A stretch of DNA of 64,000 bases, taken from NCBI GenBank assembly GCA_052327205.1, contig JBMRGM010000037.1, forward strand, positions 55,490,001 to 55,554,000, written 5' to 3'. Made by a program: the position numbers and the translations under genes. Shown here piece after piece: positions 1 through 64,000 of the stretch; the first letter of the stretch is position 1; each line of letters opens with the position of its first letter. The notes under the pieces were generated by a model that had not been told where the DNA came from, searched no databases, and was given only the letters and a program-made list of their open reading frames with translations. The DNA comes from Somniosus microcephalus. Its lineage: Eukaryota.

Positions 1-1465
1 GGGAAGGTGCCAGAGGACGGGAGGACAGCTAACGTAGTACCATTATTCAAGAAGGGTAGTAGGGATAAACCAGGGAATTACAGGCCAGTGAGCCTAACAT
101 CAGTGGTAGGGAAATTATTGGAAAGACTTCTGAGGGCCAGAATTAGTCTCCACTTGGAGAGGCAAGGATTAATCAAAGATAGTCAGCATGGCTTTGTCAG
201 GGGGAGATCATGTCTAACCAATTTGATTGAATTTTTTGAGGGGGTGATTAGGTGCGTGGATGACGGTAGTGCAGTTGATGTAGTCTACATGGATTTCAAT
301 AAGGCTTTTGACAAAGTCCCGCATGGGAGACTTGTCAAGAAGGTAAGAGCCCATGGGATCCAGGGCAATTTGGCACATTGGATCCAAAATTGGCTTAGTG
401 GCAGGAGGCAGAGGGTGATGGTCGAAGGTTGTTTTTGTGACTGGAAGCCTGTGTCCAGTGGTGTACCGCAGGTATCGGTGCTGGGTCCTTTGCTGTTTGT
501 AGTGTACATTAATGATTTAGATATGAACGTAGGCGGTATGATCGGTAAGTTCACAGATGACACGAAAATTGGTGAAGTGCTAAATAGCGAGGAGGGAAGC
601 CTCAGGCTGCAGGACGATATAGACGGGTTGGTCAGATGGACAGAACAGTGGCAAATGGAATTTAGCCCTGAAAAGTGTGAGGTGATGAATTTTGGGAGGA
701 CTAACAAGGCAAGGGAATACACAATGAATGGTAGGACCCTAGGAAGGACAGAGGATCAGAGGGACCTTGGTGTGCATGTACATAGATCACTGAAGGCAGT
801 AGGACAGGTAGATAAGGTGGTTAAAAAGGCATATGGGATACTTGCCTTCATTAGCCGAGGCATAGAATATAAGAGCAGGGAGGTTATGATGGAGCTGTAC
901 AAAATGCTAGTTAGGCCACAGCCGGAATACTGTGTGCAGTTCTGGTCGCCACACGATAGGAGGGATGTGATTGCTTTGGAGAGGGTGCAGAGGAGATTCA
1001 CCAGGGTGTTACCTGGGTTGGAGCGCTTCAGCTATGAAGAGAGACTGGACAGGCTGGGGTTGTTTTCCATGGAGCAGAGAAGGCTGAGGGGGGACCTGAT
1101 TGAGGTGTACAAAATTATGAGGGGCATAGATAGGGTAGATAAAGAGGAACTTTTCCCCTTAGCAGAGGGGTAAATAACCAGGGGGCATAGTTTCAAGGTA
1201 AGGGGCAGGAGGTTTAGAGGGGATTTGAGGGAAAACTTTTTCACCCAGAGGGTGGTTGGAATCTGGAAATCACTGCCTGAAAGGGTGGTAGAGGCAGGAA
1301 CCCTCACAACTTTCAAGAAGCATTTAGATGAGCACTCGAAACTCCATAGCATAAAAGGCTACGGACCAAGTGCTGGAAAATGGGATAAGAATAGATCGGG
1401 CTTGATGGCCGGCATGGACACGATGGGCCGAAGGGCCTCTTTCTGTGCTGTATAACTCTATGACT
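1..1465 (+). mobile_element. CR1-clade LINE, 3' part (RT domain and 3' end), runs off the window edge
   Basis: ORF 7..1173 has CR1 RT motifs (PGNYRPVSLTS, DFNKAFDKVPH, GVPQxSVLGP, FTDD) and a premature stop. The 3' tail is tataactctatgact. Confidence 0.93.
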
Positions 1466-1469
1466 GTAT

Positions 1470-4022
1470 CGAATGCGTGCTGCAGCTGCCCTGGGAGTGT
1501 TTGATGGGACAGCGTAGAGGGAGCTTTACTCTGTATTTAACCCGTGCTGTACCTGCCCGGAGTGTGTTTGATGGGACAGTATAGAGGGAGATTTACTCAG
1601 TATCTAACCCGTGCTGTACCTGCTCTGGGAGTGTTTGATGGGACAGTGTAGAGGGAGCTTTACTCTGTATCTAACCCGTGCTGTACCTGCCTTGGAAGTG
1701 TTTGATGGGACAGTGTAGAGGGAGCTTTACTCTGTATCTAACCCGTGCTGTACCTGCCTTGGGAGTGTTTGATGGGACAGTCTAGAGGGAGCTTTACTCT
1801 GTATCTAACCCGTACTGTACCTGCCCTGAGAGTGCTTGATGGGGACAGTGTAGAGGGAACTTTACTCTGTATCGAAACCGTGCTGTATCTGCCCTAGGAG
1901 TGTTTGATGGGACAGTGTAGAGGGAGCTTTACTCTGTATCTAACCAGTGCCGTACCTGCCTTGGGAGTGTTTGATGGGACAGTGCAGAGGGAGATTTACT
2001 CTGTATCTAACCCGTGCTGTACCTGCCCTGGGAGTGTTTGATGGGGACAGTGTAGAGGGAACTTTACTCTGTATCTAAACCGTGCTGTACCTGCCCTGGG
2101 AGTGTTTGATGGGACAGTGTAGAGGGAGCTTTACTCTGTATCTAACCAGTGCCGTACCTGCCCTGGGAGTGTTTGATGGGACAGTGTAGAGGGAGCTTTA
2201 CTCTGTATCTAAACCTGTGCTGTACCTGTCCTGGGAGTGTTTGATGGGACAATGTAAAGGGAGCTTTACTCTGTATCTAACCCATGCTGTACCTGCCCTG
2301 GGAGTGTTTGATGGGACAGTGTAGAGGGAGCTTTACTCTGTATCTAACCCGTGCTGTACCAGCCCTGGGAGTGTTTGATGGGACACTGTAGAGGGAGCTT
2401 TACACTGTATCTAACCTGTGCTTTACCTGCCCTGGGAGTGTTTGATGGGACAGTGTAGAGGGAGCTTTACTCTGTATCTAACCCGTGCTATACCTGCCCT
2501 GGGAGTGTTTGATGGGACAGTGTAGAGGGAGCTTTATTCTGTATCTAACCCGTGCTGTACCTGCCCTGGGAGTGTTTGATGGGACAGTGTAGAGGGAGTT
2601 TTACTCTGTATCTAACCCATGCTGTACCTGCCCTGGGAGTGTTTGACGGGACTGTGTAGAGGGAGCTTTACTCTGTATCTAAGCCGTGCTGTAACTGTCC
2701 TGGGGGTGCTTGATGGGACAGTGTAGAGGGAGCTTTACTCTCTATCTAACCCGTGCTGTACCTGCCCTGGGAGTGTTTGATTGAGCAGTGTAGAGTGAGC
2801 TTTACTCTGTATCTAACCCGTGCTGTACCTGCCCTGGGAGTGTTTGATGGGGCAGTGTAGAGGGAGCTTTACTCTGTATTTAACCCCGTGCTGTACCTGC
2901 CCTGCGAGTGTTTGATGGGGCAGTGTAGAGGGAGATTTACTCTGTATATAACCCATGCTGTACCTGCCCTGGGAGTGTTTGATTGAGCAGTGTAGAGTGA
3001 GCTTTACTCTGTATCTAACCCGTCCTGCAGCTGCCTTGGGAGTGTTTGATGGGACAGCGTAGAGGGAGCTTTACTCTGTATTTAACCCGTGCTGTACCTG
3101 CCCGGAGTGTGCTTGATGGGACAGTATAGAGGGAGATTTACTCAGTATCTAACCCGTGCTGTACCTGCTCTGGGAGTGTTTGATGGGACAGTGTAGAGGG
3201 AGCTTTACTCTGTATCTAACCCGTGCTGTACCTGCCTTGGAAGTGTTTGATGGGACAGTGCAGAGGAAGCTTTACTCTGTATCTAACCCGTGCTGCACCT
3301 GCCTTGGTAGTGTTTGATGGGACAGTGTAGAGGGAGCTTTACTCTGTATCTAACCCGTGCTGTACCTGCCCTGGGAGTGTTTGATGGGGACAGTGTAGAG
3401 GGAACTTTACTCTGTATCTAAACCGTGCTGTACCTGCCCTGGGAGTGTTTGATGGGACAGTGTAGAGGGAGCTTTACTCTGTATCTAACCCATGCTGTAC
3501 CTGCCCTGGGAGTGTTTGATGGGACAGTGTAGAGGGAGCTTTACTCTGTATCTAACCCGTGCTGTACCAGCCCTGGGAGTGTTTGATGGGACAGTGTAGA
3601 GGGAGCTTTACACTGTATCTAACCTGTGCTTTACCTGCCCTGGGAGTGTTTGATGGGACAGTGTAGAGGGAGCTTTACTCTGTATCTAACCCGTGCTGTA
3701 CCTGCCCTGGGAGTGTTTGATGGGACAGTGTAGAGGGAGCTTTACTCTGTATCTAACCCATGCTGTACCTGCCCTGGGAGTGTTTGATGGGACAGTGTAG
3801 AGGGAGCTTTACTCTGTATCTAACCCGTGCTGTACCTGCCCTGGGAGTGCTTGATGGGACAGTGTAGAGGGAGCTTTACTCTGTATCTAACCCGTGCTGT
3901 ACCTGCCCTGGGAGTGTTTGATTGAGCAGTGTAGAGTGAGCTTTACTCTGTATCTAACCCATGCTGTACCTGCCCTGGGAGTGTTTGATTGAGCAGTGTA
4001 GAGGGAGCTTTACTCTGTATTT
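1470..4022. repeat. 67-bp tandem satellite (gtgctgtacctgccctgggagtgtttgatgggacagtgtagagggagctttactctgtatctaaccc), ~38 copies
   Basis: Direct 67-bp periodicity, e.g. gtgtttgatg at 1631, 1698, 1765. Confidence 0.95.
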
Positions 4023-4083
4023 GATGTTTTACAAATTTTGCTTCCTCAACCATTTGACCCATTTTAAATTCTGTTTTATTTAG

Positions 4084-4236
4084 GGAAACAAAAGAAATGC
4101 CCTGAAGTTTCCAAAGTGACCTTTCTTTGTAAGAAGAATTTCACCCAGTCTTGTGAGGATGATGATGATTGCAGTGCCCATAAACAGTGCTGCGACATTG
4201 GGTGTGGCAAAAAATGCGTCCACTCCTTCACACAAG
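4084..4236 (+). CDS. WAP-like exon 1 (xKQKKCPEVSKVTFLCKKNFTQSCEDDDDCSAHKQCCDIGCGKKCVHSFTQ)
   Basis: ttttatttag|GG ... CAAG|gtgagc, 153 bp, 8 Cys. Confidence 0.9.
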
Positions 4237-7200
4237 GTGAGCCCCAGACCGAGGGAGGGGCAGCAGTGGGCAACTGGGGGAATGAGGTACCGGGCTCCTG
4301 GGATCAGAGTCTGATAGGCCCCAGGCTCCTGGGGTAAGAGTTTGATAGGCCCGGCTCTCCAGCGTTCAGAGTCCGATAGGCCCCAGGCTCCAGGGGTCAG
4401 AGCCTGATAGGCACCGGGCTCCAGAGGTCAGAGTCTGATAGGCCCCAGGCTCCAGGGGTCAGAGTCTGATAGGCCCCAGGCTCCAGGGGTCAGAGTCTGA
4501 TAGGCACCGGGCTCCAGAGGTCAGAGTCTGATAGGCCTCAGGCTCCAGGCGTCAGAGGCTGATAGGCCCGAGGCTCCAGGGGTCAGAGTCTGATAGGCCC
4601 CAGGCACCAGGGGTCAGATTCTGATAGGCACCGGGCTCCAGAGGTCAGAGTCTGATAGGCCTCAGGCTCCAGGCGTCAGAGGCTGATAGGCCCGAGGCTC
4701 CAGGGGTCAGAGTCTGATAGGCCCCAGGCACCAGGGGTCAGAGTCTGATAGGCCCCAGGCTCCAGATTCTGATAGGCCCCAGGCTCTAGGGGTCCGAGTT
4801 GGATAGGCCCCGGGATCCAGGGGTCCGAGTCTGATAGGCCCCGGGCGCCAGGGTTCAGAGTCTGATAGGCCCCAGGCTCCAGGGATCAGAGTGTGATAGG
4901 CCCGAGGCTCCAGGGGTCAGAGTCTGATAGGCCCCAGGCTCCAGAGGTCAGAGTCTGATAGGCCCCAGGCTCCTGGGGTCAGAGTCTGATAGGCCCCAGG
5001 CTCCAGGGCTCAGAGGCTGATAGGCCCCAAGCTCCAGGGGTCAGATTCTGATAGGCCCCAGGCTCCAGGGGTCAGAGAATAATAGGCCCCAGGCTCCAGG
5101 GGTCAGATTCTGATAGGCCCCAGGCTCCAGGGGTCAGAGTCTGGTAGGCCCCAGGCTCCAGGGTTCAGTGTCTGAAAGGCCCCAGGCTCCAGGGGTCAGA
5201 GTCTGAAAAGCCCCAGGCTGCAGGGGTCAGAGTCTGACAGGTCCCAGGCTCCAGGGGTCAGAGTCGGATAGGCCCCACGCGCAAGGGGTCAGAGTATGAT
5301 ATGCCCCAGGCTCCAGGGGTCAGAATCTGATAGACCCCAGGCTCCAGGGGTCAGAGTCTGATAGGCCCCAGGCTCTAGGGGTCAGAGTCTAAAAGGCCCC
5401 AGGGGTCAGAGTCTGATAGGCCCCAGACTACAGGGGTCAGAGTCTGATAGGACCCAGACTCCAGGGGTCAGAGTCTGATAGGCCCCGGGCTCCTGCGATC
5501 AGAGTCTGATAGGCCCTAGGCTCCAGGAGTCAGAGTCTGATAGGACCCAGGCTCCAGGGGTCAGAGTCTGATAGGCCCCAGGCTCCTGGGATCAGAGTCT
5601 GATAGTCCCCAGGCTCCAGGGGTCAGAGTCGGATAGGCCCCAGGCTCCAGGGGTCAGAGTCTGATAGGCTCCAGGGGTCAGAGTCTGATAGGCCCCTGGA
5701 TACGGGGATCAGACTCTGATAGGCCCCAGGCTCCAGGGGTCAGAGTCTGATAGGCCCCAGGCTCCTGGGATCAGAGTCTGATAGGCCCCAGGCTCCAGGG
5801 GTCAGAGTCGGATAGGCCCCAGGCTCCAGGGGTCAGAGTCTGATAGGCTCCAGGGGTCAGAGTCTGATAGGCCCCAGGCTCCAGGGGTCAGAGTCCGATA
5901 GGCCCCAGGCTCCAGGGGTCAGAGTCTGATAGGCCCCAGGCTCCAGAGGTCAGAGTCTGATAGGCCTCAGGCTCCAGGCGTCAGAGGCTGAAATGCCCCA
6001 GGCTCCAGGGGTCAGAGTCTGATAGGCCCCAGGCACCAGGGGTCAGAGTCTGATAGGCCCCAGGCACCAGGGGTCAGAGTCTGACAGGCCCCAGGCTCCA
6101 GGGGTCAGAGTCTGATAGACCCCAGGCTCTAGGGGTCCGAGTCTGCTTGGCCCCGGGCTCCAGGGGTCCGAGTCTGATAGGCCCCAGGCTCCAGGGGTCA
6201 GAGGCTGATAGGCCCCAAGCTCCAGGGGTCAGATTCTGATAGGCCCCAGGCTCCAGGGGTCGGAGAATAATAGGCCCCAGGCTCCAGGGGTCAGATTCTG
6301 ATAGGCCCCAGGCTCCAGGGGTCAGAGTCTGATAGGCCCCAGGCTCCTGGGGTCAGAGTCTGATAGGCCCCAGGCTCCAGAGGTCAGATTCTGATAGGCC
6401 CCAGGCTCCAGGGGTCAGAGTCTGGTAGGCCCCAGGCTCCAGGGTTCAGAGTCTGATAGGCCCCAGGCTCCAGGGGTCAGAGTCTGATAGGCCCCAAGCT
6501 CCAGGGGTCAGATTCTGATAGGCCCCAGGCTCCAGGGGTCAGATTCTGATAGGCCCCAGGCTCCAGGGGTCAGAGACTGATAGGCCCCAGGCACCAGGGG
6601 TCAGAGTCTGATAGGCCCCAGGCCCCAGGAGTCAGAGTGTGATAGGCCCAAGTGGTCAGAGTCTGATAGGCCCCAGGGGTCAGATTCTAATAGGCCCCTG
6701 GCTCCAGGGGTCAGAGACTGAGGCCACAGGCTCCAGGGCTCAGAGCCTGAGGCCCCAGGCTCCAGGGCTCAGAGTTTGATAGGCCCCAGGCTCCAGGGGT
6801 CAGAGTCTGATAGGCCGCATGCTCCAGAGGTCAGAGTCTGATAGGCCCCACGCTCGAGGTGTCAGAGTCTGATAGGTCCCAGGCTCCAGGAGTCAGATTC
6901 TGATAGGCCCCAGGCTCCAGGGGCAGAGTCTGATAGGAGTAATGGGGTGAGCTAGAAGTGATGGTGGTGTGCTAGAAGTGATGGGGTGAGCTAGGAGTGA
7001 TGTGGTGGGCTAGAAGTGAAGGGATGAGCTATGAGTGATGGGGCTGAGCTAGGAGTGATGGGGTGGGCTAAGAGTGATGGGGTGAGGTAAGAGTGATGGG
7101 GTGGGCTATCAGTGATGTGGTGGGCTAGCAGTGACGGGGTGGGCTAGCAGTGACGGGGTGGGCTAGCAGTGACGGGGTGGGCTAGCAGTGACGGGGTGGG

Positions 7201-10200
7201 CTAGCAGTGACGGGGTGGGCTAGCAGTGACGGGGTGGGCTAGCAGTGACGGGGTGGGCTAGCAGTGACGGGGTGGGCTAGCAGTGACGGGGTGGGCTAGC
7301 AGTGACGGGGTGGGCTAGCAGTGACGGGGTGGGCTAGCAGTGACGGGGTGGGCTAGCAGTGACGGGGTGGGCTAGCAGTGACGGGGTGGGCTAGCAGTGA
7401 CGGGTTGGGCTAGCAGTGACGGGGTGGGCTAGCAGTGACGGGGTGGGCTAGCAGTGATGGGGTGGGCTAGCAGTGATGGGGTGAGCTAGGAGTGATGGGG
7501 TGAGCTAGGAGTGATGGGGTGAGCTAGGAGTGATGGGGTGAGCTAAGTGTGATGGCGTGGGCTAGGAGTGATGGGGTGAGCGAGGAGTGATGGGGTGAGC
7601 TAAGAGTGATGGGTTGAGCTAGGAGTGAAGGGGTGAGCTAGGAGTGATGGGGTGGACTAGGAGTGATGGGGTGAGCTAGGAGTGATGGGGGTGTGCTAGG
7701 AGTGATGGGGTGAGCTGGGAGAGATGGGGTGAGCTAGGAGTGATAGGGTGAGCTAGGAGTGATGGGGTGGGCTAGGAGTGATGGGGTGAGTTGGAGTGAT
7801 GGGGTGAGCTTGGAGTGATGGGGTGGGCTAGGAGTGATGGGGTGGGCTAGGAGTGATGGGGTGGGCTAGGAGTCATGGGGTGGGCTAGGAGTCATGGGGT
7901 GGGCTAGGAGTCATGGGGTGGGCTAGGAGTCATGGGGTGAGCTGGGAGAGATGGGGTGAGAAGGGGAAGCGATGGGGTGAGCTCGGAGCGATGGGGTGAG
8001 CTAGGAGCGATGGGGTGAGCTAGGAGCGATGGGGTGAGCTAGGAGCGATGGGGTGAGCTAGGAGCGATGGGGTGAGCTAGGAGCGATGGGGTGAGCTAGG
8101 AGCGATGGGGTGGGCTAGGAGCGATGGGGTGGGCTAGGAGCGATGGGGTGGGCTAGGAGCGATGGGGTGGGCTAGGAGCGATGGGGTGGGCTAGGAGCGA
8201 TGGGGTGGGCTAGGAGCGATGGGGTGGGCTAGGAGCGATGGGGTGGGCTAGGAGCGATGGGGTGGGCTAGGAGCGATGGGGTGGGCTAGGAGCGATGGGG
8301 TGGGCTAGGAGCGATGGGGTGGGCTAGGAGCGATGGGGTGGGCTAGGAGCGATGGGGTGGGCTAGGAGCGATGGGGTGGGCTAGGAGCGATGGGGTGGGC
8401 TAGGAGCGATGGGGTGGGCTAGGAGCGATGGGGTGGGCTAGGAGCGATGGGGTGGGCTAGGAGCGATGGGGTGAGCGGGGAGCGATGGGGTGAGCGGGGA
8501 GCGATGGGGTGTGCTAGGAGCGATGGGGTGAGCGGGGAGCGATGGGGTGGGCTAGGGGTGATGAGGTGGGCTAGGAGTGATGGGGTGGTCTAGGAGTGAT
8601 GGGGTGGTCTAGGAGTGATGGGGTGGGCTAGGAGTGATTCGGTGAGCTCGGAGTGAGGGGGTGGGCTAGGAGTGATGGGGTGGGCTAGGAGTGATGGGGT
8701 GGGCTAGGAGTGATGGGGTGGGCTAGGAGTGATGGGGTGGGCTAGGAGTGATGGGATGGGCTAGGAGTGATGGGGTGGGCTCGGAGTGATGGGGTGGGCT
8801 AGGAGTGATGGGGTGGGCTAGGAGTGATGGGGTGGGCTAGGAGTGATGGGGTGGGCTAGGAGCGATGGGGTGCGCTAGGAGTGATGGGTTGGGCTAGGAG
8901 TGATGGGGTGCGCTAGGAGTGATGGGGTGGGCTAGGAGTGATGGGGTGGGCTAGGAGTGATGGGGTGAGCTAGGAGTGAATGGGTGGGCTGGGAGTGATG
9001 GGGTGGGCTAGGAGTGATGGGGTGGGCGAGGAATGATGGGTTGGGCTTGGAGTTAGCTAGGAGTGATGGGGTGGGCTAGGAGTTAGCTAGGAGTGATGGG
9101 GTGGGCTAGGAGTTAGCTAGGAGTGATGGGGTGGGCTAGGAGTTAGCTAGGAGTGATGGGGTGGGCTAGGAGTTAGCTAGGAGTGATGGGGTGGGCTAGG
9201 AGTGATGGGGTGTGCTAGGAGTGATGTGTTGGGCTTTGACTGATGGGCGTGGAGTGATGAGAATCGTGATCTCGACACCGACCGTGGTCCGTGTGCCTCA
9301 GCACCATGGAGAGGGGGTCCATTGACCCAAGGGCCTATCTGGGACATGCAAGGACTGAAGACAGCGGGGGAATACCTATGAGGATGCTGAAGCACTTGCT
9401 CCTCCTAAGAAATAGGAGCAGGAGTCGGCCCTTTGGCCCCTCGAACCTGCTCCGCCATTCAATGAGATCATGGCCGATCTTCTACCTCATCTCCACTTTC
9501 CTGCACTATCTCCATATCCCTTGATTCCCTTAATGATCAAAAATCTATCGATCTCTGTCTTGAATATACTCAACGACTGAGCCTCCACAGCCCCCTGGGG
9601 TCGAGAATTCCAAAGATTCACCGCCCTCTGAGTGAAGAAATTTCACTTCATCTCCGTCCTAAATGACAGACCCCTTATTCTGAGACTGTGACCCCTGGTT
9701 CTAGACTCCCCAGCCAGGGGAAACATCCTCCCTGCATCTACCCTGTCAAGCCCTGTAAAAATTTTGTATGTTTCAATGAGATCCCCTCTCATTCTTCTAA
9801 ACTCTAGAGAATATAGGCCTGGTCTACTCAATCTGTCCTCATAGGACAATCCCCCCATCCCAGGAACCAGTCTGGTGAACCTTCGTTGCACTCCCTCTTT
9901 GGCAAGTATATCCTTCCTTAGGTAAGGAGACCAAAACTGTCCACAATACTCCAGGTGTGGTCTCACCAAGGCCCTATATAACTGCAGTAAGACGTCTTTA
10001 CTCTTATACTCAAATCCTCCTGTAATAAAGGCCAACATACCATTGGTTTTCCTAATTGCTTGCTGTACCTGCATGTTAACGTTCAGTGATTCGTGAACAA
10101 GGACACCCAGGTCCCTCTGAACACCAACATTTCCCAATCTCTCACCATTTAAAAAATACTCTGCTTTTCTATTTTTCCATAACTTCACATTTCTCCACAT

Positions 10201-13200
10201 TATATTCCATTCAACCGATTGTTGGCTTTGCAGGAGGCAAACCTGGGGAGTGCTCACCCGCCAGCAGACTGAGATTTGTCTGCAATTCGACCATGGGGAA
10301 AGAGTGTGAGGGCGAGAGTAACTGTGGCAGATGGCAGACGTGCTGCTCAACTCCCTGTGGGGCACGGTGTGTCTTCAAGAGTTTCAGAGGAGGTGAGTAC
10401 AAATGTCTGAGCTTTACTCTCTATTTAACCCGTGCTGTACCTGCCCTGGGAGTGTTTGATGGGGGCAGTGTAGAGGGAGCTTTACTCTGTATCTAACCCG
10501 TGCTGTACCTGCCCTGGGAGTGTTTGATGGGGGCAGTGTAGAGGGAGCTTTACTCTGTATCTAACCCCGTGCTGTACCTGCCCTGGGAGTGTTAGTTGGG
10601 ACAGTGTAGAGGGAGCTTTACTCTGTATCTAACCCCGTGCTGTACCTGCCCTGGGAGTGTTTGATGGGACAGTGTAGAGGGAACTTTACTCTGTATCTAA
10701 CCCGTGCTGTACATGCCCTGGGAGTGTTTGATGGGGGCAGTGTAGAGGGAGCTTTACTCTGTATCTAACCCGTGCTGTACCTGCCCTGGGAGTGTTTGAT
10801 GGGGGCAGTGTAGAGGGAGCTTTACTCTGTATCTAACCCATGCTGCACCTGCACTGGGAGTGTTTGATGGGACAGTGTAGAGGGAGCTTTACCCTGTATC
10901 TAACCCATGCTGTACCTGCCCTGGGAGTGTTTGATGGGACAGTGTAGAGGGAGCTTTACTCTGTATCTAACCCCGTGCTGTACCTGCCCTGGGAGTGTTA
11001 GTTGGGACAGTGTAGAGGAATCTTTACTGTTTATCCAACCTATGTTGTGCTGTGTGTCTCTCTCTCTGGTGTAGAGGATGGGAGCTGTCCTCGCCCGGAT
11101 ATGCTGGCTCGTGTGTGTAACTCCACGTTCGGGAAGGTATGTGAGGCGGATGGAGACTGCGACGGTTCCCAAACCTGCTGTGACGCTGGCTGTCAGAAGC
11201 GATGTGTCCCATCCTTCTTCGGGAAGTTCCATGGAGGAAGCTCCTCAAATAAACCCAGCAAATCCTCGACAGGTTTGTTCAGGTCAGGGGGCGGGTTTCT
11301 CTATCTCCCTCTGTCTCTCCCTGTTTCTCCCTCTCTCACTCACTGTCATTGTCTCTCTGTCTCTCTTTCTGTCGCTCACACGCTCTCTATTTATCTATCG
11401 TCTGTCTCTCCCTCTCTCACCCTCCCTCTCTCTCACTGCCCCTCTCTCAGTGCCCCCCTCGCAATCCACCCCCTCACTCACCGCTCTCTCCCGCCTCACT
11501 CCCCCCTCACACTCACCGCTCACACTCCCCCGCCTCACACCCCCGCCTCACTCCCCCTCTCTCACTCCCCCTCTCTCACTTCCCCTCTCTCACTTCCCCC
11601 CCCTCTCACTCCCCCTCCTCACTCCCCCTCCCTGTCACTCCACCTCCTTCTCACTCCCCCTCTCTCACTCCCCCCTCTACCTCCCCCTCCCTCTCACTCC
11701 CCCTCCTCACTCCCCCTCCCTCTCACTCCCCCTCCCTCTCACTCCCTCTCCTCACTCCCCCTCCCTCACTCCCCCTCCCCCTCCTCACTCCCCCTCCCCC
11801 TCCTCACTCCCCCTCCCTGTCACTCCACCTCCTTCTCACTCCCCCCTCTCTCACTCCCCCTCCTCACTCCCCCTCCCCCTCCCTCTCTCTCTCTCCCTCT
11901 CTCTTTCTCCCTCTCCCTCTCTCACTCTCTCCCCCTGTTTCCTGTTACCACCCCTAACTCAATCTTTTGGTATCGCAGAATGGAATGCCAAGAAATGCCC
12001 CGATGTTTCCAGACTGGAGCGTGTGTGCAAGATGAATCACAGTGAGCCCTGCGAGGATGACGAGGATTGCGGGAAGTGGAAGCAGTGTTGTAAGACTTCC
12101 TGCGGCAACAGATGTGTCCACTCCTTCCTGGGCCATGGCCAGAGTGCGGCATTGTCAGGTAAAACCACGTGGCCAGTCTGCCCCGGCAGCCTGCGACAGA
12201 TAGGCCCCTTCCCCAGCAGCCTGGGACTGATAGGCCCATGCTCCCTGTAGCCTGGGACTGATAGGCCCCTGCTCCCTGTAGCCTGGGACTGATAGGCCCC
12301 TGCTCCCTGTAGCCTGGGACTGATAGGCCCCTGCTCCCAGCAGCTTGGGACTGATAGGCCCCTGCTCCCTGTAGCCTGGGACTGATAGGCCCCTGCTCCC
12401 TGTAGCCTGGGACTGATAGGCCCCTGCTCCCTGTAGCCTGGGACTGATAGGCCCCTGTTCCCTGTGTAATGATATCAGCAAATAGTGATGTTATTTGCCT
12501 GTTTGATTATCATGTCTTACCAGCATGTTTGCATGTATTGATTACTTATGCCTGACCAGCAGAGGTCATGTGAGAGACAAGCAGAGGAGTTTAGTTTCAG
12601 TTTCGTTCTAGATGCATCACTAGCAGGATGTCTCCTCTAAATGCTGTATAAAGAGTTGAACAAGCTTTAGATTATAACACATTCTCGTCATTGAACCCAC
12701 AAAGAAATCAATACATGGTGTCAGAAGTGATTGAAAGAGATGAAGAGAAAAAATCTGAAGATAAATCAACTCTCCACAAATTAGCAAGCCAAAAGAGAAC
12801 ATCGTTGCTTACCATTGGAGAATAGCTAACGAAGTGAAAAAATGGAAGGTTTACACCCACCGGCGACGCTTCAGTTGACAGGTAATGTGGCTGAAATTTG
12901 GAGGAGGTTCAAACAACGTGTGGGGTTGTATTTATCAGCAAAGAGATGCTAAAAAGGATCCATGGAGGACATCTGGGAATCAAAAAGTGTAAGAAAAGAG
13001 CACAAGAGGTGATGTACTGGCCACGAATCAACCAAGATGTGACAAATGAGGTCTCAAACTGCACAATATGCCTGAAATATCGAGCAAGCAATCCGGTAGA
13101 ACCACTAAAGCCACACCCAGCACCAGACAGACCTTACCAGAAGGTAGGCGCTGACCTATTCGTATGTCAAGGGAAGGACTATCTTGTAGTCACAGACTAT

Positions 13201-16200
13201 TACTCCCTGTAACCAGAGGTTTGTAGACTGCACATCACCACTGCAGATGCTGTGATAACATGTATGAAAGCCATATTCTCCAGACATGGCGTGGCAAGCG
13301 AGGTCTTCACAGACAACGGACCTCAGTTTTATAATGCAAGTTTCCGACACTTTGCCAAAGAGTGGGACTTTGTCCACACAACGTCAAGTCCTCACTTTCC
13401 ACAGTCCAATGGTCTAGTGGAAAAATCGGTCCAGACAGTGAAAAGACTGATGTACAAGGCAAAAGACAGTGGAACTGACTTCTACCAGAGTATGCTTGTA
13501 TACCGCACAACGCCGCTCGAGTGTGGTAAGTCACCAGCCCAACTCCTTATGGGACGTCGGCTAAGGTCAAACCTACCCATCCCGGAGAACCTCCTGAAAA
13601 CAAAAGAGGGGGAGAAAGTGAGGAAGTTCAAAGAACAACAGAAAGAAAAGCAAAAGTACTACTATGACAGAGGAACACAAAACCTACCTGAACTCCACAC
13701 TGGTGACCAAGTAAGGTTCAAAGACAAAACAAACACATGGACTCAGAAGGGAACTGTCCTGAGTGAAGTTCAACCAAGATCATACACCATTCAGACAGAT
13801 GAGGGTGCTGTTCTGAGAAGAAATCATCGAGATCTTCTCATGGGACCAGCCACAGCAGGTCAAGAGACTGATACTGTTGAACAACCTGATCACACAGCTG
13901 AGAACCAATCACCTGAGGCAACAACTCAGATTCAAGGACAATCAATCAGAAAATCCTCAAGACACGTGAAGCCTCCTGAGAGACTCATTGAGCAAATTTA
14001 AGGACTATTGTTATAGAAGGAAGTAATGTTATCTTATTCTTTCTTCAAGTTCTAGTGTAGTTACATATTTCATGTGAACACACAAAGCAAGGTTAAAAAA
14101 CTTTGATCATGATAATGATAATGTAAGTTCATTAAGTGTTACCGTTAAAATGCAGATTAATACAAAGAAAACATGTTGTTAGTTAAAAGTAAAATACTTT
14201 TGTTTTAAGAAAGGGAGATGTAATGATATCAGCAAATAGTGATGTTATTTGCCTGTTTGATTATCATGTCTTACCAGCATGTTTGCATGTATTGATTACT
14301 TATGCCTGACCAGCAGAGGTCATGTGAGAGACAAGCAGAGGAGTTTAGTTTCAGTTTTGTTCTAGATGCATCACTAGCAGGATGTCTCCTCTAAATGCTG
14401 TATAAAGAGTTGAACAAGCTTTAGATTAAAACACATTCTCTTTCATAAATGTCTCGTCATTGAACCCACAAAGAAATCAATACACCCTGTAGCCTGGGAC
14501 TGATAGGCCCCTGCTCCCTGTAGCCTGGGACTGATAGGCTCCTGCTCCCTGTAGCCTGAGACTGATAGGCCCCTGCTCCCTGTAGCCTGGGACTGATAGG
14601 CCCCTGCTCCCAGCACCCTGGGACTGATAGGCCCCTGCTCCCTGTAGCCTGGGACTGATAGGCCCCCTGCTCCCTGTAGCCTGGGACTGATAGGCCCCTG
14701 CTCCCAGCAGCCTGGGACTGATAGGCCCCTGCACCCTGTAGCCTGGGACTGATAGGCTCCTGCTCCCTGTAGCCTGGGACTGATAGGCTCCTGCTCCCTG
14801 TAGCCTGGGACTGATAGGCCCCTGCTCCCTGTAGCCTGGGACCGATAGGCCCCTGTAGCCTGGGACTGATAGGCCCTGCTCCCTGTAGCCTGGGACTGAT
14901 AGGCCCCTGCACCCTGTAGCCTGGGACTGATGGGCCCCTGCTCCCTGTAGCCTGGGACTGATAGGCCCCTGCTCCCTGTAGCCTGGGACTGATAGGCCCC
15001 TGCTCCCTGTAGCCTGGGACTGATAGGCTCCTGCTCCCTGTAGCCTGGCACTGATAGGCCCCTGCTCCCTGTAACCTGGGACTGATAGGCCTCTGCTCCC
15101 TGTAGCCTGGGACTGATAGGCCCCTGCTCCCTGTAGCCTGCGACTGATAGGGCCCTGCTCCCAGCAGCCTGGGACTGATAGGCCCCTGCTCCCTGTAGCC
15201 TGGGACTGATAGGCCCCTGCTCCCAGCAGCCTGGGACTGATAGGCCCCTGCTCCCAGCAGCCTGGGACTGATAGGCCCCTGCTCCCTGTAGCCTGGGACT
15301 GATAGGCCCCTGTAGCCTGGGACTGATACGCCCCTGCTCCCAGCAGCCTGGGACTGATAGGTGTTGTGTATGTACCTTTAAGGGAAGAACTGGTTTGAGA
15401 CTGCAGTACCGGCAGTGACCACCCCTGTTTAAAAGGCCCGAGCAGGCTTCTGTATTTCAGTCTGACGTTAGTTCTCCCGAAGTCCGTGTATTATTGAGGC
15501 GCGGACTTTACAGTGGCGACGAGTAAGTTCGAACTCACCTGCAGTGTGGCATCATCTCACGGGGATCTCACCCTGAGAGGAGGTTTCTTGGAGGTCATAG
15601 TCTGAGCAACGGGCGTTGACCGCGGGCAACTGCCCAAAGAATTCATCGGTGTTCCGAGAATTGCGGGAGAGGCTATGGAGAGCTATGCTTGGCTCCCCAG
15701 TTAAGGTGTTCCTGCAAATCATGCTGGTAGCAGGTAGTGCGCTGACCTTTCCGGACTGCGGCGGGCTCAAGCTCGATTGAGCGGCTCTACAAAACGGGCC
15801 GCGCAGCGTCGCCGGGGAAAGAAAACAAGAGAGAGAGGGTGGAGCGCACAGGGCGCGGTCGGTGCTCAAGAACCGGGCAGCGGAGAGAAAATAAACCGGG
15901 GAAGGAAAGCGAGACGCGCCGAAGCCGCGGGTCGCCGCCATTACCCTGTAGAATGCTAGGAGCAGCGTGGCAGCAAGGGGAAGAAGCAAAAGTGCGGGAG
16001 GCGCCATTTTATCCCATTGGGGAAGAAGGAAAAGCGCGGGAGGCGCCATTTTATTCCATTGGGGAAGAAGCAAAAGCGCGGGAGGCGCCATTTTAAATCA
16101 CCCAAGATGCCAAAAAGTGGCAGTATCACTGCTTTTGACAACGAGTTAGAAGACTGGACCACGTATGTGGAAAGAATTGAAGTGTACTGCAAGGCAAATG

Positions 16201-19200
16201 AGGTGACCGATGGAAAGAGGGCGTCGGTATTATTGAATTTGATGGGCGTGAGTACGTACGGCCTATTGCGGAATTTAATTACCCCAGTGAAACCAATGGA
16301 GAAAAGTTTTGAGGAGATTGTTAATATCTTACAGGAACACCAAACCCTACACCGCTGCTGATAGCAGAAAGATTCAAGTTCCATAAAAGAAACCAGCACA
16401 AATATGAGAGCAATGCTGACTATCTTACGGAACTACACAAGTTATCGAAGCACTGCCAGTTCGGAGCAGGACTGGCAGACACCTTACGGGATAAGTTTGT
16501 CTGCGGGCTCCAGAGTGAAGGAACCCAGAAACGACTACTTTCGAAAAAGGACCTGACGCTAGAACAGGCTTTCAGCGTGGCAGTATCCTACGAAGCAGCA
16601 GCATGGGGAGCTGCGGAAATACAACAGAAACCACAAGAATACAGCGCTAACGAGATGGCGTATGGAGCAGAAAAGTGCTATCGCTGCGGCAGAACAACCC
16701 ATGAACAGAAAGACTGCTGGTTTAAGGACAAAGTATGCAGGCAATGCGGAAAAATGGGACATATAGCAAGAGTCTGCAGGTCGGGAAAGAAAACCAACTT
16801 GACAAGAACTACTAAGGAACATTACAGGAAAGTAAAGAAACTGACAGACAGTAGTTCGGAAGATCAGGAGAGTGATAAGGACTCCGGGAGCAGGAGACTA
16901 AGTTGTCTAAAGTTACACAACGTGATCGCAAAGGAGGATCACCGAACCATTTGGGTCACCCTCACGATAGCAGGGTCCCCAGTAAAGATGGAATTGGACA
17001 CAGGATCAGCCCTAACTGTCATGAATCGACGAGACTATGAGCGGCTATTCTCACACATACCCTTAAAGGACACGTCCATTGTATTGAAGACATACACGGG
17101 GCAAAAGGTCTACCCCAGAGGAAAAATAAGGGTGCCAGTTAAATATAACGGCAAGGAAACACAGAAACTATATATGTATATACTACGAGATGGAGGACCA
17201 CCATTATTGAGACGTGAATGGATCTGAAAAATACAATTGGATTGGCATTCCATTCAGGCGCTAACTGTGACGGACAAAAAGGATGACGACGTTGCACCTG
17301 GACATCTGTCACAAATTCTATCTGATGCGGAAGAGGCGTTCCAACAAGGAATTAGGACTCTAAAAGGAGCAAAGGCAACCATAAAGATTGAAGATAACGC
17401 AAACCCAAAATTTTTTTAAGGCCAGACCGGTGCCATACGCGATCTGCCCAGCCGTTGAAGCTGAACTGGAGAGTCTGGAGCGTTCGGGTGTGCTGTCCAA
17501 GGTGGACTGGAGCGAGTGGGCCACACCCATCGTTCCTGTAATGAAGAAAGCATTCAGCAGCACGCCTGGGGAGCCAAAGAAGGTTTGCATCTGTGGGGAC
17601 TTCAAGGTGACTGTGAACCCAGTCCTGCACACAGTACAGCATCCACTTCTGCGGATAGAAGATATTTTCGCCTCACTATCTGGAGGGAAACTATTTCCAA
17701 AGATTGTTCTCGCCCAAGCGTATCTACAAATGGAGGTGGAAGAAGCATCTAGAAAATACCTCACGATAAACACTCACAAAGGCCTTTACCAGTACAATCG
17801 ACTGGTATTTGGGGTAGCATCAGCCCTGGCTATTTGGCAGAGGGCGATGGAACAAGTCCTGCAAGGGATCCCGGGGACCCAGTGTTATTTGGACGACATC
17901 CTGGTTATGGGTGAAAATGACAGTGAACACCTTGCCAACCTGGAGCAGGTGCTCACGAGATTACAGGAATCTGGGCTACGAGCCAACCGCCCCAAATGCG
18001 AGTTCTTCAGGAGACAAATCTCGTATTGTGGCCACATGATTGATGAGGAAGGGTTGCATAAGTCGCCGGACAAGATTGAGGCTGTAGTCAAGGCTCCAGC
18101 ACCGGAAAATGTGTCGCAACTGAGATCGTTCCTCGGGTTGGTGAACTACTACCATAAGTTCTTGCCGAATTTATCCACAATTCTGCACCCACTGAACGCC
18201 CTGCTGCAAACTGGAGTGACATGGAAATGGAGTGATGAGTGTAAGCGTGCCTTTCAGGAATGTAAATGCCTAATCACTTCAAAAGAAGGATTGGCCCACT
18301 ACAACCCAACACTACCGATTCGGTTGGCATGTGATGCGTCACCTTATGGCATTGGAGAGGTACTGTGACACAAATTCCGTGACGGTTCAGAGAGGCCAAT
18401 AGCCTTTGCGTCGCGCTCGCTAACCTCAGCCGAGCGTAACTACGCCCAGATTGACAGGGAGGCCCTCAGCCTGGTGTGGGGGGTGAAGAAGTTCAATCAC
18501 TATCTGCACGGGCAGAAATTCACCCTACTGACTGATCATCAGCCCCTGGTCTCCATTTTTAACCCAAAGAAGGGCATTCCGGTAATGACGGCGCAACGGC
18601 TTCAAAGATGGTCACTTTTTCTAGGGGCACATCAGTACGACATAGAGTACAAGGGTACGAAACAGCATGGAAACGCTGATGGGCTGTCGCGCCTACCGTT
18701 GCCTACGGTAGAAGAAGCACCTGCAGTGGACCCTGTTGAGATATTCCATGCGACCATAGTCGAATGTTTGCCTGTTACAAACTCGAGTATAGAGAAGGAA
18801 ACCCAAAATGACCCGACACTCTCTCGGGTCTATGATTTGACGGTGAAGGGATAGAGTCATAGAGTTATACAGCACGGATAGAGGCCCTTCGGCCCATCGT
18901 GTCCGCGCCGGCCATCACGCCCTGTCTAATCTAATCCCATATTCCAGCATTTGGTCCGTAGCCTTGTATGCTATGGCATTTCAAGTGCTCATCCAAATGC
19001 TTCTTAAATGTTGTGAGGGTTCCTGCCTCCACAACCCTTTCGGGCAGTGAGTTCCAGAATCCAACCACCCTCTGGGTGAAAAAGTTCTTTCTCAAATCCC
19101 CTCTAAACCTCCCGCCCTTTACCTTGAATCTATGCCCCCTAGTTATTGACCCTTCTACTAAGGGAAAAAGCTCCTTAACCTATGTATGCCCCTCATAATT

Positions 19201-22200
19201 TTGTACACCTCAATCATGTCCCCCCTCAGCCTCCTCTGCTCCAAGGAAAACAAACCCAATCTGCCCAGTCTCTCTTCATAGCTGAAGCATTCCAGCCCTG
19301 GTAGCATCCTGGAGAATCTCCTCTGCACCCTCACCAAAGCTATCACATTCTTCCTGTAGTGTGGCGACCAGAACTGCACACAGTATTCCAGCTGTGGCCT
19401 AACCAGTGTTTTATACAGCTCCATCATAACCTCCCTGCTCTTATATTCTATGCCTCGGCTAATGAAGGCAAGTATCCCATATGCCTTTTTTACCACCTTA
19501 TCCACCTGTTCCGCCGCCTTCAGGGATCTGTGTACTTGCACACCCAGATCCCTCTGACCCTCCGTCTTGCCTAGGGTCTTTCCATTCATTGTGTATTCCC
19601 TTGCCTTGTTAGTCCCCCGAAAGTGCATCACCTCGCACTTTTCCGGGTTAAATTCCATTTGCCACTGTTCCGCCCATCTGACCAACCCATCTATATCGTC
19701 CTGCAGACTGAGGCTACCCTCCTCGCTATTTACCACCCTACCAATTTTTGTATCATCCGCGAACTTACTGATCATACCTTTTACATTCATATCCAAGTCA
19801 TTAATGTAGACCACAAACAGCAAGGGACCCAGCACCGATCCCTATGGTACCCCACTGGCCACAGGCTTTCAGTCACAAAAACAACCTTCGACCATCACCC
19901 TCTGCCTTCTGCCACTAAGCCAGTTTTGTATCCAATGTGCCAAGGCACCCTGGATTCCATGGGCTCTTACCTTTTTGACCAGTCTCCTGTGCGGGACTTT
20001 ATCGAAGGCCTTACTGAAATCCATGTATACCACATCCAATGCGTTGCCCTCATCCACACACCTAGACACCCTCTCAAAAAATTCAATCAAATTAGTCAGA
20101 CATGATCTTCCCTTGACAAAGCCATGTTGACTATCCCTGATTAATCCTTGCCTCTCCAAGTGGAGACTGATTTTGTCCCTCAGAATTTTTTCCAATAATT
20201 TTCCCACCACTGATGTTAGGCTCACTGGCCTGTAGTTCCCCGGTTTTACCCTACTCCCCTTCTTGAATAATGGAACTAAATTAGCGGTTCTCCAGTCCTC
20301 TGGCACGTCCCCTGTGGCCAGAGAGGTTCTGAATATGTGTGTTAGAGCCCCTGCAATCTCTTCCTTTGCCTCACACAGCAGCCTGGGATACATTTCGTCT
20401 GGGCCTGGGGATTTATCCATTTTTAGGCCAGCTAAAACCGCCAATACCTCCTCCCTCTCGATGTTAATGTGTTCGAGCATATCACAGTCCCCCTGCCCTA
20501 TTTCTATGTCTACATCGTCCCTCTCCATAGTGAAAACAGATGCAAAAAATTCATTTAGAACCCCTCCTACATCTTCCGGCTCCACACACAGATTGCCACT
20601 TTTGTCCCTAATGGGCCCTATTTTTTCCCTAGTTATCCTCTTACCCTTAATATACTTATAAAACATCTTAGGATTTTCCTTTATTTTGCTCGCCAGTGTT
20701 ATTTCATGGCCCCTCCTTGATCTCCTAATTTCTTTTTTAAGTATCCCCCTGCACTTTTTGTACTCCTCAAGGGCTTCCTCCGTCTTTAGCCTTTTGTATC
20801 TGCCAAAAGCCCTCCTTTTTTTCCTAATCCATTCTCGTATATCCCCTGACATCCAAGGTTCCCTGTGGTTTTTGGAACCACCCTTGACCTTTACGGGAAC
20901 ATGTTGCCATTGTATGATCTCAATCTCCCTTCTGAAAGCCTCCCATTGCTCCGATGCGGATTTTCCTACAAGTAGCTGATCCCAGTCCATTTTGGCCAGA
21001 TCCTGCCTTATCCTATTAAAATCGGCCTTCCCCCAATTTAGAACCTTTATTTCCGGCCCATCACTGTCCTTTTCCATGACCACCTTAAATCTCACCATAT
21101 TATGGTCACTGTCACCAAAGTGCTCACCTACAAGCACTTCTTCCACTTGGCCGGCCACATTCCCTAGAATTAGATCCAGTACCGCCCCCTCTCTTGTAGG
21201 ACCTTCTACATGCTGGCTCAAAAAGCTCTCCTGGATGCACTTTAAAAATTCTACACCCTCTGTGCCTTTCACACTCTGACTATCCCAGTTAATATGGCCA
21301 GCATATGGCGACTCACTGTTGCCAGCATTCTCGCCAAGGAGAGAACAGCTGTCAGTGTGCCGGGGAACCTTGATGTGTGGATCCCGAGTGGTAATTCCAC
21401 CCAAGTTGAGAGATAGAGTGCTCAATGAGCTTCATGAGGGTCATCTGGGAGGGGTAAAAATGAAGAGCCTAGCCACAGCAGGGACCAGTGTGGTGGCCGG
21501 GAATCGATAAAGAAATCGAGGATATGACCAAGAGATGCACAGGATGCCAGAAGGTCCAAAACGCTCCACCACAGGCCCCGCTACATCCATGGGAGTGGCC
21601 CTCATCTCCATGGCAATGGGTACACATTGATTTTGCTGGTCCATTTATGGACTCAATGTTTCTAATCGCTGTGGACGCCCATTCGAAATGGCCAGAGGTC
21701 ATTAAAATGTCCTCCACCACCACGGAGAAAACTATTGCAGTCCTAAGGACCATCTTCACCCAGAATGGGTTGCCAGAACAGATTTGCTCCAACAATGGGC
21801 CACAGTTTGTGTCTGAGGATTTCCGGAGGTTCCTGAAGAATAATGGGGTGAAACATTACACATCTGCCCCATATCATCCAGCCACAAATGGATTGGCTGA
21901 GAGGTTTGTTCAGACCTTTAAAAAGGCCATAAAGGCAATGTATAATGACGACATACCACTACAACACAAGGTGGATAGTTTCTTGTTTGCTTACCGAATT
22001 GCGACACATGCAGTAACCAACCAAGCTCCAGCCGTACTGTTCTTCAACCGAAGGCTACGACGTCGCCTGGATTTGCTCAAAACAAACATAAGACGAGATG
22101 TTGAGGATAAGCAGTTCCAGCACATAAATGAGAAGCCAACCAGGAGCTTCAAGATAGGGCAACCAGTCTTGGTCCGCGACTACCGAACAGAAAAATGGCA

Positions 22201-25200
22201 GCCAGGAATGATATGCACACAGCAGGGACCACTAACGTACACAGTGGACGTTGGAGAGAGCATCGTGAGACGCCATGCTGACCAGATTCTAGAGTCACAG
22301 GAACAAGCCAAACCTATACCACGAGCATGTGCACCTGGTAATGAGCCCAAAGTACAGATTGCGTCTACCTCAGAAGCAGTGGTATTGGAAGCTGACGAAC
22401 CAACCAATGACAATGAGCCAGAATCAACTCCGCTGCAAGAACAGGATACTCGAGAAAGGCGCTATCCAGTCAGGATCAGGAAGCCTCCTCAAAGACTGAA
22501 CTTATAAATGATTATTTCAGTTGATGTATATAGTACCGAGAAAATTGTAATTGTAATTAGTTATTATTTAGTTGTAAAATGAATGTTATGTACTGTTTAT
22601 CTAAAAGGGAAGGAATTGTTGTGTATGTACCTTTAAGGGATGAACTGGTTTGAGACTGCAGTACCGGCAGTGACCACCCCTGTATAAAAGTCCCTAGCAG
22701 GCTTCTGTATTTCAGTTTGACGTTAACCTCCTGTTCAGTAAAGTACCTGTTAAACTGTTCTCCCGAAGTCCGTGTATTATTGAGGCGCGGACTTCACAAT
22801 AGGCTGCTGCTCCCAGTAGCCTGGGTCTGATAGGCCCCTGCTCCCTGAACCTGGGACTGATAGGCCCCTGCGCCCTGTAGCCTGGGACTGATAGGCCCCT
22901 GCTCCCTGTAGTCTGGGACTGATAGGTCCCTGCTCCCTGTAGCCTGGGACTGATAGGCCCCTGCTCCCTGTAGCCTGGGACTCATAGGCCCCTGCTCCCT
23001 TTAGCCTGGGACTGATAGGCCCCTGCTCCCTGTAGCCTGGGACTGATAGCCCCCTGCTCCCTGTAGCCTGGGACTGATAGGCCCCTGCTCCCTGTAGCCT
23101 GGGACTGATAGGCCCCTGCTCCCTGTAGCCTGGGACTGATAGGTCCCTGCTCCCTGTAGCCTGGGACTGATAGGCCCCTGCTCCCTGTAGCCTGGGACTG
23201 ATAGGCCTCTGCTCCCTGTAGCCTGGGACTGATAGGCCTCTGCTCCCAGCAGCCTGGGACTGATAGGCCCCTGCTCCCTGTAGCCTGGGACTGATGGGCC
23301 CCTGCTCCCTGTAGCCTGGGACTGATAGGCCCCTGCTCCCTGTAGCCTGGGACTGATAGGCCCCTGCTCCCTGTAGCCTGGGACTGATAGGCCCCTGCTC
23401 CCTGTAGCCTGGGACTCATAGGCCCCTGCTCCCTTTAGCCTGGGACTGATAGGCCCCTGCTCCCTGTAGCCTGGGACTGATAGCCCCCTGCTCCCTGTAG
23501 CCTGGGACTGATAGGCCCCTGCTCCCTGTAGCCTGGGACTGATAGGCCCCTGCTCCCTGTAGCCTGGGACTGATAGGTCCCTGCTCCCTGTAGCCTGGGA
23601 CTGATAGGCCCCTGCTCCCTGTAGCCTGGGACTGATAGGCCTCTGCTCCCTGTAGCCTGGGACTGATAGGCCTCTGCTCCCAGCAGCCTGGGACTGATAG
23701 GCCCCTGCTCCCTGTAGCCTGGGACTGATGGGCCCCTGCTCCCTGTAGCCTGGGACTGATAGGCCCCTGCTCCCTGTAGCCTGGGACTGATAGGCCTCTG
23801 CTCCCAGCAGCCTGGGACTGATAGGCCCCTGCTCCCTGTAGCCTGGGACTGATGGGCCCATGCTCCCTGTAGCCTGGGACTGATGGGCCTCTGCTCCCTG
23901 TAGCCTGGGACTGATGGGCCCCTGCTCCCTGTAACCTGGGACTGATGGGCCCCTGCTCCCTGTAGCCTGGGACTGATGGGCCCCTGCTCCCTGTAGCCTG
24001 GGACTGATGGGCCCCTGCTCCCTGTAGCCTGGGACTGATAGGCCCCTGCTCCCTGTAGCCTGGGACTGATAGGCCCCTGCTCCCTGTAGCCTGGGACTGA
24101 TGGGCCCCTGCTCCCTGTAGCCTGGGACTGATAGGCCCCTGCTCCCTGTAGCCTGGGACTGATAGGCCCCTGCTCCCTGTAGCCTGGGACTGATGGGCCC
24201 CTGCTCCCTGTAGCCTGGGACTGATAGGCCCCTGCTCCCTGTAGCCTGGGACTGATAGGCCCCTGCTCCCTGTAGCCTGGGACTGATAGGCCCCTGCTCC
24301 CTGTAGCCTGGGACTGATAGGCCCCTGCTCCCTGTAGCCTGGGACTGATAGGCCCCTGCTCCCTGTAGCCTGGGACTGATGGGCCCCTGCTCCCTGTAGC
24401 CTGGGAATTCTCACTCTCTGGTCTTGGGGGCTAAAAGGATTAAATTATGAGGACAGACCGGGCTTGTGTTCCCTCGACTATAGACGATTAAGGGATAAAC
24501 TAATTGAGGTGTTTAGATTTATAATCTTGCAGAATGTGTGTGGAATTGTCAAATGATTTTCAATATAGATAAGTGTGAGGTGGTACATTGTGGTAGGAAG
24601 AATAATTAGGCCACATACTGCTTGGAGAATAAGAGTCTAAATGGGGATTTACAGGAGCAGAGGGATCTGGGGGTTCAGATACACAATTCACCAAAAGTAG
24701 GGACACAGGTTAATCAGGCCATAAAAAAGCAAACAAAGCACTGGGGTTCATTTCCCGAGGGATTGAATTGAAAAACAGATAAGTTACGTTAAACTTGTAT
24801 AAACCCTTAGTTTGACCACACTTCAGAAAGTACTTCATTGGCTGTGAAGCGCTTTGGGATGTCCTGAGGTGGTGAAAGGCGTTGTATGGTAACAGGCTTG
24901 AGAGTGGGTGCTGAACGGGCCCACTCCTGTTCCTATGGTAACGGGCTCGAGGGGCTGCATGGGCCTACATCTCTTCCTATGGTAACACGCTCGGAGCGGG
25001 TGGGTGGGCGCTGAACAGGCCCACTCCTGTCCCCAAGTTGCTTAGCATGCCAGAGGTGCGATGTGCTCAGATCCTCAATCCCACCCATTCCCAAGCTGTG
25101 CCTCTCCTTTCTCCAGATCAGACGGCCGGTGAGTGCCCCGCCCCAGGGCGCCTCTCCATGATGTGCGAGCTGAAGTTTGCGGAGCTGTGCGAGGACGACG

Positions 25201-28200
25201 ACGATTGCTACGCCTGGCAGACCTGCTGCAACACCACCTGCGGCAGACGATGTGTCCATTCGTCCCACAGCAATGGTAAGCTAACCAATCGGGTCTTTGC
25301 CCCATCACCCGGTGATGGAGGGTGGAGAGGGGGTCAGGAGAGGCGGGGGTGGGGGTGGGGAGCTAACCAATCGGGTCTTTGCCCCATCACCCGGTGATGG
25401 AGGGTGGGGAGGGGATCAGGAGAGGCGGGGGAGGGGGTGGGGAGCTAACCAATCGGGTCTTTGCCCCATCACCCGGTGATGGAGGGTGGGGAGGGGGTCA
25501 GGAGAGGCGGGGGAGGGGGTGGGGAGCTAACCAATCGGGTCTTTGCCCCATCACCCGGTGATGGAGGGTGGGGAGGGGGTCAGGAGTGGCGGGGGAGAGG
25601 GTGGGGAGCTAACCAATCGGGTCTTTGCCCCATGACCCGGTGATGGAGGTTGGAGAGGGGGTCAGGAGAGGCGGGGATGGGGGTGGGGAGCTAACCAATC
25701 GGGTCTTTGCCCCATCACCCGGTGATGGATGGTGGAGAGGGGGCCGGGAGAGGCGGGGGAGGGGGTGGGGAGCTAACCAATCTGGTCTTTGCCCCATCAC
25801 CCAGTGATGGAGGGTGCAGAGGGGGTCAGGAGAGGTGCGGGTGGGGGTGGGGAGCTAACCAATCGGGTCTTTGCCCCATCACCCGGTGATGGAGGGTGGA
25901 GAGGGGGTCAGGAGAGGTGCGGGTGGGGGTGGGGAGCGAGCTCCAGATTAGAGGCATCGAACCGAACTGTGTATCACTGCCCACATCGGGCACTGTGACC
26001 TGTTATCCTCTGGTACCGAAGGTCCAATCCAGATTCAGAGGAGAGGGAGGGCACCAGTCTGTCTGATATAAGAACACAGGAACATAAGAATTAGGAGCAG
26101 GAGTCGGCCATTCGGCCCCTGCAGTCTGCACTGCCATTCAATAAGATCATGGCTGATCTTCTACCTCATCTCCACTTTCCCCCACTATCCCCATATCCCT
26201 TGATTCACATCGTGTCCAAAAATCTATCGATCTCCGTCTTGAATATCCTCAACGACTGAGCCTCCACAGCCCTCTGGGGTAAAGAAATCCAAAGATTCGC
26301 CTCCCTCTGAGTGAAGAAACTTCTCATCTCAGTCCTAAATGGCCGACCCCTAAACCTGAGACTGTGACCCCTGGTTCTATACACTCCAGCCAGGGGAAAC
26401 AGCTACTCGGTATCTACCCTGTCAAGCCCTCTAAGACATTTATACATTTCAATGAGATCACCTCTCATTCTTCTAAACTCCAGAGAGTATCGGCCCAATC
26501 TACTCAATCTCTCCTCATAGGACAACCCTCTCACCCCAGGAATCAATCTAGTGAACCATCGCTGCGCCCCGTCCAAGGCAAGTATATCCTTCATCGGGTA
26601 AGGAGACCAAACTGACGGGGGCAGTGGGTCAGGCACCGTGACCTCTCACCCACTGGGTACCTCGGGTCAAACCCCTGTGCCTAAGGAGACGGAGGGCACC
26701 TCCCTGTCTGACGGGGGCAGTGGGTCAGGCACCGTGACCTCTCACCCACTGGGTACCTCGGGTCAAACCCCTGTGCCTAAGGAGACGGAGGGCACCTCCC
26801 TGTCTGACGGGGGCAGTGGATCAGGCACCATGACCTCTCACTCACTGGGTGCCTCGGGTCAAAACACAGTGCCTAAGGAGATGGAGGGCACCTCCCTGTC
26901 TGACGGGGGCAGTGGGTCAGGCAGCGTGACCTCTCACTCACTGGGTGCCTCGGGTCAAACCCCATTGCCTAAGGAGATGGAGGGCACCTCCCTGTCTGAC
27001 GGGGGCAGTGGGTCAGGCAGCCTGACCTCTCACCCACTGGGTACCTCAGGTCAAACCCCAGTGCCTAAGGAGATGGAGGGCACCTCCCTGTCTGACGGGG
27101 GCAGTGGGTCAGGCACTGTAGACCTGACCAAGCCCCCGGTGGCCACCTAAAGCCTCAGCCCAGTCAAGCAGCGATCAATGGCTGGAGGGAAGCAATAACC
27201 AATCTGCTCTTTCTACAGGACATGAACGAAGATGCCCGGAATCTTCCAGACTGACTCACATCTGCACGATGAGCTTCAACACCCAGTGCAACAACGACAG
27301 CAGCTGTGAGGGTTGGCAGACTTGTTGCGATGCCAGCTGTGGAAACAGATGTGTACCTAAGTTCCTCACCAGAGGTAAGAGTGAAGGGATATTTACGAGT
27401 CGGAGCCCCTTTAGGGCTACCCCGGATCAGGCGTATTTCTCAGACATTCACTTTCAACTAAAGTTTGAGGTAGCCCAATCCTAAAGATGCTTAATTGGGT
27501 CTAAAGGGCTGGGCTATCTCTCCCTAAAGGAAAGGAACAACCCGAGAATGTTACCGACCTCCAGATAGCGCTTTTAATAAGTTTAGCTAACATCCCGGAT
27601 ATTATGAGAGTCCGGAAAACTCCCTCAGAATTCTGCAACTCTTCACCAAAGTGTGTACAGTGATTGAGTTCACAAGTTTTTGGTACAGAAGACTTTTGCG
27701 AGACAATTCTAAAAACATATCGAGATTTATTGAAGAACTGACATGCAATTTACAGTTGGTGAATCAGTCAATCGCAACATTAACAGTTCTAAAGAGAGAA
27801 AACATACTATCTTTTTAACAGACAATCTTACTTTTAAATCTTAACTTTGCTACAGTATTACAGTTCTTAAAGTTCTCTTTACAGGATATCCATCAATATC
27901 AAATACCTTTGATCCCTGAGGTACAAAGTGTGGTAGACTACAGAGCTGCCTCTGAAGCTGAGAATTGCTTTGTCCGATTAAAGCGAGTCTGATATCCCAT
28001 TTGAGAGTTCAATATTTATACCCTTTTCCAGTGGTATTTCCTTTTAGGTTTTCTGCTGATGCAAGTTAATTATCTCTGTTCATCTTTCTGCCGACCTCTG
28101 CAACTCTTACTGCCACATCGGCCAGAATCTTCTCTCATCTCCAGGTGTTCTAGGATCACCATACAAAAACAATGTGATGGGCAGGTGTTCCATATTTTAT

Positions 28201-31200
28201 GTCATCTTTACGAAGTTTAAATTAGAACACCTTATCCAGGGTGAACCATTGTTTTGTTTCCAAAAGGTCAGCTTATCGGAGCCATGCACCTTCTGTTTCA
28301 ATAAGGATATTATTCAGGATCAACAACTACCCTATCTCAATAGCCAGAATGCTTCCATACCTACTTCATAGTTAGTTTTCTAAATTTCCAAACCCAGTTT
28401 GTCATGTTTTAATAAAGCCAGAACTCTTTCATAAGATAGTGTATTTTTCTGAATAGGTTATATAGCTTATTCCTTCACAAGAGAACCCAGAGTTTACTCT
28501 GTATCTAACCAGTGCTGTACCTACCCTGAGTGTGTTTGATGGGACAATGTAGAGGGAGCTTTACTCTGTATCTAACCCCCGTGGTTGGGGGAGTGTTTGA
28601 TGGGTCAGTGTGGTGGGAGCTGGCCATGCTTCTCTCTCTCTCTCACTGCCACCTTGTATCTTCCAGCGACCCAGTGCCCATCTTCCAGCCGATTGGACTC
28701 CTTCTGCGAGATGAAGCTGGGAGACGTGTGCGAGAGTGACGCTGACTGCTTGGCCTGGTCATCGTGCTGTGACGCCGACTGTGGCAAGAGATGTGTTCCC
28801 CGCTTCTTCATGGCCAGTGAGTATGTCAAAGGGTCTTGGGCGATCGGACTCCATCTCCTGGATCTGCGGGATCAGCTCAGGCCAGGGATGGGGCCTGCGT
28901 GTCTCCTGCTTTGTGCGTTTGTGTGTGAGGCTCAGTAACACAAACCGGGTGAGATCAGGGTTAATCAGCACTGGCCGATTGGAGCCTGTACCTTTCCTGG
29001 TGTGTGTGTGTGTGTGTGTGTGTATCTGAGTGTGTGTGTGTGTGTGTGTGCGTGTGTGTGTATCTGAGTGTGTGAGTGTGTGTGGGTCTGTATCTGAGTG
29101 TGTGTGAGTGTGAGTGTGTGTGTGTATCTGAGTGTGTGTGTGTGTGTATCTGAGTGTGTGTGTCTGTGTGTGTGTGTGCGTGTGTGTGTATCTGAGTGTG
29201 TGTGGGTCTGTATCTGAGTGTGTGTGCTATGTTACAGCTTGCCATGAACAGAGGGACAACCAGTAAACTAAGACAAGAGTACATATAAACAAGGCGAAAA
29301 TATATTTATAAACTCAGGGATATACCTGTTTATACACTGTATGAATGGAACCGCGTTTATGTGTTCAACCATAAATGTATTTTGATGCTTTGGCAACATA
29401 AGATGTACCTTATCATGCCAATAAAGCGATTTGTATTGTATTGTATTGTATTGTATTGTGTGTGAGTGTGAGTGTGTGTGTCTGTATCTGAGTGTGTGTG
29501 TGTGTGTGTGTGTGTATCTGAGTGAGTGTGTGTGTCTATATCTGAGTGTGTGTGTCTGAGTGAGAGTGTGTGAGTGAGTCAGTGTGTGGGGCTCAGTAAC
29601 ACACACCGGGTGAGAGCAGGCTCACTCAGCACAGGCCGGAGATGGAGCCTGGGCCTTGCTGCCTCATAACTGATTCCCGATTACAGAGATCCTGCTTCAT
29701 CCGCACTTTAGGGCAATTCCCGAGGGAGCCCTCGATTTAGGGGCTGTCCTGAGGGAGTCCCCCGATTTAGGGGGGCCAAAGGGAGACCCTCGATTTAGGG
29801 GCGGTCCCGAGGGAGACCCTCAATTTAGGGGCGGTCCCGGGGGAGACCCTCGATTTAGGGACTTTCCCGAGGGAGACCCTCGATTTAGGGGCGGTCCCGA
29901 GGGAGACCCTCGAGTTAGGGGCAGTCGCGAGGGAGACCCTCGATTTAGGGCCGTTCCCGAGGGAGACCCTCGATTTAGGGGCGGTCCCGAGGGAGACCCT
30001 CGATTTAGGGGCATTCCCGAGGGAGACCCTCTGTTTAGGGACGGTCTCGAGGGAGACCCTCGGTTTGGGGGGCAAGAGGGAGACCCTCGATTTAGGGGGC
30101 GTTCCCGAGGGAGACCCTTGATTGGGTGGCGGTCCCGAGGGAGCCCCTCAATTGGGGGGCGGTCCCGAGGGAGACCCTCAATTTAGGGGCGGTCCTGAGG
30201 AGACCCTCGATTTAGGGGCGGATCCGAGGGAGACCCTCGATTTAGGGGCGGATCCGAGGGAGACCCTCGATTGGGGGGCGGTCCCGAGGTAGACCCTTGA
30301 TTTCGGGGCGGTCCCGACGGAGACCCTCGATTGGGGGTCCTGCGGTAGACCCGCGATAGGGGGGCCAGAGGGAGACCCTTGCTTGGGGGTCTCCCGTGGA
30401 AGACCCTGTCCAGAAGCCAGATCTGGAAGGTTCACGGTTCCTGACTGACCACCGATTTCTGGGTTCCAGAGGACGACACCTGTCCAGCGCCCCACCGCCT
30501 CGCTCCGATGTGCGACCTGAAGCTTGGAGACCAGTGCAAAGGAGACAAGGATTGTGATGTTTGGCAGACCTGCTGTGACTCCAAATGTGGAAAAATCTGT
30601 ATCGCCAGCTTCACAGACAATGGTAAGAAGCGAAACCGCTCAACGGGGCAACGGCCGAGGGGGAACGGAGAGAGACAGAGACNNNNNNNNNNNNNNNNNN
30701 NNNNNNNNNNNNNNNNNNNNNNNNNNNNNNNNNNNNNNNNNNNNNNNNNNNNNNNNNNNNNNNNNNNNNNNNNNNNNNNNNNNNNNNNNNNNNNNNNNNN
30801 NNNNNNNNNNNNNNNNNNNNNNNNNNNNNNNNNNNNNNNNNNNNNNNNNNNNNACCGACACTCTTTAATATTTACATAAATGAATTGGCAAAACTACTTG
30901 AACAATCTACAGCACCCGGCCTCACCCTATATGAATCCAAGGTTAAATTCCTCCTCTGTGCAGATGACCTGGTTCTGCTGTCACCAACTAAGGAGGGTCT
31001 ACAGCAGAACCTGGATCTGCTGGAGTCGTACTGCCAGACTTGGGCCCTGACAATAAATCCCCATAAAACCAAAGTCCTTGTGTTCCAGCAAAGATCCAAA
31101 CATCAGGGACCCAAAATAAATTTCACACTAGGAACAACAAAAATTGAACAAACCACTAACTACACATACTTGGGCTTAAAAATCAGTTCTACGGGAAATT

Positions 31201-34200
31201 TCAAACTGGCTGTGAATGAACTGAAAGAGAAAGCAAGAAGGGCTTTCTATGCCATTATAAAATCAATCCAAATAGAAATCCCAATTAGCATTTGGCTCAA
31301 AATTTTCAAATCAGTAATTGAACCAATTGCACTCTATGGCAATGAGGTGTGGGGACCGCTAACACAACAAGAATTTGTAAAATGGGACAAACACCCAATT
31401 GAGATCCTACATGCAGAATTCTGTAAAAGTATCCTCCGGACTCAAAGGAAAACCGTAAACAATGCATGCAGGGCAGAACTAGGCCAATATCCATTAATAA
31501 TCACTATCCAAAAAAGAGCCACCAAATTTTGGAAACACCTAGAAATGAGCAACCCCCAATGCTATCATTACGAAGCCCTGAAATGCCAAGAGAGGACCAT
31601 AAAGAAGAATACCCTCAGTCAACTAGTCCCGGGACTCAGTGAAGTAACTACTAACAATAACCAGCCCCAGGACAGTGACAGCATAACACAAAGAATTCGA
31701 CCCAACACAATCGTCGCTAAGCAAAAGGAAAAATATCTGTCATATTGGGCAGAAACAACAAAAACCCAAAGCAAACTCAATTGCTACTTGGCCCTAAACA
31801 GACAATACAACATGGCTGATTACCTGAGCATGGTAAAGGATAGCAAACTGAGAAAACCCTTGACAATGTACAGACTTAGTGAACATAGCCTGGCGATCGA
31901 AAAAGGTAGACACAGGCAGACCCGGCTACCAAGAGAGGACAGGATATGCTCTCACTGCAGTCAGGGAGTGGTGGAGACAGAGATGCACTTCCTCACAGCT
32001 TGTAGAAAATATCAGGGCATAAGGGAGAATTTCTACCCAAAATTCACAAAAATATGCCCGGAATTCAGAAATTTGAATGACGACCAAAAACTCCCATACC
32101 TACTAGGGGAAGAGAGAAATTGCGTAACACTAGCGGCACACTATGTTACAGCTTGCCATAAACAGAGGGACAACCACTAAATATAAGAAAAGAGTATATA
32201 TAAATTATATGAAAGTATATTTATACACTCAGGGATATATCTGTTTATAAACTGTATGGATAGATCTGTATTTTTGTGTACAAACATGAATGTTTTTCGA
32301 TGCTTTGGCAACATAAGATGTAACTTGTCATGCCAATAAAGCGATTTGAATTGAATTGAATTGAGAGAGACCGAGAGAGAGACAAAGAGAGACAGACTAA
32401 AAAGTCTAAGAGTGTTAAAAAAACAAGCCTGAATGCTTTGTGTCTTAATGCGAGGAGCATTCGTAATAAGGTGGATGAATTAGCTGCGCAAATAGATGTA
32501 AACGGATATGATATACTTGTGATTACGGAGACATGGCTCTAGGATGACCAAGGCTGGGAATTCAACATCCAGGGGTATTCAATATTCAGGAAAGACAGGC
32601 AAAAAGGAAAAGGAGGTGGGGTAGCATTGCTGGTTAAAGAGGTGATTAACACAATTGTAAGGAAGGATATTAGCTCTGATGATGTGGAATCTGTATGGGT
32701 AGAGCTGAGAAATACCAAGGGACAGAAAACATTAGTGGGAGTTGTATACAGACCCCCAAACAGTAATGCTGGGGTTGGGGATGGCATTAAATGGGAAATT
32801 AGAGACGCGTGCAATAAGGGCACAGCAGTTATCATGGGTGACTTTAATCTACATATAGATTGGGCTAACCAAATTAGTAACAATACTGTGGAGGAGGAAT
32901 TCCTAGAGTGTATACGGGATGGTTTCCTCGACGAATATGTTGAGGAACCAACTAGAGATCAGGCCATCTTAGACTGGGTATTATGTAATGAGCAAGGATT
33001 AATTAGCAATCTTGTTGTGCGAGGCCCCTTGCGGAGGAGCGATCATAATATGATAGACTTCTTCATTAAGATGGAGAGTGAAGTAGTTGACTCAGAGACT
33101 AGGGTCCTGAATTTAAATAAAGGAAACTGCGATGGTATGAGGCCGAGTTGGCAATGATGGATTGGGGAATGTTACTTAAAGGGTTGACTGTGGATAGGCA
33201 ATGGCAAACATTTAAAGATCGCATGGATGAACTACAGAATTTGTTCATCCCTGTTTGGCATAAAAATAAAAAAAAAAAGGTGACTCAACCGTGGTTAACA
33301 AGGGAAATTAGGGATAGCATAAGATCCAAGGAGAGGACATATAAATTGGTCAGAAAAAGCAGCAAACCTGAGGATTGGGAGCAGTTTAGGATTCAGTAAA
33401 GGTGGACAAGGGGATTAATTAAGAGGGTGAAAATAGAGTATGAGAGTAGGCTTGCAGGGAACATAAAAACTGACTGTAAAAGCTTCTATAGATATGTGAA
33501 GAGAAAAAGATTGGTGAAGTCAAGCGTAGGTCCCTTGCAGTCAGAATCAGGGGAATTTATAATGGGGAACAAAGAAATGGCCGACCAATTAAATACATAC
33601 TTTGGTTCTGTCTTCACAAAGGGGGACACAAATAACCTCCCAAAGATGTCGGGGAACATAGGATCTAATGAGAGGGGGGAACTGAATGAAATCAGTATTT
33701 GTAGGGAAATGGTGTTCGGGAAATTGACAGGATTGAAGGCCGATAAATCCCCAGGGCCTGATATTCTACATCCTAGGGTACTTAAGGAAGTGGCCCTAGA
33801 AATAGTAGATGCATTGCTGATCATCTTCAAAATTCTATAGACTCTGGAACTGTTCCCATGGATTGGAGGGTAGCTAATGTAACCCCACTATTCGAAAAGG
33901 GTGGTAGAGAGAAAACAGGGAATTATAGACTGGTAAGCCTGACATCGGTAGTGGGGAAAATGCTAGAGTCCATTATATCCATTATAAAAGATGTAATAGC
34001 AGAGCACTTGGAAAACAGGGACAGGATCGGAGAAAGTCAACATGGATTTACAAAAGGTAAATCATGCTTGACGAATCTACTGGAATTTTTTGAGGATGTA
34101 ACTTGTAGAATAGATAAGGGAGAACCAGTGGATGTGGTGTATTTGGACTTTCAGAAGGCTTTTGATAAGGTCCCACATAAGAGATTAGCATGCAAAGTTA

Positions 34201-37200
34201 AAGCACATGGGATTGGGGGTAATGTACTGACTTGGATAGAGAACTGGTTGGCAGACAGGAAGCAAAGCGTTGGAATAAACGGGTCTTTTTCCGAGTGGCA
34301 GGCAGTGACTAGTGGGGTCCTGCAAGAATCGGTGCTAGGACTCCAGTTATTCACAATATATATTAATGATCTAGACGAGGGAACTAAATGTAATATCTCC
34401 AAGTTTGCAGACGACACAAAACTGGGTGGGCATGTGTGCTGTGAGGAGGATGCAGAGAAACTCCAGGATGATTTGGACAGGTTGGGTGATTGGGCAGATG
34501 CAGTATAATGTGGATAAATGCAAGGTTATCCACTTTGGTGGCAAAAACAGGAAGGCAGGTTATTATCTGAATGGCAATAGATTGGGAGAAGGGGAAGTGC
34601 AACGAGACCTGGGTGTCCTTGTGCACCAGTCGCTGAAGGTAAGCAGGCAGGTGCAGCAGGCGGTTAAGAAAGCAAATGGCATGTTGGCTTTCATAGCGAG
34701 AGGATTTGCGTACAGGAGAAAGGATGTCTTGCTGCAGTTGTACGGGGCTTTGGTGAGACCACACCTTGAGTATTGTGTGCAGTTTTGGTCGCCTTATCTG
34801 AGGAAGGATGTTCTTGCCGTGGAGGGAGTGCAGCGAAGATTCACCAGACTGATACCTGGGACGGCAGGAATGACGTATGAAGAGAGATTGGGTTGATTGG
34901 CTTGTATCCGCTAGAGTTTAGAAGAATGAGAGGGGATCTCATTGAAACTTATAAAATTCTAACAGGACTAGACAGACAAGATGAAGGAAGGATATTCCTG
35001 ATGGTCGGGGAGTCCAGAACCAGGGGTCACAGTCTAAGGATAAGGGGTAAGCCATTTAGGACAGAGAGGAGGAGGAATTTCTTCACCCAGAGAGTGTTGA
35101 ACCTGTGGAATTCTTTACCACAGAAGGCAGTAGAGGCCAATTCATTAAATATATTCAAGAAGGAGTTAGATATATTTCTTAAGGCTAAAGGTATCAAGGG
35201 ATATGAGGAGAAAGCAGGGACAGCGTACTGAATTTGGATGATCAGCCATGATCTCATTGAATGGCAGAACAGGCTCGAGGGGCCGAATGGCCTATTCCTG
35301 CTTCTATCTTCTATGTTTCTATTCACTATATCAGGACGACCCAAAATGCTTCTCAAATGATAAAGTATTTTTTGAAGTGTAGTCACTCGTGTAATGTAGG
35401 AAACGTGACAGCAAATCTGCACACAGCATGAGCCCACAAACAGCAATATGATAATAACCAGATAAATTGTTTCAGCGATGATCCTGAGGGTTAAATAATG
35501 GTCCCTGGGAGAACTCCCCTGCCTTTCTTCCAATAGTGGTTTTGGAATCTTTTACATCGACCTCAGAGGGCAGGCGGGGCCTCGGCTTAACGTCTCAGCA
35601 GAATGACAGCCCGTCCTACAGTGCAGCACTCCCTCAGTACAGCACCTCCGACAGTGCAGCACTCCCTCAGTACAGCACCTCCTACAGTGCAGCACTCCCT
35701 CAGTACAGCACCTCCGACAGTGCAGCACTCCCTCAGTACAGCACCTCCGACAGTGCAGCACTCCCTCAGTACAGCACCTCCGACAGTGCAGCGCTCCCTC
35801 AGTACAGCACCTCCGACAGTGCAGCACTCCCTCAGTACAGCCCCTCCGACAGTGCAGCACTCCCTCAGTACAGCCCGTCCTACAGTGCAGCACTCCCTCA
35901 GTACAGCACCTCCGACAGTGCAGCACTCCCTCAGTACAGCCCCTCCGACAGTGCAGCACTCCCTCAGTACAGCCCGTCCTACAGTGCAGCACTCCCTCAG
36001 TACAGCACCTCCGACAGTGCAGCACTCCCTCAGTACAACCCGTCCTACAGTGCAGCACTCCCTCAGTACAGCACCTCCGACAGTGCAGCACTCCCTCAGT
36101 ACAGCCCGTCCTACAGTTAGCACTCCCTCAGTACAGCACCTCCGACAGTGCAGCACTCCCTCAGTACAGCCCCTCCGACAGTGCAGCACTCCCTCAGTAC
36201 AGCCCCTCCGACAGTGCAGCACTCCCTCAGTACAGCCCGTCCTACAGTGCAGCACTCCCTCAGAACAGCACCTCCGACAGTGCAGCTCTCCCTCAGTACT
36301 GCCCCTCCGACAGTGCAGCACTCCCTCAGTACAGCCCCTCCGACAGTGCAGCACTCCCTCAGTACAGCCCGTCCTACAGTGCAGCACTCCCTCAGTACAG
36401 CACCTCCGACAGTGCAGCACTCCCTCAGTACAGCCCGTCCTACAGTGCAGCACTCCCTCAGTACAGCACCTCCGACAGTGCAGCATTCCCTCAGTACAGC
36501 CCGTCCTACAGTGCAGCACTCCCTCAGTACAGCACCTCCGACAGTGCAGCATTCCCTCAGTACAGCCCGTCCTACAGTGCAGCACTCCCTCAGTACAGCC
36601 CGTCCTACAGTGCAGCACTCCCTCAGTACAGCCCCTCCGACAGTGCAGCACTCCCTCAGTACTGCCCCTCCGACAGTGCAGCGCTCCCTCAGCACAGCAC
36701 CTCCGACAGTGCAGCGCTCCCTCAGTACAGCCCGTCCTACAGTGCAGCACTCCCTCAGTACAGCACCTCCAACAGTGCAGCTCTCCCTCAGTACAGCCCG
36801 TCCTACAGTGCAGCACTCCCTCAGTACAGCACCTCCGACAGTGCAGCTCTCCCTCAGTACAGCACCTCCGACAGTGCAGCTCTCCCTCAGTACAGCCCGT
36901 CCAACAGTGCAGCGCTCCCTCAGTACAGCCCCTCCGACAGTGCAGCGCTCCCTCAGTACAGCACCTCCGACAGTGCAGCACTCCCTCAGTACTGCACCTC
37001 CGACAGTGCAGCTCTCCCTCAGTACAGCCCGTCCTACAGTGCAGCACTCCCTCAGTACAGCCCGTCCTACAGTGCAGCACTCCCTCAGTACAGCACCTCC
37101 GACAGTGCAGCACTCCCTCAGTACTGCACCTCCGACAGTGCAGCTCTCCCTCAGTACAACCCGTCCTACAGTGCAGCACTCCCTCAGTACAGCACCTCCG

Positions 37201-40200
37201 ACAGTGCAGCGCTCCCTCAGTACAGCACCTCCTACAGTGCAGCACTCCCTCAGTACAGCCCGTCCTACAGTGCAGCACTCCCTCAGTACAGCACCTCCGA
37301 CAGTGCAGCTCTCCCACAGTACAGCACCTCCGACAGTGCAGCGCTCCCTCAGTACAGCACCTCCGACAGTGCAGCACTCCCTCAGTACAACCCGTCCTAC
37401 AGTGCAGCGCTCCCTCAGTACAGCACCTCCGACAGTGCTGCGCTCCCTCAGTACTGCCCGTCCTACAGTGCAGCACTCCCTCAGTACTGCCCCTCCGACA
37501 GTGCAGCACTCCCTCAGTACAGCCCGTCCTACAGTGCAGCGCTCCCTCAGTACAGCACCTCCGACAGTGCAGCACTCCCTCAGTACAACCCGTCCTACAG
37601 TGCAGCGCTCCCTCAGTACAGCACCTCCGACAGTGCTGCGCTCCCTCAGTACTGCCCGTCCTACAGTGCAGCACTCCCTCAGTACTGCCCCTCCGACAGT
37701 GCAGCACTCCCTCAGTACAGCCCATCCTACAGTGCAGCGCTCCCTCAGTACAGCACCTCCGACAGTGCAGCGCTCCCTCAGTACAGCCCGTCCTACAGTG
37801 CAGCGCTCCCTCAGTACAGCACCTCCGACAGTGCAGCACTCCCTCAGTACAGCACCTCCGACAGTGCAGCACTCCCTCAGTACAGCCCGTCCTACAGTGC
37901 AGCGCTCCCTCAGTACAGCACCTCCGACAGTGCAGCGCTCCCTCAGTACAGCCCCTCCTACAGTGCAGCACTCCCTCAGTACAGCCCCTCCGACAGTGCA
38001 GCGCTCCCTCAGTACAGCCCCTCCGACAGTGCAGCACTCCCTCAGTACAGCACCTCCGACAGTGCAGCACTCCCTCAGTACAGCACCTCCGACAGTGCAG
38101 CACTCCCTCAGTACAGCACCTCCGACAGTGCAGCACTCCCTCAGTACAGCACCTCCGACAGTGCAGCGCTCCCTCAGTACAGCCCCTCCTACAGTGCAGC
38201 ACTCCCTCAGTACAGCACCTCCGACAGTGCAGCACTCCCTCAGTACAGCACCTCTGACAGTGCAGCTCTCCCTCAGTACAGCACCTCCGACAGTGCAGCA
38301 TTCCCTCAGTACAGCACCTCCGACAGTGCAGCACTCCCTCAGTACAGCACCTCCGACAGTGCAGCACTCCCTCAGTACAGCCCCTCCGACAGTGCAGCGC
38401 TCCCTCAGTACAGCACCTCCGACAGTGCAGCATTCCCTCAGTACAGCACCTCCGACAGTGCAGCACTCCCTCAGTACAGCACCTCCGACAGTGCAGCACT
38501 CCCTCAGTACAGCACCTCCGACAGTGCAGCATTCCCTCAGTACAGCACCTCCGACAGTGCAGCACTCCCTCAGTACAGCACCTCCGACAGTGCAGCATTC
38601 CCTCAGTACAGCACCTCCGACAGTGCGGCATTCCCTCAGTACAGCCCTCCGACAGTGCAGCATTCCCTCGGTACAGCCCGTCCTACAGTGCAGCGCTCCC
38701 TCAGTACAGCCCCTCCGACAGTGCAGCACTCCCTCAGTACAGCCCGTCCTACAGTGCAGCACTCCCTCAGTACAGCACCTCCGACAGTGCAGCACTCCCT
38801 CGGTACAGCCCGTCCTACAGTGCAGCGCTCCCTCAGTACAGCCCCTCCGACAGTGCAGCGCTCCCTCAGTACAGCACCTCCGACAGTGCAGCATTCCCTC
38901 AGTACAGCACCTCCGACAGTGCAGCATTCCCTCAGTACAACACGTCCTACAGTGCAGCACTCCCTCGGTACAGCCCGTCCTACAGTGCAGCGCTCCTTCA
39001 GTACAGCCCCTCCGACAGTGCAGCACTCCCTCAGTACAACCCATCCTACAGTGCAGCATTCCCTCAGTACAGCACCTCCGACAGTGCAGCACTCCCTCAG
39101 TACAGCCCCTCCGACAGTGCAGCACTCCCTCAGTACAGCACTCCCGACAGTGCAGCACTCCCTCAGTACAGCCCGTCCTACAGTGCAGCATTCCCTCAGT
39201 ACAGCACCTCCGACAGTGCAGCATTCCCTCAGTACAACCCGTCCTACAGTGCAGCACTCCCTCAGTACTGCCCCCCGACATTGCAGCATTCCCTCAGTAC
39301 TGACCTCGACAGTGCTGCGCTCCCTCAGTACAACCCGTGCTACAGTGCAGCACTCTCAGTACTGCCCCCCGACATTGCAGCATTCCCTCAGTACTGACCT
39401 CGACAGTGCTGCGCTCCCTCAGTACAGCACCTCCGACAGTGCAGCGCTCCCTCAGTACAGCCCCTCCTACAGTGCAGCACTCCCTCAGTACTGCCCCCCG
39501 ACATTGCAGCATTCCCTCAGTACTGACCTCGACAGTGCTGCGCTCCCTCAGTACAACCCGTGCTACAGTGCAGCACTCCCTCAGTACTGCCCCCCGACAT
39601 TGCAGCATTCCCTCAGTACTGACCTCGACAGTGCTGCGCTCCCTCAGTACAGCCCCTCCGACAGTGCAGCATTCCCTCAGTACAGCACCTCCGACAGTGC
39701 AGCGCTCCCTCAGTACAGCCCCTCCGACAGTGCAGCGCTCCCTCAGTACAACCCGTCCTACAGTGCAGCGCTCCCTCAGTACAGCACCTCCGACAGTGCA
39801 GCACTCCCTCAGTACAGCACCTCTGACAGTGCAGCTCTCCCTCAGTACAGCACCTCCGACAGTGCAGCATTCCCTCAGTACAGCACCTCCGACAGTGCAG
39901 CGCTCCCTCAGTACAACCCGTCCTACAGTGCAGCATTCCCTCAGTACAGCCCCCCGACAGTGCTGCACTCCCTCAGTACTGCCCCCCCGACATTGCAGCA
40001 TTCCCTCAGTACTGACCTCGACAGTGCTGCGCTCCCTCAGTACTGCCCCCCGACAGTGCTGCACTCCCTCAGTAAAACCCGTCCTACAGTGCAGTATTCC
40101 CTCAGTACAGCACCTCCGACAGTGCAGCGCTCCCTCAGTACTGCCCCCGACAGTGCTGCGCTCCCTCAGTACTGCCCCTCCGACAGTGCAGTATTCCCTC

Positions 40201-43200
40201 AGTACAGCACCTCCGACAGTGCAGCGCTCCCTCAGTACTGCCCCCGACAGTGCAGCACTCCCTCAGTACTGCCCCTCCGACAGTGCAGCACTCCCTCAGT
40301 ACAGCACCTCCGACAGTGCTGCACTCCCTCAGTACTGCCCCTCTGACAGTAATATGTTTTGCGTTGTTTTATGCCCTCCTCCTGTAAAATACAACTTGTT
40401 CTTGCAGATGAAGATGACGAATGCCCGAATTCCTACCGAGCGAGGCATATCTGCTCCAAGAACTCGAGCAAGGCTTGTAGCAGTGACGAGGACTGCTCAT
40501 CATGGATGCAGTGCTGCGATGTCGGCTGTGGGAAGCGATGTGTCTACTCCTCCTCGTACAGTAAGGACGACACCAAAACTCTCAGCTCGCAGCATTGCGA
40601 CACCCCAACGGTAGACAGCAGCAGGAACCCGCTGGACAGGCTCTGCCTGACAGGACTAGGCTCAAATCTGTGGGACCCTGTGTCTGATAGGCCCAGGACA
40701 CAGGCTCCAAGCCCCTGTGTCTGATAGGTCCAGGCTCCAGGTCTCTGTGTCTGATAGGCCCAGGCCCCAGTCCCTTGTGTCTCATAGGCCCAGGCTCCAT
40801 GTTCCTGTGTCTGATAGGACCAGGACACAGGCTCCAGGCTTCTGTGTCTGATAGGCCCAGGCTCCAGGCTTCTGTGTCTGATAGGCCCATGCTCCAGGCT
40901 CCTGTGTCTGATAGGCCCCGGCTACAAGCCCCTGTGTCTGATAGGCCCAGGCCCGAGGCTCCTGTGTCTGATAGGCCCAGGCCCGAGGCTCCTGTGTCTG
41001 ATAGGCCCAGGCTCCAGGCTTCTGTGTCTGATAGGCCCATGCTCCAGGCTCCTGTGTCTGATAGGCCCCGGCTACAAGCCCCTGTGTCTGATAGGCCCAG
41101 GCCCGAGGCTCCTGTGTCTGATAGGCCCAGGCTCCAGGCTTCTGTGTCTGATAGGCCCATGCTCCAGGCTCCTGTGTCTGATAGGCCCCGGCTACAAGCC
41201 CCTGTGTCTGATAGGCCCAGGCCCGAAGCTCCTGTGTCTGATAGGCCCAGGCTCCAGGCCCCTGTGTCTGATAGGCCCACACTCCAAGCTCCTGTGCTCG
41301 ATAGGTCCAGGCTCCTGTGTCTGATAGGCCCATGCTCCAGGCTCCTGTGCTCGATAGGCCCAGGCTCCAGGCTCCTGTGTCTGATAGGCCCAGGCTCCAG
41401 GCTCCTGTGTCTGATAGGCCCAGGCTCCTGTGTCTGATAGGCCCAGGCTCCTGTGTCTGATAGGCCCAGGTTCCAGGCTCCTGTGTCTGATAGGCCCAGG
41501 CTCCAGGCTCCTGTGTCTGATAGGCCCAGGCCCCAGGATCCTGTCTCTGATAGGCCCAGGCTGCTGTGTCTGATAGGCCCAAAGCTGTGCAACCCTGTGT
41601 CTGATAGGCCCAGGACACAGGCTCCTGTGTCTGATAGGTCCAGGCTCCAGGCTCCTGTGTCTGATAGGCCCAGGACACAGGCTCCTGTGTCTGATAGACC
41701 CAGGCTCCAGGCTCCTGTGTCTGATAGGCCCAAAGCTGTGGGACCCTGTGTCTGATAGGCCCAAGCTCCAGGCCCCTTTTTCCGATAGGCCCAGGCCCCT
41801 GTGTCTGATAGGCCCAGGCTCCAGTCCTCTGTGTCTGATAGGCCCAGGCCCCAGTCCCTTCTGTCTCATAGGCCTAGGCTCCAGGAGCCTCTGTGAGAAA
41901 AGGCCCCAGCTCCTCCGGCAGCTCTCTTTGTATTAACACTGCCCGGTGTGGTACTGAGCTCCATTGGCCAAGAGAGACTGCGCCCCCCCCACCCCCAATC
42001 CCCGCCCAGGTCTCAATCCATCCCCACCTTCTAACCATTCCCTCGGCCCTTTGTCCCAGGCCCTGAATTTGACACTTCCCGGACCTCCCTCCCTCTGATG
42101 GGGTCGGGAATCGGCTGAGGTGCTGCCTCCACAGTCAAACAACAGAGGCCACACTCGCCGTCAGGAGGGGACACAGAGGCAGTGGGTGATGTACTGATAG
42201 CCCCTTCAGGGGCAAGAGTGGGTACTAAGTCCCGTTCACCCATCACCCACCCTGTGCTCACTAACCTACATTGTCTCCCGGTCCAGCAACACCTCCATTT
42301 TAACATGCTCCATCCCTGTGTTCAAATCCCTCTACGCCCACCATCCAGACCCCTCAATATATTGATCCTAATCATACTGCACAGAAGGAGGCCATTTGGC
42401 CCATCGTGCCGGTGCCAGCTCTTGGAAGGAGCTATCCAATTAGTCCCACTCCTCCCTGCTCTTTCCCCATTGCCCCACCAATGCTTTGCCTTCCAGTATT
42501 TATCCCATTCCCTTTTGATTGTTACTGTTGAATCTGCTTCCACCACACGTTCAGGCAGTGCATTGCAGATCACCACTCGCTGCACAAAAAGCATTCTTCT
42601 CATCTCCCCCCTGGTTCTATGATAACTGAAGTCCCTCATCCCTGGTCCCAATCTGGTAAATCTCCCCCTTAATCTTCTCTGCTCTGAGGAGAACAATCCA
42701 GCTTCTCCAGTCTCTCCATGTAACTGAAGTCCCTCATCCCTGGTCCCAATCTGGTAAATCTCCCCCTTAACCTTCTCTGCTCTAAGGAGAACAATCCCAG
42801 CTTCTCCAGTCTCTCCATGTAACTGAAGTCCCTCATCCCTGGTACCATTCTAGTAAATCTCCCCCTTAACCTTCTCTGCTCTAAGGAGAACAATCCAGCT
42901 TCTCCAGTCCCTCCATGTAACTGAAGTCCCTCATCCCTGGTACCATTCTAGTAAATCTCCCCTTAACCTTCTCTGCTCTAAGGAGAACAACCCCAGCTTC
43001 TCCAGTCTCTCCACATAACTGAAGTCCCTCATCCCTGGTACCACTCTGGTCAATCTCCCCCTTAACCTTCTCTGCTGTAAGGAGAACAACCCCAGCTTCT
43101 CCAGTCTCTCCATGTAACTGAAGTCCCTCATCCCTGGTACCCATTCTAGTAAATCTCCCCTTAACCTTCTCTGCTCTAAGGAGAACAATCCCAGCTTCTC

Positions 43201-46200
43201 CAGTCTCTCCATGTAACTGAAGTCCCTCATCCCTGGTACCATTCTGTTAAATCTCCCCCTTAACCTTCTCTGCTCTAAGGAGAACAATCCCAGCTTCTCC
43301 AGTCCCTCCATGTAACTGAAGTCCCTCATCCCTGATCCCATTCTGGTAAATATCCCCCTTAACCTTCTCTGCTCTAAGGAGAACCACCCCAGCTTCTCCA
43401 GTCACTCCATGTAACTGAAGTCCCTCATCCCTGGTACAATTCTAGTAAATCTCCCCTTAAGCTTCTCTGCTCTAAGGAGAACCACCCCAGCTTCTCCAGT
43501 CTCTCCACAGAACTGAAGTCCCTCATCCCTGATCCCACTCTGGTAAATCTCCTCTGCACCCTCTCCAAGGCCTTGACATCCTTCCTAAAGTGTGGTGCCC
43601 AGAATTAGACACAATACTCCAGCTGGGGCCTAACCAGTGGATTGATGAAAAGGTTGACCAATAACTCCCTTACTTTTGTACTCTATGCCTCTGTTTCGAA
43701 AGCCCAGGATCCCGTGTGCTTTAACAGTCTCTTGGTGTCTTCCTTTACAAGAAAAAAGCCAACAGTGTCCGACCACCAGCACACTGAGCAAGGTTTGCAC
43801 CATGAAGCTGGGAGACGAGTGTGAGGGAGACGGCGACTGCGACAGTTGGCAGATGTGCTGTGACGCGGGATGTGGCAAACGCTGTGTCTTCAAATCCTTC
43901 AAAGGAGGTGAGGAGTCCCACAGTTTGGGTGGTGAGCAGTCCCCGCAGTTTGTGGGGTGAGCAGTCCCTGCAGTTTGTGGGGTGAGGAGTCCCCGCAGTT
44001 TGTGGGGTGAGGAGTCCCCGCAGTTTGTGGGGTGAGGAGTCCCCGCAGTTTGTGGGGTGAGCAGTCCCCGTAGTTTGTGGGGTGAGGAGTCGCCACAGTT
44101 TGTGGGGTGAGGAGTCCCCACAGTTTGTGGGGTGAGGAGTCCCCGCAGTTTGTGGGGTGAGGAGTCGCCGCAGTTTGTGGGGTGAGGAGTCCCCACAGTT
44201 TGTGGGGGTGAGGAGTCCCTGCAGTTTGTGGGGTGAGGAGTCCCCACAGTTTGTGGGGGTGAGGAGTCCCCGCAGTTTGTGGGGTGAGGAGTCGCCGCAG
44301 TTTGGGGGGGTGAGGAGTCCCACAGTTTGGGAGGTGAGGAATCCCACAGTTTGGGGGGGTGAGGAGTCCCACAGTTTGGGAGGTGAGGAATCCCACAGTT
44401 TGGGGGGTGAGGAGTCCCACAGTTTGGGGGGTGAGGAGTCCCCACAGTTTGGGGGGGTGAGGAGTCCCACAGATTGGGGGGTGAGGAGTCCCCACAGTTT
44501 GGGGGGGTGAGGCGTCCCACAGTTTGGGGATGAGGAGTCATAGAGTTATACAGCACGGATAGAGGCCCTTCAGCCCATCGTGTCCGCGCCGGCCATCAAG
44601 CCCTGTCTAATCTAATCCCATATTCCAGCATTTGGTCCGTAGCCTTGTATGCTATGGCATTTCAAGTGCTCATCCAAATGCTTCTTAAATGTTGAGTGTT
44701 CCTGCCTCCACAACCCTTTCAGGCAGTGAGTTCCAGACTCCAACCACCCTCTGGGTGAAAAAGTTCTTTCTCAAATCCCCTCTAAACCTCCCGCCCTTTA
44801 CCTTGAATCTATGCCCCCTAGTTTTTGACCCTTCTACTAAGGGAAAAAGCTCCTCAGCATCCATCCTATCTATGCCCCTCATAATTTTGTACACCTCAAT
44901 CATGTCCCCCCTCAGCCTCCTCTGCTCCAAGGAAAACAAACCCAATCTGCCCAGTCTCTCTTCATAGCTGAAGTGCTCCAGCCCTGGTAACATCCTGGTG
45001 AACCTCCTCTGCACCCTCTCTAACGCGTTCACATCCTTCCTGTAGTGTGGCGACCAGAACGGCACACAGTATTCCAGCTGTGGCCTAACCAGTGTTTTAT
45101 ACAGCTCCATCATAACCTCCTTGCTCTTATATTCAATGCCTCGACTAATGAAGGCAAGTATCCCATATGCCTTTTTTACCACCTTATCCACCTGTTCCGC
45201 CGCCTTCAGGGATCTGTGTACTTGCACACCCAGATCCCTCTGACCCTCCGTCTTGCCTAGGGTCTTACCATTCATTGTGTATTCCCTTGCCTTGTTTGTC
45301 CCCCCAAAGTGCATCACCTCGCACTTTTCCGGGTTAAATTCCATTTGCCACTGTTCCGCCCATCTGACCAACCCATCTATATCGTCCTGCAGACTGAGGC
45401 TACCCTCCTCGCTATTTACCACCCTACCAATTTTTGTATCATCCACGAACTTACTGATCATACCTTTTACATTCATATCCAAGTCATTAATGTAGACCAC
45501 AAACAGCAAGGGACCCAGCACCGATCCCTGTGGTACCCCACTGGCCACAGGCTTCCAGTCACAAAAACAACCTTCGACCATCACCCTCTGCCTTCTGCCA
45601 CTAAGCCAGTTTTGTATCCAATGTGCCAAGGCACCCTGGATTCCATGGGCTCTTACCTTCTTGACCAGTCTCCTGTGCGGGACTTTATCGAAGGCCTTAC
45701 TGAAATCCATGTATACCACATCCACTGTGTTACCCTCATCCACACACCTAGTCACCCCCTCAAAAAATTCAATCAAATTAGTCAGACATGATCTTCCCTT
45801 GACAAAGCCATGTTGACTATCCCTGATTAATCCTTGCCTCTCCAAGTGGAGACAAATTTTGTCCCTCAGAATTTTTTCCAATAATTTTCCTACCACTGAT
45901 GTTAGGCTCACTGGCCTGTAGTTCCCCGGTTTTTCCCTACTTCCCTTCTTGAATAATGGTACTACATTAGCGGTTCTCCAGTCCTCTGGCACATCCCCTG
46001 TGGCCAGAGAGGTCCTGAATATATGTGTTAGAGCCCCCGCAATCTCTTCCTTTGCCTCACACAGCAGCCTGGGATACATTTCATCCGGGCTTGGGGATTT
46101 ATCCATTTTTAGGCCAGCTAAAACCGCCAATACCTCCTCCCTCTCGATGTTAATATGTTCGAGCATATCACAGTCCCCCCGCCCTATTTCTATGTCTACA

Positions 46201-49200
46201 TCATCCTTCTCCATAGTGAAAAAAGATGGAAAAAATTCATTTAGAGCCCCTCCTACATCTTCCGGCTCCACACGCAGATTGCCACTTTTGTCCCTAATGG
46301 GCCCTATTTTTTCCCTAGTTATCCTCTTACCCTTAATATACTTATAAAACATCTTAGGATTTTCCTTTATTTTGCTCGCCAGTGTTATTTCATGGCCCCT
46401 CCTTGATCTCCTAATTTCTTTTTTAAGTATCCCCCTGCACTTTTTGTACTCCTCTAGGGCTTCCTCCGTCTTTAGCCTTTTGTATCTGCCAAAAGCCCTC
46501 CTTTTTTTCCTAATCCATTCTCGTATATCCCCTGACATCCAAGGTTCCCTGTGGTTTTTGGAACCACCCTTGACCTTTACAGGAACATGTTGCCATTGTA
46601 TGATCTCAATCTCCCTTCTGAAAGCCTCCCATTGCTCCGATGCGGATTTTCCTACAAGTAGCTGATCCCAGTCCATTTTGGCCAGATCCTGCCTTATCCT
46701 ATTAAAATCGGCCTTCCCCCAATTTAGAACCTTTATTTCCGGCCCATCCCTGTCCTTTTCCATGACCACCTTAAATCTCACCATATTATGGTCACTGTCA
46801 CCAAAGTGCTCACCTACTAGCACTTTTTCCACTTGGCCGGCCACATTCCCTAGAATTAGGTCCAGTACCGCCCCCTGTCTTGTAGGACTTTCTACATGCT
46901 GGCTCAAAAAGCTCTCCTGGATGCACTTTAAGAATTCTACACCCTCTGAGCCTTTCACACTCTGACTATCCCAGTTAATATTGGGGAAGTTGAAATCCCC
47001 CATTATTATTACCCTATTATTTGCACATTTCTCTGAGATTTGCCTACATATCTGTTCCTCTATCTCCCCCTGACTGTTTGGAGGCCTATAGTGCACTCCC
47101 AGCAAAGTGCTTGCACCCTTTTTGTTTTTAAGCTCCACCCATATGGCCTCATTAGAGGAACCTGCTCATATATCATTCCTCCTTACTGCAGTAATTGACT
47201 CCTTAATTAATATTGCGACACCCCCTCCTCTTATACCTCCCCCTCTGTCTCGCCTGAAGATTCTGTACCCCGGAATATTGAGCTGCCAGTCTTGCCCCTC
47301 CCTCAACCATGTCTCCGTGATAGCAACAATATCATACTCCCATGTGTTTATCAACACCTTCAGTTCATCCACCTTATTTGCAAGACTCCTTGCATTAAAA
47401 TAGATGCCATCCAGCCTTGTCCTTATATGTTTGCCCTGTCTACCAAGCTGACTTGTTTTTTTCTCTATAATTGGCAGCACATCACCCCCTATTTCAGCTC
47501 CCCTCTGTATCCCATCCCCCTGCCAAGTTAGTTTAAACCCCCCCCAACCGTGCTAGCAAACCTCCCCGCAAGGATATTTGTCCCGCTCTGGTTCAGGTGC
47601 AACCCGTCCGACTTGTACAAGTCCCACCTTTCCCAGAAGCAGGCCCAGTGATCCAGGAAAGTAAAACCCTCCCCCCTACACCAACTCTTTAGCCACGCAT
47701 TCATCTGCTCTATCCTCCCATTCCTATACTCACTAGCACGTGGCACTGGGAGTATGGGGGCTGAGGAGTGTAGAGGGAGCTTTACTCTGTATCTAACCCG
47801 TGCTGTACCTGCCCTGGGAGTGTTTGATGGGACAGTGTAGAGGGAGCTTTACTCTGTATCTCACCTGTGCTGTACCTGCCCTGGGAGTGTTTGATGGGAC
47901 AGTGTAGAGGGAGCTTTACTCTGCATCTAACCCGTGCTGTACCTGCCCTGGGAGTGTTTGATGGGACAGTGTAGAGGGAGCTTTACTCTGTATCTAACCT
48001 GTGCTGTACCTGCCCTGGGAGTGTTTGATGGGACAGTGCAGAGGGAGCTTTACTCTGTATCTAACCTGTGCTGTACCTGCCCTGGGAGTGTTTGATTGGA
48101 CAGTGTAGAGGGAGCTTTACACTGTATCTATCCCGTGCTGTACCTGCCCTGGGAGTGTTTGATGGGACAATGTAGAGGGAGCTTTACTCTGTATCTAACC
48201 CGTGATGTACCTGCCCTGGGAGTGTTTGCTGGGACAGTGTAGAGGGAGCTTTACTCTGTATCTAACCCGTGCTGTACCTGCCCTGGGAGTGTTTGATGGG
48301 ACAGTGTAGAGGGAGCTTTACTCTGTATCTCACCTGTGCTGTACCTGCCCTGGGAGTGTTTGATGGGACAGTGTAGAGGGAGCTTTACTCTGCATCTAAC
48401 CCGTGCTGTACCTGCCCTGGGAGTGTTTGATGGGACAGTGTAGAGGGAGCTTTACTCTGTATCTAACCTGTGCTGTACCTGCCCTGGGAGTGTTTGATGG
48501 GACAGTGCAGAGGGAGCTTTACTCTGTATCTAACCTGTGCTGTACCTGCCCTGGGAGTGTTTGATTGGACAGTGTAGAGGGAGCTTTACACTGTATCTAT
48601 CCCGTGCTGTACCTGCCCTGGGAGTGTTTGATGGGACAATGTAGAGGGAGCTTTACTCTGTATCTAACCCGTGATGTACCTGCCCTGGGAGTGTTTGCTG
48701 GGACAGTGTAGAGGGAGCTTTACTCTGTATCTAACCCGTGCTGTACCTGCCCTGGGAGTGTTTGATGGGACAATGTAGAGGGAGCTTTACTGTTTATCTA
48801 ACCCGTGCTGTATCTGCCCTGAGAGTGTTTGCTGGGACAGTGTAGAGGGAGCTTTACTCTGTATCTAACCTGTGCTGTACCTGCCCTGGGAGTGTTTGAT
48901 GGGACAGTGTAGAGGGAGCTTTACTCTGTATCTAACCCGTGCTGTACCTGCCCTGGGAGTGTTTGATGGGACAGTGTAGAGGGAGCTTTACTCTGTATCT
49001 AACCTGTGCTGTACCTGCCCTGGGAGTGTTTGCTGGGACAGTGTAGAGGGAGCTTTACTCTGTATCTAACCCGAGCTGTATCTGCCCTGGGAGTGTTTGA
49101 TGGGACAGTGTAGAGGGAGCTTTACTCTGTATCTAACCCATGCTGTATCTGCCCTGGGAGTGTTTGATGGGACAGTGTAAAAGGAGATTTACTCTGTATC

Positions 49201-52200
49201 TAACCCGAGCTGTACCTGCCCTGGGAGTGTTTGCTGGGACAGTGTAGAGTGAGCTTTACTCTGTATCTAACCTGTGCTGTACCTGCCCTGGGAGTGTTTG
49301 ATGGGACAGTGTAGAGGGAGCTTTACTCTGTATCTAACCCGTGCTGTACCTGCCCTGGGAGTGTTTGATGGGACAGTGTAGAGGGAGCTTTACTCTGTAT
49401 CTAACCTGTGCTGTACCTGCCCTGGGAGTGTTTGCTGGGACAGTGTAGAGGGAGCTTTACTCTGTATCTAACCCGAGCTGTATCTGCCCTGGGAGTGTTT
49501 GATGGGACAGTGTAGAGGGAGCTTTACTCTGTATCTAACCCATGCTGTATCTGCCCTGGGAGTGTTTGATGGGACAGTGTAAAAGGAGATTTACTCTGTA
49601 TCTAACCCGAGCTGTACCTGCCCTGGGAGTGTTTGCTGGGACAGTGTAGAGGGAGCTTTACTCTGTATCTAACCCGTGCTGTACCTGCCCTGGGAGTGTT
49701 TGATGGGACAGTGTAGAGGGAGCTTTACTCTGTATCTAACCCGTGCTGTACCTGCCCTGGGAGTGTTTGATGGGACAGTGTAGAAGGAGCTTTACTCTGT
49801 ATTTAACCCGTGCTGTACCTGCCCTGGGAGTGTTTGATGGAACAGTGTAGAGGGAGCTTTACTCTGTATCTAACCCCGTGCTGTAGCTGCCCTGGGAGTG
49901 TTTGCTGGGACAGTGTAGAAGGAGCTTTACTCTGTATCTAACCCCGTGCTGTACCTGCCCTGGGAGTGTTTGATGGGACAGTGTAGAAGGAGCTTTACTC
50001 TGTATCTAACCCATGCTGTACCTGCCCTGGGAGTGTTTGCTGGGACAGTGTGGAGGGAGCTTTACTCTGTATCTAACCCATGCTGTATCTGCCCTGGGAG
50101 TGTTTGATGGGACAGTGTAGAAGGAGCTTTACTCTGTATCTAACCAGTGCTGTACCTGCCCTGGGAGTGTTTGATGGGACAGTGTAGAGGGAGCTTTACT
50201 CTGTATCTTACCCATGCTGTATCTGCCCTGGGAGTGTTTGCTGGGACAGTGTAGAGGGAGCTTTACTCTGTATCTAACCCGTGCTGTACCTGCCCTGGGA
50301 GTGTTTGATGGGACAGTGTAGAAGGAGCTTTACTCTGTATCTAACCCCGTGCTGTATCTGCCCTGGGAGTGTTTGCTGGGACAGTGTAGAGGGAGCTTCA
50401 CTCTGTGTCTAACCCATGCTGTACCTGCCCTGGGAGTGTTTGCTGGGACAGTGTAGAGGGAGCTTTACTCTGTATCTAACCCGTGCTGTACCTGCCCTGG
50501 GAGTGTTTGATGGGACAGTGTAGAGGGAGCTTTACTCTGTATCTAACCCGTGCTGTATCTGCCCTGGGAGTGTTTGCTGCGACAGTGTAGGGGGAGCTTT
50601 ACTCTGTATCTAACCCGAGCTGTATCTGCCCTGGGAGTGTTTGATGGGACAGTGTAGAAGGAGCTTTACTCTGTATCTAACCCGAGCTGTGTCTGCCCTG
50701 GGAGTGTTTGCTGGGACAGTGTAGAGGGAGCTTCACTCTGTGTCTAACCCATGCTGTACCTGCCCTGGGAGTGTTTGCTGGGACAGTGTAGAGGGAGCTT
50801 TACTCTGTATCTAACCCGAGCTGTATCTGCCCGGGGAGTGTTTGCTGGGACAGTGTAGAGGGAGCTTCACTCTGTGTCTAACCCATGCTGTACCTGCCCT
50901 GGGAGTGTTTGATGGGACAGTGTAGAGGGAGCTTTACTCTGTGTCTAACCTGTGCTGTATCTGCCCTGGGAGTGTTTGCTGGGACAGTGTAGAGGGAGCT
51001 TCACTCTGTGTCTAACCCGTGCTGTATCTGCCCTGGGAGTGTTTGCTGGGACAGTGTAGAGGGAGCTTTACTCTGTATCTAACCCGTGCTGTACCTGCCC
51101 TGGGAGTGTTTGCTGGGACAGTGTAGAAGGAGCTTTACTCTGTATCTAACCCGTGCTGTACCTGCCCTGGGAGTGTTTGATGGGACAGTGTAGAGGGAGC
51201 TTTACTCTGTATCTAACCCGTGCTGTACCTGCCCTGGGAGTGTTTGCTGGGACAGTGTAGAAGGAGCTTTACTCTGTATCTAACCCGTGCTGTACCTGCC
51301 CTGGGAGTGTTTGCTGGGACAGTGTAGAAGGAGCTTTACTCTGTATCTAACCCGTGCTGTACCTGCCCTGGGAGTGTTTGATGGGACAGTGTAGAAGCAG
51401 CTTTACTCTGTGTCTAACCCGTGCTGTATCTGCCCTGGGAGTGTTTGCTGTGACAGTGTAGAGGGAGCTTCACTCTGTGTCTAACCCACCCACCCCGCAG
51501 ACGTTGAATGGACCTTAAAACGAATCTGGTTCTGGTTGCCTTACAGAGAACAGCAGTTGCCCGGCTCCCAGTCGCCTTGGTCCCATGTGTGATGTAAACT
51601 ATGGAAAGGAGTGCGAGGATAATGACGATTGCGATCTTTGGTTGACGTGCTGTGATGCTGGCTGTGGGAAAAGATGTGTCCATCGAGCTTCCAGGCACAG
51701 TAAGAAGGACTGTCTTTCCTGGGAATCAGCAAGAGCCTCTGGGGGAGTTACTGTGTTCAGTTCTGGGTACTGAACCTCAGGAAGGATATTTTATCCTTGG
51801 AATGGGAGCAGCACAGATTCACCAGAATGATACCCGGGGTGTGCTAATAGGGCTAAACGTGGAGACTCCACCATTGATGGCCATGCCTTCCGGTGTCTAG
51901 GGCCCTAAGCTCTGGAAATCCCTCCATGTTCAGCTGCATTCGCAGCTCCTCAGATAATGAAGCAGTCCATGCCCGCATGCAGCAAGACCTGGATGATATT
52001 CAGGCTTGGGCGGATAAGTGGCAAGTTACATTCGCCAACACAAGTGCCAGAGATAAGAACATAAGAACATAAGAAATAGGAGCAGGAGAAGGCCAATCGG
52101 CCCCTCGAGCCTGCTCCGCCATTCAATAAGATCATGGCTGATCTGATCCTAACCGCCAATCCACCATCACTGAACCATCTCCTGAATCTAACAGAATTAG

Positions 52201-55200
52201 ACACACGAAATAGGAGCAGGGTCAGGCTAAACGGCCCCTGGGCCCGCTCCGCTACCCACAGGGCCATGGCCGATCCGAACCTAGACTCATGTCCAAATTC
52301 CTGCCCGCTCCCCGTAACCCTCAATTCCCTTTACTTCTAGGAAACTGTCTATTTCTGTTTTAAATTTATGTAATGATGTAGCTTCTACAGCTTTTTGGGG
52401 CAGCATAGTCCATGGACCTACCACCCTCTGAGTGAAGTAGTTCCTCCTCATCTCAGTTTTGAAAGAGCAGCCCCTTATTCTAAGACTATGCCCCCTAGTT
52501 CTAGTTTCACCCATCATCGGGAACATCCTCCCCGCATCCACCCGATCCAACCCCTTCACAATCTTATATGTTTCAATAAGATCGCCTCTCATTCTTCTGA
52601 ACTCCAATGAGTAGAGTCCCAATCTACTCAACCTCTCCTCATATGTCCATCCCCTCATCCCCGGGATTAACCGAGTGAACCTTCTTTGTACTGACTCGAG
52701 AGCAAATATGTCCTTTCTTAAGTATGGACACCAAAACTGTACGCAGTATTCCAGGTGCGGTCTCACCAATACCTTGTACAACTGAAGCAATACCTCCCTA
52801 TTTTTATATTCTATCCCCCTAGCAATGAAAGCAAACATTCCATTGGCCTTCTTAATCACCTGCTGCACCTGCATACTAACCTTTTGAGTTTCGTGCACCA
52901 GGACCCCCAGATCCCTTTGTACTTCAGTACTTTCCTGTTTCTTGCCATTAAGATAATAACTTGCTCTACGATTTTTCCTGCCAAAGTGCATAACCTCACA
53001 CTTTCCAGTATTGTATTCCATCTGCCAAATCTCTGCTCACTTACTTAGCCTGTCTATGTCCCCTTGCAGGTTTTTTATGTCCTCCTCACTCACTACTTTC
53101 CCTCCCATCTTAGTATCATCTGCAAACTTTGATATGTTACACTCGGTCCCCTCCTCCAAATCGTTAATATAGATTGTAAATACAAGAGACAGTCTAGCCA
53201 CCTCCCCTTGACATTTAACGGCATTACCATCGCCGAATCCCCCACCATCAACATGCTGGGGGTCACCATTGACCAGAAACTTAACTCTACCAGCCACATA
53301 AATGCTGCGGCCACAAGAGCAGGTCAGAGGCTGGGTATTCTGTGGTGAGTGTCTCACCTGCTGACTCCCCAAAGCCTTTCCACCATCTACAAGGCACAAG
53401 TCAGCAGTGTGATGGAATACTCTCCACTTGCCTGGATGAGTGCAGCTCCAACAACACTCAAGAAACTCGACACCATCCAGGACAAAACAGCCCGCTTGAT
53501 TGGCACCCCATCCACCACCTTAAACATTCACTCCCCCCACCACCGGCGCACCGAGGCTGCAGTGTGTACCATCTACAAGATGCACTGCAGCAACTCACCA
53601 AGGCTTCTTCGGCAACACCTCCCAAACCCGCGACCTCTTCCACCTAGAAGGACAAGGGCAGCAGGTGGATGGGAACACCATCACCTCCAAGTACTATGGG
53701 AGTACCTTCACCTCACAGACTGCAGCGGTTCAAGAAGGCAGCTCACCACCACCTTCTCAAGTGCGATTGTGGAAGGGACACTAAATGCTGGCCTTGCCAG
53801 CGACACCCACATCCCATGAGCGAATTTAAAAAGAACCTCTCCTCCTCTATCACACTCATTAAAAATGTACATCTTTGACCATGATAGACGTCATCCCCTG
53901 GGTGTTGACAATTGATGGGGGAGGGGGCGGGGTGTGGGCGCCGGGGAGGTGGAATTGCAGAGGTGAATGTCCAGAGGGGAGCAGATTCAGTAGTGGGGGA
54001 CGTTTAACTCCTACAGCAGCCCCGCATCCCCCCCATCCCTTGCCCGATTTCCCTCAATCCCTTCCATCCAGGAGTTACGCGAGACTCGGAGCTTCATGTC
54101 CATACTCTGCCCCTCTAGGTTTCTCAGAGTCCTTCGACACTCAGTCACTGATTTTAATACTCGTTGCGTTTATTTTTAAAAACAGAAATGAGAGACAGGA
54201 AATGTCCGGAACCTTCTACGACACAACACATCTGCGATAAGGCGCAGTCGGAGAAGTGCGAGACGGACGAGGATTGCGGAGGCTGGAAGCAGTGCTGTGA
54301 AGTCGGGGACTGTGGGAAACGATGTGTCTACACATACCACACGACCGGTGAGAACCACATGGGGAGAGTCCGCGAGAGAAGGGAGAGTCCGCGGGAGGGG
54401 GGGAGAGTCCGCGGGCGGGGGGAAGAGTCCGCGGGAGGGGGGGAGAGTCCGCGGGAGGGGGGGAGAGTCCGCGGGAGGGGGGGAGAGTCCGCGGGAGGGG
54501 GGGAGAGTCCGCGGGAGGGGGGGAGAGTCCGCGGGAGGGGGGGAGAGTCTCGTGCTGTACTTGCCCTGGGAGTGTTTGATTGAGCAGTGTCGAGGGATCT
54601 TTAATCTATATTTAATGTTTTACAAATTTTGCTTCCTCAACCATTTGAACCATTTTAAATTCTGTTTTATTTAGGGAAACAAAAGAAATGCCCTGAAGTT
54701 TCCAAAGTGACCTTTCTTTGTAAGAAGAATTTCACCCAGTCTTGTGAGAATGATGATGATTGCAGTGCCCATAAACAGTGCTGCGACATTGGGTGCGGCA
54801 AAAAATGCGTCTACTCCTTCACACAAGGTGAGCCCCAGCCCGAGGGAGGGGCAGCAGTGGGCAACTGGGGGAATCAGGTACCGGGCTCCTGGGATCAGAG
54901 TCTGATAGGCCCCAGGCTCCAGGGGTCAGAGTCTGATAGGCCCCAGGCCCCAGGGGTCAGTCTGATAGGCCCCAGGCTCCAGGGGTCAGAGTCTGATAGG
55001 CCACAGGCTCCTGGGATCAGAGTCTGATAGGCCCCAGGCTCCAGGGGTCAGAGTCTGATAGGCCCCAGGCTCCAGGGTTCAGAGTCTGATAGGCCCCAGG
55101 CTCCAGGGGTCAGAGTCTGCTAGGCCCCAGGCTCCAGGGGTCAGAGTCTGATAGGCCCCAGGCTCCAGGGTTCAGAGTCTGATAGTCCCCAGGCTCCAGG

Positions 55201-58200
55201 GGTCAGAGACTGATAGGCCCCAGGCTCCAGGGGTCAGAGTCTGATAGTCCCCAGGCTCCAGGGGTCAGAGTCTGATAGTCCCGAGGCTCCAGGGGTCAGA
55301 GTCTGATAGGCCCCAGGCTCCAGGGGTCAGAGTCTGATAGGCCCCAGGCTCCAGGGGTCAGTGTCTGATAGGCCCCAGGCTCCAGGGGTCAGAGTCTGAT
55401 AGGCTCCAGGCTCCAGGGGTCAGAGTCTGATAGGCCCCAGGCTCCAGGGGTCAGAGTCTGATAGGCCCCAGGCTCCAGGGGTTAGAGTCTGATAGGCCCC
55501 AGGCTCCAGGGATCAGAGTCTGATAGGCCCCAGGCTCCAGGGGACAGAGTCTGATAGGCCCCAGGCTCCAGGGGTCAGAGTCTGATAGGCCCCAGGCTCC
55601 AGGGGTCAGAGTCTGATAGGCCCCAGGCTCCAGGGGTCAGAGTCTGATAGGCCCCAGGCTCCAGGGGTCAGAGTCTGATAGGCACCAGGCTCCAGGGGTC
55701 AGAGTCTGATAGGCCCCAGGCTCCAGGGGTCAGAGTCTGATAGGCCCCAGGCTCCAGGGGTCAGAGTCTGATAGGCCCCAGATGCCAGGGGTCAGAGTCT
55801 GATAGGCCCCGGGAGTGACGGGGTGGTCCGGGAGTGACGGGGCGGGCCGGGAGTGATGGACAGGGCTAGGACTGAAGGGGGTGAGCTAGGAGTGATGGGG
55901 TGGGCTAGGACTGAAGGGGGTGAGCTCGGAGTGATGGGTTTGGGCTAGGAGTGATGGGTTTGGGCTAGGAGTGATGGCTTTGGGCTAGGAGTGATGGGTT
56001 TGGGCTAGGAGTGATGGGGTGGGCTAGGAGTGATGGGGTGGGCTAGGAGTGATGGGGTGAGCTAGGAGTGATGGGGTGAGCTAGGAGTGATGGGGTGAGC
56101 TAGGAGTGATGGGTTTGGGCTAGGAGTGATGGGGTGGGCTAGGAGTGATGGGGAGGTGGGTGAGGAGTCATGAGGTGCGCGAGGAGTGATGGGGTGGGCT
56201 GGGAGAGATGGTGTGAGCTAGGAGTGATGGGGTGTGCTAGGAGTGATGGGGTGTGCTCGGAGTGATGGGGTGTGCTAGGAATGATGGGGTGCGCTAGGAG
56301 TGATGGGGTGAGCTAGGAGTAATGGGGTGAGCTAGGAGTAATGGGGTGAGCGAGGAATGATGGGGTGAGCTAGGAGTGATGTGGTGGGCTAGGAGTGTTG
56401 GGGTGAGCTAGGAGTGATGTGGTGGGCTAGGAGTGATGTGGTGGGCTAGGAGTGATGGGGTGAGCTAGGAGTGATGTGGGTGTGGAGTGTTGGGGTGAGC
56501 TAGGAGTGATGTGGTGGGCTAGGAGTGATGTGGTGAGCTAGGAGTGATGTGGTGGGCTAGATGTGATGTGGGTGTGGAGTGATGGGGTGAGCTAGGAGTG
56601 ATGTGGGCTAGGAGTGATGGGTGGTGTGCTAGTAGTGAAGGGGTGGGCTAGGAGTGATGGAGTGAGCTAGGAGTGAGCTAGGAGTGATGGGGTGGGCTAG
56701 GAGTGATGGGGTTGGGCAAGGAGTGATGGGGTTGGGCAAGGAGTGATGGGGTGGGCTAGGAGTGATGGGGATATGGGCGAGGAATCATGAGGTGGGCGAG
56801 GAGTGATGGGTTGGGCTAGGAGTGATGGGCTGGGCTAGGAGTGATGGGCTGGGCTGGGAGTGATGGGCTGGGCTGGGAGTGATGGGGTGAGCAAGGAGTG
56901 ATGGGGTGAGCAAGGAGTGAAGGGGTGGGCTAGGAGTGATGGGGTGAGCTAGGAGTGATGGGGTGAGCTAGGAGTGATGGTGTGAGCTAGGAGTGATGGG
57001 GTGGGCTAGGAGTGATGGGGTGGGCTAGGAGTGATGGGGTGGGCTAGGAGTGATGGGGTGGGCTAGGAGTGATGGGGTGGGCTAGGAGTGATGGGGTGAG
57101 CTAGGAATGATGGGTGGTGTGCTAGTAGTGAAGGGGTGGGCTAGGAGTGATGGAGTGAGCTAGGAGTGAGCTAGGAGTGATGGGGTGGGCTAGGAGTGAT
57201 GGGGTGGGCTAGGAGTGATGGGGTGGGCTAGGAGTGATGGGTTGGGCAAGGAGTGATGGGGTGGGCTAGGAGTGATGGGGATATGGGCGAGGAGTGATGG
57301 GGTGGGTGAGGAGTGATGGGGTGGGCTAGGAGTGATGGGGATATGGGCGAGGAGTGATGGGGTGGGCGAGGAGTGATGGGGTGGGCGAGGAGTGATGGGG
57401 TGGGCTAGGAGTGATGGGGTGGGCTAGGAGTGATGGGGTGGGCTAGGAGTGATGGGGTGGGCTAGGAGTGATGGGGTGGGCTAGGAGTGATGGGGTGGGC
57501 TAGGAGTGATGGGGTGAGCTAGGAGTGATGGGGTGAGCTAGGAGTGATGGGGTGGGCTAGGAGTGATTGGGGTGGGCTAGGAGTGATTGGGGTGAGCTAG
57601 GAGTGATGGGGTGAGCTAGGAGTGATGGGGTGAGCTAGGAGTGATGGGGTGAGCTAGCAGTGATGGGGTGGGCTAGGAGTGATGGGGTGGGCTAGTAGTG
57701 ATGGGGTGTGCTAGGAGTGATGGGGTGAGCTAGGAGTGGCGTGTTGGGCTTTGACTGATGGGCGTGGAATGATTGGGCAGTGGGCGTGGAGTGATGCGAA
57801 TCGTGATCTCGATACCGACCGTGGTCTGTGTGCCTCAGTACCATGGAGAGGGGGTCCATTGACCCAAGGGCCTATCTGGGAAATGCAAGGACTGAAGACA
57901 GCGGGGGAAAGCACTTGTTCCTCCTGTTATCTAAGAACATAAGAAATAGGAGCAGGAGTCGGCCCTTTGGCCCCTCGAACCTGCTCCGCCATTCAATGAG
58001 ATCATGGCCGATCTTCTACCTCATCTCCACTTTCCTGCACTATCTCCATATCCCTTGATTCCCTTAATGATCAAAAATCTATCGATCTCTGTCTTGAATA
58101 TACTCAACGACTGAGCCTCCACAACCCCCTGGGGTAGAGAATTCCAAAGATTCACCGCCCTCTGAGTGAAGAAATTTCTCATCTCAGTCCTAAATGGCCG

Positions 58201-61200
58201 ACCCCTTATTCTGAGACTGTGACCCCTGGTTCTAGACTCCCCAGCCAGGGGAAACATCCTCCCTGCATCTACCCTGTCAAGCCCTGTAAGAATTTTGTAT
58301 GTTTCAATGAGATCACCTCTCATTCTTCTAAACTCTAGAGAATATAGGCCTGGTCTACTCAATCTGTTCTCATAGGACAATCCCCCCCATCCCAGGAACC
58401 AGTCTGTGAACCTTCGTTGCACTCCCTCTATGGTAAGTATATCCTTCCTTAGGTAAGGAGACCAAAACTGTCCACAATACTCCAGGTGTGCTCTCACCAA
58501 GGCCCTATATAATTGCAGTAAGACGTCTTTACTCTTATACTCAAATCCTCCTGTAATAAAGGCCAACATACCATTGGTTTTCCTAATTGCTTGCTGTACC
58601 TGCATGTTAACGTTCAGTGATTCGTGTACAAGGACACCCAGGTCCCTCTGAACACCAACATTTCCCAATCTCTCACCATTTAAAAAATACACTGCTTTTC
58701 TATTTTTCCATAACTTCACATTTCTCCACATTATATTCCATTCAACCGATTGTTGGCTTTGCAGGAGTCAAACCTGGGGAGTGCTCACCCGCCAGCAGAC
58801 TGAGATTTGTCTGCAATTCGACCATGGGGAAAGAGTGTGAGGGCGAGAGTAACTGTGGCAGATGGCAGACGTGCTGCTCAACTCCCTGTGGGGCACGGTG
58901 TGTCTTCAAGAGTTTCAGAGGAGGTGAGTACAAATGTCTGAGCTTTACTCTCTATTTAACCCGTGCTGTACCTGCCCTGGGAGTGTTTGATGGGGGCAGT
59001 GTAGAGGGAGCTTTACTCTGTATATAACACGTGCTGTACCTGCCCTGGGAGTGTTTGATGGGACAGTGCAGAGGGAGCTTTACTCTGTATCTAACCCGTG
59101 CTGTACCTGCCCTGGGAGTGTTTGATGGGACAGTGTAGAGGGAGCTTTACTCTGTATCGAACCTGTGCTGTACCTGCCCTGGGAGTGTTTGATGGGACAG
59201 TGTCGAGGGAGCTTTACTCTGTATCTAACCCCGTGATGTACCTGCCCTGGGAGTGTTTGATGGGACAGTGTAGTGGGAGCTTTACTCTGTATCTAACCCG
59301 TGCTGTACCTGCCCTGGGAGTGTTAGTTGGGACAGTGTAGAGGGAGCATTACTCTGTATCTAACCCATGCTGTACCTGCCCTGGGAGTGTTTGATGGGAC
59401 AGTGTAGAAGGAGCTTTACTCTGTATCTAACCCGTGCTGTACCTGCCCTGGGAGTGTTAGTTGGGACAGTGTAGAGGGAGCTTTACTCTATATCTAACCC
59501 CATGCTGTACCTGCCCTGGGAGTGTTAGTTGGGACAGTGTAGTGGAATCTTTGCTGTGTATCTAACCTATGTTGTGCTGTGTGTCTCTCTCTCTGGTGCA
59601 GAGGATGGGAGCTGTCCTCGCCCAGATATGCTGGCTCGTGTGTGTAACTCCACGTTCGGGAAGGTATGTGAGGCGGATGGAGACTGCGACGGTTCCCAAA
59701 CCTGCTGTGACGCTGGCTGTCAGAAGCGATGTGTCCCATCCTTCTTCGGGAAGTTCCATGGAGGAAGCTCCTCACATAAACCCAGCAAATCCTCGACAGG
59801 TTTGTTCAGGTCTGGGGGCGGGTTTCTCCATCTCTCTCTGTCTCTCCCTCTCTCTCTCACTGTCATTGTCTCTCTCTGTGTCTCTTTCTGTCCCTCACAC
59901 GCTCTCTATCTATCTATCGTCTGTCTCTCCCTCTCTCACACTCCCTCTCTCTCACTCCCACCCTCTCACTCCCCCTCTCTCACTCCCACCCTCTCACTCC
60001 CCCTCTCTCACTCGCACCCTCTCACTCCCCCTCCCTCTCACTCCCTCTCACTCCCCCTCGCCCCTCCCCCTCGCCTCTCACTCTCTCCCCCTGATTCCTG
60101 TTACCACCCCTAACTCAATCTTTTGGTATCGCAGAGTGGAATGCCAAGAAATGCCCCGATGTTTCCAGACTGGAGCGTGTGTGCAAGATGAATCACAGTG
60201 AGCCCTGCGAGGATGACGAGGATTGTGGGAAGTGGAAGCAGTGTTGTAAGACTTCCTGTGGCAACAGATGTGTCCACTCCTTCCTGGGCCATGGCCAGAG
60301 TGCGGCATTGTCAGGTAAAACCACGTGGCCAGTCTGCCCCGGCAGCCTGCGACAGATAGGCCCCTTCCCCAGCAGCCTTGGACTGATAGGCCCCTGCTCC
60401 CTGTAGCCTGGGACTGATAGGCCCCTGCTCCCTGTAGCCTGGGACTGATAGGCCCCTGCTCCCTGTAGCCTGGGACTGATAGGCCCCTGCTCCCTGTAGC
60501 CTGGGACTGATAGGCCCCTGCTCCCTGTAGCCTGGGACTGATAGGCCCCTGCTCCCAGCAGCTTGGGACTGATAGGCCCCTGCTCCCTGTAGCCTGGGAC
60601 TGATAGGCCCCTGCTCCCTGTAGCCTGGGACTGATGGGCCCCTGCTCCCTGTAGCCTGGGACTGATGGGCCCCTGCTCCCTGTAGCCTGGGACTGATAGT
60701 CCCCTGCTCCCTGTAGCCTGGGACTGATAGTCCCCTGCTCCCTGTAGCCTGGGACTGATAGGCCCCTGCTCCCTGTAGCCTGGGACTGATAGTCCCCTGC
60801 TCCCTGTAGCCTGGGACTGATAGTCCCCTGCTCCCTGTAGCCTGGGACTGATAGGCCCCTGCTCCCTGTAGCCTGGGACTGATGGGCCCCTGCTCCCTGT
60901 AGCCTGGGACTGATGGGCCCCTGCTCCCTGTAGCCTGGGACTGATAGGCCCCTGCTCCCTGTAGCCTGGGATTGATAGGCCCCTGCTCCCTGTAGCCTGG
61001 GACTTATAACTCTCTGGTCTTGGGGGCTAAAAGGATTAAATTATGTGGACAGACTGGGCTTGTGTTCCCTCGACTATAGAAGATTAAGGGATAAACTAAT
61101 TGAGCCGTTTAGATTTATAATCTTGCAGATTGTGTGTGGAATTGTCAAATTAATTTCAATACAGATAAGTGTGAGGTGGTACATTGTGGTAGGAAGAATA

Positions 61201-63620
61201 ATTAGGCCACATACTGCTTGGAGAATAAGAGTCTAAATGGGGATTTACAGGAGCAGAGGGATCTGGGGGTTCAGATACACAATTCACTAAAAGTAGCGAC
61301 ACAGGTTAATCTGGCCATAAAAAAGCAAACAAAGCACTGGGGTTCATTTCCCGAGGGATTGAATTGAAAAACAGAGAAGTTACGTTAAACTTGTATAAAC
61401 CCTTAGTTTGGCCACACTTCAGAAAGTACTTCATTGGCTGTGAAGCGCTTTGGGATGTCCTGAGGTGGTGAAAGGCGTTGTATGGTAACAGGCTTGAGAG
61501 TGGGTGCTGAATGGGCCCACTCCTGTTCCTATGGTAACGGGCTCGAGGGGCTGCATGGGCCTACTTCTCTTCCTATGGTAACACGCTCGGAGCGGGTGGG
61601 TGGGTGCTGAACGGGCCCACTCCTGTCCCCAAGTTGCTTAGCATGCCAGAGGTGTGATGTGCTCAGATCCTCAATCCCACCCATTCCCGAGCTCTGCCTC
61701 TCCTTTCTCCAGATCAGACGGCCGGTGAGTGCCCCACCCCAGGGCGCCTCTCCATGATGTGCGAGCTGAAGTTTGCGGAGCTGTGCGAGGACGACGACGA
61801 TTGCTACGCCTGGCAGACCTGCTGCAACACCACCTGCGGCAGGCGATGTGTCCATTCGTTCCACAGCAATGGTAAGCTAACCAATCGGGTCTTTGCCCCA
61901 TCACCCGGTGATGGAGGGTGGAGAGGGGGTCAGGAGAGGCGGGGGTGGGGGTGGGGAGCTAACCAATCGGGTCTTTGCCCCATCACCCGGTGATGGAGAG
62001 TGGAGAGGGGGTCAGGAGAGGTGGGGGTGGGGAGCTAACCAATCGCGTCTTTGCCCCATCACCCGGTGATGGAGAGTGGAGAGGGGGTCGGGAGAGGTGG
62101 GAATGGGGGTGGGGAGCTAACCAATCGGGTCTTTGCCCCATCACCCGGTGATGGAGGGTGGAGAGTGGGCCGGGAGAGGCGGGGGGTGGAGGTGGGAAGC
62201 TAACCAATCGGGTCTTTGCCCCATCACCCGGTGATGGAGGGTGGAGAGGGGGTCAGGAGAGGTGGGGGTGGGGAGCGAGCTCCAGATTAGAGGCATCGAA
62301 CCGAACTGTGTATCACTGCCCACATCGGGCACTGTGACCTGTTATCCTCTGGTACCAAAGGTCCAATCCAGATTCAGAGGAGAGGGAGGGCACCAGTCTG
62401 TCTGATATAAGAACACAGGAACATAAGAATTAGGAGCAGGAGTCGGCCATTCGGCCCCTGCAGTCTGCACTGCCATTCAATAAGATCATGGCTGATCTTC
62501 TACCTCATCTCCACTTTCCCCCACTATCCCCATATCCCTTGATTCACATCGTGTCCAAAAATCTATCGATCTCGGTCTTGAATATCCTCAACGACTGAGC
62601 CTCCACAGCCCTCTGGGGTAGAGAAATCCAAAGATTCACCTCCCTCTGAGTGAAGAAACTTCTCCTCATCTCAGTCCTAAATGGCCGACCCCTAAACCTG
62701 AGACTGTGACCCCTGGTTCTATACACTGCAGCCAGGGGAAACAGCTACTCGGTATCTACCCTGTCAAGCCCTCTGAGACATTTATACATTTCAATGAGAT
62801 CACCTCTCATTCTTCTAAACTCCAGGGAGTATCGGCCCAATCTACTCAATCTCTCTTCATAGGACAACCCTCTCACCCCAGGAATCAATCTAGTGAACCA
62901 TCGCTGCGCCCCGTCCAAGGCAAGTATATCCTTCATCGGGTAAGGAGACCAAACTGACGGGGGCAGTGGGTCAGGCACCGTGACCTCTCACCCACTGGGT
63001 ACCTCGGGTCAAACCCCTGTGCCTAAGGAGACGGAGGGCACCTCCCTGTCTGACGGGGGCAGTGGGTCAGGCAGCGTGACCTCTCATCCACTGGGTACCT
63101 CGGGTCAAAACACAGTGCCTAAGGAGATGGAAGGCACCTCTCTGTCTGACGGGGGCAGTGGGTCAGGCACCGTGACCTCTCACCCATTGGGTACCTCGGG
63201 TCAAACCCCAGTGCCTAAGGAGATGGAGGGCACCTCCCTGTCTGACGGGGGCAGTGGGTCAGGCAGCCTGACCTCTCACCCACTGGGTACCTCGGGTCAA
63301 ACCCCAGTGCCTAAGGAGATGGAGGGCACCTCCCTGTCTGACGGGGGCAGTGGGTCAGGCACTGTAGACCTGACCAAGCCCCCGGTGCCCACCTTCAGCC
63401 TCAGCCCAGTCAAGCAGCGATCAATGGCTGGAGGGAAGCAATAACCAATCCGCTCTTTCTACAGGGCATGAACGAAGATGCCCGGAATCTTCCAGACTGA
63501 CTCACATCTGCACGATGAGCTTCAACACCCAGTGCAACAACGACAGCAGCTGTGAGGGTTGGCAGACTTGTTGCGATGCCAGCTGTGGAAACAGATGTGT
63601 ACCTAAGTTCCTCACCAGAG
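4084..63620 (+). CDS. Multi-exon gene (partial, 18 internal coding exons) encoding a giant tandem WAP/four-disulfide-core (WFDC-like) domain protein
   Basis: 18 exons, each preceded by a pyrimidine-rich tract + AG and followed by GT. All lengths are multiples of 3, all are phase 1-1, and there are no stops within exons or at junction codons. Each encodes C-X9-C-X7-C-X5-C-X5-CC-X3/4-C-X3-C, matching the WAP 8-Cys pattern. No start or stop exon was found in the window. Confidence 0.85.
4295..6936. repeat. 31-bp minisatellite (ggccccaggctccaggggtcagagtctgata)
   Basis: Tandem periodicity starting just after the exon 1 donor. Confidence 0.95.
6937..9225. repeat. 19-bp G-rich minisatellite (ggggtgggctaggagtgat / ggggtgagctaggagtgat)
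   Basis: Tandem 19-mer with homogeneous sub-blocks of variants; strong G-skew. Confidence 0.95.
9405..10210 (-). mobile_element. CR1 LINE 3' fragment (antisense)
   Basis: Minus-strand translation RDLGVLVH...ALVRPHLEYC...RRMRGDLIETYK. Confidence 0.9.
10234..10392 (+). CDS. WAP-like exon 2 (GGKPGECSPASRLRFVCNSTMGKECEGESNCGRWQTCCSTPCGARCVFKSFRG)
   Basis: ctttgcag|GA ... GGAG|gtgagt, 159 bp, canonical WAP KPGxC start. Confidence 0.92.
10408..11040. repeat. 67-bp satellite, ~9 copies (fills intron 2)
   Basis: Same unit as 1470-4022. Confidence 0.93.
11075..11272 (+). CDS. WAP-like exon 3 (EDGSCPRPDMLARVCNSTFGKVCEADGDCDGSQTCCDAGCQKRCVPSFFGKFHGGSSSNKPSKSST)
   Basis: ctctggtgtag|AG ... ACAG|gtttgt, 198 bp. 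The donor is weaker than the others but in phase and conserved in the duplicate exon 15. Ser/Gly-rich linker tail. Confidence 0.82.
11300..11935. repeat. Polypyrimidine low-complexity tract (ctcactcccc-type)
   Basis: Almost purely C/T with a recurrent ctcactcccc motif; fills intron 3. Confidence 0.9.
11979..12158 (+). CDS. WAP-like exon 4 (EWNAKKCPDVSRLERVCKMNHSEPCEDDEDCGKWKQCCKTSCGNRCVHSFLGHGQSAALS)
   Basis: tatcgcag|AA ... TCAG|gtaaaa, 180 bp. Confidence 0.9.
12465..14484 (+). mobile_element. Internally deleted Gypsy LTR retrotransposon (LTRs 12465-12715 and 14219-14484; gag start fused to integrase)
   Basis: TG...CA LTRs, 5-bp TSD ccctg, PBS tggtgtcagaagtg (tRNA-Leu-like) and PPT aagaaagggaga. 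Integrase HHCC (H-GHLG...CTIC) and DDE core (TDNGPQF, QSNGLVE). No protease, RT or RNaseH. Confidence 0.92.
15362..22798 (+). mobile_element. Full-length but decayed Gypsy (Mag-like) LTR retrotransposon (LTRs 15362-15512 and 22617-22798)
   Basis: 5-bp TSD atagg, PBS tggcgacgag (tRNA-Ser-like), PPT aaaagggaaggaa. Gag from ~16107 has two CCHC knuckles. Protease LDTGS, RT YLDD, RNaseH CDAS, integrase (HIDFAGPF, TNGLAERF). Multiple stops and frameshifts. Confidence 0.95.
18853..21295 (-). mobile_element. 5'-truncated CR1 LINE nested in Gypsy pol
   Basis: Minus-strand ORF2 pieces 19869-21295 and 19158-19835. The Gypsy pol frame (…TVKG | WPAYGDS…) resumes exactly on the other side. Confidence 0.93.
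24415..24890 (+). mobile_element. Degenerate CR1 fragments followed by the 3' end of a Deu-domain SINE
   Basis: Decayed CR1-like segments (agggatctgggggttcagatacac). The segment cacttcagaaagtacttcattggctgtgaagcgctttgggatgtcctgagg resembles, from memory, the DeuSINE 3' region. Confidence 0.6.
25117..25275 (+). CDS. WAP-like exon 5 (DQTAGECPAPGRLSMMCELKFAELCEDDDDCYAWQTCCNTTCGRRCVHSSHSN)
   Basis: cctttctccag|AT ... AATG|gtaagc, 159 bp. Confidence 0.92.
25279..25940. repeat. 82-bp tandem repeat (agctaaccaatcgggtctttgccccatcacccggtgatggag...), ~8 copies
   Basis: 82-bp period starting within the exon 5 donor region. Confidence 0.92.
26070..26612 (-). mobile_element. CR1 LINE 3' fragment (antisense)
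   Basis: Minus-strand WSPY...RRMRGDLIEMYK. Confidence 0.88.
26613..27118. repeat. 96-bp tandem repeat, ~5 copies
   Basis: tgacgggggcagtgggtcaggc recurs every 96 bp. Confidence 0.92.
27219..27374 (+). CDS. WAP-like exon 6 (GHERRCPESSRLTHICTMSFNTQCNNDSSCEGWQTCCDASCGNRCVPKFLTR)
   Basis: ctttctacag|GA ... AGAG|gtaaga, 156 bp. Confidence 0.92.
27382..28477 (-). mobile_element. Probable solo LTR (ERV/LTR-element type), antisense
   Basis: AT-rich 1.1-kb block with inverted termini tgaagggata ... tattccttca and flanks taagag/caagag (TSD-like). Minus-strand TATAAA at 28015-28020 and AATAAA at 27726-27731. Confidence 0.65.
28492..28612. repeat. Two degenerate 67-bp satellite units
   Basis: tttactctgtatctaacc...gtgtttgatggg. 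Confidence 0.8.
28667..28816 (+). CDS. WAP-like exon 7 (ATQCPSSSRLDSFCEMKLGDVCESDADCLAWSSCCDADCGKRCVPRFFMA)
   Basis: tatcttccag|CG ... GCCA|gtgagt, 150 bp. Confidence 0.9.
28999..29590. repeat. Compound (GT)n microsatellite with an inserted LINE 3' end
   Basis: (gt)n / gtatctgagt tracts on both sides of 29227-29458. Confidence 0.9.
29227..29458 (+). mobile_element. Heavily 5'-truncated copy of the non-LTR element at 30854-32364
   Basis: ctatgttacagcttgccat.aacagagggacaacca...gccaataaagcgatttg is shared with 32141-32347; (ttgta)n tail. Confidence 0.85.
29706..30385. repeat. 30-bp minisatellite (gagggagaccctcgatttaggggcggtccc)
   Basis: 30-bp periodicity upstream of exon 8. Confidence 0.92.
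30470..30622 (+). CDS. WAP-like exon 8 (KDDTCPAPHRLAPMCDLKLGDQCKGDKDCDVWQTCCDSKCGKICIASFTDN)
   Basis: gggttccag|AG ... AATG|gtaaga, 153 bp. Confidence 0.9.
30683..30853. other. Assembly gap (171 N)
   Basis: Run of n. Confidence 0.99.
30854..32364 (+). mobile_element. Non-LTR retrotransposon 3' half (RT C-terminus + CxxC..HF..C finger; clade uncertain, possibly RTE-X-like)
   Basis: ORF 30885..32180: LLCADDLVLL (YADD variant), YTYLG, HSLAIEKGR...RICSHC...ETEMHFLTAC. AATAAA then a (ttgaa)n tail. Confidence 0.88.
32395..35320 (+). mobile_element. CR1 LINE ORF2 (endonuclease + RT), decayed
   Basis: ITETW, YRPPN, GDFN, SDH, DFQKAFDKVPH and FADD motifs across frameshifted ORFs; ttctatgtttcta tail. 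Confidence 0.93.
35325..35640 (-). mobile_element. Deu-domain SINE remnant (SacSINE1/AmnSINE1-like), antisense
   Basis: The reverse complement reads gtactgagggagtgctgcactgt...gagacgttaagccgaggccccg...gatgtaaaagattcc...aggggagttctccc...attgctgtttgtggg...tttcctacattac...gtgactacacttcaaaa. This matches the DeuSINE consensus as recalled; no search was run. Confidence 0.75.
35603..40350. repeat. 33-bp satellite (cagtacagcacctccgacagtgcagcactccct), ~140 copies
   Basis: 33-bp period; explains the ~1000-aa repetitive ORFs on both strands. Confidence 0.96.
40408..40560 (+). CDS. WAP-like exon 9 (DEDDECPNSYRARHICSKNSSKACSSDEDCSSWMQCCDVGCGKRCVYSSSY)
   Basis: ttcttgcag|AT ... TACA|gtaagg, 153 bp. Confidence 0.9.
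40675..41890. repeat. ~30-bp minisatellite (ctgtgtctgataggcccaggctccaggctc)
   Basis: Tandem periodicity downstream of exon 9. Confidence 0.93.
42370..43725 (-). mobile_element. Old antisense CR1 fragment with an internal ~99-bp segment amplified ~10x (42623-43555)
   Basis: The repeat unit translates on the minus strand as RFTRMVPGMRDFSYMERLEKLGLFSLEQRRLRG (CR1 ORF2 C-terminal region). It is flanked by further CR1 sequence. Confidence 0.88.
43752..43907 (+). CDS. WAP-like exon 10 (KKSQQCPTTSTLSKVCTMKLGDECEGDGDCDSWQMCCDAGCGKRCVFKSFKG)
   Basis: tcttcctttacaag|AA ... GGAG|gtgagg, 156 bp. The acceptor is AAG, less common than YAG, so the 5' boundary is slightly uncertain. Confidence 0.83.
43908..44534. 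repeat. ~25-bp minisatellite (gtgaggagtccccgcagtttgtggg) beginning at the exon 10 donor
   Basis: 25-bp period, ~25 copies. Confidence 0.92.
44535..47754 (-). mobile_element. Young, near-complete CR1 LINE (ORF1 SGNH-esterase C-terminus + ORF2 EN-RT)
   Basis: 817-aa ORF 44685..47138 is in frame with 47166..47480 across one stop. ORF1 fragment contains DGLHLN. Nearly identical to the CR1 at 18853-21295. Confidence 0.95.
47765..51487. repeat. 67-bp satellite, ~55 copies
   Basis: Same unit as 1470-4022. Confidence 0.95.
51547..51699 (+). CDS. WAP-like exon 11 (ENSSCPAPSRLGPMCDVNYGKECEDNDDCDLWLTCCDAGCGKRCVHRASRH)
   Basis: gccttacag|AG ... CACA|gtaaga, 153 bp. Confidence 0.9.
51945..53832 (+). 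mobile_element. Older + strand CR1-group LINE 3' part interrupted by an antisense CR1
   Basis: QQDLDDIQAWADKWQVTF at ~51980 continues at ~53183 (LGVTIDQKL..., YKAQVSSVMEYSPLAW). Confidence 0.8.
52055..53182 (-). mobile_element. CR1 LINE 3' part (antisense), nested
   Basis: ORF 52287..53021 and the FADDTK motif; taagaacataagaaca tail. Confidence 0.9.
54186..54347 (+). CDS. WAP-like exon 12 (KMRDRKCPEPSTTQHICDKAQSEKCETDEDCGGWKQCCEVGDCGKRCVYTYHTT)
   Basis: tttttaaaaacag|AA ... ACCG|gtgaga, 162 bp; CC-X4-C variant. Confidence 0.88.
54360..54548. repeat. 20-bp G-rich minisatellite (gggagagtccgcgggagggg)
   Basis: Tandem 20-mer after the exon 12 donor. Confidence 0.9.
54675..54827 (+). CDS. WAP-like exon 13 (duplicate of exon 1)
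   Basis: Same splice sites. 3 substitutions vs exon 1 (D>N, H>Y, one synonymous). Confidence 0.9.
58765..58923 (+). CDS. WAP-like exon 14 (duplicate of exon 2)
   Basis: ctttgcag|GA ... GGAG|gtgagt; G>V change. Confidence 0.9.
59602..59799 (+). CDS. WAP-like exon 15 (duplicate of exon 3)
   Basis: ggtgcag|AG ... ACAG|gtttgt; N>H plus one synonymous change. Confidence 0.82.
60135..60314 (+). CDS. WAP-like exon 16 (duplicate of exon 4)
   Basis: tatcgcag|AG ... TCAG|gtaaaa; three synonymous changes only. Confidence 0.9.
61713..61871 (+). CDS. WAP-like exon 17 (duplicate of exon 5)
   Basis: cctttctccag|AT ... AATG|gtaagc; A>T, S>F, one synonymous. Confidence 0.9.
63465..63620 (+). CDS. WAP-like exon 18 (duplicate of exon 6)
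   Basis: ctttctacag|GG ... AGAG|gtaaga; one synonymous change. Confidence 0.9.
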
Positions 63621-64000
63621 GTAAGAGTGAAGGGATATTTACGAGTCGGAGCCCCTTTAGGGCTACCCCGGATCAGGCGTATTTCTCAGACATTCACTTT
63701 CAACTAAAGTTTGAGGTAGCCCAATCCTAAAGATGCTTAATTGGGTCTAAAGGGCTGGGCTATCTCTCCCTAAAGGAAAGGAACAACCCGGGAATGTTAC
63801 CGACCTCCAGATAGCGCTTTTAATAAGTTTAGCTAACATCCCGGATATTATGAGAGTCCGGAAAACTCCCTCAGAATTCTGCAACTCTTCACCAAAGTGT
63901 GTACAGTGATTGAGTTCACAAGTTTTTGGTACAGAAGACTTTTGCGAGACAATTCTAAAAACATATCGAGATTTATTGAAGAACTGACATGCAATTTACA

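Follow-up and report, generated by a model that had tools for sequence, protein, structure and literature searches.

The locus described here raises the question of whether a long run of small cysteine-rich exons in the genome of the shark Somniosus microcephalus belongs to one very large gene or to many small ones, and what kind of protein it would encode. Characterised WFDC proteins, such as SLPI, elafin, WFDC2 and WFDC3, carry from about one to four WAP domains, and research on WAP proteins of this size has so far treated them as small factors of innate immunity and reproduction. In mammals, the WFDC genes likewise devote one exon to each WAP domain, and their loci are clusters of small genes. 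An earlier note, made from the DNA letters only, had proposed that 18 such exons form a single, massively expanded and lineage-specific gene, and its claims were followed up over the whole 64-kb stretch of the contig in which they lie (hereafter, the window).

A six-frame scan of the window with the eight-cysteine WAP pattern gave 18 matches on the plus strand and none on the minus strand. The cysteine spacing is C-X9-C-X7-C-X5-C-X5-CC-X3-C-X3-C, with an X4 variant confined to exon 12, and the eight Cys columns, including the CC doublet, are invariant in the alignment of the 18 exons. All 18 translations passed the Pfam WAP family (PF00095) with HMMER scores of 26.4-36.6 bits, the gathering cut-off being 20.8 bits, which bears out their identity as WAP/four-disulfide cores, a domain family with the disulfide connectivity C1-C6, C2-C7, C3-C5 and C4-C8. 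When a profile of the 18 exons was run against the six-frame translation, exactly those 18 were recovered at 70.8-84.0 bits, followed by a next match of 7.8 bits, and this indicates that the window contains neither decayed copies nor additional WAP exons. A search with Rfam returned no family in the window.

The exon borders are equally regular. Each of the 18 exons shows an AG acceptor preceded by a pyrimidine tract, a GT donor (of the GTRAG form in 14 cases), phase 1-1 and an open frame and, since none of them ends in T, the split codons cannot be stops. The set of phase-1, one-domain, plus-strand exons that had been described is thus found again by pattern, borders and frame. Their total of 2937 nt is also recovered, as a sum of separate exon lengths rather than as a spliced model, when the upstream acceptors at 10234, 40408, 54186 and 58765 are used, compared with 2916 nt for the nearest acceptors; the upstream sites have the better CAG context and give the best fit to the protein of the sawshark Pristiophorus. 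All searches were made with single exons or with an alignment of separate exons. The linkers between the WAP domains of the window are about 10 residues long.

The first 12 exons encode 12 different domain types, numbered here as the exons. Exon 1 (4084-4236, 33.8 bits in the Pfam search, AG/GT borders, phase 1-1) is followed by exon 2 (10234-10392, 27.1 bits, alternative acceptor at 10237), by exon 3 (11075-11272, 31.4 bits), which has a long linker and a GTTTGT donor, and by exon 4 (11979-12158, 30.1 bits). Beyond the long intron 4 (12159-25116) come exon 5 (25117-25275, 36.6 bits), exon 6 (27219-27374, 35.9 bits), exon 7 (28667-28816, 28.1 bits) and exon 8 (30470-30622, 30.0 bits), the last with the donor ATG/GTAAGA. 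The series continues with exon 9 (40408-40560, 35.5 bits, alternative acceptor at 40414), exon 10 (43752-43907, 34.6 bits), whose donor forms the first copy in an array of 25-mers detected by TRF at 43907-44539, exon 11 (51547-51699, 26.4 bits) and the CC-X4-C variant, exon 12 (54186-54347, 29.9 bits, alternative acceptor at 54195). After an intron 12 of just 327 nt (54348-54674), which TRF resolves mostly as a 20-mer array, types 1 to 6 appear again in the same order and on the same strand, as exons 13 (54675-54827, 35.7 bits), 14 (58765-58923, 27.1 bits), 15 (59602-59799, 31.4 bits), 16 (60135-60314, 30.1 bits), 17 (61713-61871, 36.3 bits) and 18 (63465-63620, 35.9 bits).

Exons 13-18 are a near-identical second copy of exons 1-6, with 13 differences in 1002 nt (three of them between exons 13 and 1, over 153 nt), and in full codons the changes are five synonymous and five non-synonymous. 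The window is 1.5 units of a 12-exon super-repeat, in which intron 12 marks the junction between one unit and the next, and one unit takes up about 50.6 kb of DNA, with 1932 nt (644 aa) of exon and 12 domain types. The earlier note was silent on this duplication. A comparison of the 120-nt intron flanks of the two units gave 81 differing positions in 1452 aligned columns (5.6%), so that the exons are more conserved than their flanks (Fisher p = 1.1e-8). In the first unit intron 4 spans 12,958 nt, as opposed to 1,398 nt for its counterpart in the second unit. The long version contains 31-mer minisatellites, as detected by TRF, and the ORFs of LTR-retroelements, a minus-strand LINE reverse transcriptase among them, with Pfam domains zf-CCHC/aspartyl protease, RVT_1 plus RNase H, and rve; the minisatellites also differ in length between the two units.

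These differences bear on a first alternative, in which exons 13-18 would be an artefact of the assembly, through a haplotype copy or a wrongly joined repeat. Minisatellites abound at the locus, which also has a gap, and near-identical units are hard to assemble. However, the divergence of the flanks, the large insertions and the unequal minisatellites show that the units are genuinely paralogous rather than a single locus assembled in duplicate. Moreover, the intron between type 12 and type 1 is intact, the junction follows the domain order of Pristiophorus proteins, where it is present too, and all the shark models examined contain tandem units. An artefact is, on balance, extremely improbable.

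The gap itself, a run of 171 N at 30683-30853, begins 60 nt past the donor of exon 8 and lies within intron 8, while an ORF for a LINE reverse transcriptase starts 32 nt downstream of it. As all exons are of phase 1-1 and the gap is intronic, the question of the frame across it is void. In those shark models that include both types, type 9 comes directly after type 8, so that no domain type is expected inside the gap. On the other hand, the gap could hide whole units, and exons 1-8 and 9-12 need not share one unit. No type-12 exon is present in the 4 kb before exon 1, in contrast to the arrangement at the following unit, where type 12 is only the 327 nt of intron 12 away.

A search of 1.84 billion representative proteins with the 18-exon profile produced 301 matches with E no greater than 0.001, of which 13 were at or below 1e-30. 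The three top matches, with 913-2777 bits, are all shark proteins: Scyliorhinus canicula XP_038629981 (2573 aa, 48 matched stretches, 2777 bits), Carcharodon carcharias XP_041038369 and Heptranchias perlo XP_067836445. Cluster look-ups and word-indexed protein searches added models from Scyliorhinus torazame (XP_072333680, 6215 aa, and XP_072333681, 3273 aa), Pristiophorus japonicus (2412 aa and 6200 aa, the latter UPI00398F2792), Heterodontus francisci (XP_067882662/3, with a 2568-aa model), Chiloscyllium punctatum (XP_072423558, with models of up to 3410 aa), S. canicula (XP_038629979-85, the LOC119951020 group) and Hemiscyllium ocellatum. The orthologous shark models carry 44-117 WAP domains, so that a massively expanded array in a single gene holds up, at a size above the earlier guess. 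As to its being lineage-specific, the close relatives seen in these look-ups and searches are all from sharks, and no protein of rays, skates or chimaeras appeared in the word-indexed searches or in the 20 top profile clusters of the 301 matches; the claim does not extend to poly-WAP chains as a class, since proteins of this kind with 15-32 domains are predicted or reported in other animals.

The window exons are 44-96% identical to the best domains of seven shark proteins other than that of Pristiophorus, and no protein is identical to them. The closest relative among those compared is Pristiophorus, with 75-96% identity per domain; exon 1 shares 94% with the Pristiophorus type 1, exon 3 shares 95% across 61 of its 65 residues, exon 6 shares 96%, and exon 11 is 94-96% identical to Pristiophorus and Scyliorhinus. 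The VGDC insertion of exon 12 is conserved in all seven other shark species compared. Most junctions between window exons, when laid on the Pristiophorus protein, leave a gap of one residue, as expected for a split codon. With the domains of the shark models typed by their best match among the 12 window exons, the order in the window, 1 to 12 and then 1 to 6, is that of Pristiophorus ('...ABC123456789ABC...'). By sequence similarity and domain order, the window exons are a predicted part of the orthologue of Pristiophorus UPI00398F2792 and of the Scyliorhinus LOC119951020 group.

The models of the other sharks give an outline of the whole protein, although all of them are automatic and fragmented predictions, one of them fused to an unrelated N-terminus. 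In the near-complete 6200-aa model of Pristiophorus, the domains read A4xx, then eight runs of 123456789ABC and a final half-WAP, making 101 domains, with a 12-domain unit of about 642 aa. Four leader WAPs stand ahead of the first type 1, once only and at the 5' end; the signal peptide of S. canicula XP_038629985 is likewise followed by four domains of identical typing. The first 590 or so residues of the Pristiophorus model are not WAP and look Rap-GAP-like by eye, so that they are probably a fusion with an upstream gene. In Scyliorhinus, Heterodontus, Chiloscyllium, Hemiscyllium and Heptranchias the unit has 16 types, with four extra ones between types 12 and 1, and one model of this group reaches 117 domains. 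The 5' pieces from S. canicula, C. carcharias and H. francisci have N-termini that resemble signal peptides. The 3' ends of the models consist of the half-WAP and an acidic stretch, Tyr-rich in Heterodontus and Scyliorhinus, after which Heterodontus and Pristiophorus have a basic repetitive tail. In many large models the initial methionine falls within a WAP domain, or the sequence continues into an intron, which indicates that they represent parts of a larger gene. The break between the two S. torazame models falls between types 8 and 9; if both belong to one gene, it would hold at least 178 domains.

Neither end of this gene lies in the window, as had been stated before: tblastn with the signal-peptide and tail peptides of other sharks found no signal-peptide exon and no terminal exon in it. 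A crude hand-made scan for signal-peptide-like first exons gave four overlapping candidates at two places, one of them within a retroelement ORF, and is to be read as weak. These results also speak to a second alternative, in which the 18 exons would be several small tandem WFDC-like genes, or else a silent or decaying array. The mammalian WFDC loci are such clusters of small genes, as noted above, and RefSeq splits the S. canicula locus into at least six models. However, the split catshark models begin inside WAP domains, as truncated pieces would, the search of the window for the signal-peptide exon and the tail of other sharks came up empty, and intron 12 leaves just 327 nt between two units. 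Decay, for its part, is at odds with 18 intact exons out of 18, with invariant cysteines and with exons more conserved than introns. Separate small genes or a dying array are very improbable, and the window is, with good confidence, an internal piece of one very large shark poly-WAP gene on the plus strand, covering 1.5 of its units. The product would be a secreted chain of WAP four-disulfide-core domains, one per phase-1 exon, in which 12 distinct domain types, of about 644 aa together, would form a super-repeat repeated in tandem. In Pristiophorus, the full protein is predicted to comprise four leader WAPs, eight 12-domain units, the half-WAP, the acidic stretch and the basic repeat tail.

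The history of these modules was followed in a tree built from 138 different domain sequences, taken from the window and from six further shark species. Eight of the 12 types form exact clades, with SH-aLRT values of 89-99 and members from most or all of the seven species, and the other four are nearly clades (F scores of 0.80-0.95); the type labels come from BLAST to the window exons, while the clade support is independent of them. The type-specific loop sequences and N-glycosylation sequons are kept across shark orders. Between types, the C2-C3 loop is the least similar region of the domain, with 16% identity, whereas between orthologues it reaches 76%, a level similar to that of the other parts of the domain (from 75 of the 84 possible pairs, those below 60% identity having been dropped). 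Units within one species, in turn, are almost the same: 99.3% identity at a shift of 851 aa in S. torazame, 99.0% at 842 aa in C. punctatum, and 98.7% between the exons of the two units of the window. Old module types in young, homogenised units point to concerted evolution or to repeated re-amplification, with purifying selection acting on every module type.

The structural comparison of the domain gave WAP structures as the best matches, at weak scores. Given the 18-row alignment, AF2 modelled exon 1 with a mean pLDDT of 75. Foldseek against the PDB returned no match at E <= 0.001, with omwaprin, half-SLPI, nawaprin and elafin among the rows, and VIA-align placed half-SLPI (4doq_B) first with Z 3.5 over 36 residues at 2.0 A, omwaprin third and nawaprin sixth (Z 2.7), all being weak with Z below 5. 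Scores this weak are expected for a domain of about 50 residues. Against the same database, the sequence profile matched anosmin-1 alone (E = 0.0018), and the single exon matched SLPI, omwaprin and elafin at E 0.09-0.4, together with a ribosomal protein that is spurious. The loop lengths differ as well: C1-X9-C2-X7-C3 in the window versus C1-X6-C2-X8-C3 in SLPI domain 2. As Cys2 fails to align to SLPI in the HMMER alignment, the P1 residue is not assignable. A canonical serine-protease inhibitor of the SLPI/elafin type is not supported, there being no SLPI-like loop lengths and no alignable P1-P1' pair. Several of the types have an N-glycosylation sequon in the loop around Cys2, and most of the domains are acidic or neutral, not cationic, both of which count against an inhibitor.

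The best guess for the protein, though short of even odds, is a glycosylated scaffold, like beads on a string, in the matrix or in a secretion, which could bind or inhibit extracellular proteases or microbes in a multivalent manner. The charged tail would hold the scaffold in the extracellular matrix or in the secretion, and the 12 type-specific conserved loops would be displayed many times over. The same gene could also encode a product that is mainly structural, a disulfide-rich glycosylated polymer of mucus, of the egg envelope or jelly, or of some other shark-specific material, whose high copy number would serve mass and cross-linking instead of inhibition. The extreme length of the protein, its nearly identical units, the short linkers, the conserved sequons, the acidic Tyr-rich and then basic tails and the loop geometry unlike that of SLPI would all suit such a polymer, and WAP-repeat proteins are reported from the shell matrices of barnacles and molluscs. 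But each of the 12 loop types is conserved across shark orders, which favours specific binding surfaces over bulk material. Besides, in the four shark models scanned with Pfam, 5' and tail-bearing pieces included, WAP alone passes the cut-off, and none of the domains of gel-forming mucins (VWD/C8/TIL, cystine-knot, Pro/Thr/Ser-rich) was found. A mainly structural role seems somewhat unlikely.

In another reading, the chain would be a polyprotein precursor, cut in its linkers into WAP peptides of a single or a few domains. Multi-domain inhibitor precursors are processed in this way in LEKTI and in the chorionic WAP inhibitor of the dace, and a 5-WAP cyprinid (dace) 'chorionic proteinase inhibitor' (P0020) is among the profile matches. 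Dibasic residues stand just before the first Cys in types 1, 4, 6 and 12 (KQKK-C, AKK-C, ERR-C and RK-C), and are largely retained in other sharks. Nevertheless, these sites occur in just four of the 12 linkers and none has a clear furin motif, R-X-K/R-R, which leaves processing into small peptides an improbable outcome. The resemblance to LEKTI/SPINK5, a precursor of 15 Kazal domains processed by furin, is one of analogy only: in both there are many small disulfide-rich, inhibitor-type domains in one secreted chain, but LEKTI belongs to the Kazal family and not to WAP.

Compared with the mammalian WFDC proteins (SLPI, elafin/trappin-2, WFDC2, WFDC3, WFDC8), the shark protein shares the Pfam family, the eight-Cys pattern and secretion, but has about 100 domains instead of one to four. 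In addition, the C1-C2 spacing is 9 in the shark domains and 6 in SLPI domain 2, and the shark domains are acidic or neutral, not cationic. Longer WAP chains do exist in other animals. In the profile search they include a 'papilin-like' model of the clingfish Gouania with 32 matched stretches, frog models with 13-16, a hemichordate one with 20 and a starfish one with 16, as well as models from limpet and lamprey. Proteins of Trichuris have up to 15 WAP domains, as reported in PMC9778506. All these are likewise tandem WAP arrays in secreted proteins, so that multi-WAP chains as such are not new; however, they score at most 355 bits, versus 913-2777 for the three top shark models, and have 3-20 times fewer domains than the shark protein. 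What would be new are the scale of the domain number and the conserved super-repeat of 12 or 16 types.

We regard it as nearly an even chance, slightly on the lower side, that sharks possess a lineage-specific giant extracellular protein of about 100-180 WAPs with a 12-type, ancestrally 16-type, super-repeat whose order would predate the split of the living orders and be homogenised in each species, and that it would form a new multivalent polymer of matrix or barrier. To our knowledge, it would be the largest WAP protein. If this is true, it would count among the larger secreted proteins of vertebrates, with a function novel for them. A conserved array that counts about 100 domains and 12 orthologous module types, and whose units evolve in concert, belongs to a different architectural scale, and implies a shark extracellular material or defence system that has not been studied. 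In any case, the locus offers a clean natural case for the amplification and homogenisation of a super-repeat.

A last question is related to how this gene appears in public data. It had been called hidden and missed by annotation, which does not apply to eukaryotic pipelines, as RefSeq and UniRef already hold orthologues for at least nine shark species, fragmented and under misleading names (mua-3-like, MEGF6/11, jagged-1-like, fibrillin-2-like, extracellular matrix protein A-like). Its being probably undescribed stands in part: no publication on a shark WAP or poly-WAP protein was found among titles and the starts of abstracts, but predicted orthologues are public under the wrong names. Split and misnamed annotations of this kind (mua-3-like, MEGF6, jagged-1-like, fibrillin-2-like) will mislead studies of orthology and expression. 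With respect to transcription, the 3' piece of S. canicula has nine isoforms, and multiple isoforms in the NCBI pipeline usually reflect transcript evidence. For the region 51500-54900 of the window, 24 sequencing runs were found, none on record as RNA. Four runs, none of them recorded as RNA, gave zero depth on exons 11, 12 and 13, which is no sign of a silent gene, and no joints at exon borders, and their contigs cover only 51728-53893 and 54464-54691. The latter segment is the region of the 20-mer repeat of intron 12, and the former is an interspersed repeat within intron 11, which occurs in thousands of contigs at 90-99% identity.

The two units of the poly-WAP gene differ in what precedes them. 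The exon for the type 12 domain, the last of the twelve domain kinds in a unit, sits 327 nt upstream of exon 13, where the second unit begins, whereas none was found within the 4 kb upstream of exon 1 (window positions 1-4083), and the homology between the two units begins just ~120 nt ahead of exons 1 and 13. This missing exon may be explained in either of two ways: exon 1 could open the first unit after the leader WAP domains, or the copy of intron 12 that joins unit to unit could have been expanded here by a 67-mer array and a LINE. Copies of the 67-mer do occur upstream of exon 1, as well as in introns 2 and 10, and a LINE reverse transcriptase (RT) ORF lies on the plus strand at the start of the window (7-1173).

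The units also differ within intron 4, which spans 12,958 nt in unit 1 (12159-25116) vs 1,398 nt in unit 2 (60315-61712), and the surplus sequence of the longer copy contains LTR retroelement ORFs. These encode a zinc knuckle and an aspartyl protease (16577-17227), RT and RNase H (17388-18368) and an integrase (21488-22507), together with an integrase fragment (13252-14001); among them lies a LINE RT ORF on the minus strand (19869-21425). Elsewhere in the gene, intron 10 harbours a minus-strand LINE ORF of 817 aa with endonuclease and RT (44685-47138), and a plus-strand LINE RT fragment (30885-32180) begins 32 nt past the assembly gap in intron 8. The middle of intron 11 is occupied by an interspersed repeat (51728-53893), which is the reason why sequencing runs match this stretch: matches of 90-99% were found in thousands of contigs per run in three of the four runs compared and in 565 contigs in the fourth, the matching contigs coming from at least three organisms and one fish metagenome.

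Many introns of the window start with a minisatellite located 0-60 nt past the donor, such stretches near donors being found at 4293-6937, 12188-12465, 25279-25937, 43907-44539 and 54361-54549. In the 25-mer array at 43907-44539, the first copy is the exon 10 donor itself, and the motif GGTGAGG within the repeated unit creates ~25 tandem donor-like sites. Related 30- and 31-mers recur in introns 1, 4 and 9 with the common element CTGATAGGCC. Half of intron 8 is taken up by a minisatellite of ~144 copies of a 33-mer (35606-40350), which gives rise on either strand to spurious ORFs longer than 1000 aa.

Regarding the predicted shark relatives, residues 1-590 of the 6200-aa Pristiophorus japonicus model UPI00398F2792, the part before the first WAP domain, lack a signal peptide and, judged by eye, look like a Rap-GAP type protein; the prediction has therefore probably fused the upstream gene to the poly-WAP gene. 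In the Scyliorhinus 3′ pieces (S. torazame XP_072333681 and protein P0193), 9-12 consecutive type 12 domains end the last unit, ahead of the half-WAP and acidic tail, a local tandem expansion not seen in the Pristiophorus or Heterodontus models. The S. torazame model XP_072333680 has a type 8 domain as its last and then reads through into intron-like sequence, and the first domain of XP_072333681 is of type 9, so the annotation break falls in the same intron, intron 8, as the assembly gap of the window.
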